Shown in pieces: positions 1 through 64,000 of a DNA stretch of 64,000 bases (the first letter of the stretch is position 1; every line of letters starts with the position of its first letter). The translations under genes were made by a program, and so were the position numbers. The DNA is from Raillietiella orientalis (taxonomy: Eukaryota): positions 1-64,000 of the forward strand of contig JAYWIR010000101.1 in the NCBI GenBank assembly GCA_036172245.1. The letters run 5' to 3'. The notes below the pieces were generated by a model that had not been told where the DNA came from, made no database searches, and was given only the letters and a program-made list of their open reading frames with translations.

Positions 1-3000
1 GCTTGAAAGTTCGTTTCCGGGGGTCGGTTGTATTGGCGATGCGGCGCCCGCAACACCTGTGGGGTCGCGTTTTCCGTGAAGCCGGCCATTGACGCTGCCG
101 TGAAGGGCGTACGCTTCGATGACGACGGTCGGGTCGGTCAGCTGATTCTCAGCTGGTCCGACTCGATCGAATTGATCGTCACGAACGTGTACGCCTCAAG
201 CGGGAATGGGGGATACAGCGACCGTACCAGGTTGCTGGAAACCCTGAAGCGCGACTGGCTGGCCGATACGAACGTGCGGAAGGCACACCTGATAGCTGGG
301 GACTTTAATCTCCGTCTGCTGTCAGGTGAGCCCGAAGCACAAGAACGCACGGCCAACGAGTTGTGCGCTGCCATGCGCACGCGCAACTTGTTGGCGGACG
401 CGGAGGGAATGGACCGCAGCATCGACCACTTCTTCCTGGATGTCGAACTGTGCTCGCGGGTCGGCAAACGGGGAGAAGTTGCGTCGACGCTGTCGGACCA
501 TTCCAGGTTAATCGCCGAGGTATGCCCGCGCGATAAAGGACCCCCGGCCAAGGCGTGGCGGTTGCCTGGGGACTGGACGCGGCTCTCAGGAGCGAAGGAA
601 CACCTTCGCGAATTCCTGAGAGGCGTCACCCTCCGCAGTCTCAAAGATTGGGACCTTTTCAAGGCCTCGGTCCGCGAGTTCTGCGAGGAGTTCCCCCTGC
701 ACCGCCTGCCCCCCGGATTTGGGGAGGGGGTTTGGAACCATAGGGCCTATTTACAGGCCCGCCGGCACGAGAGAACCCCCAATGTCCGTCGCCTGGCCGA
801 ATATCGAGCCGGGGCCGAGCGCCAAGCCTGGCAATCCGGGTCGGCCAGCTTGCTGGACGACCAGGGCCGGGAGCGATCGGCCCCACCCGCGATCAGGCAC
901 CTCGTGCGGCAGTATTATTCCTCCCTCTACGCTAGGGTACCCCCAGAGCGGGACGCCTCGCGGCTCCTGCTTCCGGACGGAGGCCAGGCAATAGGGGAGG
1001 AGGAGAGGATCAGCCTCGACGAGCCTTTTTCTACCGGTGAAATTCTCGCCGGTATTAAAAGGCTTAAGAGGCGTAAGGCGCAAGGGGAGGACGGACTGCC
1101 TGCGGAATTTTTTCAATGCTTCGCGACAGAGCTGGCCCCCCTGGTGCTCCAGTTGACCGGGCTGATCCGAGACGAAGGCGACGTTCCTGCCTCGTTTCGG
1201 TCAGCCCGTGTGAGGCTCCTCCCGAAGGGAGGAGACCTGAGATCCCTAGGCAACTGGCGTCCGATCACAATTGTGAATACGGACGCCAAGCTGATCGCTG
1301 GACTGTGGGCTTCGCGTCTAGGACAGGTGGCAGACTCCATAATTAGCCCGGAGCAGACATACGCTGTTACCGGGCGAAGTATGGATGCCAACCTGTTCTT
1401 CGCGAGCACATGGTTCCATGTGCAGAGCTGCCTGAATGAAACTGGCGGAAAGATTGGCAACCCCACTTTGGGGCCGCCAGCTGGGCTGGGAATGGACACC
1501 CGGGCTGGGAAAGGGGCCCTAGCGATCGCGGTCGATCTCCATAAGGCGTTCGACTGCGTTGACCAGGAGCTACTGTTGGCGCTCCTGGGTCGCATGGGCT
1601 TCCCACCCTCCCTTCTCTCCTTCCTGCGCTCCTGCTGGCGCAACGCCATAATTAACATCTGCTTTTCCAGTCAACAGGTGTACGGCGTGCCGGTGCGGCG
1701 GGGCATACGGCAGGGCGATAGCCTCAGTCCCCTGCTCTTTAGCACCTACTTTGAGTTGGTGCTGAGAGCGTACAGGGTGACTTTGGCTGCCCTGCCCAGC
1801 TCGTGCCCCGGCACGCCCGCCGTAGCAGCATACGCGGACGACCTTCTGCTCATGTTGCCCATGTCCGCCCCGGCAGCCGCAGTCGAGGATTTCTTCGACC
1901 TGCTAAGTCGTGGGACTGGACTGCGTGTAAACAAGGCGAAGTCGTCGGTCGTACCGGTGGGTGCGACGTGGGTCGGACGGCCTGACTGGATCCGCTTGGG
2001 GATCATCACGGCCAGGTACCTGAAGTACCTGGGTGTCCCGTTGGAGGACTTCTGCCTCGCAGAAGCCTGGTCAGGTCGTCTCCAGAAGGTAGAGTTGGCA
2101 ATCGGACCGTTCCTGGAAGGCAAGTTCCTTCTGCCGGAACGGGCCGCGGTGTGGAGCGCCTTCGCGGCTCCCATCCTCCGCCCCCTGCTTTTTGTGTGCC
2201 CCGTCCCCCGTGACATTAAAAAGAGGACAAAAGACCTACTCCGCATCGCCCTCTGGGACAGCGGGAGGCCACGTGTGCCTCTGGATGATTTATGCACTCC
2301 TCGTCGGGACGGCGGTCTCGGCCTCCTGCCGCTGGAGCGCCTGAAAATACAGCTGCGATGGCGCACCCTCGCCATCGCAGCAAAGACATGCAGCACCCCT
2401 TGGTGCGCTCCGGCCCGAATCCTCGCCAGCCGTGTGTCCAGGACGCAAGGACTCGCGTCGTACCTTCTGTGCTCCGGCAGGAAGGTGAGAAGATGCGGCC
2501 TTCTTCTTGGGCGCATGGAAGCCCTGGTCAGAGACAACGGCTGGACGGTATGCAGCCCCGCCAACTCCTCCGCCTGGCTGGAGGAAACAGTTGCGACGTG
2601 GGCCAAGCTGAACCTCCAGACTTCCCCGGACTGGAACCGCCTGCGATTCGGCCCCAACGCCCGCTGCACACTGCGGACTACTCTGGAGTGTCCCGCCAGG
2701 AGCACGTGGGCGGAGACCACCCCTCTAGCTTCGACCCTGCCCTTCCTCCGGAGGGCTTTAACCAGCGGCCGCAAGCCAAAGTGGCAAGTCTCCTGCCGAA
2801 TCGCAGGCAAGGAGAAGAAGATGAGCGGTTGGACCATGGGAGAACTGGCGGATGCCACAACCCCGAGTGCTCTCCCTCGTGGACTCCGTAGATGGGGCGA
2901 GGTGCTCGGCATCCCGACGGATGACCTGAAGTGGCCCCCAATATTAATCGGATCCAGACTTCTCCCCCTTAAGTGGCAAGAGTCGGCGATGCTGCTGTTG

Positions 3001-3659
3001 CACTGGGGCCTAACCTGCAACGCGCGCCGCTTCCACTGAACGCGGGGAAGTGTAAGGCCTGAGTGTGCCAGGTGTGGGGACCGGGAATTGCTCCCCCACC
3101 TACTTGTTGACTGTGCTGCCCTCCGACCCCTGTGGGAACGGTTCGGGACGACCCTCGGGCTTAATACGGGCAGCGCGCCCAGAGACGTTCTTCGGCCCCT
3201 CTTCGTGCGGGACGCCTTGCAGCCCGCCGCAGCCCTCGCAGTCCTCTGCTGCATCCGGGGCATCGTGGCGGCCTGGAGCGACATTCGCGACGAAGGAGTG
3301 GATGCCAACGCAAGGGATGTCATCCCGTATACGGTCTGCTTCATGCGGAGAGCTGCGAGATGGCCCCATCTGGGAAGCATGAAGATGGACCTGGAGGGCA
3401 TCCTGCGAAGGATGGGCCCTCCTCCCAGTGGATTGTGATCCCTTCCTCTCCCTCCAAACTCTTTTTTTTTTTTTGTTTTCCTTATGTTTATTTTTCTTTT
3501 TGTTTTGATCCCTATCCCCCTCCACTGCCGAGGAGCGTCACGCCGGGCTGCGTCCCGGCGTCCCGGCAGATCCGGTGTTGTGTGGCCGTTAGTGGAACCT
3601 CGTACCACGTTTTTGCAGAGTTTTTTTCAATAAACGCCCAGGCGTACCCGGGTGACAAC
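1..3659 (+). mobile_element. El1: Tx1/L1-clade non-LTR retrotransposon (5' part outside window), ORF2 + 3' UTR
   Basis: APE motifs (NVYA, GDFN, IDH, SDH); RT motifs (GEDGLPAEFF, NWRPITIVN, KAFD, QGDSLSP, YADD, YLG); C-terminal C..C/H..C; T-rich 3' UTR; AATAAA at 3629; ends GGTGACAAC at 3659. Confidence 0.93.
28..3438 (+). pseudogene. ORF2 (APE-RT-Zn finger) of El1 with one premature stop
   Basis: ORFs 28..3039 and 3088..3438 are in frame. The TGA at 3037-3039 replaces the Trp of the HWTRG motif seen in paralogues. Confidence 0.9.
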
Positions 3660-4303
3660 CCCAAATCCCGCAGGTAGGCGATGCAGGGGGAACTGGAAGC
3701 AGAACTCCTGGACCGACCGCTTGAAGCGGTCCCAGTCCTGAAGTGTCTGCATCCTGAAGCTACGAATAAACGCGCGGAGGTGCTCCGCCGCGTCAAGAAA
3801 CTTCAGCCAGTCCCCTGGCAGACACCACGCTGACGAGGTGGGGCCCTTGTCGCGCGAACGCACTTCGAACATGATCCGACCATGGTCCGACAGCTCGGAT
3901 GGTACCTTGCCGCGCCTGCCCACCCGAGAGCATAGGTGCTGATCAAGGTACACGTGATCGATGCTGCTTTCCATGGCCGTGTCCCCGGCCAACAAGTTGC
4001 GCGTGTTCATTTCTGCGCACAACTCGTTGACGCGGTCGTTCAGTGTATCCGGCGCACCTGAAAGCAGGCGTAGGTTGAAATCACCTGCGATCAGGTGCGC
4101 TTTGCGAACTCCTGCATCGGTCAGCCAATCGCGTCTCAGGGCAAAGTAGAACTTCCTTCTTGCCTTCGCCCTCAACGCGGCGTTTCCGCTAGGAGCGTAT
4201 AGGTTGGTGACGACCAGGTCGATAGAGTCGGACCAGCTGAGAGTCAGCTGACCGACGCGACCTGCGTCAACGAACCGAACGTCCTTTATTGCGGTCTCGA
4301 TGG
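3660..4303 (-). mobile_element. X1: APE-domain fragment of a related element; host of the El1 3' end
   Basis: ORF 3627..4382(-) contains VGQLTLSWSDSIDLVVTNLYAP...GDFN...IDH...SDH...WDRFK. Confidence 0.85.
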
Positions 4304-4964
4304 CGGTGGGAAGGCAAACAAAAAGCAAGGGGCGGAGGATGGAGGCCGCTAAGGCGTTCCAAACCGCGTCCCGTTCCGGCAAGTGAAACTTTCCTTTCAG
4401 GAACGGGCCGATCGCCGTCTCGCCTTTTTGGAGGCAGCTGGACCACGCTTCCGCAGGGAACTAGTTACCCAACGGCACACCAAGGTACTTGAAGCACCTC
4501 GCCGTGGAAATCCCCAGTCCTGCTGCCCTGCCCACGCTGCACCTATTGGCACCAAAGACGACTTTGCCCTCTTAACCTGCAGTCCGGTCCCGCGGCTGAG
4601 CAGATCGGAAAAGTCACCCTGTACGCTCTTGCCGGGGTGGACATTGGCAACAAGAGCAGCAGATCGTCGGCGTACGCTGCTACGGCGAGCGTGCCGGGGC
4701 ACGAGCTCGGCAATGAAGCCAAAGTCCCCCTGTACGCTCTCAGCACCAACTCAAAGTAGGTGCTGAAGAGCAGGGGGCTGAGGCTATCTCCCTGCCTTAT
4801 GCCCCGCCACACCGGCACGCCATACACCTTGTGACCGCTGAAAGAGACGGTAATCATCGCATTCCGCCACCAAGAGCGCAGGTAGGAAATCAAAGAGGTT
4901 GGGAAGCCCAGGCGACCCAGAAGCTTCAAGAGGAGTTCCTGGTCTACACAGTCGAACGCCTTGC
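4304..4964 (-). mobile_element. X2: RT-domain fragment (KAFD to LLFVC); host of the A 5' end
   Basis: KAFDCVDQ...QGDSLSP...YADD on the minus strand; very similar to 17060-17720(+), including a shared frameshift. Confidence 0.85.
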
Positions 4965-5059
4965 GTGCTCCAGGGTGGACGTGTTTTCTCGGTGCTCCTC
5001 GTGCCAGGAAGTCTCCCCCAGTGCAAGAGTCGTGTGGTTCGGTGGTCGATCAGGCAGCG

Positions 5060-6709
5060 ATGCCTGACGCGACCACCAGGGATGGCCAGGGGGCAGCGGC
5101 AACGCCGTCCCCAGAGGCGATGGAGAGCCAGGGGGCGGCGGCAACGTCGCCCATAGAGGCGATGGAGGTGGGGGCATCCGCCCCCACAGAATCAATCCCC
5201 GCCTCAGCGCGGGCGTAAAGCGCCGTTGTGTCGGCGCCATCGCCTGCACCCGCGGCGGAATTGTCGGCCTATGTAGAAGAGGGGTACAACCCCTCATTGT
5301 TCTACAAGGTAGGCAATGTATATTCTTTAGAGAGCGCGCGCGCCTTCTCGAAAGGCATGCGCGCTCTCGATGTGAAAGAGGAGGAGCTCAGCGCTATGAC
5401 CATCCGCAGCGGGGGTCAGTACGTTGAGGTCATTTGCAATCATGCAGAGCTGGCCCAACGACTGCTTAGAACCCCCGTTGTGATGGGGACGCGCAGGCTC
5501 CTCCCCACTACGGCGGACCGCATAATGGTGGTCCACCTGTTAGGCGTAATTGCGCGAATGCGCAAAGAACAGGTTCGCGCCGCTTTGGAACAGTTCGGAA
5601 CGGTCCACGCGCAGTAAACGAAAGTAAGTCCTTTCGAGGACTACACGGGGCTGCAACACGGCCTCAGTGCTGCGCGCGTGACCGTTCGGGAGGGCTGCAC
5701 TCTTCCCCACAAACTGGTGGTCGAAGGCGAAACTGTCGACCTCTGGTATGTGGGAAAACCGAAATACTGTGGCTTCTGCAATACGTCGGGCCACCTCAAA
5801 AAGAGGTGTCCCAACGTGCAGTGCCAAGTATGCGGAACCATGGGACACACGAGAGAGGTGTGCCCTAAAGCGGCAGTGCGGGTGGTTTCCAAGAGAAACC
5901 TTAAAAAACGTGCCCGGCATCTGAAGAAAAGGCTGGCGGCGAAAGCTGCCGCGAAGGGTGTGCCACCCGCGCCCAAGGCCCAGGCCGCACCCGAGACCCC
6001 GGCGAACAATGCCGAACAAATCGAGGGAAGAAGCCAGGAGCCTGGGTGGCAGGTGGCTACGGCCAAAAAATCAAAGAAGGAGAGGAGGATGGAGAAAAAG
6101 CTCGCGTATCGCCAGAAAAAACAGCAGGCAAGCGAGCAAATTAAAGAATGCAGCGTTGTCGTCGGGCGTATTCCCGACCGCTGCGAAAAAGAACTCGCCA
6201 CAACCGACGACCACCCCTCTGTTGACTCTGTCAACAGCGAGGGGAGCGAGCCGGCGGCGGCGTCCGTCATCGACACCACCATCGATGACGTAGCCTTCGC
6301 GCGAGCCGCGGAGGAGCTGGCAGCCTCGTTGCAGCCAGAACCCTCCAAGGCTGGCAAGAAGGCCGTAAGGCGCCCGGCCTCCCCTCAGGAGTTCCCCACT
6401 TCCGACCCTGAGGTGGAGGCCGGAATTGCAGCCTCCGTTTCCACGGCACCGCGCAAGAAGGCTGGACGTAAGTCCACAAAGCCAAGGAAGCTCGTCTCCC
6501 CCGTCGAAGAAGAAGAGATGGCTTCCGCAAGCGAGGGTGCCATGAGCGTGGGAAACTCTCGGGACCCGTCGCCCGAGAGACTCCCACGCGCGGACACGGA
6601 GGGGATGGAGGGAATGGAGGCCGAACAGGTGCCTCAGGTGCCTGAGAAGGCCGAAACCCCCATGGACATCCCGCCCGCCTCGCAAGAGGCGGGCTCCCCC
6701 ACACCTTAA
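5060..6709 (+). pseudogene. ORF1 (gag-like, two CCHC knuckles) of A with two premature stops
   Basis: Contains YVGKPKYCGFCNTSGHLKKRC and CQVCGTMGHTREVC. TAA at 5216 and 5615 correspond to Trp in the intact paralogue 44894..46714(-). Confidence 0.88.
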
Positions 6710-6723
6710 TCTTCCCAGCAGTA

Positions 6724-8185
6724 ATGCCGGGAATCTCCTCCCGCCGTCGTCTGCGCATCGCCGTTTGGAACGTGAACGGCATGACAGACTCCGGCAGGAG
6801 ACGAGACATGGCCGCCCTTCTGGAGTCCTACGACCTTGCGCTGCTGCAGGAGATCCACGTGATCTCTGCAGAACAAGCGCAAGACATCGAACGGATCTCC
6901 GGAGGGCGGCTATGGTACAGGTGTGGGAGAGCGAAAAGTTGCGGTGTCGCCTACCTGCTTCGGCCAGCCGTCGAGACCGCGGCTCGGGGCGTGCGGTTAG
7001 ACGATCACGGTCGTGTCGGCCAGCTGACTCTAAGGTGGTCATACTCGATCGATCTGATCGTGACGAACGTGTACGCACCGAGCGGCGCGGACCTGATGAC
7101 CAGGAGGCCGAGGAAAGAGTTTTTCCTTGCCCTCCGGCGAGACTGGCTGACCGAAGCAGGCGTGCGGAATGCGCATCTGGTTGCAGGCGATTTCAACGTT
7201 CGCCTGAAACCAGATGGGCAGAATCGCGAGCGTGACCTGGTCAACGAGGTGTGCATGGCGGTGCACACCTGTAATTTGTTAGCCAGTGCACCAGGGATGG
7301 AAGACAGCATTGACCACGAGTTTCTTGACGAGCACCTGTGGCCTCGCGTGGGCAGGCGTGGCAAGTTACCGTGCGAGCTGTCCGACCATCGCCCACTAGT
7401 CCTCGAGATCCATCCGCGCGACAGGGGCCCCCCCTCGTCAGCGTGGCGGCTCCCAGGAAACTGGCTGAAGCTCCCGGACGCGGCGGAACATCTCCGCACG
7501 TTCATACGGAGCTTCGGGCTGCGGACACTCCAGGATTGGGACCGCTTCAAGCGGTTGGTCCAGGAGTTCTGCGACCAGTTCCCTCTGCACTGTTTACCTA
7601 CGGGTTTTGGGACCGGGGTCCGTAACGAACGAGCCTACCTGCAGGCCCGTCGTTACGCCAGGACCCCCGACATCCGCAGGCTGGCGGAATACAAAGCGGG
7701 AGCCGAGAGGCAAGCCTGGCAGTCCGGATGGGCCAGCTTGCTGGACGACCAGGGCCGGGAGCACTCGGCTCCGGCTAGAATACGGCAATTCGTGCGGCGT
7801 TATTATTCCTCCCTTTACGCCAGGGCGCCTCCGGAGCAAGATGCCTCTCGGCGCTTGCTTCCGAGCGGTGCCCCGGCAATAGGGGATGAGGAGAAGGAAA
7901 GCCTTGACGAGCCTTTTACCATTGGCGAAGTTCTTGCCGGTATCAAAAGGCTCAAGAGGCGGAAAGCACCAGGGGAGGACGGCTTGCCCGCAGAGTTCTT
8001 CCAGTGCTTCGCGGAAGAGCTGGCCCCCCTGGTGCTTCAGTTGACCAGGCTGATCCGAGACGAAGGCGATGTTCCCGCCTCGTTTCGGTCAGCCAGAGTG
8101 AGGCTCCTTCCGAAAGGGGGAGACCTCAGGGAGTTAAAGAACTGGCGTCCAATCACGATCGTGAATACGGACGCCAAGTTGATAG
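6724..8185 (+). pseudogene. ORF2 N-terminal half of A (APE + early RT)
   Basis: MPGISS...WNVNG...LQEIH...GDFN...IDH...SDH...PGEDGLPAEFF...NWRPI; cut by the B insertion. Confidence 0.9.
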
Positions 8186-8398
8186 TTGCCACCCGGTAAC
8201 GCCGGGGAGTTTATTGAAAAATTCTCCATAATTGTGGTAGAAGGCCCCACTACGGCCAAGACAACTGATCCTGCCGGGTTGCCGATACGCAGATCGGCGG
8301 GACTCACCTCGGCAGCGGAAGGGGGTGGGGGGAAAAACAAAAAGAAAAATAAAACATAAAAAAAAAAAACAAAAAGATTTTGGTGGGCGGGGAAGGGA

Positions 8399-11300
8399 TC
8401 ACGGTCCACTGCGAGGAGAATCCATCCTTTCCAGGATGCCCTCCAGGTCCGTCCGTATTCTTCCCAGATGTGGCCATCTGGTCGCAATCCGCAGGTAGCG
8501 GACTGCAAGTTCGACGGCATCCCTTTCGTGGCTCGGTCTTCCGACGTCACTCCAGCACGTCACAATCCCACGGACGCAGCAAAGTGCAGCCAGGGCAGCG
8601 GCTGGTCGCAGGGCATCCTACACGAACAGAAGCCGAAAAACGTCTCTGGGCTGGCTGCCCTCCTGGATGCGTAGGGAGGCACGAAGACGTTCCCACAGGG
8701 GCCGGAGGGCAGCACAATCAATAAGGAGGTGGGGGAGGGTTTCCCGCTCTCCGCACCTGATGCACTCGGGATTCACTCGACCCCTGGTCCAGTGGTGGCG
8801 GCGTGCGTTGCAGGTGAGGCCCCGATGCAACAGCAGAAGTGCTGACTCCTGCCACTTCAGGGGGAGGATCCTCGATCCAATCAATACTGGGGGCCACTTC
8901 AGTTCATCCGTCTGGATGTCGAGCAGCTCGCCCCATCTCAGGAGTCCACGCGGAAGGACACTTCGGGTCGTGGCGTCAACCAGCTGCCCCGTGGTCCAAC
9001 CGCTCATTTGCTTCTCTTTGCCTGCGATACGGCAGGAGACTTGCCACCTAGGCTGGCGGCTGCTGGAGAGCGCCCTCCTCAGGAAGGGCAACGCCGTTGC
9101 TGTGGGGGTTGTCTCCGCCCACGTGCTTCTCGCGGGACACTGGAGTATCTTCCGGAGAGTGCAGCTTGAATAGGCGCCGCATCGCAGGCAGTTCCACATC
9201 TCTGAGTTCTGCTCTTTGATCTTCGCCCACGTGCCAGCGGTCTCCTCCAGCCATGCGGAGGAGTTGGCGGGGCTGCATTCCATCCAGCCGTTTTCCTTTG
9301 CCAGGGTTGCCATGCGTCCCAGGAGGAGTCCGCATCTCTTGATCTTCGAGCCGCGGCACAGAAGATGAGACGCGAGACCCTCCGTTCCGGATACACGGCT
9401 AACAAGGAGTCGGGCCGGAACGCACCATGGGGTGCTCCATAATTTCGCTGCGACGGCCAGGGTGCGCCATCGCAGCTGGATTTCTACTCTCTCCACCGTC
9501 AAGAGGCCCAGACCGCCATCCCGACGTGGAGCACACAAGTCCTTCAACTGGACTCGGAGCCTCCCTCTTCCCCAAAGGGGAATCCTCAGGAGGTCCTTCG
9601 TCCTTTTTTTCATGTCTCTGGGGACGGGGCAAACAAAAAGCAGGGGGCGAAGGATGGGAGCCGCAAAGGAGTTCCACACCGCGGCCCGTTCCGGAAGCAG
9701 GAAGTTGTCATCCAAGAACGGGCCGATCGCCGTTTCCACTTTTCGGAGGCAGCCGGACCACGCATCCGAAGGGGAGTAATCCCCCAACGGCACCCCGAGG
9801 TACTTCAAGCACCTCGCCGAGGGGATCCCCAAACGGACCCAGTCCTGCTGCCCAGCCCACGTCGCACCGAATGGCACCACCGACGACTTCGCCTTGTTAA
9901 CCTGCAGTCCGGTTCCGCGGTTAAGCAGGTGGAAGAAATCCTCGACTGCCTTTGCCGGGGTGGACATCGGCAACAAGAGCAGAAGATCGTCGGCGTACGC
10001 TGCTACGGCGGGCGTGCCGGGGCACGAGCTCGGCAAGGGGGCCAACGTCACCCTATACGCTCTCAGCACCAACTCAAAGTAGGTGCTAAAGAGCAGGGGA
10101 CTGAGGCTGTCGCCCTGCCGTATGCCCCGCCGTACCGGCACGCCGTACGCCATTTGACCTCTGAAAGAGATATTGATCAGCGCGCTGCGCCAGCAAGAGC
10201 GCAGGTAGGTCAGTAGGGAGGGAGGGAAGCCCATGCGTCCCAGGAGCTCCAGCAGGAGATCCTGGTCCACGCAGCCAAACGCTTTATGCAGATCGACTGC
10301 GATCGCTAGGGCTCCCTTCCCCACCTGGGAGTCCTGTCCCTGCCCGTCTGACACCCCCAAAGCGGGGCTGCCAATCCTTCCCTCTTCCTTTTCTTCACTA
10401 CTCTGCACATGAAACCATGTGCTCGCGAAGAAGAGGTTGGCCTCCATACTTCGCCCGGGAACAGCGTAATTCTGCTCCGGGCTAATTACGGAATTGGCCA
10501 CCTGCCCCAGACGCGAAGTCCACAGTCCGGCGATCAGCTTGGCGTCCGTGTTCACAATTGTGATCGGACGCCAGTTGCTGAGTTTCCTGAGGTCTCCTCC
10601 TTTCGGAAGGAGCCTCACTCTGGCTGACCGAAACGAGGCGGGTACATCGCCTTCATCTCGGATCAGCCTTGTCAACTCAAGCACCAGGGGTGCCAACTCT
10701 GCCGCGAAGCATTGAAAAAACTCCGCAGGCAGGCCGTCCTCCCCTGGTGCTTTCCGCCTCTTGAGCCTTTTGATACCGGCGAGAACTTCGCCGGTGGTAA
10801 AAGGCTCGTCGAGGCTTTCCTTCTCCTCCTCCCCTATTGCCGGGGCACCGCTCGGAAGCAAGCGCCGAGAGGCATCTTGGTCCGGGGGCGCCCTGGAGTA
10901 AAGGGAGAAATAATAACGCCGCACGAGGTGCCGTATTCTAGCCGGAGCCGAGTGCTCCCGGCCCTGGTCGTCCAGCAAGCTGGCCGATCCGGATTGCCAG
11001 GCTTGACGTTCGACCCCGGCTCGGTACTCTGCCAGGCGACGGACATTGGGGGTCCTCTCGTACCGGCGGGCCTGTAAATAGGCCCTATGGTTCCGAGCCC
11101 TCTCCCCAAATCCGGGGGGCAGGCGGTGCAGGGGGAACTCCTCGGAGAACTCGCGGACCGAGGCCTTGAAGAGGTCCCAATCTTTGCGACTGCGGAGGGT
11201 GACGCCTCTCAGGAATTCGCGAAGGTGTTCCTTCGCACCTGAGAGGCGCGTCCAGTCCCCAGGCAATCGCCACGCCCTGGACGAGGGTCCCTTGTCGCGC

Positions 11301-11785
11301 GGGCACACCTCGAATATCAATCTGGAATGGTCAGACAGTTCCGACGCAACTTTCCCCCGTTTGCCGACCCGCGAGCACAGGTCGACGTCCAGGAAAACGT
11401 GGTCGATGCTGCTGACCATTTCCGGGAGTTCCCCTAACAATTTGCGCGTGCGCATGGCAGCGCACAACTCGTTGGCCGTGCGTTCCTGTGTGCGTGGCTC
11501 ACCTGATAGCAGGCGGAGATTGAAGTCTCCCGCTATCAGGTGAGCCACGCGCACGTTCGCTTCCACCAGCCAGTCGTGCTTCAGGCTTTCCAGGAACGCC
11601 GCGCGTTCCCGGTACCTGTTATAACCGCTCGGGGCGTATACGTTTGTTACGACGAGGTCGATCGTGTCGGACCATCTGAGAATCAGCTGGCCGACACGAC
11701 CGGCTTCGTCGAAGCGCACGCCCTTCACGGCAGCGTCGACCGCCGGCTTCATGGAAAACGCGACGCCGCAGGTGTATCGGGTGCC
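8399..11785 (-). pseudogene. ORF2 of B (APE from TCGVAF onward, RT, Zn finger); N-terminus at 14456-14640
   Basis: ORF 8618..11995(-) contains all RT motifs and CIRCGERETLPHLLIDC. One late premature stop at 8618; the frame continues to TGA at 8399. Confidence 0.9.
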
Positions 11786-14455
11786 GCCAGGTGAGGATGG
11801 TCTGCCTGCGGAGTTCTTCCAGTGCTTCGCGGCGGAACTCATCCCCCTGGTGCTGAGGCTTTCTGCGCTGATGCGAGAGACGGGCAATGTCCCGGCCTCG
11901 TTTCGCTCAGCAAGGGTGCGTCTGTTGCCGAAAGGCGGAGACATGCGCCATTTAAGCAACTGGCGTCCCATCACTTTGGTGAATGCGGACGTCAAGTTGT
12001 TCTCCAGGCTGTGGGTCGCGCGCCTGGGCAGGATCGCTGGATCCGTCGTAAGTCCGGAGCAGTCTTACGCTGTTCCCGGGCGGTCCATGGAGGCGAACCT
12101 GTTCTTCGCGCGCACGTGGCTCGAGCTGCAACGCTGCGTGGCGCACGACAGCCAGGCAACCGCATCTGCGGCTGCCGAGGCTAGGCGTCGCTGCATTCGG
12201 CCCGGGGAATCGCCGGGTGCCTTGGCGGTCGCGGTCGATCTCCGCAAGGCGTTCGATTGCGTAAATCAGGATCTCCTGCTGGAGCTCCTGGAACGCATCG
12301 GTCTCCCGGTGCACCTCGTGGCGTATTTGCGCGCTTGCTGGCGCCACGCGCTCATTTCCATCTCTTTTAGCGGCTGCCACGTGTACGGCGTGCCGGTGCG
12401 GCGGGGCATCAGGTAGGGCGACAGCTTAAGCCCGTTGCTCTTCAGCATCTTCTTTGAGTTGGTGCTGAGGGCGTACAGGCTGACGCTGGCCAACCTACCG
12501 AGCTCTTGTCCAGCAACGCCGTCCGTGGCGGCCTATGCTGACGACCTGCTTCTCCTCTTACCCATGACCACCCCGGCGTCCAGTCTCGAGGATTTCTTCG
12601 AGCTGATTCCCCGAAGAGCGGCCATGAGCGTAAACCGGAGCAAGAGCGTGGTCGTACCTATTGGTGCGGCGTGGGAGGGGCAGTCCGACTGGATCCGCCT
12701 GGGGATCCCGACCGCTTCCTCCATGCATTATCTGGGCGTTCCGCTGGGGAACATCAGCCCAGTGGAAGTGTGGTCGGACTGCCTTCGGAAGGCTTCGAAT
12801 GCCCTGAGCCCGTTCCAGCATGGGAGGTTCGTCCTGCCGGAGCGGGCCACGATATGGAACACCTTCGTTGCCCCTCTCTTGCGCCCCCTGCTTTTTGTTT
12901 GCCCGTCCCCCTACTCGGCCAAGCTCCAGGCGCACAGCCTGTTGAGGAACGCTCTGTGGGGACCTGCGAGGTCCAGGATCCGCCTCAAAGACTTGGCGGC
13001 TCCGCGTCGGGATGCTGGCTTAGGCATCCTGACGCTGGAGAGAATCGAGCTGCAGGTGCAGCTTCGGATGTTGGCCCTGTGCGCCAACCTTTGGTCCACT
13101 CCGTGGTGCGCTCCCGCGCGCCTGCTTCTGCGGCGCTGCACAGGCAGCGATGGACTTCTGTCGCTACGGCCGCACACGGAGCGCGCCACGAGAAGCTTCG
13201 GTTTCCCCTTGAAACCGCTGTACGGGCTCCTGGAAGCCCAGGAATGGATCTCCTGCCGCCCAACGAACTTTGAAGCCTGGCGGCAGGAACCGTTGCATGG
13301 CTGGGCAAAGCACCAGGACGTTTCCCTCCTGGAACTCCGTTGCGCTCACCACTCCCCGTACTGCACGGTGGATGAGGTGTGCAACAGTCAGGAGAAGTGG
13401 ACCCGCCTGGCCGTCACCCCCCTCGCCGACGCACTGTCAGCCCTCAGGGCAAGAGATGACAGTTGCGAACTGGCGAGATGGGAGGTCGCCTGCACCATCG
13501 CAAGAACAACGCGACCTATTGGCGGCTGGAAGACTTGCGAGCTGAAGGACGCCGCCACACCTCGCCACGTTCCGAAGGGTGTCCTCCGGTGGAGCGAACA
13601 CTTGAGTGTGCCCCTTGAAGAACTTGTGGTTCCTCCCTCGTGTTTGAACACTTCTGTGTTCCCCCTTTCGTGGAAGCAGGACGTGATTATGCTGGTGCAT
13701 TGGGGTTTTCACTCCAACCAGCGCACGAACCTTGTTTCCGGGGGAGTTGTCTCCCCAAACTGCAAGCAATGCGGGGAAGTGGAAACGCTCCCGCACCTGC
13801 TGCTTGAGTGCGGTGCCCTTCTAGGACTGTGGCGAAGGCTGGCCTCAGCTCTCCTGCACCAGGGGGACACCGCGAGGGTCTTGATGCGCCGCTTCTTCAC
13901 GCCAGGCGGCCTGTCATTGGGTGCTGTCGTTGCAACCGTGTGTTGCACCCGCGCCATCGACAAGGCCCACCGAGAGTTGGAGAAGCTGGCCATTTTTCGT
14001 CAGCCCACCGGATTAGCCAGCGCAAACATGTCGTCGGCTGCCCAGTGGGCCCATCTGCCACAGGGCGTAAGAAGAGAGATCGCCGGCATCCATCGCCGGT
14101 TTTGAAAGGAAGGAACGGACTAACCAAAGACCCCTGTCCCCTGCCCTCCATATTTTTCTTTTATTTTTTTATATAGTAGTGTGTTTGTGGTCCCTTCCCT
14201 CCCGTTCCGGACTTTCGGCATACCGACCTGCGTGTCGGGGATCCCACCCCCTTCGTCTCTTGTTCTCCCCTTTGTCCGGGAACCCTGTTCCCGGATAGTT
14301 TATAATAAATGCCCCGGCGCACCCGGGTGGGACTTTCGGCATACCGACCTGCGTGTCGGGGATCCCACCCCCTTCGTCTCTTGTTCTCCCCTTTGTCCGG
14401 GAACCCTGTTCCCGGATAGTTTATAATAAATGCCCCGGCGCACCCGGGTGACAAC
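11786..14455 (+). mobile_element. Element C, 5'-truncated, antisense within the APE of B
   Basis: Starts at PGEDGLPAEFF; ORF2 runs to 14105 with a premature TAG at 12414-12416; ends AATAAATGCCCCGGCGCACCCGGGTGACAAC. The host reading GGRL|...GTRYTCG is split around it. Confidence 0.92.
14209..14450 (+). repeat. Perfect 121-bp tandem duplication of the 3' terminus of C
   Basis: 14209-14329 and 14330-14450 are identical by reading. Confidence 0.92.
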
Positions 14456-14643
14456 CAGCCGCCCCCCTGCGATCCTCTCAATCTCCTGGGCGTTATCCCC
14501 GGTGATCACGTGGATCTCCTGCAGGAGTGCCAGGTCGAAGTCACTCAGGGTGGCTGCCGTGTCCCGTCTGTTGCTGTCGTCGCGCAGCCCGTGGACGTTC
14601 CAAGATGCCACACGCAATCGACGGTGACAGGCGAGCCCAGGTG

Positions 14644-16713
14644 TTATTCCCGGGAAAGTGGCAATGGGGCTCCCGCCACCTGGTCGGGCGGGACGGATGG
14701 AGGCATGGGGTCACCGCCCAGCGGTTCTCCCGCCTCCACGGGGGCCGATTCCTCGGCGGACCGTAACGGTTGAAGGGAGCATGCTTCACGAACCTGATTC
14801 CCCTCTTCCATGGGGGCCGATTCCTCGACTGCGTTGGACGGCAGGGGGGAGCGGTTCTCAGCTGTCTGCTCCCCCTCTTCCATGACAATCTTCTCCGCAG
14901 GCTCCACCGGTGGAAGGGGAAGGCAATGCCCTACCTGCTCCCCCTCCTCCATGGGGGTGGCCGGCTGCTCGGTGGCGGAGGGTGGGAAAATTCCTCCCTC
15001 TGTTCCCACGCTGCCGGCTTCCCCCTCGGCTGCCGGTGCGTCCCCCTCGCTCTTCGTCGGGATGGGCCTCTTGGGATTCTTGGACTTCCGTCCAGTCTTC
15101 TTCGGAGGCGCCTCCGTGGAAGAGGACGCACTTCAGGCATCCGGGTCGTGGTCACCTGTCGGAGGTGCCCTGGTCGCGGCCGGCCTTCGCAAGGCGTTTC
15201 GCGCCCCGTTCTCACGGTCGGCGAGTTCGGCCGCGAGCTCTTCCGCCGCCTGCTGGAAGGCGGCTTCGTCGATCGCGGCGAGCGCGTCGCGCGGTTCTCC
15301 CTCTGTTTGCACAGACGGTTCGCCTTCCGTGATCGCGTTATCGTAGGCGTCGACGCGGGGGATATCTCCCCCGGTGGCGGTCTCGGGTACCTCCACACGC
15401 TCCAAAGCGACCGAACATTCGCGGATCAACGCGCGGCGTTGTCTCCTATTCAAAGGAGACGTCGCGGGTTCCGCTGTCGACCCTTTGGTTTTCTTAATTT
15501 TCTTGGCTTTAGGCTTCGCCTTCTGCCAGCCTTCGCTCTTTTCAGCGTCTTCGGTAGATTCCACGACCGGCGTTTGCTGCACGGGCTCGTGCTCCGGCTG
15601 TGGGTTCCGTCTCACGGGTGCCTTCGCAGGCTTTTCCGTAGCCCCCGCGCGTTTCCCTTTGGCCTTTTTCAAGGCAGCGGGAGCCGGGGGTTCGCGCTTC
15701 GGGCACACTTTGCGGAGGTGGCCCTTCTCTCCACAGTGGAAACACTGGATGTGAGGGCATCGCTTTTTCAGGTGCCCTGTGGCATCACAGTGTCCACAGT
15801 ACTTGGGCTTGCCCACGTACCAGACGTCGACGGTCTCGTTGCCGACGTCTAGTTTGTGGGGTAGCCCACCGTTTTCGTGGACGGTTACACGCGCACCAGC
15901 CATGCCACTAAACAGTCTTCCGTAACTCTGGAAGACGTTGGGCTTCGTCCATAGCGCGTGAACCGTTCCGTATTTTCCGAGTTCCTCCTGCACGTCGGAT
16001 TTCGACATGCGGAGGGTGACTCCCGTGAGGTGCGTCACCACGGAGCAATCCTCCGTTACCGGGAAAACCTTTCGGCCTTCCAGTGTGATTGGCGTATTCA
16101 GGAGGTGTTGAGCAAGGCTTGCATTTCTGCAAGTCACCTCCACCCGTTGACCACCACTCAACACGGAAAGACCTTCCAGGTCTTCCTCTTTTACATTCAA
16201 CCGCTGCAACTCCCTTTCGAAGTTGCGAGCGGTGTTCCCGATAAACAGATTGCCTACCTTGTATATCAGGGACGGCTTGTATCCCTGCTCCAGGTAGGCT
16301 TTCTGCTCGACGAGGGCTGCAGGAGATGGGGCTGCAGCCACTGAACTCCAGGTCTTCGGCGATGCCGAAGACGCATTCCAGGGTGCAGGTGCCCCCTTTT
16401 TCAAGGAGGCGGTTGCGCCCTTTTCCAGGGTTGCGGTTGTCCCCTTTTTCAAGGGGGCGGTTGCACCCTGTTCCAGCGTGGCTTTTGCCCCCTTTTTCAA
16501 GGGGGCGGTTGCACCCTGTTCCAGCGTGGCTTTTGCCCCCTTTTACAAGGGGGCCTTTGCCCTCACTTCCGAGGCGGCGGTTGCCCCCTTTTTCAGGGGT
16601 GCGGCTGCCGTCGCCTCCGTGGGGGCGGTTGCCCCCACCTCCGTGGGTTGGGGAGAGTAGCAGGCCTCTCCCCCTCCTATATCCATCGCGGTGTCCTCAG
16701 GCATTTCTGCCAT
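14644..16713 (-). pseudogene. ORF1 of B (CCHC knuckles, N-terminal 8-aa repeats) with two premature stops
   Basis: In-frame ORFs 16543..16746, 15133..16500 and 14644..15009; contains YCGHCDATGHLKKRC and CFHCGEKGHLRKVC. Confidence 0.87.
16380..16640 (-). repeat. 24-bp coding minisatellite in B ORF1
   Basis: Repeated GGTTGC(A/C)CC...TTTTTCAAGGGGGC units encoding ATAPLKKG / AKATLEQG-like octapeptides. Confidence 0.8.
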
Positions 16714-16801
16714 TGGACACCGCAGATGCTTCACACACAAACACAATCGAAATCAACCGCTTTACACCAGGCGCGGAGGAGCGCTACAAAAAAACGTCCT
16801 C

Positions 16802-19159
16802 ACGCCAAGTTGATAGCAGGGCTATAGGCTTCGCGACTGGGGCAGGTGGCGGAATCCGTAATTAGCCCGGAGCAGACTTATGCTGTTCCCGGGCGAAGTA
16901 TGGATGCTAACCTCTTCTTCGCAAGCACATGGGTGCACCTGCAGAGAAGAGAGAAGAAAGGGATAGGGAAAGTCAGCAACCCCACATTAGGGCCGCCAGC
17001 TAGGCTAAGAAGGGACCCCCGGGCGGTGAAGGAGACCCAAGCACTCGCAGTCGATCTCCACAAGGCGTTCGACTGTGTAGACCAGGAACTACTCTTGGAG
17101 CTCCTGTGTCGCATGGGCTTCCCACCCTCACTGATTTCCTACCTGCGCTCTTCCTGGCGGAATGCGATGATTACCGTCTCTTTCAGCGGTCACAAGGTGT
17201 ATGGCGTGCCGGTGCGGCGGGGCATAAGGCAGGGAGATAGCCTGAGTCTCCTGCTCTTCATTACCTACTTTGAGTTGGTGCTGAGAGCGTACAGGGTGAC
17301 TTTGGCCCCCTTGCCGAGCTCGTGCCCCGGCACGACCGCTGTAGCAGCGTACGCCGACGATCTTCTGCTCTTGTTGCCAATGTCCACCCCGGAAAGAGCG
17401 TACAGGGTGACTTTTCCGATCTGCTCAGCCGCGGGACCGGACTGCAGGTTAAGAGGGCAAAGTCGTCTTTGGTGCCAATAGGTGCAGCGTGGGCAGGGCA
17501 GCAGGACTGGGGATTTCCACGGCGAGGTGCTTCAAGTACCTTGGTGTGCCGTCGGGGGAATACTTCCCTGCGGAAGCGTGGTCCAGCTGCCTCCAAAAAG
17601 TCGAGACGGCGATCGGCCCGTTCCTGGAAGGAAAGTTTCACTTGCCGGAACGGGACGCGGTTTTGAACGCCTTAGCGGCCTCCATCCTCCGCCCCTTGCT
17701 TTTTGTTTGCCTTCCCACCGTGGAATGAAAGAAAAGGACAAAGGACCTCCTGTGTATCGCTTTTTGGGGCAAGAGGAGTCCCCTAGTTCCTCTGAAGGAC
17801 TTGTGCGCTCCGCGTCGGGACGGCGGTCTTGGCCTCCTGACGCTGGAGTGCGTGGAAAAGCAGCTGCGGTGGCGAACCCTCGCTATCGCAGCGAAGATGT
17901 GGAGCACCCCTTGGTGAACTCCGGCCCGCCTCCTGGCCAGCCATGTGTGCCGGTGCGATGGACTCGCGTCTTTTCTTATGAGCCGTGGCCGGTAGATGCG
18001 AAGATGCGGCCTACTGCTCGATCGCATGGCAACATTGGCCAAGGAGAACAGCTGGATGGTTTGCTGCCCCGCCAACTCCCCCGCCTGGCTGGAGGAGAAT
18101 ATTGGAACGAGGGCATTGGTTAACCAGAAGAGCCACGAAACGTGGAATCGTCTCCGATGCAGCCCCTATGCCCGCTGCAGGCTGCGCCATCTCCTGGAGA
18201 ATCCAGCAAGATGCCCGTGGGCAGAGACGACCTCCCTAGCTACGGCGCTGCCCTTCCTGAGGAGGGCACTTCACAGCAGCCGGACGCCAAGGTGCCAAGT
18301 CTCCTGCTGCATCGAGGGACGGGAGAAGTTGATTAGCGGATGGACAACAGGAGAACTGGCCGACGCCACGACCCCGAGCGTCCAGCCTCGAGGATTAGCA
18401 AGATGGGTCGAGCTGCTCGCAATCCCCAGGGATGAGCTGAAGTGGCCCCCGGTGATGAAAGAATACAGGATCCTTCCCCTCAAGTGGCAAGTGTCGGCGT
18501 TGCTCCTGTTGCACTGGGGTCTACCCTGCAACGCGCGCCTCTTCCACTGGACGAGGGGAGTGGTAGATCCTGCGTGTGCCAGGTGCGGGGAGCGGGATTC
18601 GCTACCCCACCTTATTGTGGATTGTGCTGCCCTTCGACCACTGTGGGAACGGTTCGGGACGACCCTCGGGCTTAATACGGGCAGCACCCTTAGAGACGTT
18701 CTTCGGCCCTTCTTCGTGAAGGACGCACTGCAGCCAGCCGCAGCCATCGCAGCCTTGTGCTGCGTCCGTGGCATCGTGGCGGCATGAAGCGACGCCAACA
18801 ACGAAGAAGTGGGTCCACACGCGAGGTATGTCATCCCATAGGCCCAACGCTTCTTGCGGAGAGCTGCCGGATGGCGCCAACTTGGGAATATGCAGACAAA
18901 CTTGGAGGGCTTCCTTCGACGGATGGGCCCTCCTCACAGCGACCAGTGTTGCCTTCCCTGCCCTCTAACTTCTTTTTGTTTGTTTCTTTTTTATTTTTCT
19001 TTTTGTATTTCTCCCCTCATCCCCTTTCGCTGTCGGGGAGTGCCACGCCGGGCTGCGTCCCGGTGTCCCGACAGGTCCTGTGTTAACGGCCGTGGTGGAG
19101 CCTCGTGCCAAGCATGTAGAATTTACAAATAAACGCCCCGGGCGTACGCGGGTGATAAC
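16802..19159 (+). mobile_element. Element A, 3' part (RT, Zn finger, 3' UTR), frameshifted
   Basis: Resumes at the TSD with AKLIAGL; KAFD, YADD, CARCGERDSLPH; AATAAA at 19128; ends GGTGATAAC. Confidence 0.9.
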
Positions 19160-20330
19160 GCCGAAACCTGTGACGAGAGGACGTATTTTTCCTATGCTCC
19201 CGAGTGAGTCCACTGGTAGCGGGTTGTTTTAATGTTTGTTTTGTGTGGAACATCGTTGGTGTCCGATGGCAGCGATCCCTCAGGACACTACGATGGAGGT
19301 AGGTGTGGGGAGGCTTTTCCACCCCCACAGCCTACAGAATCAGTGGCATCCGCCCCGGAATCGCCCTCGTCGCCCAAGACGAAGAGCTGGAGCGCCATGG
19401 TGGCCGTGCCGAGCGCGGAAACCATGGCAGAGATGGCGGCCTACCGGGCAGCTGGGTACAAGCCCAGCTTGGTGTATCAGGTAGGCAATCTCTTTGACGA
19501 GCGAACTGCACGCGCATTTTCGAAGGCGCTGCAGAACGCCAACGTGTTAGAGAAGGATCTTGACGGTCCATCCGTGCTCAGAGGGGGTCAGCGAGTCGAG
19601 GTAGTCTGCAAGGACATCACCTTGCGCAAAGCTTGATTACTACCCCGCTGAACGTGGACGGACGCAAGATCCTACCAGTCACGATGGACCGCTCCGTAGT
19701 GGTCCATCTGACAGGGATCACCAGCCGCATGACGCGGTCTGCGGTTGGTGATCAGTTAAGAAAATATGGCGATGTTCACGCGCTATGGCCAAAGGCCACA
19801 ATCTTTGATGGCTACGATAGCCTTTTCGGAGGGCAGGCCGCCGCGCGCGTGACGGTCAAGGAGAGTGGGCTTCCCCACAAACTAGAGGTCAATGAAGAAG
19901 TCGTAGACATCTGGTACGTGGGGAAACCCCGCTTTTGTGGCTACTGCAATGCAGTAGGACACTTGCGCAAGCGGTGCCCGAACATTGTGTGCCACTTATG
20001 CGGGGAGGAGGGCCACGTGCGCCGCGTGTGCCCTAAACTCCCCACTCCGGTGCCCCCTGCTGCAAAGAAAGCGCAGGCAAAACGCGGTAAATTGGTCAAA
20101 AGACCAAAGAGAGATACTGGCCGGCAGCAGCCGCAAGCCTCCGTTCCTCCCACACAGGCGTCGGAAGAGAAAACTTTCGGAGACGAGGGATTACAGGACA
20201 ACTGGTGACTGGTTGAGGCCAGAAAGGAGAAAACGGTGCCCCCGCGGATCCCGCGAAAGCGGTGAAAAAGACAGCCGGCAAGGCGAAAAAACCTGGGCCG
20301 CTCTCGAAGACTCTGAGGGAATGTACGGTG
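19160..20330 (+). mobile_element. Element E, 5' UTR and frameshifted ORF1 only
   Basis: GGACGT at 19179; FCGYCNAVGHLRKRC and CHLCGEEGHVRRVC; B-like ORF1; fused to F at ~20330. Confidence 0.85.
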
Positions 20331-23300
20331 GCACACCAAGGGGTGCTCCACAGCTTGAATGCGATAGCGAAGGTTCGCCATCGCAGCTGAATTTCCATGC
20401 ACTCCAGCGTCAGGAGACCTAGACCACCATCACGACGAGGAGCGCAAAAGTCCTTTAAGCGGACACGAGCCCTCCCGTTGCCCCAAAGGGCGATACAAAG
20501 AAGGTCCTTTGTCCGCTTTTTAATTCTCTCTGTGGGGGGGCAACCCAAAAGCAGGGGGCGGAGGAGAGGAGCCGCCAACGTGTTCCAAACCGCGGCCCGT
20601 TCAGGCAGAACAAAACTGCCGCCTCGGAACGGGCCGATCGCCGTCTCTACTTTTTGGAGGCAGCTGGACAACGCTTCCGCAGGGGAGTAGTCCCCCAACA
20701 GCACACCAAGGTACTTAAAGTACCTCAGCGTAAGGATCCCCAAAGGGACCCAGTCCTGCTGTCCTGCCTACGCCGCACCTACTGGCACCACCGACGACTT
20801 CGCCCTGTTGACCTGCAATCCGGTCCCACGGCTGAGCAGATCGAAGAAGTCTCCGACCGCCTTCGCCGGGGTGGACATTGGCAACAAGAGCAGAATATCG
20901 TAGGCGTACGCTGCTACGGCGGGCGTGCCGGGGCACGAGCTCGGCAAGGGGGCCAAAGTCACCCTGTATGCTCTCAGCACCAACTCAAAGTAGGTACTGA
21001 AGAGCAAGGGGCTCAGTCTGTCTCCCTGCCGGATCCCACGCCGCATTTGCACGTTGTGCACTGTCTGCCCGCTGAAAGAAACGTTGATGAGCGCGTCGCG
21101 CCAGCAGGAGCGCAGATAGGCCACTAATGAGGCCAAGAAGCCCAAGCGTTCCAGAAGGTTTAGAAGGAGATTCCGGTCGACGCAATCGAATGCTTTGCGC
21201 AAGTCGACTGCGACCGTAAGGGCTCCCTCTATCACCCGACCATCCGACCTCTTGCCGGCGCACGCACCGGAATTCCCGCTGCGCAGCAAGCTCCTTTCTT
21301 GTTAAAGCTCTAGCCAGGTGGAAGCGTGGAACAGGTTCGTCTCCATGCTCCGCCCGGGAACAGAATATATCTGTTCCAGGCTGATATAGATGTTGACAAC
21401 CCATCCCAGATGCTCTGCCAAAACCTTCGCTAGCAACTTGGCGTAAGCATTCACTATTGTGATGGGACGCTAGTTCATGCTCCTCAGATCTCCTCCCTTA
21501 GGAAGGAGCCGCACCTTTGCCGAACGAAACAAGGCGGGAACGTCACCTGTTTCTCGTATCAGCAAGGTGAGTTGCTGTACCAGGGAGGTAAGCTCAGCCG
21601 CGAAAGTTTGGTAAAACTCCGCGGGCAGGCGGTCCTCCCCAGGAGCCTTGAGCCTCTTGAGCTTTCCGATGGCCGAGAGGATCTCGTCCATCGTGAAAGG
21701 CTCGTCGAAGGTATTTCTCTGCTCTTCCCCGATCGCTGGAGCGCCTTTCGGAAGCAGGAGTCATGAGACGCTCCTCTCCGGAGGTTCCCTGGCATACAGG
21801 AAGGAGTAGTAACTCCGCAGCAGGCCGCGGATATGGGCAGGTGCCGAGTGCTCCTGGCCATGATCGTCCAGCAAGCAAGCCGATCCGGATTGCCAGGCTT
21901 GCCTCTCGGCTCCCGCTTTGTATTCCGCCAGCCTGCGGATGTCGGGGGTACTGGCGTAACGACGGGCCTGCAAGTAGGCTCGTTCGTTACGGACCCCGGT
22001 CCCAAAACCCGTAGGTAGGCGGTGCAGAGGGAACTGGTCGCAGAACTCCTGGACCGACCGCTTGAAGCGGTCCAAATCCTGGAGTGTCCGCAGCCCGAAG
22101 CTCCGTATGAACGTGCGGAGATGTTCCGCTGCGTCCGGGAAATTTAGCCAGTCCCCAGGGAGACGCGATGCTGACAAGGGGGGGCCCCTGTCGCGCGGAT
22201 GGATCTCGAGGACTAGCGGGCGTTGGTCTGACAGCTCGCAGGGTAACTTGCCGCGCCTGCCCACGCGAGGCCACAGGTGCTCGTCAAGAAACACGTGGTC
22301 AATGCTGTCTTGCATCCCCGGTTCACTGGCCAACAAATTACAGGTGTGCACCGCCATGCACACCTCGTTGACCAGGTCACGCTCGGGATTCTGCCCATCT
22401 GGTTTCAGGCGAACGTTGAAATCGCCTGCAACCAGATGGGCATTCCGCACGCCTGCTTCGGCCAGCCAGTCTCGCCGGAGGTCAAGTGAAATCTCTTTTC
22501 TCGCCCTCCTGTTCATCAGGTCCACGCTGCTCGGTGGGTACACGTTCGTGACGATCAGATCGACCGAGTCGGACCACCTGAGAGTCAGCTGGCCGAGACG
22601 ACCGTGATCGCCGAACCGCACGCCCCGAGCCGCGGCCTCGACGGCTGGCCGAAGCAGGTAGGCGACACCGCAACTTTTCGCTCTCCCACACCTGTACCAT
22701 AGCCGCCCTCCGGAGATCCGTTCGATCTCTTGCGCTTGTTCTGCAGAGATCACGTGGATCTCCTGCAGCAGCGCAAGGTCGTAGGACTCCAGAAGGGCGG
22801 CCATGTCTCGTCTCCTGCCGGCGTCTGTCATGCCGTTCACGTTCCAAACGGCGATGCGCAGACGACGGCGGGAGGAGATTCCCGGCATTACTGCTGGGAA
22901 GATTAAGGTGTGGGGGAGAGCTCCTGTTGCGAGGCGGGCGGGATGTCCATGGGGGTTTCGGCCTTCTCAGGCACCTGAGGCACCTGTTCGGCCTCCACCC
23001 CCTCCATCCCCTCCGTGTCCGCTCGTGGGAGTCTCTCGGGCGACGGGTCCCGAGAGTTTCCCACGCTCATGGCACCCTCGCTTGCGGAAGCCATCTCTTC
23101 CCCTTCGACGGGGGAGACGAGCTTCCTTGGCTTTGTGGACTTACGTCCAGCCTTCTTGCGCGGTGCCGTGGAAACGGAGGCTGCAATTCCGGCCTCCACC
23201 TCAGGGTCGGAAGTGGGGAACTCCTGAGGGGAGGCCGGGCGCCTTACGGCCTTCTTGCCAGCCTTGGAGGGTTCTGGCTGCAACGAGGCTGCCAGCTTCT

Positions 23301-23455
23301 CCGCGGCTCGCGCGAAGGCTACGTCATCGATGGTGGTGTCGATGACGGACGCCGCCGCCGGCTCGCTCCCCTCGCTGTTGACAGAGTCAACAGAGGGGTG
23401 GTCGTCGGTAGCGGCGAGTTCTTTCGCAGCGGTCGAGAATACGGTCCACGACAAC
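20331..23455 (-). mobile_element. Element F (A/J family): ORF1 C-terminus, APE, RT; 3' end lost; interrupted by G
   Basis: ORF 21761..22888(-) MPGISS... is nearly identical to A/J; RT fragments continue to LWSTPWC. Confidence 0.9.
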
Positions 23456-26363
23456 TGCCGAACGGACGTGTTCTGTGTTGCTCCTCGAGCGTGATTCCTT
23501 TCTGTCTTCTTGTGTGTGGTGTGCCCGGGTGCGTCCACTCGGATGTCCACAGAGCCTTCGGAACAAATGATGGATGTGGAGACTGCTATTGGCAGTGGAG
23601 ACTCTACTCCAGATGTCCGGTCCGCCTCTGATTCTTGTGTCTTGCCACCGGCGAGAAGTTTCGCCGCCGTCGTCAAGGCGGCGGCAGCAACGGAGCACCA
23701 CCCGACGAAGCGGAGCTGCAGGCATATGCAGCTCATGGCTACAAGCCTGCGCTCTGCAAGTCCGTGAGTGCTGCGATCTCCGACGGGGTCGGAGAAAATC
23801 TGTGGGACGAGCTTTTGCGCGTCGGGGTCCGACAGGACGACCTCCTGGCCGTCATGCCGGTTAACGCGCTCGGACACTGAAAAGTGCACCGCAAAGAGGC
23901 ATCCCTAGTCCAGCGCCTTCTCCGCACCTTGCTAAATATCCGCGGGAAGAGGTCGTCCCGTCGGCCATGGACCAGTCGTTCGTGGTCCGATTGTCCGATG
24001 TCCAGGTGGACACGCCCGATCGCGTGCTCGTCGCTGCACTTAGTGCATTCGCCACGGTGCACGCGCTGTGGAGAGCAGACAATCCGATCAAAAGGATTGC
24101 ATCTCTCCACAGCGGACTTGCCATGGCGCGTGTCACCATGGCGGATAGGAGGCAAAGGCCTTCGCACTTGCAGGTGGGCGATGCGATCGTCCACCTTAAA
24201 TTTTCTGGTCAGCGACCGGCTTGCGGCATTTGCGGTGCAGAGGGCCACCGTCCGTATACGTGGCCTTCAAACAACTGATGTTATTGTAAACTGCTCGGTA
24301 ACTCCATCAAAGAGTGCGCCAAGCTGAAGAGAAAGCGGCAGGCGAAAAGCCGCCAACAATCTACCCCGTCCGCGCCGAAAAGATCCCCCGTTGTGCCACG
24401 GGAGAAATCGGGCGCGAAGGGCGAAGCATCTTCGAGTGGCGGTCCCGCGAAAAAGGGTGTGGTTGCTTCAGATAAGCCACCATCCCAGACAGCCGCGCAG
24501 ACAGGAAAGTTGCCACGTCGCCCTGGGGGCAAATCGCCACCTTCGAAGCAGCCTAAGAGTGCGAGCACGCACTCAATCAAGGCTGCTGAACCGTCCGCGT
24601 CCGCTTGCGCGTCCAGCGGAGCACACGGGAAACCGTGCGCGGGTACCCTCGGAGCTGCCTCTGAACGGCAGTCTCCTCCTACGGCGGTGGAGATCACGTC
24701 TTCCACGCCGAAGGCACGAGCAGCGAAGGCTGCAATAGCGCCACGCGGGACGACGGCAATGACCGCCGTTTCGCCCGCATCGGCTAAGGAGCAGGTGCAG
24801 TGCGTAACGGGGACTGAGCCGTCTCCCGTCGAGAGCGCGAAACGTGAGCCGGCATCTCCGGCCAAACAATTGAGGGAGGCGTCGGCCTCCCAGGAAAGCG
24901 TCCCCGACGCGGGCTGGACTCGCTTCTCCAGGACGCCCACAAAGGGGAAGAAGAGGGTTGATCCTTCAATATTCCCCATCCTTAAGGTGGGTGGGAGGCA
25001 AAAGAGAAGCACGCCAAAGAAGGTGCGTACCCAGGTACGCACTACGGCTGCGTGCTCTGTCTCTGTCGCTTCGCGCGAGAAAGCGGCTGCGGAAGCCAAA
25101 GCTCCGGAAGCTGCGTTGGCGACTGCGACGACCCCCGCGCGGGCAGGGCAAGCCTCAACCTGCCGAAACAAAAAGAGACTGACAAAACGCCAATCTCGCG
25201 CCAGGCACTCGGACTCCGAGGTGGAGTCCGAGTGCAAACAAATGGAGCGCGCATCCCGGGGTAAGCCGGTAGCGCGACGGGCTAAAGTGCGAAAGCACGA
25301 GCCTGTTGCCGAAGGCGGTTCCGGCTCCTGCACGGAGACCGAGGCGATGATCCTCGGCTCCCAGAACTCAGCTGGGCGCGATATGGCGGCGAACGGGAGC
25401 GATTTCGCTTCCCAATCCGCTCTGCAGCAGGAGATACATAGCATCTCCGAAGGGCAGGCATCGGATCTGGAAGAGCTCGCGGGCGGGACGTTACACTAGC
25501 GGCAAGGCTCCTCGCACACGTGCGGATTCGCGTTCCTCGTAGGAGGCATGATGGCGGAGGCGGTGCGGAACGTTTGTTTCGACGAGGAAGGTCGTGTGGG
25601 CCAACTTGTCCTCAAGTGGTCCGAATCGATCGACCTGGTCGTTACGAACATCTACGCGCTGTGCGGCGGCCGGGATTACGCCCAGCGACTTGCATTCCTG
25701 GGTGGCCTGCGCAGCCGCTGGCTCGCTGACTCCGGCCCTAACGTGGCGCTCCTCCTTGCAGGAGACTTCAACGTCCACCTGCTAACAGAGGAGAGATGCC
25801 GCTTGAGGAAGAAGCTACTGGTGAGCGAGGTATGCGCGTCCGTGCGCGTGCAAAACTTGCTTGCTGGTGAGCCCGGGATGGAGAGATCGCCGGACAATGC
25901 GTTCTTTGATGAGCACCTGCTCTCATGAGTAGGTCGGAGAGGGCGCCTGCTGTCCGCGATTTCGGATCATCACAGACTAGAGTTCGAGTTCCTCCCGCCT
26001 AAAAAAAGGGCCTCCGATGAATTTCTGGCGGTTGCCGGCCGACTGGCTTAGCAATTCGGGGGCGGCGGAGCATTTTCTTCGACACCTCCGGAGCTTCGCC
26101 ATTTGTGAACTCGGGGACTGGGACGATCTGAAAAGATCGTTCCGCGAGTTCTGCTGCCGGATTTCCTTGCACCTGCTTCCCCGCGGCTTCGGGAAGGTTG
26201 TCGCGAACAGCAGATCCTATCTGCAGGCGCGTACGTTCTCATGATGCCCGGACGTCCGGCGTCTGGCGGAGTACAAGGCCAGGGCGTAGCGCCTGGTTTG
26301 GCAGTCTGTAGCGGCTTGTCAGCTCGATGACGCTGGCCAGGAATGCTCGACTGCAGACAAAGT

Positions 26364-28671
26364 TTTTCACCCGCATATGCCGGGGCATTTATTATTCTAA
26401 TTTGTTACAAAGATTAGATAATAAAGTCTTTCAAAAGTTGGTTGTGGGAAACACCGGGTTCTCCCACCTTGCGCGACGTGTCGGTTGCAGGTGCATAGAC
26501 CGGTTAGGTCGATTCCCAAGGCGCATGGGAAGGGAAAACTAGAACAAAAACAAACAAGAAGATAGATAACGGGGAGGGAAACAGTTATATGGGGAGAGGG
26601 GAGGGGGCAGGAAAGGGATCACTGGGCGCCTGGGTCGGTCCTCCGCATCCTGTTGAGGATGCAGTCAAGTTCGATTTTTATTGTGAAAGGTAGACGCCAC
26701 CTTGTCGCCGTCTCTAAAGAGATCGTCTTCCAGTGGCTGGCGTCCCTGCATCTTGGGCCTCTTCTTCTAGCGTGCCACCTTTGCACAATGCCGCGCACGC
26801 AGCAGAGGACTGCTAAAGACGCAGCGGGGCGCAGGCCGTCACGCAGAAAGAGGCGACGGTAAATTTCCTTAGGGTCGCCTACTGGAAGATGAAGGATTGG
26901 AGCGATTCGACTCCAGAGTTCATCCAGGGCGACACACTCGAGGGTGAGATGCGGGAAGGTTTCTCTTTCTCCGCACTCGACACAGCGGGCATCCACATTC
27001 CCCAGTGTCCAGTAAGACAGGCGTGCTCTGCTTAACAGTCTCCAGTGCAGAAATAGCAACGCCGTCTCCTGCCACTTCAACGGAAGTGTGCCGCAATCCC
27101 AACACGCTGGGGGCCACTTCACCTCCTCCGGAGGTATTGCGAGCAGCTCTCACCAGCGCGCAAGTCCGTGAGGCGGGACGCTCAGGGTGGCAGCTTCCGT
27201 GAGCTCCCGAGTCGTCCACGCCTTTAAAGGTTTTCTCCTGCCTCGGATGAGGCAGGACACTTCCCACGATGCCCGCTCGTTGCTGCTCTAAGGGTTTTTT
27301 AGGGAGGACAGAACGGGGGCAAGGGGGCTGAAAGAAGCCCACAGAAACTTCCGGGGCGTGTTGATAATCTCCTGCAGCGGCTGTCGAGCGTACGGTCCTC
27401 GTCGTAGGCAGTTGTATTCCGCCTCGCTCGTGCCGTTGATCTTAGCCCACGCGGAAGCTGACTTTTGAAGCCAGGCAGTGCAGTTCGCGGGGAGGCGGGA
27501 GATCCAGGTATTTTCCCTCATCATGGCGACCATCTGGCGCAAATCGGGGCCACAGTTGAAGAGGCTGCGCTGGTAGGTCACGAGGATCGAGGACAATCCT
27601 TCGCAGTTGGTCGCTCTTCTGGCGAGGAGCCGTGCCGGATCGCACCATGGCGTCATCCATAAGCTAGCCGCAAGGGCTAACTTCCGAAGTGTTGTCTGTA
27701 GTTGGATGCGCTCCAACGTAAGGAGGCCCAAGCCACCATCCCTGCGTGGAGCGCACAAGTCTTTCAATCGGACTCGCGACCTCGCTGTGCCCCAAAGGGC
27801 AGTCCTCAAGAGGGCTTTGGTCCGTCTCTGTATGATGGGAGGGGCGGGGCAAACAAAAAGGAAGGGGCGAAAGAGGGGGGCCGCGAACGCGTTCCACACC
27901 GCGGCCCGCTCCTGCAAGTAAAACTTGCCGTTCCGAAACGGGCCGATCGCCAACTCCACCTTTTGGAGACGGTCGGACCAGGCTTCTGCAACGCAGAAGT
28001 CCCCCAACGGAATGCCAAGGTACTTGAAGCACCTTCCCGTGGGGATCCCTGAGCGGATCCAGTCCGGCCGTCCGGCCCACGCCGTATTGTTTAAAAGTAG
28101 TGGTGATGTTGGAGCGATGGAAGATTTCTCTCTGTTCACCTCGAGGCCCGTCCCGCGGCGCAGCAACTCAAAGAAATCTTCGAGCGCCGACGCCGGGGTG
28201 GACCCGGGGAGCAGGAGCAGAAGGTCGTCGTCGTAGGCCGACACGGCAGGCGTGCCGGGACACGAGCTTGGCAGGGTTGCCAGAGTCTCCCTGTATGCCC
28301 TCAGCACCAGCTCGAAGTAGATGCTGAAGAGCAAGGGGCTCAGACTGTCACCCTGCCTTATGCCACGGCGAACCGGCACGCCGTACACGTGCCGGCCGCT
28401 AAAAGAGATGTTTATTAGAGCGAAGCGCCAGCAGGAGCGCAGGTAAGCCCGGAAGACGGCCGGGAATCCCAAGCGTTCCAGGAGCTCCAGAAGGAGTTCC
28501 TGGTCGACGCAATCGAACGCGTTACGCAGATCGACTGCGACCGCAAGGGCACCGGGGGAGGCTCTTCCATCAAAAGCGTCCCCTTCCTGGTCAGAGGAGA
28601 ATCCAGGATTCTCTTGACCTCCCTGGTCTTCTATTTTTTGCAACTGCCACCATGTACTGGCGAGGAACAGG
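26364..28671 (-). mobile_element. Element H, 5'-truncated, antisense within G
   Basis: RT/Zn finger ORFs 27288..28706(-) and 26619..27122(-); 3' end AATAAATGCCCCGGCATATGCGGGTGAAAA; degenerate 20-bp TSD at 26344-26363 / 28672-28691 (16/20 matches). Confidence 0.88.
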
Positions 28672-31600
28672 TGCTTGGCTGCAGCCCAAGTACACCGCGT
28701 AGTCAAGCGCTACTACTCCTCGTTGTACGCGGAGGAGCCTACGCAACGCAGTCTCTCCGAGCTGCTTCTTCCGACGGGCAACTCTGCTATCGACGAGGAG
28801 GAACGCGCCAGATTGGATTGGCCCTTCACGGCGGAAGAAGTATCTTCCGCCATAGCGGGCCTGAAGAGGCGTAAGGCGCCTGGGGAGGATGGCCTGCCCG
28901 CGGAGTTCTTTCAGTGCTTCGCGGCGAAGCTCGTCCCCCTGGTGCTAAGCCTTTCCTCGCTGATGCATTTTGAACCCGGTTGCGCCGGGACGTTTATTTG
29001 TAAAAACAAACCACAACCTTCAAGGCAAATTCATTCTTTAGAGACACAAGAAACGCCCATACAGTAAGTTCAGTTCAGAAAGATCAACGGCACGTAGGTT
29101 GCCTTCCAAATGAAAGGAACGGAGGGAGAGGGATACAAAATAAACAAAACATAACAGAACAAACAAAAAAAAACAGTGGAGGGTGGGGTCAGGGATCTTT
29201 GGTAGTAAACGTTCCTAATCTTTCTAGAAGCGCTGTTTGACAATGGCGACTTCCCTGGAGACTTTTCTGGGCAGATGAAGCCACCTGACAGCTTCTTTTA
29301 TAAGGTTCCCAGCGATTCTGGCGGCGTCCGTTCTCTGCGAGCTTCCTTCTAGTTTATGGCGGGCAATCAAGATGGCGCGGATGCAAGAGATTGTTGCGAT
29401 AACAGCGCCTTTATACAGTCCGTCTTTGCTGAAGAAGCGTCAAAGCAGGTCTGTGGCAGTGTCCTGAGGACGACGAAGTGCCGAAGCAAGTCTCCGCCAT
29501 AACTCCCGCAAGTCACTACACTCAAGGAGCAGGTGCGTAAGCGATTCTATCGCCCCGCACCTGAAGCAGTTCGGGGAGACGACTCCCCCTGTAACCAAGT
29601 TACTGCGCTTATTGCACTGGAATCCCCAATGCAGAAAAAGAAGAACATCCTGTTTCCATCGAAGCGGGAACACGGAGCTGTCCATACACAAGGAAGGGAC
29701 CACGAGATCTTCGGGGAGTAATCCAAGAACCTCACTCCAACGAAGAAGTCTCTTTGCCAGGTAACGAGGAGTGGCAGCGTTTACCAACACGTTCGTTCTG
29801 CAGCCACTCAGCAGTCTTCCCACTCCTGCAATGATGCAGAAGAACTCCCACCTTGCCGGCTGGCTACTGTCGTTGTTTGCTCTGAGAGCAGACAGCGCTG
29901 CGGCGATGGGTGAGACGACTATCCGGGACCAAAGCGACCACTCCTCCAGGATCACTCCTAGCGGTTTGCGTAAGAGACCCTGTAAGGGTCGCAGTAGCTC
30001 TGGGCGCACATCCAAAGTGGACGTCCATTGCTCCAGAGCTTCCTGCTGCCAAGCATTCCAATTGGAGGGGCGGCAGGAAATCCAGGAATGGGCTAACAGC
30101 AACGAGGACAAGTGCCTCAGTGGGTAGCCGAATCCAGTTCTCCGGCGAAGGTTGCGCGGCAGCAACGAAAGCAATCCTGCACTGCCGACACATCGCTGGA
30201 GAATATGACGAGCCGGAGCACACCAATGACTAGACCAAAATTTCCCACATAGGGATAGAAGCCGGAACTGCACTTGCAGTCCAATCTTCTGGATGGTCAG
30301 GATGCCCAGGCCTGCGTCCTGGCATGACGCCACCAAATCTTTGAGGCGAACCCTGGATCGCGCAGCGCCCCATAAGACGTTACGTAGGAGACGCTGCGCC
30401 CGGAGTTTAACCACATAGGGAGGCGGGCAAACAAAAAATAAGGGGCGGAGGAGGGGGGCAAGGAAAGTGTTCCATATGCACGCCCTTTCCGGCCAGACAA
30501 ACTTGCCTTCCAGGAACGGGCCTAGAGCCATCTCTGCCTTCTGAAGACAGGCCGACCACGATTCAGACGAGCAGAAGTCGCCCAACGTTACGCCAAGGTA
30601 CTTGAAGTACCTGACCGTGGGGATCCTCAGGCGGATCCATTCGGCCTGTCCCTCTCACGACGCACCTACCGGCACGACGGAGCACTTCGCCCTGTTAACG
30701 CTCATGCCCGCTCCACGACGGATCAGCTCGAAGAAGTCTTGGACCGAGTCCGGCGGAGTAGACATGGGCAACAGAAGCAGAAGTTCGTCGGCGTATGCTC
30801 CCGCGGACGGAGTGCACGGAGAGGCGCTGGGCAGGACAGCCAGCGTCAGCCTGTACGCTTTTAGCACCAACTCAAAGTGAATGCTGAAGAGCAACGGGCT
30901 TAAGCTGTCGCCCTGTCTGATGCCTCTGCGCACGGCCACTCCGCACACGCAAGAGCCACTGAAACAGAAGTTGATAATCGCGTGGCGCCAGCAGGAGCGC
31001 AAGTACAGGAAAAGATAATTCGGAAGCCCAAAACGCTCCAGGAGCTCCAAGAGGAGTTCCAGGTTTACGCAGTCGAATGCTTTGTGCAAATCTACTGCTA
31101 GTGCCAAGGCTCCCGGCCTTTCTCCCCTCCGTCCGTACTGGCGCACGTAGTCGGCAGAAGGTCTTGCCGCTGTTCGGCTATCCGCCGCAAAGCGCTCTTG
31201 AAACTGCCACCACGTGCGCGCGAAAAGAAGCTTCGCATCCATGGATCTAACCGGTACAGCGTAAGACTGCTCCGGGCTTACCACGGACTCCGCGACTTTC
31301 CCTAAGCGCGTGACCCACAGCTTCGAAAACAACTTGACGTTTGTATTTACTAATGTGATCAAATGCCAGTTGTTGAGTTGGCGCAGATCCCCTCCTTTCG
31401 GAAGGAGACGCACCCTCGCTGAGCGAAAGGAAGAAGGGACATCGCCCGTCACCCTCATCAGCGTCGAAATTCTAAGAACCAGTGGGGCGAGTTCCGCCGC
31501 GAAGCTCTGATAGAACTTCCGCGGGCAGTCCGTCCTCACCTGGCATCTTCTGTCTCTTGAGTCCTGCGATGGCGGAAGAAACTTCCTCCAACGTGAAGGG

Positions 31601-33626
31601 CTCGTTGAGACGAGTGCGTTCCTCCTCGCCGATGCCATGTGCAGCCCGCGGCAAAAGTAGTTCGGAGAGGACTCTTTCCGTCGGGGAATTAGCGTAGAGC
31701 AAGGAGAAGTGACGCTTTAGTGCTCGTCGCACTTCGGCAGGAGCCGTGCATTCCCGGCCTTGGTCGTCGAGCAGAATAGCCGCTCCAGACTGCCAGACCT
31801 GGCGCTGGGCCCTCGCCTTGTTCTCTGCGAGTTGCCGGACTTCCGCACGTCTCGAGAAGGTGCGCGCCTGCAGAAATGCTCTGCTATTGGCCACGCCTTT
31901 CCCGAAGCCGCGTGGTAGCAGGTGCATGGGGAACCGGTCGCAAAACTCGCGAACCGATCTATTAAGATGGTCCCAGTCTGCGAGTTCCCGGAAAGCAAAG
32001 CCGCAAAGGAACTGGCGAAGATGCTCCGCCGCTTCCGGATGACTCAGCCAATCCGCCGGCATCCTCCAAACATTGTTTGGAGGTCCCTTGCCCGGCGGGA
32101 GTATCTCGAACTCCAGCCTATCTTGGTCCGATAACGTGGACGGCACCCTGCCTCTCCTTCCCACTCGCGAGAGTAGGTGTTCATCGAGGTAGAGGTGATC
32201 CACGCACCTTTCCAGTCCAGGCTCGCCGGCTTCCAAGTTACGCGCGTGCACCGACGCGCATGCCTCTTCCACCCTCGACCGTTCCGCCAGGGACCGCGTC
32301 TCGTTGGAAAGCAGGTGGACGTTGAAGTCCCCTGCGACGAGATGCGCCACCCGCGCTCCGGAGTTTCTGAGCCATTGCCTCTACAGCACGTCGAAGAACT
32401 CGAAGCTTTCGACACGCCGATGAAAGCCGCTCGGCGCGTAGACGTTCGTTACGACGAGGTCGATTGAATCTGACCACTTGAGTACAAGTTGGCCCATTCG
32501 CCCTTCCTGGTGGAATCGAACGCTGCGCACCGCTCCCGTCATCCTACTATTGACGAGAAAACCGACTCCGCACGATTGTGCAGAACCTTCTCGCCAGTAC
32601 AGAGTGCCACCCGCGCGCTGTTCGATTTCGGCAACCTCCACATCGGAGATGTAATGCATCTCCTGAAGGATCGCCAAATCGAAATGTCGCAGGGTGTGTG
32701 ACACGTCGCGCCTCTTTCCGTCCCTGCGCAGCCCATTGACGTTCTAACAGGCTACGCTGAATCGACGAAAAGAGGCGACTTCCTGCATTAAGGCTGGGAA
32801 GGTGAGCACAGATTTCTCGCCTTGTCCGGCGAGTGGTCACGAGACAGAGCAGTCGATCTCGGAGACTGGACATCTCCATTCGAAGCCGCACTGCTTGTTG
32901 CCGGTAGCTCAGTGGTTAGGTCCTTTTCCTCCTCTTTGCTCCCCAGCAAAAGTTCCTCCTCGGCAACCACGCGCTTGCGGGTCTTCGGGAGGCGATTGCG
33001 CGGTTTCGGTCGGTTGTCGCGCTGTGTGCTCTTTCTGTCGGACTCTGGATCAGAATCCGACAGTCGAGGGCTCTCCAGGCGCTGCTGCTGTTTCCCGGAA
33101 TTAGGGAATTCGTTCGCTGCCTGTTTCCTAGCTCTTTCTGCAACTGCGGCTGGGACTTTCGTCCTTTTAGCCGCAGCAGCAGCTTCCCGCTCCATCCGTG
33201 AGAAAACAACTGCACAGGAGGAAAGAATCGCAATCTTTTTCTGGGAAGGTTTCGCGGGTTTCTCTCGCGCACTCACCTTCACACAGAGCTGCGAAGACCT
33301 TGATGGTTTCTTTCTAATGATCTTTCTCACCTGCATCCAGCCTTCTTCCTTCGCGTCGCAGTTATCTTTGCCATCCTGAGATGGCGCTGCTTACACGGAT
33401 GTAAGAGGCGTTGCCTTGGCTGCCTCTTGGAGTGCTGCCTCCACGCAGGCGTAAGCAACTCCTTTAGCTATCGCGAGAGCCTTGCGCACGGGCGGTATCG
33501 CCGCCGCTGAACGAAAGGGAGGCGTGATTATTGCTAGTTTAAAACTATACCCAATACCCCGCCAAGGCAGTGTTTAAAATCACTGCCAAGGCAATTTTCG
33601 AGTGTCCTTAGAGGGCAAGTGTTTGA

Positions 33627-35534
33627 GTGAACGCCAGTGTGGAAAGAGTGCAACCGGGGACCATCAGCAGCAGCAGCAGCAGCGCCGAGAAGTCCACGGT
33701 GGAAGTCCTGCAGTCGCCCCGAGCAGCCGGAACAGCTGCCAGGATGCAGGCATCTGGAGTTGGAGGAGTGGTGAGGCCATCGTCCCCCATGGAAGCCATG
33801 GAGGTAACGTGCGGCAACGGCGAGGTGGCGGCAGGCATGCCGAGGATCGCGCCCGCGGCGGGCTTTGCTGCGCCGGCGGCGGCGATGCCAAGGGTCGTGC
33901 CCGCGGCGACGACGGCGGAGGTCGTGCCCGCGGCGGCGACGCCGAGGATCCTGCCCGCGGCGGGGAAGGTCGCGCCTGCGGCGGCGATGCCGAGGGTGCC
34001 GCCCGCGGCGGTAACAACGGCAACGTCGAGGTTTGCACCCGCGGCGGTGGCGTCCCAGGCGGGACCCGCGGGCGTCCACGCGGTGCAGGGAGCGACGCCA
34101 TCTTGTTCGGCTGCGGCGTCGCAGCCCTTTTCTTATGCGTCGGTGGCGGCTGGACAGGCGAGTGTCCACCCACCTTGGAAATTCGGTAAGCCGCTTAGCG
34201 GAAAAGTTCTAAAAGTGGACCGACCAATAGTCGAAATAGGCCCCAACGTGAAGCCCATTATCTTCAAGACGGGGCTAATAAAATTTAATAACATCAGGGA
34301 GGTCTATTTGTCCCTCGACAAGACGGACATAGACTTTGATCGCATTCAGGCGATCATTCCATCGAACAACGGGTTCACAGTCTTTACAGACTGTGAAAAC
34401 ATTAGAGAACGATTGATCCAGAAGGGGATCAATATACAAGGACGGATGGTTTGTGGTATTGGCGAGATGCCATACACAACCGTCTTTTTAAACGGCATCT
34501 CCATCCTCACACCGCAAGTAGCGGTGTGGAATTACTTGGAGCAGTTTGGGGAAGTTCTGGACCTTGATTTCCAGAGCTTCTCTGGAAACATATTTTCTGG
34601 CGACATGATCTCCAAGATGAAGTTGAGGGAGGGAGTGGTGATCCCTGGATTGGCCGTTATTGACGAACAATCCCAGGGAGTGAATGTGCGTTACCGGCAA
34701 CAACCGGTATTCTGCACCGGGTGCAAGCAGTTCGGCCACAGGGCCGGCGCTTGCCCAACGTGTCGTCGTTTCCGCTGCGGCAAAGTAGGACATCGAGTCC
34801 GAAACTGCCCGCAGCCGGAGGTGTGCTCCTTCTGCAAGAAACACGGACATGCGAAATGGAGCTGTCCGGAGTTTGAAAACTGCAGAAGGATTCGAGGTCT
34901 CTCTCCCGTGAGAGAGAGAAACATCAAGGAGGCCGAACAACCTCAGAAGGCAGGAAGGCAGAAGAAAGTGAAAGAAGCCGTCCCGGTGTCGGCGGACGGC
35001 TTCATAGAAGTGGGAAAGAAGGGAAAGAGGAGGATGCTCGTCAAGGAGCAAGGAACTCCTCAAATCCTGGAAGCAGCAGAGCAGGAAGGCGAGAAGATGG
35101 AGGTAGCGCAGGAAGGCGCGAAGGAAGAGAGACAGGAAGCCACTAAAGTGTCGCAGGAGGCTCTGCAGACCACGGAGGAGTTGGCAACACTGGCGGAGGA
35201 GATCATGGAGGTGCAGAGCGGTCCTCAGCAAGAGAAAATCTTGCAGAAGATCTGCACTGCACAAGAGAACATCAACCAGGTGGTGGAGGTCGCTGAACGC
35301 GAGAAGTTAGAGGAACAGCTTCTCGACGTGAAGGCAAACTTCTGCGCCAAGGTCGAGATAGAGGCGCTATCTCGAAAATTGATCGCGCAGGCGGAACACT
35401 CTACGGAGGAGGCGGAAATTACCGACCTCACAGGTACGGAGAGTAACGCCGGCAGTGAGAAGCCAGCTGCTTCTTCGACGTCTGGAAGAGCACGCTCTCC
35501 CGAACAGAAGAAGCTCAGGAAGGCCAAGAAATAG
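33627..35534 (+). CDS. ORF1 of D: gag-like nucleic-acid-binding protein with three CCHC-type knuckles
   Basis: Open 635-aa frame containing YRQQPVFCTGCKQFGHRAGAC, FRCGKVGHRVRNC and CSFCKKHGHAKWSC. The true start codon is uncertain. Confidence 0.88.
   Translation: MNASVERVQPGTISSSSSSAEKSTVEVLQSPRAAGTAARMQASGVGGVVRPSSPMEAMEVTCGNGEVAAGMPRIAPAAGFAAPAAAMPRVVPAATTAEVVPAAATPRILPAAGKVAPAAAMPRVPPAAVTTATSRFAPAAVASQAGPAGVHAVQGATPSCSAAASQPFSYASVAAGQASVHPPWKFGKPLSGKVLKVDRPIVEIGPNVKPIIFKTGLIKFNNIREVYLSLDKTDIDFDRIQAIIPSNNGFTVFTDCENIRERLIQKGINIQGRMVCGIGEMPYTTVFLNGISILTPQVAVWNYLEQFGEVLDLDFQSFSGNIFSGDMISKMKLREGVVIPGLAVIDEQSQGVNVRYRQQPVFCTGCKQFGHRAGACPTCRRFRCGKVGHRVRNCPQPEVCSFCKKHGHAKWSCPEFENCRRIRGLSPVRERNIKEAEQPQKAGRQKKVKEAVPVSADGFIEVGKKGKRRMLVKEQGTPQILEAAEQEGEKMEVAQEGAKEERQEATKVSQEALQTTEELATLAEEIMEVQSGPQQEKILQKICTAQENINQVVEVAEREKLEEQLLDVKANFCAKVEIEALSRKLIAQAEHSTEEAEITDLTGTESNAGSEKPAASSTSGRARSPEQKKLRKAKK
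33835..34050 (+). repeat. GC-rich coding repeat (MPRxxPAA-like units) in D ORF1
   Basis: Recurrent GCCCGCGGCG units at ~21-27 bp spacing. Confidence 0.7.
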
Positions 35535-35547
35535 GTCTTCCCCTTTT

Positions 35548-38500
35548 ATGACCTCTTACCTATCGACCGCCAGGAGGCTGAACATCGCCTCCTGGAACAT
35601 AAACGGTGTGGTCGACCAGGGAAAAAGAAGAAGGATTGCGCGGACCATCGCACAACAAGACATCGTGTGCCTGCAGGAGACCCACACGATGGGTCTCGAG
35701 ATAAGCCAGCGAATGGAACGGCGATTCAACGGGCACATGCTCGTCAACGAAGGAGAACGGAACACGAAGGGTGTGACGGTGCTAATAAAGAACCACTTAG
35801 CCCCCACTATTCTGGAAGTGTTCTGTCCCCAACCCGGACGAATCATCGGCGTGCGACTGGCCTGGTCCGCAACTGTTCACCTTATCCTGGTGAACGTGTA
35901 CGGGCCGCACAGGCTAAAACATCGTTGTGCGGAGGCGCTGCATGCAACACTCCGGCAAAAGGTCGCCCCTAAGGACGTCGTGATTGTTGCTGGCGATCTC
36001 AACATCTTGGATGAGATCATTCATTCGGAAGACGCCAGAGGAAGGACGGCGTATCGACGGCTATCCGAGGAGTTCGGACTGGTCTGGCGAACAGCAAGCC
36101 ACAAGCCAATCGATCACGTCCTGCACAGCACCGAACTTGGGAACCGCATCCAGGGGTTTCGCGACACTATGACTACGGTGTCCGATCACCCTTTGGTGCG
36201 GTTTTCCCTAAGAACGGAGAATCCTCGACGGAGGCAAGGCACCAGGGCGGCGCTCATCAGCATGCCCGCCTGGTTCGAAACCCATCCCGGACATCAGGAT
36301 GTCCTGGAGGCGATTCTGAGGGCAACAACAATCCGAAGAGTCGCCGACTGGGACAGCCTAAAACACAGGATACACCTGTTTGCGAACATGCAGTTCGGGG
36401 ATAGGCGCTTGAGTCAAGAGGCGTACCGGGAGCTGAACATCCAAGATCGCTCCCTCTCAAAGTACTTCGATCAGTACGAGAGTCGGTACGTCCTCAATAA
36501 CATAAAAGGGGAAGTCGGCGTGCTGGAGAAGAGAAATCTGGCAACAGATATCTTCTGCATCCAGTACGACATCCAAAAGCGACAGTCGTCTGAGGACATC
36601 GTGGATGCCTTTCACAGGCATTACACGAAACACTTCAGGCGACAACAGCTGTGTCGCTCTAGTCAACAGGCCTTCTTGAGCTATCTCGAGAAGAGGACCG
36701 ACGACCTCCAGCGGAACAGACTGGAGGAGGAGTTCTCCGAAGAAGAGGTGAAGACTGCGTTTGGGCAACTTCGCAAGGACGTGGCAGCGGGCCCTGACAG
36801 TGTACTTATCACGCACTATCAGCGGTACCTGCACGCCTACCTGCGCTTGTTCCACCAGTTGACCCTCTGCATCCGGGAAGAAGGCAGACTACCTCAGTCC
36901 TTCTACGAGAGTCGGATGAGATTGCTGCCGATAGGAGGCGACTCTACCCAGATCGCCCAATGGAGGCCAATCTCGATCCTAAACTCCGATGCCAAGTGGT
37001 TGGCGAAGATTTGGTCCAACCGCTTAGGCAAGGTCATGTCGAGGCTGATCTCTCCGGTCCAGACATGTGCAGTCCCAGGACGACACATGTCGGAGAATGT
37101 CAAGTGTGCTCAGGCCACTGTTGGACTCAGTCGATACGTCGGCGAGAACCTGGTGCTGGTGTTCACTGACATGGAGAAGGCCTTCGACTCCATCGACCAC
37201 GGGATGCTGCTGAAGGTTCTGGAGAAGCTAGGGCTTCCGGAAGAATTTAGCAACTTCGTGAGGGCGGTACTCCAGAACCAGTACTGCCGGATCAAGATCA
37301 ACGGCCAGGAGACGGCAGCAATCAGGATGGAACGAGGAGTCCGACAGGGCGACTCGCTAAGTCCGATGCTGTTCGTCATCTATATGGAGGCGTTGTCGTC
37401 CTTTATCGAGAAGAGCGGACGACTAAGAGGGATTACCATCGATAGCCAGCGTCTTACCCATCTGGCATACGCCGATGATCTACTCTTCTTCATCAAGGGA
37501 GAGAAAAATCAGCGTGCGTTTCTGGATGTGGTGGACCTGATGGAACAGGGCTTGGGCTTAAAAATCAATTTCTAGAAGAGCCAGCTTTTGCCGGTCGGAA
37601 TACTGGATCTCTCCACTCTAACGGGTAGTGGATTCCGTAAGGTGGACACGGCCAAGTACCTGGGAGTCTACATCGGCGACGGCTCTGCGTCGAAGCTGCT
37701 GTGGAAGGAAATCCTGGGGAAAACGGCCAAGGAAGCAGCCAAGTACACCCGAACGGACCTTGGGATGAAGCGAAAGGCCAACATATGGAACGGAGTACTC
37801 CTTCCGAAAGTGCTCTTCGGGGCGGCCTTCGCGAGGATGAACAAGGACACTACTAGGGAGTTCGACAAGCTGCAAAGAAAAACACTCTGGGGCCACTATC
37901 GCCCAAGAGTAAGACTGAAACCCCTGTGTCGTCCCAGGGAAGAAGGCGTTTCCGGGATGAAGTCGCTTGCACATTCCATGGAAATCATGGATACGCGACA
38001 CATCCTGGACATTGCCACTTACTGGGATGACTGGCCGTATGCGGCGCACAGGGCCTACGCGTTGTTGCTTAACAGCTCGAAAGGCCTGATGACTGCGCTG
38101 CTAGGCAAAGTAGGGGAATGGATAACAATCGACCCGACCTGGAGGAGGAAGCAACGGCTGGTGCGGAAGCACCAAATCAAGATCGTGCCGCGAAGTAGGG
38201 AACTATGGCAGGACGAGTCCATCCTGGTGATCCCTTGGTTGCTTCCTGTCCCGCCGGACACGAGAAGCTGGATCTACCAGCGGTCCAGAGTTACCCTACT
38301 GCAAATACAGGAGTGGAGGCGAGGAGGCTACCTACATCAAACACGTATACTTCGGTATACAGAGATGATGTTAGGAAGGTTTACCCACAGGACCCGCGAA
38401 GTGTGGTTCAACCACAACGACTTCGCATGGTCGAGGGTAACCAGAACAAACCTCCGAAGGCTTATCCAAGAAAACGACCGTGACACCAGTGCCCTCCAGG

Positions 38501-39066
38501 AAGCCACCGAACGTTACGGGAGTGAACGGTTAAACCTGTTAGCGATCGACACGACGCTCTGGAGGAGTGACCTTCCGCCGGCCACCCAGGATGACCTCCT
38601 GATGTTTTATCAAGGAGGAATCCAGAGTGGGTCCCGATTGCAGCACTTCACAGGAAGACGGGAAGACCGAGACTGCACAGCATGTGGAGACGACGACACG
38701 AGACTTCACGTCTTGACGTGTCCCACACTGCTGCATGACTGGCTGATCCTGAAAAGGATCATAGGACTTACCAACAAGTCCGTTATGCAGATCCTCGTCG
38801 GGATGTTTCATGGGGATGGTAATGTTCCCTGTTACAATCCCATGGTGAGGACGACCATAGCCCTCTTCATCACCGCCATACTTGTGCGGTGGTGGAAAAT
38901 GAGGAAAGCCAGGAGAGCCGCACCACCGATGGAGATCCTACAAGGGCTCTTGAAGAGGGAAATCGGCATCAGGAACTGCGGGAAGATCCACGACTGGACG
39001 TACCGATTCATCCTGAAGAGGATCCAGGACGACGCCCGGGACCATCCAGCTGGAAGTCCCCCCTGA
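35548..39066 (+). pseudogene. ORF2 of D (APE-RT-Zn finger) with a single in-frame TAG
   Basis: SWNING, LQETH, GDLN, IDH, SDH, WRPISILN, KAFD, QGDSLSP, YADD, YLG, CTACGDDDTRLHVLTC. The only lesion seen is TAG at 37573-37575. Confidence 0.92.
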
Positions 39067-41081
39067 AAAGCAGAACTCTAGTGCAACCCAAGGACCCCCA
39101 GGTGCAAAATGTTTGTATTGAGTGAATGAGAGTGCGAATGTAAATTTTGTATTTTTATAGAAAAATGAACTTACCCCACCCCTTGTGGGACTTGGGGAAA
39201 CTTAGCTATCGCGAGAGGCGCTGCCTCTTGCAGATCGGAGGATTCGCGCGTTGCCTTTGCGACCGCTTGGGGCACAGCTGTAGCGATTTTGCTCGCCTTA
39301 GCAGTTTCTTTTTTGGCCGCAGTAGGCGCTGCGTCCGCGCGCGAGGACTGCGGGTTGTTAGGCTGTTTGTTCGCGGCACTCGGCGCCTGGGGCACCTTGG
39401 CCGCGGTTGCTTCAGACGGCGCGGTGTTCTTTGCCCGCGGGCGCGTTTTTCCCGTATCGGGCGAACGACCGCATTCCACGCCGCTCGTCGAGGCCTTGGT
39501 GCGAGGCTTCGCGGTCGTGATGCCGACAGTAGGAGGCTTTTTGACCATCGGCACGGTGTCTCCTGCATTCAACAATTGGCTGTGAGGTCTCGTAGAAAGG
39601 TCGCATTCTTCGCGAGCTTTCTTCGGTTCGATAGCCGGAGGCTCTGCCGCGACGATTTTTTTGTGTATTTCACCCCTTCTTTGTGGGGGCGAGAAACAGT
39701 TTTCTGCTCGTGCGTGGTCACGGTTTTCGCAACTCTTTTCGAAGATTTGATGTTTCTTTCTCTCGATTCGCGGCGATTATTCCGCGATGCGGAACGCGAT
39801 TCGTTTCTGCGCTTTCCGTTTTTTAAAAGGAGCTCCGGGCACGTTCCTTTAGTGTGCCCGTGCTCGTGGCAGTAACGGCAAGCGGCCGAGGGACACTTCG
39901 TAATGCGGTGACCCTCCTGCCCGCATTCCGCGCATACACGCGTTTGCCCGGCAAACCACAGGCGGACGGTCATTCCATCCACCTGCAGTCGCGTGCGCAT
40001 CGCACGGCGATCCGGCATCGTCACTCGCACTTGCGCGAGCCCGCTGTGATGGTCTTCGAAACCATCTGCAGGGTTTGGCAACCTCCAAAGCGCGTGAACG
40101 GAGACGAATTTTTCAAGGGCCTCCACGACCTGGCGGTCCGAAAGGCCCTTACACACTCCACTGAGCCGGACAACGAACGACTGGTCCGCTGTGACAGGGA
40201 GTATTTCCTGCCCTTGAATGAGCAGCGGCGTGTGCAGCAAACGCTGCGTAACAAGAGCATCCTTACTGGACACCTCCCAGTAGCCGCACACACTCATGGG
40301 CATGATGGACTCCAGTTGGCCTTTTTGAACTCCAATCCCTTGGAGTTCTTGGCCAAACTCGCGCCCAACCCGCTTAGGCATAAGGACACTTACCTTATAC
40401 CTGAGTGCAGGCGTGTAAGCATTTGCTACATACGCCTGAAGCTCAGGGCTGTCGGGCGAAGGTCCCATAGTAGCCGCGAGGGCAGCGACCTGGGCGAATG
40501 TCCTCGCCGTCGGCGAGGACAGAGGCTCCTTACTAGCAGCCGAAGCAGCCATCTCAGGAGCAGGTGGCGTTCCCTTCTTGCGGCTGATGTTCTTCTTTGC
40601 TCCCATTGCAGCACAGAAGCACAGCAGAACAAAAAGACATAAGAGCCAATCTACCGCGGAGCGACGCAAAAGCACGTCCGTACGCGACCGTCGCTGATGC
40701 GTGAGACGGGAGATGTTCCCGCTTCTTTCCGCTCAGCAAAGGTGCGGCTCCTGCCGAAAGTCGGTGATTTGCGCCACCTCAGCAGCTGGTGACCGATCAC
40801 CTTGGTGAAATCGGACGTCAAGTTGTTCTCCAAGCTATGGGTCGCGCGCCTGGGGAGAATCGCGGAGTCCTTGGTAAGTCCCGAGCAGACGTATGCTGTT
40901 CCGGGGCGGTCCATGGAGGCGAATCTCTTCTTCGCGGGAACATGGTTCGAGTTGCAGCAGCGCGTGGCGCAGCAGGGCCAGGCAGCCGAAATCGCCGCTG
41001 CCAAAGGTAAGCGGCGGTGTTCAAGGTACGATGGAACGCCGGAGCCTTAGCGGTCGGCGTCAGTCTCTGCAAAGCGTTCGA

Positions 41082-44000
41082 GTTTCACCCGGAATTCGCA
41101 GGGGCGTTTATTGTAAAATAAACTTTTACAAAGACGTGAGGTGGCTGGACCATTGCTCAGGCCACGCACGATGAAACACAGAGCCTGCCGGGTCACCGGT
41201 TCGCAGACCGGTACGGTCCACCACGGCAGCAGGGGGATGGGGGAAAAACAAAAAACAAAACAAAAAAGAAAAGAAAAGTTGGGAGGGTAAGGGATGGGAT
41301 CACAGTTGCTGGTGGGGCCGTTGCATCCTTTGCAGGATGCCGGCAAGCTCCTTCTGTATTCCTGGATCCAGGTGAGGCCATCGGGACGCCCTCCTCAGGA
41401 ACTGGGAGGCTGGCTGGATGGCACCCTGGTCGCGTTGTCCTCCCGTAGCCTTCCTCCAAGCGGTGACGATCCCGCGTAGGCAGCACAAAGCTGCTAACGA
41501 GGCCGCTGGCCTAAGGGCGTCGGCAACGAAGAGGGCTTTCAGTGCGTCCCTGGGGATGCCGCAGGAAATTCCGATGGCCTAGGCAAAGCGAAACCAAAGG
41601 GGCCGAAGGGCAACACAATCCACTAGCAGGTGGGGTAGGGGCTCCCGTTCCCCACACCTGACGCAATTGGGGACCGCCGCTCCCCAGGTCCAGTGGTGTC
41701 GGCGGGAGTTGAAGGGGAGTCCCCAGTACTGCAACAGGAGAGCCGAATCCTGCCATTTTAAGGGGAGGGCGGAAGTGTTCATGAGCACCGGGGTCCACTT
41801 CAGATGTTGAATGGGAACATCGAGAAGCGCGCCCCAGCGCAGAAGTCCATTGCGAGGCGTACTCGGAGACGCAGCGTCTGTTAACTGGCCCATCTTTTAC
41901 TTTCCTATCTTCTTTTCCTTTCCGGAGATTGTAACTCAAACCTCTCACTTCGCCGCAACATTGCTGTCCAGATCTTTCATCAGGAAGGGCAGCGAGGCAG
42001 CGAGGGAGTTTTTTCCTGCCCACGCTCTCTTCTTTGGATCCTCCAGGATCTCGCGGAGCGTGCAACTTCTGTAACGTCCAAAAAGAAACCTTTGTTCCTG
42101 TTGGGAGCGTTGCATGCCGAACTGTCCCCACGTTCGAACGGTTTCCTGCAACCAGGCACTACCGTTCAAAGGGCGACAGGTAAGCAATCCTGGGTTTTTC
42201 CGGTACAGCGCAGCCACCCTCCGTATCTGGAGTCCGCATCGGTTGACGCAGCGACGGAGTGCAAGAAACGACGTCAGACCGGTCTTACCAATGGCTTGCT
42301 GGAGAATGAGACGTGCAGAGACGCACCAACAAGTACACCACAACTCTGGAACAAGTGCCGCCAATCGGAACTGGGGCTAAAGCTCCAGCCGCTCCAGCGT
42401 CAGGAGGCCCAGACCACCGTCCCGACGAGGTGCGCACAAGTCTTTTAAGCGAACTCGGGCCCTCCCGTTGCCCCAAAGGGCGATACGGAGGAGGTCCTTT
42501 GTCCGCTTTGTGATCCTCTCTGTGGAAGGCAAACAAAAAGCAGGGGGCGTAGGAGAGGAGCCGCGAACGTGTTTTAAACCTCGGCCCGTTCAGGCAGGAA
42601 AAACCTGCCGCCTCGGAACGGGCGGATCGCCGTCTCTACTTTTTGGAGGCAGCCGGACCACGCTTCCGCAGGGGAGTAGTCCCCCAACGGCACACCAATG
42701 TACTTGAAGTACCTCACCGTGGGGATCCCCAAACGGACTCAGTCCTGCTGCCCTGCCCACGCCGCACCAACTGGCATCACGGACGACTTCGCCCTGTTCA
42801 CCGTAAGCCCGGTTCCTTGATGCAGCAGGTCGAAGAACTCCTCGACCGCCGCAGCCGGGGTGGACATAGGGAGCAGCAGCAGAAGGTCGTCCGCGTATGC
42901 TGAAACGGCCGGCGTGCCGGCACAGTCGTGCGGCAGGTGCGCCAGAGTTCCCCTGTACGCTCTCAGTACCAACTCAAAGTAGGTACTGAAGAGCAAGGGG
43001 CTCAGTCTGTCTCCCTGCCGGATCCCACGCCGCATTTGCACGTTGTGCACTGTCTGCCCGCTGAAAGAAACGTTGATGAGCGCGTCGCGCCAGCAGGAGC
43101 GCAGATAGGCCACTAATGAGGCCAAGAAGCCCAAGCGTTCCAGAAGGTTTAGAAGGAGATTCCGGTCGACGCAATCGAATGCTTTGCGCAAGTCGACTGC
43201 GACCGTAAGGGCTCCCTCTATCACCCGACCATCCGACCCCTTGCCGGCGCACGCACCGGAATTCCGGCTGCGCACCAAGCTATTTTCATGTTGGAGCTCT
43301 AGCCAGGTGGAAGCGTGGAACAGGTTCGCCTCCATGCTTCGCCCGGGAACAGCATATGTCTGTTCCGGGCTGATGAAGATGTTGGCAACCCGTCCCAGAC
43401 GCTCTGCCCACATCTTGGCTATCAACTTGGCGTCCGCATTCACTATTGTGATGGGACGCCAGTTGTTCATGCTCCTCAGATCTCCTCCCTTAGGGAGGAG
43501 CCGCACCTTTGCCGAACGAAACAAGGCGGGAACGTCACATGTTTCGCGTATCAGCAAGGTGAGTTGCTGTACCAGGGGGGTAAGCTCAGCCGCGAAAGTT
43601 TGATAAAACTCCGCGGGCAGGCCGTCCTCCCCTGGAGCCTTCCGCCTCTTTATCTTTCCGATGGCCGAGAGGATGTCGTCCATCGTGAAAGGCTCGTCGA
43701 GGGTCTTTCTCTGCTCCTCCCCGATCGCTGGTGCGCCTTTCGGAAGCAGGAGTCGTGAGACGTTTCTCTCCGGAGATGCCCTGGCATACAGAGAGGAGTA
43801 GTAACTCCGCAGCAGGCCGCGGATATGGGCAGGTGCCGAGTGCTCCTGGCCCTGATCGTCCAGTAAGCTGGCCGATCCGGACTGCCAGGCTTGCCTCTCG
43901 GCTCCCGCTTTGTATTCCGCCAGCCTGCGGATGTCGGGGGTCCTGGCGTAACGACGGGCCTGCAGGTAGGCTCGTTCGTTACGGACCCCGCTCCCAAAAC

Positions 44001-46638
44001 CCGTAGGTAGGCGGTGCAGAGGGAACTGGTCGCAGAACTCCTGGACCGACCGCTTGAAGCGGTCCAAATCCTGGAGTGTCCGCAGCCTGAAGCTCCGTAT
44101 GAACGTGCGGAGATGTTCCGCTGCGTCCGGGAGCTTTAGCCAGTCCCCTGGGAGACGCCACGCTGACAAGGGGGGCCCCTGTCGCGCGGATGGATCTCGA
44201 GGACTAGCGGGCGTTGGTCGGACAGCTCGCAGGGTAACTTGCCGCGCCTGCCCACGCGAGGGCACAGGTGCTCGTCAAGAAACACGTGGTCAATGCTGTC
44301 TTCCATCCCCGGTGCACTGGCCAACAAATTACAGGTGTGCACCGCCATGCACACCTTGTTGACCAGGTCACGCTCGCGATTCTGCCCATCTGGTTTCAGG
44401 CGAACGTTGAAATCGCCTGCAGCCAGATGGGCATTCCGTACGCCTGCTTCGGCCAGCCAGTCTCGCCGGAGGGCAAGGAAAAACTCTTTCCTCGCTCTCC
44501 TGTTCATCAGGTCCGCGCCGCTCGGTGCGTACACATTCGTAACGATCAGATCGATCGAGTCGGACCACCTGAGAGTCAGCTGGCCGACACGTCCGTGATC
44601 GTCGAACCGCACGCTCCGAGCCGCGGCCTCGACGGCTGGCCGAAGCAGGTAGGCGACACCGCAACTTTTTGCTCTCGCACTCCTGTACCATAGCCGCCCT
44701 CCGGAGATCCGTTCGATCTCTTGTGCTTGTTCTGTAGAGATCACGTGGATCTCCTGCAGCAGCGCAAGGTCGTAGGACTCCAGAAGGGCGGCCATGTCTC
44801 GTCTCCTGCCGGCGTCTGTCATGCCGTTCACGTTCCAAACGGCGATGCGCAGACGACGGCGGGAGGAGATTCCCGGCATTACTGCTGGGAAGATTAAGGT
44901 GTGGGGGAGCCCGCCTCTTGCGAGGCGGGCGGGATGTCCATGGGGGTTTCGGCCTTCTCAGGCACCTGAGGCACCTGTTCGGCCTCCACCCCCTCCATCC
45001 CCTCCGTGTCCGTTCGTGGGAGTCTCTCGGGCGACGGGTCCCGAGAGTTTCCCACGCTCATGGCACCCTCGCTTGCGGAAGCCATCTCTTCCCCTTCGAC
45101 GGGGGAGACGAGCTTCCTTGGCTTTGTGGACTTACGTCCAGCCTTCTTGCGCGGTGCCGTGGAAACGGAGGCTGCAATTCCGGCCTCCACCTCGGTGTCG
45201 GAAGTGGGGGACTCCTGAGGGGAGGCCGGGCGCCTTACGGCCTTCTTGCCAGCCTTGGAGGGTTCTGGCTGCAACGAGGCTGCCAGCTCCTCCGCGGCTC
45301 GCGCGAAGGCTACCTCATCGATGGTGGTGTCGATGACGGACGCCGCCGCCGGCTCGCTCCCCTCGCTGTTGACAGAGTCAACAGAGGGGTGGTCGTCGGT
45401 TGTGGCGAGTTCTTTTTCGCAGCGGTCGGGAATACGCCCGACGACAACGCTGCATTCTTTAATTTGCTCGCTTGCCTGCTGTTTTTTCTGGCGGTACGCG
45501 AGCTTTTTCTCCATCCTCCTCTCCTTCTTTGATTTTTTGGCCGTAGCCACCTGCCACCCAGGCTCCTGACTTGTTCCCTCGACTTGTTCGGCGTTGCTCG
45601 CCGGGGTCTCGGGTGCGGCCTGGGCCTTGGGCGCGGGTGGCACAGCCTTCGCGGCAGCTTTCGCCGCCAGCCTTTTCTGCAGAAGCCGGGCACGTTTTTT
45701 AAGGTTTCTCTTGGAAACCACCCGCACTGCTGCTTTAGGGCACACCTTTCTCGTGTGTCCCATGGCTCCGCATACTTGGCACTGCACGTTGGGACACCTC
45801 TTTTTGAGGTGGCCCGACGTATTGCAGAAGCCACAGTATTTCGGCTTCCCCACATACCAGAGGTCGACGGTTTCGCCTTCGACCACCAGTTTGTGGGGAA
45901 GAGTGCAGCCCTCCCGAACGGTCACGCGCGCAGCAGTGAGGCCGTGTTGCAGTCCCGTGTAGTCCTCGAAAGGACTTACTTTCGTCCACTGCGCGTGGAC
46001 CGTTCCGAACTGTTCCAAAGCGGCGCGAACCTGTTCTTTGCGCATTCGCGCAATTACGCCTAACAGGTGGACCACCATTATGCGGTCCGCCGTAGTGGGG
46101 AGGAGCCTGCGCGTCCCCATCACAACGGGGGTTTTAAGCAGTCGTTGGGCCAGCTCTGCATGTTTGCAAATGACCTCAACGTACTGACCCCCGCTGCGGA
46201 TGGTCATAGCGCTGAGCTCCTCCTCTTTCACATCGAGAGTGCGCATGCCCTTCGAGAAGGCGCGCGCGCTCTCTAAAGGATATAAATTGCCTACCTTGTA
46301 GAACAATGAGGGGTTGTACCCCTCCTCTACATGGGCCGACAATTTCGCCGCGGCTGCAGGCGATGGCGCCGACACAACGGCGCTCCACGCCCGCGCTGCA
46401 GCGGGGACCGATTCTGTGGTGGCGGATGCCCCCACCTCCATCGCCTCCGGGGTCGACGTTGCCGCCGCATCCAGGCTCTCCATCGCCTCTGGGGGCGGCG
46501 TTGCCGCTGCCCCCTGGCCATCCCTGGTGGTCGCGTTAGGCATCGCTGCCTGATCGACCACCGAACCACACAACGCTTGCACTGGGGGAGACTTCCTGGC
46601 ACGAGGAGCACCGAGAAAACACGTCCACCCTGGAGCAC
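41082..46638 (-). mobile_element. Element J, full-length (A/F family), antisense within the RT of G
   Basis: 13-bp TSD GCAA(A/G)GCGTTCGA at 41069-41081 / 46639-46651; ORF2 from 44879 with frameshifts; 3' AATAAACGCCCCTGCGAATTCCGGGTGAAAC. Confidence 0.93.
44894..46543 (-). CDS. Intact ORF1 of J (gag-like, two CCHC knuckles)
   Basis: Open frame from MPNATTRDG to SQEAGSPTP*; near-identical to A ORF1 without its stops. Confidence 0.85.
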   Translation of the reverse strand: MPNATTRDGQGAAATPPPEAMESLDAAATSTPEAMEVGASATTESVPAAARAWSAVVSAPSPAAAAKLSAHVEEGYNPSLFYKVGNLYPLESARAFSKGMRTLDVKEEELSAMTIRSGGQYVEVICKHAELAQRLLKTPVVMGTRRLLPTTADRIMVVHLLGVIARMRKEQVRAALEQFGTVHAQWTKVSPFEDYTGLQHGLTAARVTVREGCTLPHKLVVEGETVDLWYVGKPKYCGFCNTSGHLKKRCPNVQCQVCGAMGHTRKVCPKAAVRVVSKRNLKKRARLLQKRLAAKAAAKAVPPAPKAQAAPETPASNAEQVEGTSQEPGWQVATAKKSKKERRMEKKLAYRQKKQQASEQIKECSVVVGRIPDRCEKELATTDDHPSVDSVNSEGSEPAAASVIDTTIDEVAFARAAEELAASLQPEPSKAGKKAVRRPASPQESPTSDTEVEAGIAASVSTAPRKKAGRKSTKPRKLVSPVEGEEMASASEGAMSVGNSRDPSPERLPRTDTEGMEGVEAEQVPQVPEKAETPMDIPPASQEAGSPTP

Positions 46639-48645
46639 GCAAGGCGTTCGATTGCGTAAACCAGAAGCTGCTTTTGGAGCTTATGGAACGCCTTGGGTTC
46701 CCGGCGCACCTCATCGCCTACTTGCGCTCCTGCTGGCGCCACACGTTATGCTGTAACTCTTTCAGCGGGCGCCACGTGTACGGCATTCCCATACATCGGG
46801 GTATCAGGCAGGGAGACAGCTTAAGCCCCCTGCTCTTCAGCATCTTCTTTGAGTTGGTGCTGAGGGCGTACAGGCTGACGCTGACCAACCTGTCGAGCTT
46901 CTGCCCGGGAACAGCGGCCGTGGCCGCCTATGCTGACGACCTTCTCCTGCTGCTGCCCATGTTTACTTCGGCGTCCAGGCTCGAGGACTACTTCGAGCTC
47001 ATTCGTCGGGGAGCGGGCCTGAGCGTCAACAGGACGAAATCAACCGTTGTATCGGTTGGCTCTACGTTGGAGGGGCAGTCCGACTGGATCCTCCTGGGGA
47101 TCCCCACGGGCAGGTGCTTGAAGTATATCGGCGTTCCCTTGGGCGCCTTCTGTCCAGCAGAAGCGTGGTCGGACTGCCTTCACAAGGCCGAGACTGCTCT
47201 GGGCCCGTTCCAAGGCGGCAGGTTTCTCCTGTCGGAACGGGCCTTCGTGTGGAACATTTTCGTTGCCCCTCTCCTCCGTCCCCTCTTTTTTGTTTGTCCC
47301 CCTTTCTACTCGGCTAAGCGTCGGGCGCAACGCCTGTTGCGGAACGCCCTGTTGGGACCGGCGATGTCCAGGATACGTCTGAATTACTTGGCTGCTCCTC
47401 GGCGGGATGCTGGCTTAGACATCCTGACGCTAGAGAGCATCGAGCTGCTGGTGCAGTTTCGGATGTAAGCCCCGTGCGCCAACCTGTGGTTCACTCCGTG
47501 GTGCGCTCCTGCGCGCGTGCTTCTGCGGCGCTGCACAGGCAGCGATGGACTTCTGTCGCTGCGGCCGCACACGGAGCGCGCCACTAGAAGCTTCGGTTTC
47601 CCCTTGAAGCCGCTCTACCGGCTCCTGGAAGCCCAGGAATGAATTTCCTTCCGCCCATTGAACTTTCCAGCCTGGCGGCAGGAACCGTTGCATGGCTAGG
47701 CAAAGCACCAGGATGTTTCCCTCTTGGAACTTCGTTGCGTTCACCATTCTTCGTACTGCACGGTGGATGAGGTCTGCAGCAGCCAGGAGAAGTGGACCCG
47801 CCTGGCCCTCACTCCCCTCGCGGAGCAGACAGACGCCGCCACGCCTCGTCTCAAAGAAACTTCTTCAATGGAGTGAACACTTGAGTGTGCCCCCCGAAGA
47901 ACTTGTGGTCCTCCCTCCTGTTTGAACACTTCTGTGTTCCCTTTTTCGTGGTAGCAGGACGTCATCATGCTGGTTCATGGGTTTTTACTCCAACCGGCGG
48001 ATGAACCTTGTTTCCGGGGAGTTATCTCCCCAAACTGCAAGCAATGCGGGGAAGTAGAAACGCTTCCGCACCTGCTCCTGTACTGCGGTGCCCTTCTACT
48101 GCTTTGGCGGAGGCTGGCCTCAGCTCTCGTGCACCAAGGGGACACCGCGTGGAACTTGATGCGCCTATTCTTTACGCGATGCGGCCTGTATTTGGGTGCT
48201 GTCGCTGGAGCTGTGTGTTGCACCCGCGCCATCGACAAGGCCCACCGAGTGTTGAGGAAGCTGGCCATCCTTAGTCAGACCACCGGATTAGCCAGCACAA
48301 GCATGTCGTCGGCTGCCGAGTGGGCCCATCTGCCACAGGACGTAAGGAAAAATATCAGCGGCATCCATCGCCGGTTTTCAAAGGATAAAACGGACTCACC
48401 AAAGACCCCTGTTTCCTGGATACCATATTTTTATTTTTCATTTTTCATAGTACTGTATTTGTGGTCCCCTCGCTCTTGTTTCGGACTTTCGCCATACCGA
48501 CCTGCGTGTCGGGAATGCCACCCCCTCCGTATCTTTTTTTCCCCTTTGTCCAGGAACTCTGTTCCCGGATAGTTTTCAATAAACGCCCCGGCGCACCCGG
48601 GTGATAAATAGCCGCCCTGCGGAAATCCGTTCGATCTCTTGCGCT

Positions 48646-50006
48646 CGCACAGTGCCGACGTGTTTTCACGTCTCCCCGCGTTTGCGATCGAGCATCTTTA
48701 TGCGTGGGTTTTCCCTTGCACTTGTATGTTTCTTGCAAGTGAACGGAGCAGCGTTTTACAGCATGGCAACTTCTAAGAATGGTGTGGAGGAGACAGCCGT
48801 TGAGTCCAATTCAATTGGAATGGAAGCGACCGCATCCTCCGTGAGGGTTTCCTCGCCTTCGGTGAGGAGCTACGCCGCCGTCACCTCCCAGGGAGCAGGA
48901 TCCTGCGATGCTGAGTTGCAGGCTTATGTGGCATCCGGCTACACGCCCGCACTCCGTTATAAGGTCAGTGGGCCCCTTAACGGGAGGACCGAGCGTGAGC
49001 TCCACGATGAGCTCGTCGGGATCGGCGTTCAGGAGGAGGGCCTCCTTGCCATCATGCCTTCGGGTAGGATGAAATACACCAAGATACGGTGCAAAAACGC
49101 GGCACTTGTGCAGCGTCTTCTCCTTACTCCGTTGTCCATCGGTGGCAAGGAAGTCTTGCCTTCCGTGATGGACGACTCGTTTGTCGTCCAATTGTGCGAC
49201 ATCGAGCCAGAAATCTCAGACCGCGATGTCGTAAGTGTGCTGGCGAAGTTCGTCAACGTGCACGCTCTGTGGAGCATGCCAAATCCTCTAAAGGATTTGT
49301 TCTCTGTCCACATTGAACACGCCTCCGCGCGGATCTCCGTCGCGAACAGGCGTGTTGTGACCGAGGAACTGCAGATGAACGGCACGGTCGTTCACCTGTG
49401 GTTTCTAGAGCAGAGTCGCGCGGGCGAGCAGTGCGGCAAGGAGTACACCGAATGAAGGAATGTCTTACCCAGAAATGCCACTATTGCAAAGAAACCGGGC
49501 ACAAAATAAAAAAGTGCCCGGTCCTTGCAAAGAAAAGGGCAGCAGCGAAAGTTCGTCGCGTTCAAGAGACCAACGAACGAAAGGCCGCTGTCCCCAAGAA
49601 AAAGCAGTGTCCGCGGAGTATTGTCAAAAGAGCCAAGCAATACGCATGAATACAAAAGGCGTCCCCGCCCGCAACGCCCCAAAAGGGAGAAATCGCGGCA
49701 GGGAAGTCAATGAAAAAGGGGCGCGAGCGCTCGACGCGTGCCGGGGCCTCCCTCGCTGCCGTACTGGGAAGCAGTTCTCCAAGCCAAGAACCGGGAAATT
49801 TCCTAAGACCCTCGGTAGGGAAGGTAGGACAGCAGGATGATCGCCACAGGGAGAATACTTCCAGCTCTAACCCGTTGTCCCTTCCCAAATCGGCAAAGTC
49901 CCACTCCTATGCAGGGGCCTCTGCAGCGGCTACGAAACCCGTTGCAAGCAGCGGCGTGCAGCGCAAAAAAGCGCTGCAGGCAGTCGCCCCTTCACTGACT
50001 CGACAA
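48646..50006 (+). mobile_element. Element K, 5' UTR + degenerate ORF1
   Basis: CCGACGTGTTTT 5' motif; AELQAYVASGYTPALRYKV is similar to I/G ORF1; CHYCKETGHKIKKC. Preceded by a ~38-bp minus-strand F-family APE scrap (48608-48645). Confidence 0.82.
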
Positions 50007-51237
50007 TTTTCCCTAAGTCCCAAAAGGGGTGGGGTAAATTTATTTGTTATTTTTTAAAACACATTCATTCTACAATCACATTCATACAACATACCCACTT
50101 TACATCACTCTGAAGTCCTTAGGGATATTAAAAGTTCTGCTTTCAGGCTAGGTTTCCAGATGTTTGTTCCCGGGCGTCGTCTTCAATCCTCTTCAGGATG
50201 AATCGGTAGGTCCAGGCATGGATTCGTCCACAATTCCTGATACCGATCTCCTTCGTGATGAGTTTTTGAAGGATCTTTATCGGAGGTGCGGCTCTCCTGG
50301 CTTTCCTCATCTTCCACCACCACACAAGTGTGGCAGTGATGAAGACGGCAATGGTCGTCCTCACTATGGGATTGTAACAGGTAACATTACCAACTCCCTG
50401 AAACATCCCGGCGAGGATCTCCATTGTGGAGCTGGTGGTGAGTCCTATGATCCTTTTGAGGATCAGCCAGTCCTGTAGCAATGTGGGACACGTCAAGACG
50501 TGAAGACTCGTGTCGGTGTTGCCACATGCTGCGCAGTCTCGATCTTCCCGTCTTCCGGTGAAGTACTGAAGTCTGGACCCGCTTTGGATTCCTCCATGAT
50601 AAAAAATCAGGAGTTGTCCTGCGTGTCCGGTGGAAGGTCACTCCTCCAGAGCGTAGTTCCAATCGCCAACAGGTTGATCAGGTCTCTCCCGTAGCGATCG
50701 GCGGCTTCTTGGAGGCACTGATGTCTCGGTCGTCTTCTTTGATGAGTCTTCGGAGGTTTTTTTTGGGTTACCGTAGACTACGCGAGGTCGTCGTAGTTGA
50801 TTCACACCTCGCGGGTCATGTGGGTAAACCTTGCTAACATCATCTCTATATACCGAAGTATACGAGTGTGGTGTAGGTACCCTCCTCTTCTCCACTCCTG
50901 GATTCGATGCAGGGTAACTCTGGACCGACGGTAGATCAGCTTCTCGTGTCCAAAGGGAGCGCAAGCATCCAAGGGAACACCAGGCCCGACACCTTCTGCC
51001 AGAGTTCTCTGCTTCGCGGCACGATCTTGATTTTGTGCTTACGCACCAGCCGTTGCTTCCTCCTCCAGGTTGGGTCGATGGATGTCCACTGTCCTGCTCG
51101 GCCTTGCAGCGCAGTCATCAGGTTTTTCGAGTTGTTCAGCAGCAACGCGTGGGCCCTATGCGCCGCATACGGCCAGTCATCCCAGTGAGTGGCAATGTCC
51201 AGGATGTGTCGCGTATCCATGATTTCCATGGAATGTG
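50007..51237 (-). mobile_element. D2: 5'-truncated copy of family D, antisense within ORF1 of K
   Basis: MEIMDTRHILDIA and TCPTLLQDWLILKRIIG match D ORF2; 3' end AATAAATTTACCCCACCCCTTTTGGGACTTAGGGAAAA. Confidence 0.9.
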
Positions 51238-51890
51238 TGATGATGAGACGATCTTCCGGTGTTTCTTGGACTGCCGTCCAATTCTCCGGGGCGAACCAGT
51301 GGAGAAGGATGCCTGGAGTGCGAGATCTCAGAACCCTTTCCGTAGGCCTGCCACCTCACGGTCTTTTTATCCGCCTTGGAAGGTCGCTACAACGATGGAG
51401 CGAGCTCCTCGGTCGCTCGCCCCTGAGCGACGACATCGACTTCACGTTCGATGATGAACTCCGCCGCCTCTCTGCCCTCCTTGTTGACTTTGTCATTGGT
51501 GGTTTGAGCGCTGGCAGCAGCGACTTCTTGTGTGTCGCACTCGTCGATGCCTGTAATCTCCTCAGCTACCGCGCGGCAACTTCTAGTTATTTTACATCGC
51601 GGCGCGTATTCGCTCCGTTTCGAAACGTTTTCTACTGTTTTATATTTTTTGGAGTTCACCACCGGTTTACCTGGCTTTTGGCCGTTGCCCACATCCTGTT
51701 CGGCGTTTTCCGCCGGCGACCCGGAGATGAACTCCGGCTTGGTGGTGGAGGTTGCCTCATTAGCTGAAGCTAGAGCTGCTAACTTTTTCCTTTTTCTTGC
51801 CGCGTGCTTTGTTGCGTTTCGAGTGGACACGACAGGGACTGCATTTTGAGGCACACCCGCCGAGTGTGTTCGATTGGTTCTTATGAAGTG
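51238..51890 (-). mobile_element. L: decayed ORF1 fragment (A-like)
   Basis: ENAEQDVGNGQKPG...VAQGRATEELAPSL resembles A ORF1 NNAEQIEGRSQEPG...FARAAEELAASL. Confidence 0.6.
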
Positions 51891-52039
51891 AACCAAAAGC
51901 TGAAGAATAGTTGCATTTTTCGGTATATTTCAGCGAATGCGTTCATAGTTAGCATAGAAAAATGCAGGAGAAGTTCACACCTGTTCATCGCATCTTTAGT
52001 TGAAGCACACGGAAATTGGAAACAACGCCATGATTCGTT

Positions 52040-52560
52040 GGTTTTGTGTGCAGATTAGGATCACAATTCCAATATCAGTTGCAACGTTAGCGCTTCTCAT
52101 ATCAGTTAACCGATTTTTGGACATGCTTAGCAGCAGCCTAAAGCCGTGAATGCTTCCGTCTCGCCGTTGTTAGCACAACTGGTCCGTTTGGTTCTCTTCC
52201 GTCCATTGATCGTCCTTGGGCTGCTTGATGCAGCCTGTCGATTCTGGTAACCCACTGATTGCCGTTTGTGCTATCCAGCGGCGAAGTAGCGAGTTCGCTC
52301 TCCATTCTTGAAGCAGCACGCTGTGCTTCTGCCGTGAAATATCCTTCTAGGGAGCCATCGATTGAGCACATCTGCATGACTTCCAGCTATAGCACTGAAG
52401 CCGTGCATAAACAGGTCAGATGTTCACATGAACTTTGACCCGGACACACCGCATCCGCAACCTGGTTTGAATGTGTGCACTGCATTCAATGGGGACGCGA
52501 AACGAAAGACACGGATCTGGTGGTCTTACGCTGGAATTCTCCACGCATTGATGGGCTTCT
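52040..52560 (+). repeat. Old repeat with an inverted paralogue at ~59460-59940; probably a decayed ORF2 3' region
   Basis: For example, CAGTTAACCGATTTTTGGACATGCTTAGCAGCAGC at ~52100 vs the reverse complement of GCTGCTGCTATGCATGTCCCAAAATAGGTTAACTC at ~59870. Confidence 0.6.
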
Positions 52561-52599
52561 TCGATGGTTCAGCTATCTTGGGAAAACAATAAATAAAAA

Positions 52600-55500
52600 A
52601 GGTAAACGGTTTATTAAACGAATCGAGTAGTCACTCTTTGTTTCCTGGAGTCTTCCTTTTGGAATCGCCTGCGCTTAACTGATCAACTGCCCCAGTGATA
52701 CGGTGAACCGGGTGAAGTTTGTTGATGACACAACGGATTTAGTCTGTGAGGGAAAAGTAGAAAGTACAGATTATGCATCTCCCACCCTTTCAAAGAATGG
52801 CCTACAGCACGGCATGGCTAATGAGATTGTTCATAGCTCATCAGATGGACCATCACCTTAAGCGAATACTCAATTAAAGATCGCTGTGAAAACATCGTAT
52901 TAGCAAATTTTCTTCCTCGGGTGTAATCATACAAGCAGCACATTCGCACCAACGAATTTATGGTTGACGAAATTACAAAGCTCGGATTTTGGATTTCCAC
53001 TTTTTCATCCGAGGTCGATGTGTCTCGCGATCGGTTCTCGCAGTATGTCTATTTTGAAAGGCAGATTGAGAAGATGCTTAGAAGTGTACCATATGAAGGG
53101 AAGTAAAGAGGTAAGAGATAAAGTGGAGGCGTCCAATTTGCTTAATTTTGGGCGTCTCACACGCAGACTTGCTGTCACGTTGGTACACCATCCGATGGCA
53201 GCCAGTTTTCCAGCTTTCAGTCGCCGACTAGCCGATAACCAGGCTAGAAACGCTCGTAGTTCGCAGTAAGCTTTATGCTTTTCTTCGAAATGAATTGCTG
53301 TCCATCCTTTGTGGGATCACTTTCAAATATTCTGTTGTCCACCAGTATAGCCGATGAGAGAAGCGAATTCTTTTTGATGTACATGAATTTTCCTATGTGC
53401 TTTTCAACTGTTCAAGGAAACTCAAAGAAACAGCTGAATCGAACACTTCATGATCTCCTGACCACTTCATAATGCTCTGAGAAATTCAAGCAAGAAGAAC
53501 AATAAAAGGTAGTGTAAAGTAAGAAAACAACTTGCTGATAATTTTCGATTGCCCTGTACGGTGATTACCTGCAAATGATTTCCTTCATGGTTACAGATCT
53601 GTTCCTCCTACTCCTTGGAGAGATTAGGCCAGCTTACGGTTATCCGCGAGAAAACGATCATGAAAGTTCAGGGTTACGTTTTCGTCAGGAACGCGTTGTT
53701 AACTTTTTGTTGAAGAGTGGCCGTTACATAGCTGTGATCTCCACACTAAGCGCCCTGCCGATGCAACTGAAAACACCTTTCGTCAATTTTCAAGCAGTTT
53801 CCTTCTGCCTAACACAACTCTGGTATTTTTCCAATTTGCTAACTGAGCTAGCGCTCTTGGGATGAGGCAGGATCTGTGAGGCTAGCTCTAGAACAAGTGG
53901 TGCAATGGAGATCCCAAGCCGATTACTTAGGCTGCAATTCCGATCGCTTCTAGGCGCAGTAGATCACGCCTTTTTCTTCAGATCCACACATATTCCCAGC
54001 AGTTGCAGCCGTAAATATTTCCGCACCCTGGAACTGTTTCTTGGATACAGGCAGTGCAGCTGGTTAGCATTAGGGAGATCCAAGTGTTCTCTTGCATCAG
54101 AGGAACCATTTGCTGCTGCATATGGCCATATTCTCTCAGGCTAATCTCGTTCCGCACGGCAATCGACGAGAGCACTTCGGATGGTGGCGGTCTTCTAGAG
54201 AGACTCTTCCTGTGCTCACAAAGACGTGGTCCATTGCTTCATCACAAGTGCACGTCCTCTGAACTGGAGCTCCAGCCCTAATCTCTGCAGAGTAAGAAGG
54301 CTTGGTCCACCATTCCAGATGGGAAAACACAATTCTTTGAATTGGACACGGGATCTCTCTGTACAGAAAAGAAAGAGAAAGAAAAGAGAAACAACAGGAG
54401 AAACTATCAAGAGAAACAACGTGGAGAAATCCTTATACCGCTTTTTCATGGTGACAAGGCTCTTCGCAAAGAGGACAGAAATTCTCAGTGCTAACGAGTG
54501 ACATGTGAACGGGTGGCTCCTCAAGCATTGCGGGTCGTTCTTTTTGGCTGACAGTGGAAACTTGGCAGATGCGTAGGAGTTAGGTACTTGGCCTATCTCC
54601 CGATCATTATCGCTAATCCGTGTGAGCAAATTCTGCAGCAGAGTTTCCAAAATTCTTCGGAAAACTCGCACGCGGAGAAGAAATGTTGGCTCTCTCCTCT
54701 GTAGTGGCTGCTGCATTCGTTTCCTCGGGAAAAGTCCCGAAAGACGGCTAAAGACTCCTCCTCCGACAGCGTGCTCATGGCTGCTTGCAGCGGCTCTGTA
54801 GCTCACTTTTGTTCAAAAGGCGCACTTGCTGACAACGGTGTTTCACCACGTGGCCTGCGTGCTTGGTCGCGGAAAACAATTAGTCAGACTTGTGGAAGGC
54901 CTGCTGCACCGTGGCAAGCTCAGCAAATTACTTTTTCCCTAGAAACTTTGGGGTGCCTTCCTCCGTTCGTTCCAAGTAATTTCATTGCGCTGAAGTACTT
55001 CAATTCGATGTCGAATATGGTTACTTGATGCTGTAGAACCAGTGAGGAGCTTTTTCAGAGGACTTGTGATCCTCCGAAAGCAGAAGCCCCCAGAAAGTGG
55101 TGTGAATGGAGAAAAAGTATCGCTAGTGTTCTTATTTGCCTAAAGCCCCTTTCACCCTTGGCATCGCCTTGTTCACTAGAACTGCTGCTGGCATTCCATA
55201 CCGTGAACTCTGCTACATTGTCCCTTTCGCAGTACCACTTTCTTCCTATAAAATGCCCTTTCTGGTAAGCATCTAGCTTCCTGCTTTCGGTGCGCCACAT
55301 TCTTCAGGCAGTATACCTTCCGAAAATTGTTTGGTATCTAGTTGAGTTGGAAGCATGTACTGCATCTTCCGATTTCTAAGGCGATTACAAAGTGACTACG
55401 TCCCTTGTGCCCAAAATCTTTTTGTGGGAATTTGTGGCTGTCGTGCACCTATTTCTATTTCATTAGTTTGCCACGTTTCCTGCAAATGAAACATTTTCGC

Positions 55501-55900
55501 ATCTTTACAGCAGAGAGAGCGCCTGATGTTCGTTTCCTGTGACCTCACAGAGTGCACAACTTTGGGCCTGACCAAGTAAAACCTGACGATTTTTTGTTAA
55601 GGCATAGTTCCTCTGAGATATGTGACCTATTCGCTGCACGCGTACGCATTTTTTCCAGCCCACTGTACGTGCTGAAAGCCTGGTGTAACACTTTCTTGGT
55701 GGCAACCATCATGAACAGCACCGAACTTTGAAAGCTTGGTCGCCACCGCAACTTTCTGCTTATCGGCGGCAATCCTCCTGGATGGTGCAACACGGAATCG
55801 CCCTAGGGGATAGAAGACGTCACATCTCACCTTTCTATATACATTGATTTCTTTAGTATGCAGTGTACCAACGCTATAGTTATACAGCAGTGCTCGATTA
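52600..55900 (-). mobile_element. Highly decayed relic of the same LINE group
   Basis: RSRVQFKELCFPIWNGGPSLLTLQRLGLELQFR (~54260-54360) matches RSRVRLKDLCAPRRDGGLGLLTLERIQLQ; LSKFGAVH (~55720) is ORF1-like. Boundaries are approximate. Confidence 0.5.
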
Positions 55901-58900
55901 AGGTACCGCTACCAGCACTTACCAGCACTCTTCAAGCTCTCTGGAAAACGTTGAAATTTCTGAAGGATCCAAATGGAAAAGAAGTTTGATACCTGATGTA
56001 CTTGTATTTAAGAGGAACTGTTGCATCCATGGACCTCAAGACCAAAAGAAGTCCTGGTCAGCAGGCATATGTTTTTATCCCTGCTGATTGAGGCAGCCAT
56101 GACTTTCAAAGACATCTCCAATGAAGCTTTTGTCACAAGGAAATAATCGGACCCAACTTTTGAAGAGTCAATTCATGTTCAAGGGTCATCCGGAATGTAA
56201 AACCTCTCTTTGCCATCCAGGCCTCACTTGAAATGAAAAGCGTTGCTCACCTGTAGAATCAGCAGAACTACATGAGCACAGAGAGGGCGACAGATACCAT
56301 CGTCTCTTTGGCTTAACCAGGAAAGAAGGCGTTTCCTGTGGAGTACGACCCAATAATCCCAACCACCATAGCGGATGTTATTGCCCGAGAATGTGGACCT
56401 GCAGCGTTTTTCTGCTCGCTCGCTCGGCGACTGTGAGCTGCTTCCACACCTTGCAACATTCGGAAGAGCTACTATCCCCCCGGCTGAAGTTCTTTCTCTC
56501 AGAGTAGACAGGGCTGTGAGAAGCTTTCGCCTAAGTGATCAAGGAGAAAGCAAAACTCAAAAGTTTGGTTGTCATCGAAAAGAATCGTCAAGCCAGCGAC
56601 GTTAATCCCGAAGGAGAAGCCATTGACCACCCTGATGTGCGTAGTGCTTGGTCTGCTCCTGTTGAAAAGAGAGAACGTCGCTCAGCGAGCTCCAGAACTT
56701 CAAAGCACTCGTTTGAACGTAAAACCTCACAGTGGATTGATTTGGTTATTACTTAATATGCGGAAAAAAACACTCCGTTCTATTTGGAAGAAATTGCATG
56801 AGAACAAAATGGAAGCGGATCCCAATACGCGGTGATTCCGCTTTTTTTCCCGCTACCTCATTGAAGCGAACCAAATGTGCTCGAGCCATCCCGTAACAGT
56901 GAGATTTTTAAAATCCATGTTATTCACCACGAAATAGGAATAACTTTAAAACATATGTTCTTAGTACGTAAGGCGAAATTCCTCTTTATCTTTGATTACC
57001 TTCTATTTGAATTTTGTATGGATGAGTTGCTGCTTTCACGGAACATGTAAGGGAAGGGCGGCTTGCAGGCTCTTTCAGGCCTCTCCATTTGACCAACTAC
57101 GAAACGGTGTGCAGCTGCCTATTCGAAACCTTTGCGATATTTCTCTCCGGCGAGGAACGAATACAATCTAGAAAATGGGATTGCCAACTGTGAGGATATT
57201 TCCGGTTTTCTTTTTCAGCACTTGCGTCTAGGTTTGAGGATTTTGTGATAACTGAATGTGGGATGACCTAATTGTGTAGCCGGAAACACTTGTTAAACGG
57301 TGGAATCTGAATTTATTCTTAATAAATAGCGCTTATTTCGCAGTTCACCATTACAACTTACGTGGCGTCTTGTTGCCGCATCGAAGTCTCCAGTGGGCAT
57401 CAGTAGGCAATCCAAAGAATTCCGGAGAAATGATTCTTCCTAGGATGCACATGGTGAGAGTATTTTGCATCCTTCACTCCTCAGCAGGCGGACGGTAACA
57501 ACATTGTGGCCACTCATTAGTGGAACCAGCGCATAGTGGCAAAGCTTCGAATGGTCGACTTGTTTCCTTCAAAGCTTTTCTCCTCCTTCACAACGCAAAG
57601 TGGGCAACTGAGTGCTCCTCGGCCTGCATCTTGGGATGCTTGAGCAGTCAGTCTTCTACTTTCAGGGCTGCCAACCGCGATTCGCGACTCCTGGCAGTTC
57701 GTTCCTTCTATGCGGATTGGCACTCCTAATTGTTTCTCGAGCGGCTGTGGGATGCAACACGCGCGTTGCCACTACTCACAGATAGCACCGTAAGGTGCGG
57801 ATTGTGCTCAACTTTGATCCTACCTTGCATCATGATGATTAGAATTGTGATACTATCCTTTCGGATGACATGACTACGTTTCTTGTTAAACTCTCAAGCT
57901 AATGCGGAAATGCGTTTGCGGGTCCTAAGGTGAAGACTCCTCAGGTAAGATTTCATAATCAGCAGACTCAAAGCTATGCAGTGCGATGCTCAGGATGCCT
58001 TACCAGTGAAGTGCGAAACTTCAGAAGGCTTCCGATATTGAGTTGCATCTCGGGATGACATTGCAGCATTCTAGGGAGCGCAAAGACAAGGAACTGTACA
58101 TCTCAGCGGGAATCTTTGCGTTGTTCAAATGTAACCGCAAGGAATGCGCTGCGCTGTAATATCGAGAAACACTGTTTGTTTCTGTCGAAGACTCCCACGC
58201 GCGCGGGGAATCGAGGTGGTTTCATGCCAATTGGGTTCTTTTGCTACATCGAATCCTGGATCCTTCCATGGATCATGCACAACGTTGAAAGATTTTGCAA
58301 AAAAATGGACCATACATTTCAGCTGCTCCTGCAGGCTCTAGTGCTCCTCTTGGGAATCGGCATGCCTGCCGCAACCGGGTTGAGTTGCAAACAGCCCTGG
58401 GAGCACTTGAAATTTCGGAAGTTTACTGGAAACTGTTCGTTCCTTTTGGAAATTCCGTTTGAAGACGAACCGCCATTAACTTCTTGTAGGGCAGGATGGG
58501 GACCTGATACACGGCCAACGGAACGTTAAGAACGATGCTCTGTCAGTGTCACGGTAAGATGACAATACGCACTGAGAATTCATATCTTGGTTTCATCAGA
58601 CAGACGATGGTCTCCCGGACGATGTAAGCGTCTTCATCAACGGTCCCTGTAATCATGCTTGCACATTTTCACCTGAAAATGGGTAAGTGACCTTCCCATT
58701 TTGGCATCCAAGCATGCACGTTGCTTTCCCTCCTTTGCATTCATATTTCCTTATGACTACCGCATGCAATTCGAATTTGGACTTCTGTTCTGCGCCTCGA
58801 TGAGATTCCCATGACAGGATAAACGCGGAGCTCGGTTCTTCCCAATTTCCGCATTTTGGAAGGCACGAAAGCACGTCGATGATCAGCGATGCTCTGTTCT

Positions 58901-59399
58901 CATGGTGTTCCCATCACCTTTGGTAAACCTGCAAGGAAATGGACCCTCGCAACTGTAAAAAAGTTCACTGCGTGGCTCAGGGTGTTAAACTTCACATTAC
59001 GAATTTTTCCGATTTGAACACAGCTTTTGAGATGCAAATGAGGAAGTAAAAATGCAAACTTCTCATAAGAATGATTCAATGCGTTCACCAAACTCGCGGA
59101 ATGAAAGCATCCAAATCCAACATTGCTGGACAGACTTCCTTTTCAAAGAGCATATATTTCACTTAACCAAAACTGTATTTATTTCAGTAACCCTGAAGAG
59201 TTGGAGCATACCCTGCGAATATCAACTCCGTTCAGTGTATCATGCAGTTTTCATGAAAACTCTACATGCTGGCTGGAATTCGGTCCACATGAGTAATCGG
59301 CAGGTCCAGACAAAGGCGTAGAACAGCATACCGTAAAATACCTTGCAAGCATTTAAAAATGATAGAAAAACTAATCATTTGTGGCTTTGCAAATAAGCC

Positions 59400-60750
59400 G
59401 TTTACCGTTCTTATTTATTTTATTTACTAATATGGCAGCATTATCGAAGAAGCCCATCAATCCACAGAGCATTCAAACACTTGGTCACCAGGTCTGTGCC
59501 TTACGTTCCGAGTCCCCATCAACTGCGGTGCACACATTGATGGCAGTTCGCGAGTGGGGTGCGTCCAGGTGAAAGATCATCTGATCATCTGACCTGTTTG
59601 CGGACACCTTCAGTGCTCTTTCTGAAAGTCATGCAGATGCGCACAACTGATGGCTCCCTAGAAGGAAATTTCTCGGCACATGCACAGCGTGCTGCTACAT
59701 GAATAGGGAGCGAACTCGCTGCTTCGCCGTTGAAGAGAACACGCAGTCATTCCAGAATCTCCTGGCTTCGAGAAGTAGTCCAATTGCAATCAATGGACGG
59801 AAGGCAACGAAGCCAACCAGCTGAGTTAACGGCTGCGATGCAGAAGCAATCACGGCATTAAGCTGCTGCTATGCATGTCCCAAAATAGGTTAACTCATGC
59901 GAGAAGCCCGTATGTTGCAGCTTTTAGTCGAATTGTGATAATAACTCAAGAAACAGAAAACCCAAGAACTGCTTCCAACTTCCGTGTGTTTCAGCTAAGG
60001 CTAAGATGAGCACGTGGGAACCTCTCCGGCGTTTTTGTATGCAACCTGGAATCTCATCTGCGAAATTATAGCGGGAATTGTAAGTATTCTTCATCTACTG
60101 GACCACTTGGATGAAAACAACCAAATTTATGTGTCTTAATGAAGCAATGCGTCTGCAATCTTGAGATGAGCCAGAATAACCTTATATTCTGAGTTGTACG
60201 TGCACTACTCAAAGAATTGCGCTGAAACAAAAAGTTCTGGATCTGTCTTCAGTGATCTCTTCTGTTTGAAGCCAGACTTGAATTTAGCACTCGATAAATG
60301 ACGAAGGCTGAGGCGAGCTTCTGCAGCACCCCCCATCATTCTTGCAATGGGATATCCCCTATTCAATTTTCTTCTCGAAACTTGCGAGGTTTTCAGCATA
60401 TCATGCATGTAAAACATCGCGCGCATCTCTGCTCCAGCTTCCATACTTTCTTCAGAGGAAGCATCGTAGGCGTCTTCGCGGTCAATTGGAAGAATTCGCG
60501 CATCAACTGTTTCTGGAGGAAAAATTCCTATGGAACACCACGGACTACCCGCATTCCTTCTTACCAAGTTCTTGGCAGCTGGTAATTCCAGTGGCTAAGG
60601 AGACTTCTAGCATTCCTTGCGTACCCCACTGAGGTGAGCAGAGGCAATCTCTCACCGATAGTCCATGCCGATGATTTCTCTAAATTATTTCTAAAAATTC
60701 TGCTTGCACTAATTTTTACTCTCTTCTTTCGGGTCACTTGCATCACAAAC
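59400..60750 (-). mobile_element. Highly decayed ORF2 relic
   Basis: VSRRKLNRGYPIARMM resembles VRRGIRQGDSLSPLL; includes the inverted paralogue of 52040-52560. Confidence 0.4.
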
Positions 60751-61719
60751 AGTCACGCCACCTACTGTCCTCTGCTTTCCTTGATGATTCAACAGCTGAT
60801 TGTGACCATTAAGACGACTATCTTCATCCATCACATTTCTTCAGTCTCACTAATCCAATGCACGCAATATCGAAACGAATAACATCGTCTTCCCTCCTTC
60901 CATTTTCAGTAAATACAAATCTTATAGTTCAATCCATATCATATCATCAAGATCACCACGGGAAACATTCTCTCTTTGGTATTCTGATATCGTCCCATCA
61001 TTCTCACACCGCCATTCCCACTTGTTACCATGCAAGCAGCTGTAGCACTTATTCAAGGTTACATAGCCTTTCTACCAGAACCTCTCAATTTACAAAAATG
61101 CATTCGATATCAATACAGCTACTGTCTGTTTTACACCCCTGCATGCAGAACTCAACACTCACACTTTCTCAGCCCCACCGATGATTCTCTAACTAATCTT
61201 TACATAAGCATGGAGACACTCTTTTTCTATGTCACAAATTTAGGTACATTTATCCAGCAGAACAGCAGTTTGAATTTCTGTATATATTTGCAAAAATGAA
61301 AATTCGCACCCAACACTGCAGCGTTCAAATCCATTCTGCGAAGAACTGTCTCACTCATTGCTTTCTTTTGAACATTCTTCAATGTTGGATTGTGGGTAAA
61401 CTGAGAATTCACCATCTCCAGACACTCGTCTAACAGATTTTCTGGATACGGATGGGATGCAATGGTCTTTGCTCGACAGTATTTACTGCTATGGTAATCC
61501 GAAGTACTTCAGTGATTGCTGGGTTTCTTTGTTCTAGGATCATTTTGTTTTGAAGTTTTATTTTTTTACTTTCTTCTTCTTGAGGTCTCTCTGTGTAACT
61601 CACACATCAATGATGTGATGTCGAGTGAGTACCATTGATTTGAACTCAGGCATACCACTGTTAAGGCAATTCATTTCCTGAAATCAAAACACCTCAGAAT
61701 TTCAGTAGACTGTCCTTCA

Positions 61720-62073
61720 GACTGCTTGGGGCCTAGAGAATTCTGGCGCATTGGTAAGCTCCAAGGAGAAATTCAATACTGAATAGTAAGTAAAGATCAT
61801 TCGGATCGGTGTTCGAGAGGAGGAACACTTTGCCATCATGCCTGCGGGCAGGACTGAATATACGAAGACACGGTACTCAAACGCGGCACTCGTGTTGCGT
61901 CTTCGGGGAGGGAATGCCCCTTCCCAAAGTTCCTTTATCGCAAAAATTCCGGGCACGGAAAAACGAATTGCCCGGAACTTGCTAGAAAAAGGTCATATCG
62001 GTACTTTCACACCGGTCAAAGAGACCACAGCAGAAAAAGCCGCTGCGCTTCCGAAGAGGTCGGGTCCGCAAAG
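61720..62073 (+). mobile_element. K-family ORF1 relic; host of M
   Basis: GATCGGTGTTCGAGAGGAGGAACACTTTGCCATCATGCC aligns with K at 49020-49060. Confidence 0.7.
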
Positions 62074-63515
62074 TTTGTTACCCGGTCACGGCGGGACGTT
62101 TCTTGTTATAAACTAGCTGCAAACAGTTGTTTCCAACCAACGACTACAAAAACCAACAAGGGAGATCCCCCACTGGCACGCAGACCAGGAAAACGGAAGG
62201 GACTAGGAAAGAACATAGAAGAAAAACAAAAAAAACAAATAGGAGGAATGGGCCAAGGAACTTTGGTAATGCTCCGTATTCACCGGAAAAAATAAAAAGT
62301 AAAAGCATCAAAGGCACTAAGGAGAAAATGGGAAGTGGGGAGCCAGAACAAAAATAAAGTGAACAGGGGAATGCAGGAAGATGACCGGGTTCGTCGTTCC
62401 AAACCGTGTATCATACGGCGATAAATGCCAGTAAGCTCCTCCGTTGCATTTTCGTCCAGGTGTCGCCACCCAGCTGCTGCTCTGACGAAGTCGGCTGCCT
62501 TCCTGGCGACACAGCATCGCTCAACAGTATTGTCCAGCACGTCTCGGACCGTGACGATGACGCGGATGCAACCAACTGTAGAAATCATTGGAGCCGTCGA
62601 AAGTCCGTGGGCTTGGAAGAAACTTCGCACCACTTCTCGGGCGGTGACCCTCGGTAGCAGGAGTGCTGCTTCCAACTTCCGCCAGGGTTCCTGGAGGGCA
62701 CTACAGTCCAAAACAAGGTGCACAAAAGACTCCGTCGCACCGCACCGGCCACAGAAGGGTGAAGCCACCCCACCGAATACTCGGTGGCGCCGCTTGTTGT
62801 AGCGCAAGCCCCAGTGCAACAAGAGAAAGACGCCTTGCTTCCATGCAAGGGGAAACTTCGAGCCGTCGAAACAGCAGGAAGGGATTAGAAGTTCCTCCGG
62901 GGAAACACCAAAAGTTCTTCCCACCAAAGTAACCCATTTGGTGTAGCACGAGGAGTGGCGGCATCCGCAAGCTCGCTCGTGGCCCATTGGCCAAGTGGTT
63001 TCGTTATTCCTGCAATGGTGCAGGGGAACTCCCACCTTGACGGAAAGCTACTGTCTTCTCGAAACTCGAGGGAACACAATGCTCCGGCAAGGACGTATCG
63101 GCCAGGGAGGAAAACTTCACATCGTCATGCATCACATCTTGAAGTGACCAAGGTTGAAAGTGACGCAGGGAGGGAAGATTTTCTAGGCTCATTCCTAAGG
63201 ATGCAGCCAAGCAATCAATGGATTATTGCCGCCAAGCATTGTAGTTCATTGGGCGGCAGGAAATCCATGTATTTGCTTCCAACATGGTGGTGAGCTCCCT
63301 CAAAGGATACCCAAATCCCTGTCTCCTGTGAAGCATGTCTGTCACCAGGGAAAGAAGTCCTTCGCTGCCGGCACACCTCCGTAGCAGGATGCGCGCGGGC
63401 GCACACAGGAGGGAAGTCTATAGCTCGGCACACAGTGCCAGGATCCGAAACTGCACTTGCAGTCCGATCCGCTTTATCGTCAGGATGCCAAGACCGACAT
63501 CGCGGCATGCGATGA
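62074..63515 (-). mobile_element. Element M, 3' part of ORF2 + 3' UTR
   Basis: FPLAWKQGVFLLLHWGL...CGRCGATESFVHLVLDC; 3' end AAACGTCCCGCCGTGACCGGGTAACAAAC. Confidence 0.85.
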
Positions 63516-64000
63516 CGTCACCGCAGTGAGTGGACGTGTTTTTGTGGAGCTCCCGAAAACCGTTTTTTTCGCGGGTGTTTGTGGTGTTTTTTGAGCGGTT
63601 GTTCCTGGGCAGAAATGCCCGAGGACGACGCCAACACGGCCTAGGGGAGCGAACGAGCGTCGTCCCCCCAACCCATGGATGTGGGCGCCATCTTCCCCAC
63701 AGATTCGTCCCCCGCCCTGGCGAGGGCTTGGAGCGCGGTGGTGGCGGCGCCTGCGCCACCCCCCGCAGAGGAACAGCGGGCCTATGAGTCCCACGGATAC
63801 AACCCAGCCCTACTGTATAAGGTAAGTGGGCTTTATTCTCTTGCGATGTTGAGAACGTTTGCCGCGGAATTTGAAAAACTGAAAGTGCCGGAAGAAGAAG
63901 TTCTCGGCCTTTCCGTTCGCAGTGGCGGTCAGCTAGTGGAGCTGAACTGCAAAACTGCAGGAATGACTCAGCAGTTGCTGAGATGCCCGGTGACCGTGAA
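63516..64000 (+). mobile_element. Element N, 5' UTR and ORF1 start (runs off window), antisense to M
   Basis: GTGGACGTGTTTT at 63530; AYESHGYNPALLYKV homologous to A/B/E ORF1. Confidence 0.82.

Follow-up and report, generated by a model that had tools for sequence, protein, structure and literature searches.

A self-nesting cluster of L1-superfamily LINEs in Raillietiella orientalis whose newcomers lie antisense to their LINE hosts

The window analyzed here is the whole 64,000-nucleotide stretch of Raillietiella orientalis DNA (contig JAYWIR010000101.1, positions 1 to 64,000). Element junctions were re-derived without the labels of a preliminary description of this DNA, using tblastn with the ORFs of the window, self-BLASTN and a census of 3'-terminus motifs. 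At least 17 LINE pieces of the L1 superfamily were found in the 64 kb (independent mapping by tblastn, self-BLAST and terminus census; Table 1). Several families are related at 65-80% identity and one, D, is distant, its ORF2 being 27% identical to that of B; at least five related families and D make up a self-nesting L1-superfamily LINE cluster. The array block is GC-rich.

Table 1. Elements, element parts and selected junctions in the 64-kb window
Feature	Positions	Strand	Description
El1	1..3659	+	ORF2 residues 85-1148; 5' side cut by window edge; AATAAA-hairpin 3' terminus ends at 3659
El1(+)/X1(-) junction	3659/3660		opposite strands
X1	3660..4304	-	endonuclease-region fragment, ORF2 residues 108-320; host at El1 3' junction; tblastn 62% identity, E=3e-75
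X2	4304..4962	-	RT fragment, ORF2 residues ~594-815; host of A 5' junction at K-A-F-D codons
X2(-)/A(+) junction	4963-4965		opposite strands
A, 5' part	4963..8184	+	complete 5' terminus, ORF1, ORF2 N-terminus
B, 3' part	8185..11787	-	ORF2 residues 97-1148; 3' terminus at 8185; in A
C	11788..14455	+	5'-truncated LINE, starts at ORF2 residue ~437; inserted in B
B, 5' part	14456..16801	-	ORF2 start, ORF1 with CCHC knuckle, complete 5' terminus at 16801
A, 3' part	16802..19160	+	ORF2 residues 499-1148, 3' terminus; initial 15 bases are a TSD copy
E	19161..20333	+	complete 5' terminus and partial ORF1
F	20334..23455	-	ORF2 residue 881 back to ORF1 C-terminus; both ends internal; flanks G 5' end
F(-)/G(+) junction	23455/23456		opposite strands
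G, segment 1	23456..26362	+	5' terminus, ORF1, ORF2 up to residue ~379
H	26363..28677	-	5'-truncated LINE, ORF2 residues 543-1148; in G(+)
G, segment 2	28678..28967	+	ORF2 residues ~373-470
I, 3' part	28968..33479	-	3' terminus and ORF2
U4 snRNA sequence	33478..33615	+	Rfam RF00015, 90.5 bits, model positions 1-138/138
D	33616..39201	+	distant family; ORF1 CCHC; ORF2 with APE and RT; 3' terminus of different type
I, 5' part	39202..40690	-	ORF1 of 387 aa, complete 5' terminus
G, segment 3	40691..41081	+	ORF2 residues ~467-594
J	41082..46640	-	full-length LINE in G(+), at K-A-F-D codons
G, segment 4	46641..48607	+	ORF2 residue 594 to end, 3' terminus
38-bp scrap	48608..48645	-	ORF2 N-terminal region of F/J/A-type copy; 35/38 positions match F
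K	48646..50004	+	5' terminus and ORF1
D2	50005..51237	-	5'-truncated D copy, 83% identity; 3' end (50005) on K(+)
K-like ORF1 fragment	61793..62073	+	hosts M 3' end; E=1.8e-8 and 5e-5
M	62074..63515	-	degenerate LINE 3' part; hairpin terminus CCCGCCGTGACCGGG ends at 62074
N	63516..64000	+	5' terminus and ORF1 start; adjoins M(-); runs past window edge

Judged by the domains encoded, the elements are L1-superfamily (APE-type) LINEs. Exo_endo_phos scored above the curated cut-off in four of the 20 ORFs scanned and RVT_1 in six, with a seventh RVT_1 match just below, and the order APE then RT, as in the L1 superfamily, was observed in B, El1 and D. The closest solved homologue in the PDB was human LINE-1 ORF2p (E=8e-43; R2 gave E=2e-13), while the protein search returned one unnamed match at 66% identity and otherwise matches at 31% or less. 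The ORF1 of B carries a zf-CCHC knuckle of the kind found in plant and algal L1 elements (22.9 bits, cut-off 20.8); weaker ORF1 matches from D and I fell under the cut-off, as did two weak zf-RVT (PF13966) matches of 17.7 and 23.1 bits (cut-off 27.5). The motif scan recovered nine canonical AATAAA-hairpin termini from eight elements, and M, D and D2 supplied three more. A poly(A) tail was absent at all nine canonical termini, where AATAAA, a hairpin and ..GGGTGA(C/T)AAC run directly into the flank. Eight of the 11 elements with a classifiable 5' end of their own are full length.

The cluster was assembled by ordinary target-primed reverse transcription (TPRT). Six events have collinear host flanks and are true nestings (B, C, D, H, I and J), and TSDs of 10-16 bp were found in all of these except C; C, H and D2 are 5'-truncated. 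B lies in A between junctions 8185 and 16801 with a perfect 15/15-bp TSD, ACGCCAAGTTGATAG, and a contig from an independent run joins 8170 to 16802, representing an A-like copy without B. I is a full-length element in G(+), spanning 28968-40690 (TSD 10/10 bp, TCGCTGATGC), and itself, on the minus strand, hosts the unit formed by U4 and D at 33480-39201 (TSD 16/16 bp, TTAGCTATCGCGAGAG). The TSDs of J (11 bp with one mismatch, 10/11) and H (~14 bp with three mismatches, ~11/14) were read by eye. No TSD was found for C in B (11788, 14455), where the host flanks are collinear with ~10 bp missing, or at the junctions of D2, whose 5' side from 51238 onward is not K. The preliminary description had proposed true nesting with TSDs and resuming host frames, and in this respect it was borne out, the elements being real TPRT-type insertions; five TSDs were again obtained, of 15, 16, 10, ~11 and ~14 bp, in place of its 15, ~20, 10, 16 and 13 bp, and the one of ~20 bp could not be reproduced.

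Several copies within the array are closely related to one another. El1 is 81% identical to B, F is a J-like copy (93% identity), and X2 matches the RT region of A itself at 95% identity, in the inverted orientation. A is a mosaic, ~96% J-like until ~7763 and B/El1-like thereafter. The 3' end of C contains an exact 121-bp tandem duplication (14209-14450). The flanks of G are discontinuous in the coordinates of F, with an overlap of ~760 bp, and the 38-bp scrap hosts both the 3' end of G (48607) and the 5' end of K (48646).

All 13 insertion events with an identifiable LINE host place the newcomer antisense to that host (two-sided binomial p=0.00024), a sample drawn entirely from this single 64-kb window, and an opposite-strand LINE adjoins 10 of the 11 visible 3' ends. 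Nesting reaches four levels, F>G>I>D and X2>A>B>C, and the strand flips at each. These observations uphold what had been described previously: every junction listed there was recovered to within a few bases, and the alternation over up to four levels was found as claimed. An absolute-strand cause, be it replication direction or a uni-strand cluster, fails because the orientation rule flips at each level, again in agreement with the earlier account; by our tally from the tblastn map, eight elements lie on the plus and nine on the minus strand. The antisense rule is real in the window. Because LINEs make up the greater part of these 64 kb, self-targeting is inseparable from region-targeting.

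Two same-strand adjacencies occur, both absent from the preliminary description. At 4304, X2 and X1 are both on the minus strand and ORF2 skips from residue 815 to 108, and at 19160/19161, E sits tail-to-head after the 3' terminus of A, the sole same-strand end-to-end adjacency. Neither is a proven sense nesting. If both are scored as sense, the ratio becomes 13:2 (p=0.0074), so that a small-sample accident, or an assembly or annotation artefact of a repeat-rich region, appears highly improbable even on this count. Such a reading could appeal to the use of a single window and to the short contigs of the independent run, mostly 90-95% like the window (188 of 292 pieces). Misassembly, however, does not yield exact TSDs together with resuming frames, and it sits poorly with the empty-site contig found for B in A.

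For each newcomer, a nick in the sense strand of a LINE already in place served as the primer, and the newcomer is consequently antisense to that LINE; repeated, the same step produces strand alternation down four levels. Our best explanation, which we put forward tentatively, is TPRT self-nesting in which a host polarity cue and family-specific site preferences act together. The cue, on the host side, would make the sense (non-template) strand of the resident copy productive for priming. The most likely candidate is putative sense transcription of resident copies, which could either leave the non-template strand exposed or abort template-strand intermediates, by analogy with transcription-coupled repair in human L1. 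That the distant D family follows the antisense rule twice favours a host-side cue. An R-loop with nicking of the non-template strand, as conjectured in the preliminary description, is pure inference. Two points count against the combined model: the hosts X1, X2, M and the 38-bp scrap are fragments in which promoters are not visible, and the two same-strand adjacencies are not explained by it. Base composition was also considered as a cause and is ruled out, as GC and AT skews of the host sense strands are at most ~0.08 and nick-site 4-mers are about equally frequent on the two strands (1747 sense and 1601 antisense occurrences).

The second component of the preferred explanation, the site preferences, would reflect the endonuclease/ORF2 of each family creating hot spots, A/J-type at the K-A-F-D codons of RT and C/G-type at a position within the N-terminal part of ORF2. 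A and J share the same target nucleotide at those codons, in the hosts X2 and G, which are only 67% identical, whereas the inserts are 96% identical across their first 1.2 kb and ~96% across a stretch of ~2.8 kb that takes in the endonuclease region. C and G, which share 82-85% identity, end at a homologous host site (z=6.5), the 38-bp scrap at the 3' end of G being homologous to C's end site in B. This exact reuse of sites by A/J and C/G, which the preliminary description missed, means that target sequence plays a part alongside orientation. The earlier view that targets share no consensus thus holds only across families and gives way for these two pairs, and the claim of targeting by orientation rather than sequence is weakened by the exact reuse.

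Pure site specificity would go further: the endonuclease/ORF2 of each family would recognize asymmetric sequences in conserved LINE coding regions, and both orientation and self-targeting would follow, as in R2/Tx1-type elements. Besides the A/J and C/G pairs, the octamer at the J site speaks for this, occurring six times on sense strands and never on antisense strands. Given the exact site reuse, sequence recognition alone can fix the orientation of at least four of the 13 events, which counts against our combined explanation. We nonetheless regard site specificity by itself as unlikely. By our reading, the 13 events fall at no fewer than nine distinct sites without a common motif, rather than at a single defined target for all copies, and sharing is confined to A/J and C/G; among the 55 pairs of 3'-flank sites compared, C/G alone stands out, and B and El1, like D and D2, use different sites. 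Moreover, at least six families, including D, would have had to evolve same-strand sites independently, which we estimate by simple arithmetic at ~0.5^5. R2, R1 and Tx1-type site-specific LINEs target rDNA, snRNA genes or microsatellites. The elements described here resemble them in their fixed orientation to the target (13/13) and in the reuse of an exact site by related elements, but they sit in the coding regions of other LINEs, at nine or more sites; this comparison is by description of the families.

Post-insertion filtering offers a different route to the same pattern. Both orientations would land, and sense-nested copies would then disappear or cease to be recognizable, direct repeats being open to recombination or single-strand annealing, for instance, while inverted copies would persist or be favoured as sources of double-stranded RNA. 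The mosaic structure of A shows that inter-family recombination occurs, and the X2/X1 junction may be what is left of a sense arrangement. We consider filtering quite improbable, however. In most events insert and host belong to different families, with DNA identities of 65-75% (67% for J/G), and D, with its 27% protein identity, does not resemble its hosts at the DNA level; an insert is therefore implausible as a recombination partner of its host, and loss of sense copies by homologous recombination is excluded. If D-type or other foreign elements had inserted in sense, such neutral copies would also be expected to survive, and none was seen in the window.

Known systems match the array in part. 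In humans, transcription-coupled repair disfavours L1 insertions in the sense orientation within transcribed genes, an antisense bias at the insertion stage and hence a precedent with the same geometry (PMC5717806), but that bias is modest and the array stands at 13:0. Human L1-in-L1 insertions are biased to sense (21,559 versus 9,899), which is ascribed to intrinsic L1 and Alu sequence features (PMC2836564), whereas the array shows a nearly absolute antisense bias that does not stem from composition. Passages on Zepp and ZeppL of the green algae Coccomyxa and Chlamydomonas describe L1-type LINEs, rich in GC, whose ORF1 is gag-like and whose ORF2 bears RT, and which form nested clusters by insertion into existing copies (PMC8226300, PMC3446292, PMC9940879), and the present array likewise holds 13 events in LINE hosts at four levels. 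Zepp arrays are portrayed there as tandem and mostly made of 5'-truncated 3' ends (PMC8226300). The array in the window is not tandem: strands alternate, and 8/11 classifiable elements are full length. The relative orientation of nested copies was not found in these Zepp/ZeppL passages, which do not cover the original 1997 description. The Zepp/ZeppL clade is further marked by a single centromeric cluster on each chromosome. Zepp has a poly(A) tail, whereas the 3' ends here consist of AATAAA and a hairpin without an A-tail. Several families coexist in the window.

One insertion carries a second sequence type. The U4 snRNA in I is full length and is fused, on the same strand, to the 5' end of D, and one TSD pair (copies at 33464-33479 and 39202-39217) encloses both. 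U6/L1 chimeras are the precedent for snRNA-LINE template switching, and the U4-D unit resembles them in having a complete snRNA 5' of a LINE, on the same strand, within a single TSD pair. It differs from the U6/L1 type in carrying U4 instead of U6 and in a LINE part that is near full length.

The first ~51 kb of the window have a G+C content of ~55-62% and consist of LINE sequence nearly throughout. Pfam searches of 20 long ORFs recovered a reverse transcriptase (RT) in seven (six above cut-off), an APE-type endonuclease in five (four above cut-off) and a CCHC knuckle above cut-off in one ORF1, together with sub-threshold zf-RVT matches. The solved protein nearest to the ORF2 of B, one of the lettered LINE pieces, is human LINE-1 ORF2p (E=8e-43; R2 2e-13). 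A search of 5.8 billion proteins gave one relative at 66% identity, all other matches being at or below 31%, and metagenomes scanned with the protein query yielded no relative. The strand and residue range of each piece were taken from tblastn searches with the ORFs of the window and the sharp breakpoints from self-BLASTN.

Pieces of the array in window order, with nesting, complete 5' ends, target-site duplications (TSDs, matching positions/length) and associated coordinates
Piece	Strand	Placement	Complete 5' end	TSD	Other coordinates
El1	+	start of window			
X1	-	after El1			
X2	-	after X1			
A	+	split by B	4963		4963-8184 + 16802-19160; short tandem repeat 5085-5167, 42-bp units, 5' or ORF1 N-terminal region
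B	-	in A, split by C	16801	15/15	short tandem repeat 16376-16636, 24/48-bp units, 5' or ORF1 N-terminal region
C	+	in B		none; about 10 bp of B missing	
E	+	after A	19161		
F	-	after E			
G	+	split by H, I and J	23456		
H	-	in G		about 11/14, by eye from flanks	
I	-	in G	40690	10/10	
U4+D	+	in I		16/16	U4 33478-33615; D 33616-39201; short tandem repeat in D 33827-34011, 27/48-bp units, 5' or ORF1 N-terminal region
J	-	in G	46640	10/11, by eye from flanks	
38-bp scrap	-	after G			48608-48645
K	+	after scrap	48646		
D2	-	after K			
Low-GC stretch		after D2			~51900-61700
K-like fragment	+	after low-GC stretch			
M	-	after K-like fragment			
N	+	end of window	63516		

The residue numbering of the host picks up again across B, C, D, H, I and J. 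The empty site of B was also recovered, as one contig of an independent run links 8170 straight to 16802 with 13 shared letters and is an A-like copy without B. This was the only run found (0.15 share of sampled words); it yielded short contigs, of whose 292 pieces 188 are 90-95% alike to the window. Its contigs contain seven joints, the empty site of B among them. Two joints between opposite strands and two skips of ~15.6 kb were rejected as junctions because they connect homologous positions of paralogous copies, and the other two skip short distances, 148 and 85 bases. The flanks of G present a separate peculiarity. The left flank (23455) stops in the ORF1 C-terminal region of F, and the right one, the 38-bp scrap, is homologous to F 22697-22734, so that in host coordinates the flanks have about 760 bp in common. 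Either an unusually long TSD or the presence of two distinct F-like copies could account for this.

In 13 of the 13 events, that is, insertions with an identifiable LINE host, the incoming element lies antisense to the readable host (El1, A, B, C, D, D2, G, H, I, J, K, M and N; p=0.00024), and the antisense nesting claimed in the preliminary description is real and statistically supported within the window. These are insertions of the target-primed reverse transcription type, primed on the sense strand of the host. Among the 11 visible 3' termini, ten adjoin a LINE on the opposite strand; the odd one out is that of A, which directly meets E, on the same strand, at the latter's complete 5' terminus. 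This adjacency and that of X2 with X1 at 4304 are the only two on the same strand. Neither is demonstrable as sense nesting, and p is 0.0074 even with both scored as sense. The A|E junction (19160/19161) is also the sole tail-to-head pair in the window, with no TSD copy in between.

Absolute strands are even in the tblastn map, with 8 (+) and 9 (-), and the strand switches at every one of four nesting levels, which excludes an absolute-strand cause, as had been argued at the outset. Base composition was likewise rejected as the cause of the bias: the skews of the host sense strand are small (GC skew 0.014-0.041; AT skew -0.05 to +0.10), and ten primer-end 4-mers are similarly frequent on both strands (1747 on sense vs 1601 on antisense). 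If sense copies had instead been lost through recombination, the same pattern could arise, but such loss is unlikely in cross-family events, those of D above all.

Site specificity explains part of the pattern. A and J share 96% identity in their first 1.2 kb and keep about 96% as far as ~2.8 kb, with the endonuclease region inside this span, and they start at the identical host nucleotide, within the RT K-A-F-D codons (host sense GCAA[A/G]GCGTTCGA). Identity between their hosts, X2 and G, is only 67%, so that these were independent hits. C and G, members of one family with 82-85% identity, both terminate at a homologous site in the N-terminal part of ORF2 (z=6.5), the one pair that stands out of 55 site pairs compared. 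Reuse by A/J and C/G indicates that hot spots exist and follow the endonuclease-bearing part of the element. The remaining events fall on scattered sites: no common target motif was found among 11 sites, no shared site was found for the pairs B/El1 and D/D2, and the nick sites, checked by hand, fell in no consistent codon phase. Pure site specificity as the sole determinant of orientation thus accounts well for 4 of the 13 events but leaves the others unexplained. The earlier wording that targets are defined by orientation rather than sequence holds for its first half, whereas the second was too strong given the site reuse.

The fact that at least six families pick the same relative strand, and that the distant D lineage follows the rule twice, favours a cue residing on the host. 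Judging from these sequences, a polarity cue on resident copies would work jointly with the family hot spots. Human L1 offers a precedent for an antisense bias set at the insertion stage, the abstract of PMC5717806 describing transcription-coupled repair that biases against sense insertion in transcribed genes. A more complete model, which we put forward tentatively and consider rather improbable as a whole, is that LINE integration here would read the polarity of resident LINEs, with productive priming confined to the non-template strand of copies that are transcribed or hold R-loops. The arrays, possibly centromeric, would then grow by strict alternating-strand nesting, in unrelated LINE lineages alike, and the resulting inverted repeats could be a source for RNA-based silencing.

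In several green algae, self-nesting LINE clusters make up the putative centromeres, and we know of no account of how such elements find one another. A near-absolute antisense rule, if true, would give a tangible way into how APE-type LINEs choose their targets and would account for the dense inverted repeats in such arrays. The rule is notable in being shared by distant families and in occurring alongside exact site reuse within the RT motif of highest conservation. A genome-wide count could test it directly and would be worthwhile.

Its direction is also notable, being opposite to the 2.2:1 sense bias of human L1-in-L1 insertions given in Table 3 of PMC2836564. We rate the cluster as a Zepp-like self-nesting LINE cluster, in a variant with antisense alternation. 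In the relevant passage of PMC8226300, Zepp nesting gives tandem arrays made chiefly of 3' ends, whereas the window holds mostly full-length inserts on alternating strands. Orientation is unmentioned in the Zepp and ZeppL passages matching the search terms, and no statement on antisense nesting of Zepp-type or other LINEs was found in the literature searched, a search outside which the 1997-2003 primary Zepp papers fall.

A motif scan of the window located nine canonical 3' termini, composed of AATAAA, a CCC..GGG hairpin and TGA(C/T)AAC with no A-tail. These belong to eight elements because an exact 121-bp tandem repeat doubles the terminus of C. The terminus of M is a degenerate form of this type, and that of D and D2 differs from it. 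The hairpin is conserved, yet covariation is absent, with compensatory changes in 0 of 4 pairs. The sole locus returned by a scan with the 3'-terminus pattern was without LINE homology and was dismissed as a chance match. The duplication in C (14209-14450, 100% identical), whose first copy ends at ..GGGTG without the final ACAAC, may have arisen through slippage or restart of the RT, through recent duplication or as an artefact of assembly. At the other end, a GGACGTGTTTT-like motif lies 8-18 nt inside the start of A, B, E, G, I, J, K and N, followed in all eight by GCTCC(T/C)CG, and these 5' ends were taken as complete. A possible role of the motif is that of an internal promoter or initiator common to the families.

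The low-GC stretch has 41-47% G+C; its CpG observed/expected ratio falls as low as 0.64, and TpG/CpA are in excess. None of 15 ORFs in the 51.2-62.3 kb region had a Pfam match at or above the family cut-off (two were sub-threshold, E=0.03-0.05), and one ORF used as a protein-search query gave no match. The stretch contains inverted arms of ~730 bp (51886-52615 and 59392-60108; 74% identity) with AATAAA-like palindromes at their inner ends, and a degenerate (-) RT fragment at 53990-54449.

Two elements are composite. D carries a complete U4 snRNA fused to its 5' end (Rfam RF00015, 90.5 bits, model positions 1-138 of 138), and the TSD within I encloses both. The structure suggests either a chimera of the U6/L1 type, made by RT template switching, or a 5' transduction; template switching could also lie behind the A|E tail-to-head pair. 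A itself is a mosaic. Past ~7763 its identity to J falls to about 70% while that to B climbs to 94-95%, which points to recombination between LINE families. The switch lies ~420 bp upstream of the B insertion site, and the nesting of B in A therefore stands.

Follow-up and report, generated by a model that had tools for sequence, protein, structure and literature searches.

The endonucleases (ENs) of a group of retrotransposons in Raillietiella orientalis have probably lost the betaB6 strand and the hairpin loop ancestrally, and most likely still act as first-strand nickases with an open cleft that lacks a probe. The elements were found in the window, i.e., the whole stretch of 64,000 nucleotides that was analysed, which is GC-rich DNA made up of L1-like non-LTR retrotransposons piled up and nested within one another. 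Their ORF1 carries a CCHC knuckle; their ORF2 combines an APE-type EN and an RT with a zinc-binding region at the C-terminus, the EN being N-terminal to the RT in the Pfam domain order.

The loop of the human L1 EN enters the minor groove and widens it. In the proposed course of events, the common ancestor of the window families would have lost approximately 17–21 residues between the equivalents of the L1 residues D145 and D205. The lost part would correspond to the 'hP...(Y/F)T(W/F)...' stretch of other LINE ENs, which comprises strand betaB6 with the conserved anchor Thr192 and the protruding betaB6–betaB5 loop; the loop after DxN would have become shorter by a few residues as well. The remaining two-sheet core and the catalytic residues would have been retained, and the EN would most likely still make the first-strand nick of target-primed reverse transcription. 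Its cleft would be open, with no minor-groove probe, and target choice would either come from elsewhere or be loose.

Spacing of the catalytic residues

A tblastn and profile search of the whole window in six frames identified nine EN-bearing copies that span the segment in question, as well as one N-terminal fragment. They are listed below with the spacing from the GD(F/L)N Asp to the xDH Asp.

13 to 573, + strand: El1 EN domain; the N-terminal third lies beyond the window edge and ORF2 runs on into the RT
298 to 429, + strand: the part of this El1 EN from GDFN to IDH; spacing 41 (Asp codons 301–303 and 424–426)
3810 to 4346, − strand: EN fragment; spacing 41
6721 to 7461, + strand: EN of the 'c6721' element, complete and without stops; spacing 41 (Asp codons 7189–7191 and 7312–7314)
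11255 to 11782, − strand: E8618 EN, C-terminal two thirds; spacing 41
14456 to 14647, − strand: E8618 EN, N-terminal piece (WNVHG, LLQE), separated from the remainder by a nested insertion at 11787–14454
22151 to 22891, − strand: c6721-family EN with SDQ where SDH is expected; spacing 41
25377 to 26039, + strand: degenerate copy, its EN interrupted by stops, with PDN at the IDH position; spacing 43
32051 to 32791, − strand: EN from another family, interrupted by stops, with SDQ; spacing 43
35548 to 36252, + strand: family D EN, complete and divergent; spacing 39 (Asp codons 35995–35997 and 36112–36114)
44169 to 44882, − strand: c6721-family EN with SDQ where SDH is expected; spacing 41

The spacing is 39 residues in D, 41 in six copies and 43 in two, and is thus short in all nine; no EN of normal length was present among the copies recovered by this search. 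The values of 41 for El1 and 39 for D had already been given in the first-pass annotation, which described the other families as similarly short, and the Asp codons confirm them at exact coordinates. The 60 residues that it quoted between D145 and D205 of human L1 were likewise borne out by a HMMER alignment to PDB 1vyb_A, in which the GDLN of D falls on L1 residues 144–147 and its 'ashkpIDH' on residues 199–206. The shortfall of some 20 residues is real and, as had been claimed, sits mostly at the hairpin. Some three quarters of the missing residues fall in the stretch from the C-terminal end of helix alphaB2 to D205, i.e., at the betaB6 strand and the hairpin loop, where the window ENs have 11–12 residues compared to mostly 26–30 in database ENs. 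The rest is located in the loop following DxN. The missing block is directly visible in the alignment of the window ENs. The other distances are ordinary: every one of the nine copies has a D–SDH spacing of 24, the value of L1 (205 to 229) and of most of the database rows listed, and the N–E (27), E–Y (74) and Y–D (32–39) spacings are within database ranges.

The hairpin loop of L1 comprises residues 193–202, with T192 and S202 as anchors and with P197 and H198 entering the minor groove (PMC8565326, PMC1950540). A Thr or Ser occupies the T192 column in 141 of 146 database ENs (100/104 and 41/42 in two sets of rows). This column is empty in the main families of the window, while in D the aligner places T182, which follows LVWR, at this position. 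Three positions before the Asp, at the equivalent of the S202 anchor, no more than two copies (c4346 and c11872) have Ser, the others having D, Q, R or K.

As several copies are fragmentary or contain stops, the short spacing might be thought to stem from decayed pseudogenes or from misalignment, an explanation that is scarcely credible. The stop-free ENs (c6721, D and E8618) are equally short, the register is fixed by the invariant GDxN, IDH and SDH motifs with their constant D–SDH distance, and the deletion is common to the entire clade. Since the same shortfall occurs in families that are only about 26% identical, and since it lies outside the range of 45–101 residues of the 146 database ENs, chance or decay does not account for it.

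These families also have the catalytic N, E, Y, D, N, D, D and H in common. All equivalents of L1 N14, E43, Y115, D145, N147, D205, D229 and H230 are present in c6721 (with its N, E, Y, GDFN, IDH and SDH motifs), in D and in the two-piece E8618 EN; in El1 the positions of the N and E motifs fall outside the window. The statement of the first-pass annotation that the catalytic motifs are retained therefore stands for the intact copies. It does not stand for three of the nine, belonging to two different families (22151–22891, 44169–44882 and 32051–32791), in which SDH has become SDQ (CAT to CAA), nor for the copy at 25377–26039 with its PDN. Pfam Exo_endo_phos (PF03372) scored 59.2 bits for the D ORF, 43.5 for the c6721 ORF and 25.9 for the ORF at 8618–12064, against a gathering cut-off of 24.5, whereas El1, clipped by the window edge, stayed below it with 19.3.

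Known endonucleases and predicted structures

In a single profile alignment of 146 database LINE ENs (104 + 42 rows), which were the database proteins nearest to the window queries rather than a labelled LINE-clade set, the spacing ranged from 45 to 101 and was never 44 or less. A short spacing that is common among randomly inserting Tx1 families would have spoken against the first-pass annotation; not one of these related ENs shares it. The shortest, at 45–52, are CR1/Jockey-type ENs (Pfam Exo_endo_phos_2). Unlike the window ENs, these keep the hairpin strand and its Thr, 'PT(F/Y/R)...S.IDL', and are short elsewhere in the segment.

Close relatives were scarce in the databases. An exhaustive search of representative sequences gave 124 matches, of which a 106-aa fragment was alone in falling below 1e-10. 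Searching with ORF2 gave one RT-only fragment at 67% identity, with all other matches at 29% or less, and the nearest named relatives are L1-like ORF2s of vertebrates and plants, at 22–33% identity. The short segment alone (El1 ORF2 residues 85–175) had no match at E ≤ 0.05. A metagenome scan returned 23 loci, none above 32% identity, two of which (L014 and L019) matched past the GDFN motif; L019 was rejected as a relative, being an ordinary ExoIII-like gene in which the hairpin is complete. The nearest partial look-alike, a fungal 'DNase I-like' protein with a spacing of 47 (P0083), was set aside for its unrelated context. The ESM Atlas yielded generic EEP clusters only, and no report of a LINE EN without the hairpin was found in open-access papers and preprints.

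AlphaFold models were made of the c6721 EN (model 1, pLDDT 88.5) and of the D EN (model 2, pLDDT 90.4). In model 1, a helix (168–182) is followed by a two-residue bridge, a loop and a strand (198–203). In model 2, a helix (163–176) leads to a strand (178–181), a loop of seven residues and a strand (189–194), so that a stub consisting of LVWR, loop and IDH strand is left. Both models thus pass from the helix through a short loop to the IDH strand, and the protruding hairpin, whose retention would have spoken against the first-pass annotation, is absent from both predictions. The best Foldseek match of a predicted model was the human L1 EN (1vyb, E 4e-16). In VIA, comparison of the predicted models with 1vyb gave Z 23.6 and rmsd 2.8 over 212/236 aligned residues, and for D Z 24.6 and rmsd 2.5 over 208/236. 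As judged from these models, the window ENs keep the two-sheet, L1-EN-like EEP core.

Human LINE-1 ORF2p EN (1vyb, 7n8s and others) is the closest match in both sequence and structure, with an identity of about 20–22%. Fold and catalytic residues are alike, the domain lies at the N-terminus of ORF2, before the RT, and the insertions carry target-site duplications. The difference lies in the segment itself, which has 60 residues in L1 compared to 39–43 in the window ENs, where the T192 strand and the protruding loop are missing. The same structural element varies by clade in R1Bm, Tx1L, TRAS1 and plant RTE elements, where it is tied to nicking behaviour. The reported changes in length are small, however, amounting to about two residues (R1Bm two shorter and Tx1L with a longer tip, PMC1950540; plant RTE two shorter, PMC6007223), while in the window ENs the entire element is gone.

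The nearest experimental analogues are two L1 EN variants in which this loop is absent or shortened. L3G, with three glycines in place of the loop, has little nicking activity left and a changed nicking pattern, and LR1, with the R1Bm loop that is two residues shorter, is barely active (PMC1950540). These variants are man-made and nearly inactive, and they still have betaB6 and T192 (PMC1950540). The window ENs, in contrast, are natural, lack both strand and loop and belong to families that multiplied. By analogy with L3G, an EN without the hairpin could nevertheless be weak.

Another proposal is that the role of the hairpin has moved, either to the basic stretch that follows YAPS in the main families or to a downstream domain of ORF2, so that recognition would be kept rather than relaxed. 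In the main families, the segment from Y to GDFN is indeed longer (37–39 residues, compared to a database mode of 30–34) and contains RRPRK-like residues; moreover, the L1 loop that follows Y115 walls the DNA cleft on the opposite side (PMC8565326). Such a transfer is nonetheless quite unlikely. D lacks the hairpin too, yet it has an ordinary Y–D spacing of 32 and no basic stretch, and the target sites described below have no sequence in common.

Ancestry, insertions and target sites

D groups with the main families in a single clade, with an SH-aLRT support of 100 (LG+G4, 63 rows) and of 99 under a C20 mixture (24 rows). The window rows fall inside the L1-like ingroup, split from 10 CR1-like rows with an SH-aLRT of 100 and from 3 with an SH-aLRT of 98. 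When the main families were dropped, D had no supported position in the tree. Because D and the main families are one clade, the hairpin was likely lost through a single ancestral deletion. The ENs are under purifying selection, as their sequences indicate: dN/dS was 0.16–0.42 in 25 between-family pairs, in many of which dS is saturated, making the ratios rough. Reading frames are long. ORF2 of E8618 is open over 1051 codons, and ORF2 of D (35548–39066) is interrupted by a single TAG (37573–37575).

Two elements in the window are full-length.

33480 to 39201, + strand: D element, with an ORF1 containing a zinc knuckle and ORF2 at 35548–39066
8186 to 16801, − strand: E8618 element, hosting a nested, 5′-truncated + strand element at 11787–14454

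The D element is flanked by a perfect target-site duplication of 16 bp (33464–33479 and 39202–39217), located exactly at its 3′ end. E8618 has a duplication of 15 bp (8171–8185 and 16802–16816), and its empty site is present once in two paralogous copies. No clean duplication was seen at the nested element 11787–14454, nor at six other 3′ ends. An apparent overlap of 216 bp at the 8185/11787 junction was discarded as a duplication, the flanks deriving from different elements. No target sequence was shared across 8 different 3′ flanks and the only 2 mapped target sites. One of these two sites lies in the ordinary coding sequence of a different LINE.

The first-pass annotation had gone further and suggested that an EN without the duplex-reading loop prefers ssDNA, bubbles or R-loops. 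Apart from the missing minor-groove probe nothing speaks for this preference, which is very improbable: classical staggered nicking of duplex DNA ordinarily gives duplications such as those, 15 and 16 bp long, that flank both full-length insertions, while the one mapped target mentioned above is unremarkable LINE sequence.

It might further be supposed that the truncated EN is weak or dispensable, and that the elements spread by EN-independent priming at breaks or ends, or with a borrowed EN, before piling up in a LINE-rich region. The near inactivity of L3G and short LR1 (PMC1950540), the SDQ copies in two families and the nature of the window as a nested LINE cluster would all fit this explanation. 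It is unlikely, though, given that the catalytic residues are kept across families of approximately 26% identity, that between-family dN/dS is well under 1, that clean duplications of the kind made by EN-generated staggered nicks flank two full-length insertions, and that the search of the window turned up no EN with a normal hairpin as a possible helper in trans.

The combination of purifying selection, long open reading frames and 15- and 16-bp duplications argues instead for an EN that functions in ordinary target-primed insertion. The preferred reading is therefore that of a nickase which has lost its hairpin; the window ENs would be catalytically active, and their target recognition presumably loosened or relocated.

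Implications for LINE endonucleases

A more far-reaching proposal is that the window families provide natural proof that the hairpin is dispensable for target-primed reverse transcription, although it passes for a hallmark of LINE ENs and the human L1 EN requires it for its activity. The clade would long have run on a minimal nickase without a probe, cutting DNA that is accessible or distorted while reading out little or nothing of its sequence or groove, with targeting supplied by other parts of ORF2p, by a 3′ stem-loop of the RNA or by chromatin. This is possible but rather doubtful; if true, it would offer a ready minimal scaffold to study or re-engineer LINE targeting.

Pipelines for annotation that score the intactness of an EN by its length or by motif spacing should be used with caution. 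Based on work on L1, TRAS1 and R1Bm, the betaB6–betaB5 hairpin is seen as the common DNA-reading element of LINE ENs. A natural, diversified clade without it would be a direct test of whether the hairpin serves activity, the reading of DNA structure or specificity, and allows one to ask what compensates for its loss.

Endonuclease copies and motif spacing

The window, GC-rich eukaryotic DNA, is packed with copies of L1-like non-LTR retrotransposons. Their long ORFs carry Exo_endo_phos, RVT_1 and a weak zf-RVT match, in that order, and the ORFs upstream of these a CCHC zinc knuckle (Pfam). GC content is 55–62% over the first 48 kb and 46–53% thereafter. With tblastn and profile searches in six frames, nine copies of the APE-type endonuclease (EN) covering the GDxN–IDH segment were identified, in addition to an N-terminal fragment.

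Endonuclease copies (coordinates, strand, description)
13–573, +, element El1
3810–4346, −, EN copy
6721–7461, +, element c6721
11255–11872, −, element E8618
22151–22891, −, SDQ copy
25377–26039, +, decayed, PDN at the IDH site
32051–32791, −, SDQ copy
35548–36252, +, divergent family D
44169–44882, −, SDQ copy
14456–14647, −, N-terminal fragment

The lower-GC end (47955–64000) also carries LINE pieces, and no EN was detected there.

LINE pieces in the lower-GC end
47955–48572, 50143–50637 and 62280–63047, zf-RVT-like C-termini
48583–49455 and 63645–63998, ORF1-like frames
50005–51237, 5′-truncated D-family copy

The first-pass annotation placed an unusually short GDFN–IDH segment at 298–429 in El1, and these coordinates are exact. 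The Asp codons (301–303 and 424–426) are 41 residues apart, and those of D (35995–35997 and 36112–36114) 39, as had been claimed. Overall, six of the nine copies have a spacing of 41 and two of 43; that of D is 39. From the IDH Asp to SDH there are 24 residues in all nine, matching L1 and most listed database rows. The SDH motif itself, described as retained, is present in other copies, but three copies from two families read SDQ (CAT to CAA), which replaces the catalytic His by Gln. SDQ could be a transmitted subfamily trait, a recurrent mutation or the product of gene conversion. Two of these copies (22151–22891 and 44169–44882) lie in a 3.07-kb direct repeat (20386–23455 and 42376–45448, 93% identity), which may reflect a single segmental duplication instead of two independent insertions.

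Location of the missing residues

Human L1 EN is the top LINE match in a HMMER search against PDB, with GDLN of D aligning to L1 144–147 and its 'ashkpIDH' to L1 199–206. This alignment gives the L1 spacing of 60 and the shortfall of 19–21 residues. In c6721, residue 186 aligns to L1 177 and the IDH Asp is at position 198; 16 of the missing residues therefore fall between L1 178 and 204. When aligned with 52 database homologues, the window ENs are seen to lack a block, D(V/I)WR..hP....(Y/F)T(W/F)......, which in other homologues stands ahead of S(R/K)(I/L)D; D retains LVWR, directly followed by TASHKPIDH.

To a profile made from canonical homologues, every fetched protein was aligned. Asp occupies both columns in 112 of 163 rows, including 104 database rows, in which the spacing is 45–76, mostly 60–65. 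A second sample, consisting of relatives of D ORF2 (42 of 48 rows usable), ranges from 45 to 101. A value of 44 or less occurs in none of these 146 database ENs, which are the nearest database neighbours of the queries. The column of T192, one of the hairpin anchors of L1, holds Thr/Ser in 100/104 and 41/42 database rows, and from the helix end to D205 there are mostly 26–30 residues in database rows versus 11–12 in the in-register window rows. In the shortest database ENs (45–52), the strand bearing the Thr is preserved and the shortness stems from other parts of the segment. The loop right after DxN accounts for about a quarter of the shortfall (28–29 residues versus mostly 33–36). Since the other inter-motif spacings are ordinary (N–E 27, E–Y 74 and Y–D 32–39, all within database ranges), the anomaly is confined to the GDxN–IDH segment. 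That the short spacing is an artefact is extremely improbable.

AlphaFold2 models, built with a 59-row alignment, predict a normal hairpin in neither c6721 nor D, in line with the first-pass proposal. The c6721 model (pLDDT 88.5, pTM 0.88) runs from helix 168–182 via a two-residue bridge and a short loop containing a single helical turn to strand 198–203 (DHEFLD). In the D model (pLDDT 90.4, pTM 0.89), helix 163–176 leads into a strand of four residues (LVWR), after which come a loop of seven residues and strand 189–194. No protruding two-stranded hairpin is present in either model. The top Foldseek match is human L1 EN (E about 4e-16). VIA-align superimposes c6721 (Z 23.6, rmsd 2.8) and D (Z 24.6, rmsd 2.5) on 212 and 208 of the 236 L1 residues, respectively, leaving about 24–28 L1 residues unpartnered.

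In L1 EN, the hairpin loop sits between two anchors, T192 and S202 (PMC1950540). With three glycines in place of this loop (L3G), or with the R1Bm loop, which is two residues shorter, little nicking activity remains, supercoiled DNA is no longer preferred and the nicking pattern is altered (PMC1950540). In the L1 EN–DNA crystal structures, loop residues P197 and H198 insert into the minor groove and widen it, the +2 phosphate is bound by S202, and the cut strand occupies a cleft walled by the hairpin loop and the loop at residues 117–120 (PMC8565326). In plant RTEs, a two-residue shortening was considered reportable (PMC6007223). The open-access literature searched yielded no description of a LINE EN that lacks the hairpin. 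Another segment might compensate for the hairpin, a candidate being the stretch after YAPS, which is longer and basic in the main families; D does not have this stretch, and such compensation is unlikely.

Ancestry, selection and insertion

In RT-plus-EN trees, D groups with the main families in a single clade, with an SH-aLRT of 100 under LG+G4 (63 rows), the join being flagged as long branches meeting, and of 99 under a C20 mixture model (24 rows) with no such flag. D has no supported position once the main families are removed from the tree. D and the other families also have the less common states N–E = 27 and E–Y = 74, and are about 26% identical to each other. The simplest reading is a single ancestral deletion followed by long diversification. 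Between main families, dN/dS is 0.16–0.42 (25 pairs), rough values as dS is often saturated; D pairs are uninformative. ORF2 of E8618 is open for 1051 codons and that of D has a single TAG.

Elements with flanking repeats
33480–39201, D element, perfect 16-bp direct repeat starting exactly at its 3′ end
8186–16801, −, E8618, 15-bp repeat

The E8618 15-mer is present only once in two paralogous host-element copies, within uninterrupted RT coding sequence, and these copies therefore serve as empty site. By our own estimate, fewer than about one in a thousand trials should yield an exact 15- or 16-mer in 9 kb at the offsets tested. Both duplications are those expected of staggered nicks in duplex DNA. 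Nothing supports the suggested preference for ssDNA or R-loops, which is very improbable; the duplications look ordinary. An EN that is weak or dispensable has a precedent in L3G and would suit the SDQ copies; selection, the conserved catalytic residues and the target-site duplications argue against it, making it a rather unlikely explanation. The target sites of D and E8618 differ from each other (n = 2), and eight different 3′ flanks have no sequence in common, a number much too low to claim a consensus.

E8618 is part of a three-level nest (4315–19158). It splits the c6721 element (4315–8185 and 16817–19158), which has a TGG-to-TAG change right after the junction, and is itself split inside its EN by a 5′-truncated plus-strand element (11787–14454). 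The latter is not flanked by a clean duplication, and the E8618 EN has apparently lost about 18 nt. Each of the two c6721-family copies has an inverted RT fragment adjoining its 5′ end (4313–4962 and 46640–47296), the first of which, taken as 4304–4963, is 95% identical to the RT of the same element at 17061–17720; they may reflect 5′ inversion (twin-priming-like) or a common rearrangement. Main-family elements end without a poly(A) tail, in a conserved AATAAA, a short CCCGG...CCGGG stem-loop and GGGTG(A/G)(C/T)AA, beyond which the flanks differ.

Main-family 3′ ends
3627–3658, +
14423–14454, +
19126–19158, +
48576–48607, +
8186–8217, −
26364–26394, −
28970–28998, −
41083–41112, −

The 3′ end of family D is different (...CCCCACCCCTTGTGGGACTTGGGGAAAC). 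A perfect 121-bp tandem duplication (14209–14450, 2.0 copies, 100% identity) repeats 3′ UTR sequence of an element, terminal stem-loop motif included. Other tandem repeats are a 24/48-bp GC-rich, partly palindromic one near the 5′ end of E8618 (16376–16647) and a 27/48-bp one in the ORF1 coding region of D (33827–34011).

A LINE clade probably lacking the hairpin

Probably, then, these elements represent a clade of L1-like LINEs of which the ancestor would have lost strand betaB6 and the hairpin loop. The EN would, we infer, remain active and keep serving as nickase in target-primed reverse transcription without a minor-groove probe, and targeting would be relaxed or relocated. APE-type LINE ENs as such are already well known. 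What is apparently new, within the databases and literature searched, is the complete natural absence of their signature hairpin in a diversified, apparently mobile clade.

Follow-up and report, generated by a model that had tools for sequence, protein, structure and literature searches.

HP1, an interrupted hairpin with a CUGCGN hexaloop in the 3' tails of a LINE superfamily of Raillietiella orientalis, is supported by sequence comparison as a real structure kept by selection, and appears to be one of three tail hairpins. The original prediction was borne out in part. Its functional RNA hairpin is supported, with selection indicated by the pairing kept on internal branches of a tree and by covariation.

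The window (the whole stretch of DNA analysed, 64,000 nt at the contig start of a 210-Mb assembly) consists mostly of nested LINE pieces on both strands. Its first element, El1, was annotated as follows.

7..3438, + strand: El1 ORF2 (APE endonuclease and reverse transcriptase, L1 type), truncated by the window start
3439..3524, + strand: C/U-rich tract opening the 3' UTR, also in other window tails
3525..3569, + strand: HP1, interrupted hairpin (MFE structure identical to centroid, z -1.6)
3525-3530 with 3564-3569, + strand: HP1 lower stem, near-invariant sequence
3532-3534 with 3561-3563, + strand: HP1 extension
3535-3540, + strand: HP1 6-nt 5' bulge
3541-3547 with 3554-3560, + strand: HP1 upper stem, with covariation
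3548..3553, + strand: HP1 loop, CUGCGU, on 8 contiguous pairs
3592..3608, + strand: HP2, short in El1, longer and of family-specific sequence elsewhere
3629..3634, + strand: AATAAA after a U-rich run, polyadenylation-signal-like (putative role)
3638..3652, + strand: HP3, terminal hairpin or palindrome, family form CCCGG-N5/6-CCGGG, with one substitution in the El1 copy
3653..3658, + strand: El1 3' terminus T-GACAA, no poly(A), followed by target DNA (antisense ORF2 piece of another LINE)

El1 ORF2 contains a premature stop at 3037-3039. ORF2 domains gave Pfam matches to RVT_1 and Exo_endo_phos, and the sister ORF2 at 8618-12064 (- strand) matched human L1 ORF2p in the PDB with E 8e-43 vs. E 3e-13 for R2. 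By its predicted N-terminal APE and reverse transcriptase, nearest to L1 ORF2p, the superfamily is an L1-clade LINE, a call made from domain and PDB similarity. A candidate for a separate ORF1 lies at 5618-6709, where CCHC knuckles can be made out in the translation (Pfam zf-CCHC only E 0.06). L1-type traits present were target-site duplications (TSDs) of variable length and 5' truncation; the poly(A) tail, typical of L1 though not universal, was absent. As to the Tx1 group (L1/Tx1 background in PMC5203782), family-typical downstream flanks recur among loci, which suggests that each family has specific targets within other LINEs. Among the matches looked up, including 10 of the 150 listed, there was no named Tx1 protein. 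The same antisense ORF2 position of another LINE repeatedly lies downstream of El1-type elements (3659-4304 and loci L002-L030).

The superfamily has at least 2,662 tails in the genome (two exact terminal patterns at 424 and 2,238 places, controls 0). Protein searches with ORF2 gave 8 distant matches in one set, and among 150 matches listed two were at 67-75% identity and the remainder at or below 36%. Metagenome contigs gave 0 matches to the tail pattern and one 77-residue, 34% match to ORF2, which had no tail. As no tail-bearing relative was found in these contigs, all comparative evidence lies within a single genome.

Two further structures in the window were recorded. A distant LINE at 33464-39217 (+ strand), with an ORF2 26% identical to that of El1, is headed by a full U4 snRNA (33478-33615, 90.5 bits); the U4 lies within the 16-nt target-site duplication and is therefore part of the insertion. 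The tail of this element (39174-39201, + strand) and an opposite-strand tail end (approximately 50007-50034, - strand) are without HP1, and both finish with an AATAAA-like word, a C-rich/G-rich hairpin and a few A's, with no poly(A). The U4-headed tail thus seems to repeat the outline of the superfamily tail in a distant lineage. At 16376-16636 (+ strand) lies a degenerate 24/48-bp tandem array of about 11 units, at the 5' part of a minus-strand ORF1.

Besides that of El1, the HP1 loops of the window were located at the following positions.

8287..8292, - strand: element B, 6 pairs (tail ends at 8186; 15-nt TSD)
14228..14233, + strand: element C, 5 pairs (second copy at 14349-14354)
19053..19058, + strand: element A, 8 pairs
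26493..26498, - strand: element D26, CTATGC, a family-wide variant
29092..29097, - strand: element E29, CTACGT on a slipped stem (family form CTGCGT)
41201..41206, - strand: element J, CTGCGA, 7 pairs
48502..48507, + strand: element G, 5 pairs
62178..62183, - strand: element M, 5 pairs with T.G closing

Seven hairpins (El1, A, B, C, G, J and M) had been listed beforehand, and each was found with its loop and stem in place; the tails of D26 and E29, which belong to the same superfamily, were missing from that list. The second copy in element C stems from a perfect 121-bp tandem duplication of its tail (14209-14450, + strand), from just 5' of HP1 to HP3. The outer stem is CTGCCG/CGGCAG in El1, B and J and CTGTCG/CGACAG in A, and C, G and M are without it. 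The compensatory pair that had been pointed out in family A is genuine, but it represents one event, with a U.G intermediate.

Chance levels were determined in the window and in fetched loci. Counting both strands, the window contains CTGCG 218 times; 8 of these words are enclosed by a stem of at least 5 pairs, all of them in these tails (one being the tandem duplicate). A set of 123 tails preceded by an ORF2 end was taken from the window and from loci that had been selected on the terminal motif and not on the hairpin. CTGCG was present in 90 (shuffles: mean 17.1, max 26) and stood in a stem of at least 4 pairs in 55 (100 shuffles: mean 0.47, max 2). With up to one mismatch and 4 of 5 pairs, 103/123 tails were scored (shuffles: mean 23.5, max 36). 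A genome search with fixed stem and free loop returned 634 matches (control 0), and CTGCG-H (H = T, A or C) was counted by eye in 66 of the first 100 stem-anchored matches listed.

For analysis of stem covariation, a rough tree was calculated from about 450 nt at the ORF2 end of 187 copies. 41 copies were dropped (duplicates, poor anchoring, or no hexaloop, including the L095 and L118 families), and changes were mapped on the remaining 146. Internal branches represent active lineages and terminal branches mostly decay. Pairing was kept in 19 of 28 changes on internal branches (7 two-sided, 12 one-sided, 9 breaks) and in 50 of 123 on terminal branches (Fisher p 0.012); the two-sided enrichment alone, internal vs. 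terminal, gave p 0.052. When the partner was slid by -1, +1 and +2, the 7 two-sided internal changes fell to 0, 1 and 0, respectively.

50 representatives were then chosen, one per clade, by shortest terminal branch. In these, 84.3% of cells were paired vs. 76.2 +/- 1.1 in shuffles, and 34 cells were two-sided vs. 12.4 in shuffles. The covariation score was 0.420 (shuffles 0.254, with 0/500 reaching the observed score; best slid control 0.230). Two-sided change was found at all 6 pairs of the HP1 upper stem, although the closing pair alone accounts for 21 of the 34 two-sided cells, and the motif used to anchor the alignment itself includes the stem. RNAalifold returned no consensus structure for the same 50 representatives, which are decayed copies. 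Of the 25 anchored family consensuses, no more than 13 gave HP1 a pairing probability of 0.5 or above, and single-sequence z-scores were weak (-1.9 to +0.7 for the sense strand; the El1 antisense strand folds equally well). An all-against-all pair scan of the HP1 region in 82 copies gave only single-event, non-helical coincidences and no long-range covariation outside the stems. The covariation claim nevertheless holds beyond the window, on the tree-mapped two-sided changes and on the score of the 50 representatives: in the larger alignment covariation exceeded both shuffles and slid controls, despite the negative RNAalifold result.

Loop classes were assigned from families with at least 2 copies (27 families, of which 2 were mis-anchored and 25 were used). 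Hexaloops were present in 22/25: CTGCGT in 13, CTGCGC in 3, CTGCGA in 2, and CTGCGG, CAGCGG, CTATGC and CTGTGA in one each, the CTGTGA loop resting on 3 copies and possibly being due to decay. Of the other three families, two (L118/L248) retain the intact stem with a variable 5-nt loop and one has no hairpin. CTATGC is fixed in 23/25 loci of the D26 family. In the E29 family, CTGCGT is found in 17/19 copies printed, on a slipped stem with only 3 of 6 canonical pairs. In the L095 family, an ORF2 clade of its own for which the search listed 344 candidates, the 3' arm of HP1 is absent in 23/23 copies printed; that this lineage spread after loss of HP1 argues that HP1 alone is not always required.

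The description of the loop as near-invariant CTGCGT was therefore too strong: C1 and G5 are constant, position 6 is free and some families have other loops. C1 and G5 were found in 22/22 hexaloop families, and bases 2, 3, 4 and 6 each vary in some family. On internal branches, no change was mapped at positions 1, 2 and 5 and nine at position 6. The constancy of C1 and G5 would fit a pseudo-triloop, with a putative cross-loop pair 1-5 and base 6 bulged. The C1-G5 pair never covaries, and its predicted probability by nearest-neighbour folding is at most 0.19. Two other loop models were rejected. An IRE-like rule that base 6 is never G held in 99/99 non-duplicate rows of the stem-anchored search and was then refuted by families with AGC after AATAAA (G in 6/6 loci). 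A UNCG tetraloop, c(UGCG)g, would suit just the one family whose base 6 is G and is not general.

Downstream of HP1, the tail is more constant across families in HP2 and HP3 than in HP1 itself. HP2 has about 7 or more expected pairs in 25/27 family consensuses, including families with HP1 lost or changed; its arms differ in sequence by family and retain complementarity. AATAAA was found in 162/169 ends (the pattern permitted four variants). HP3 has a pairing probability of at least 0.5 in 25/27 families. On internal branches, each column of its arms changed 0-1 times, compared with 5-10 times for loop columns 2-5, four of the five in the loop. The terminal motif was strict in 202 of 240 ORF2 ends, looser in 35 more and absent in 3; most of these loci had been fetched by the motif, so that the figure is not an independent estimate. 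Two unusual tails were seen in this part. At L101:2860-3000 (+ strand) a very long inverted duplication expands the HP2 region (predicted tail -88.9 kcal/mol). At L145:290-340 (- strand) a minimal insertion comprises some 8 nt together with AATAAA, HP3 and the last 5 nt, with 11-nt duplications and unrelated flanks.

The 3' terminus was defined from TSDs. Elements end 5 nt after CGGGT, i.e. 6 nt past HP3, in NNNAA. For 70 ends with a TSD of at least 11 nt, the duplication started at offset 5 in 35 and at offset 4 in 12, and offset 5 was commonest for both core lengths (19-nt, 6/9; 20-nt, 29/61). The register of the El1 terminus was taken from TSDs of other copies, since the El1 5' end lies outside the window. 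A was found at +4 in 301/312 and at +5 in 295/312 ends, and an A-run of at least 6 in 4/312. In empty sites, AA preceded the duplication in 0/47 cases and a single A in 10/47. The terminal AA is therefore derived from the RNA, and the primer need not pair with it. Copying start is thus fixed, poly(A)-less and independent of the target.

Short copies were inspected for their 5' ends. From 82 rows, 64 were excluded, almost all of which matched the terminal motif only; the 5' ends of the remaining 18 were spread from -125 to +37 around the loop, with no two alike. RT stalling or cleavage at one HP1 site was considered and rejected on this spread, which shows no pile-up. Where fetched loci were looked at for a SINE partner, short copies resembled plain truncations, and none with a shared tail was seen. 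One tRNA gene was present among all fetched loci, at a LINE target site: a tRNA-Arg(CCT) gene adjoins the end of an L118-family element (L233:1752-1825).

The reading we favour, as somewhat better than an even proposition by analogy with stringent LINEs, is that the folded tail serves as a stringent-type cis signal for ORF2p, with HP1 as an accessory contact. HP2 and HP3 are likely the core of this signal. The sense RNA would fold into HP1, HP2, AAUAAA and HP3, followed by U-NNNAA; this model draws on covariation for the HP1 upper stem, on prediction and family-specific complementary arms for HP2, and on prediction only for HP3. The transcript would then be cut and polyadenylated, probably about 24-25 nt after AAUAAA. 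The element's own ORF2p would bind the tail and start copying 6 nt beyond HP3, with at most about two A's and no target pairing. The fixed end and the target-independent AA were observed, and ORF2p is their presumed cause. A start that is fixed with no help from primer pairing implies a protein by which the template is positioned, and nothing but the hairpins is conserved there. HP1 would provide an extra, sequence-specific protein contact via a C-UGC-G pseudo-triloop on a bulged stem, a putative contact; the loop pattern and the loss of the hairpin in one family were observed. Since HP1 is kept in most lineages but altered or dropped in some, it is not assigned to the core.

A wider scenario is offered as speculation that is rather unlikely to hold as a whole. 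In it, this L1 lineage would have abandoned poly(A) priming; ORF2p would measure its start from the terminal hairpin with no pairing to the nicked target, leaving targets free to change per family. The CUGCG pseudo-triloop would be a convergence with HBV epsilon and a code shared across dozens of families, allowing mutual mobilisation in trans, and families with a changed or lost loop would have left this pool.

The main rival to ORF2p as the partner of HP1, with a small chance of being correct, is a host RNA-binding protein or ORF1p, which would bind HP1 in 3'-end formation, stability, export or RNP assembly. The same loop is found across families with ORF2 only about 45-77% identical, as expected for a slowly changing partner, and the hairpins sit just upstream of AATAAA. 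Pseudo-triloops are general protein-binding motifs, e.g. in the IRE, and the HBV loop probably contacts capsid and not polymerase (PMC1636360). Such a partner would, however, leave the fixed, target-independent copying start unexplained, and several successful families have altered or dropped the loop, which fits a changing, element-encoded partner at least equally well.

That the palindromes act as DNA, as a protein-binding site or a 3' antisense promoter, and not as RNA is very unlikely. The complementarity of HP1 and HP2 outlasts sequence change and passes through G.U intermediates, which is unexpected for DNA read by its bases. In favour of DNA, HP3 has unchanging arms on either side of a free 5-6-nt spacer, with no covariation, so that RNA hairpin and DNA palindrome are indistinguishable there, and a dimeric DNA site would give the same pattern. 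A host-bound 3' module in the Dictyostelium element TRE5-A also counts for a DNA role.

Hardly any credence is given to a pseudoknot between the HP1 loop and the bases that follow AATAAA, which would control polyadenylation or place the end. Such pairing of GCGU with ACGC/AUGC had been suggested, and the triplet after AATAAA is indeed mostly YGY and always able to pair with GCG via G-C or G.U. Across 136 tails, no two-sided change was found. The AGC families break the pairing, and the CTATGC family retains just two wobble pairs of it. None of the CTGCGA/CTGCGC families has the U6-A pair, base 6 varying opposite an invariant A. In the family that lost HP1, the YGY triplet is unchanged. Judged from these comparisons, the pseudoknot appears largely refuted. 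Other tertiary ideas were also dropped. An apparent loop/triplet compensation in E29 (CTACGT with ACGT) is copy-specific decay. Three contacts were considered by eye: kissing of the HP1 and HP3 loops, pairing between the HP1 bulge and the stretch that follows the lower stem, and a permuted HDV-like fold. The HP1-region pair scan showed single-event, non-helical coincidences only, and the loop of HP3 is free to vary.

It is similarly improbable that the hairpin is an unselected relic of shared ancestry. The homology of all tails, the loss of the hairpin in one family and the negative RNAalifold result speak for such a relic; against it stand the repeated two-sided changes on internal branches, and the constancy on these branches of loop positions 1, 2 and 5 next to columns that changed 5-10 times.

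Self-cleaving ribozymes occur in other non-LTR elements, and the tail stops sharply, with no poly(A), and contains several helices that are conserved. That the processing structure suggested earlier is a self-cleaving one making the RNA 3' end is nonetheless the least probable reading of all, given that no Rfam family reached gathering score in any tail (the only match in the window was the U4 at 33478-33615), that long-range covarying pairs outside the stems are lacking in the 82 copies scanned, that the 5' ends of the 18 short copies are scattered, and that a conserved AATAAA stands as far from the end as is usual.

HBV epsilon has the outline lower stem, 5' bulge and upper stem. Its loop CUGUGC (solved) and the IRE loop CAGUGC are pseudo-triloops, described in PMC1636360, and resemble HP1 in the hexaloop, the fixed C1 and G5, the free base 6 and the upper stem, CUGCGC and CUGUGC differing by one base. 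HBV epsilon is an unrelated element and the likeness is at most convergence; the AGC families have G at position 6. In the literature covered (Repbase and most subscription journals were outside scope), no description of a CUGCG loop or pseudo-triloop in a LINE was found.

Tail stem-loops of stringent LINEs are already known, including in the L1 clade, and tail-less L1 families have been catalogued. In flowering plants, 224/233 L1s end in poly(A), and tail-less families are given as 9/233 and 5/15 in Table 1 of PMC3472496. The monocot 1a L1-clade LINEs (LINE1-1_ZM; ZmSINE2/3) have a conserved 3'-end hairpin (Ohshima 2012, PMC3472496), which has been read as stringent 3'-end recognition (PMC3472496; PMC3747384). 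They share with the elements described here the L1 clade, a tail hairpin, compensatory stem changes and a conserved loop. They differ in the loop UCU and in having SINE partners, whereas the tails analysed here carry CUGCGN and three hairpins, end without poly(A) and showed no SINE partner in the fetched loci.

In the L2-clade elements ZfL2-1, ZfL2-2 and UnaL2, the EN-RT linker of ORF2p binds the stem generally and the loop specifically, and the stem-loops are described as needed for retrotransposition (PMC4176376). An exchangeable stem and a specific loop are common to both systems. ZfL2/UnaL2 have terminal tandem repeats and a family-specific, essential loop; here the loop is dispensable in at least one family and, unlike in ZfL2, is common to very divergent families and not a family-specific tag. 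In SART1Bm (R1 clade), a target-specific APE LINE, several 3' UTR stem-loops steer the start of copying, and a long poly(A) is needed for an accurate start, while SART1 may base-pair with its target (PMC7265360); in contrast, the present elements have no poly(A), and their empty sites no AA.

Because a covarying tail hairpin is known for stringent LINEs, the hairpin by itself is a modest finding. A fixed poly(A)-less, target-independent start is unusual for an L1-type element and is relevant to the design of site-specific retrotransposon tools. The superfamily further provides a set of natural mutants (the hexaloop, its altered form, a pentaloop of variable sequence, a slipped stem and a lost hairpin, each with its own ORF2), with which the evolution of stringent vs. 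relaxed RNA recognition in the L1 clade, a question raised in PMC3472496 and PMC3747384, becomes testable. Compared with these systems, the tail is most likely a signal of a known kind that is laid out unusually; this analysis adds loop variants at the level of families, hairpin loss in one lineage, the pseudoknot test and the end register.
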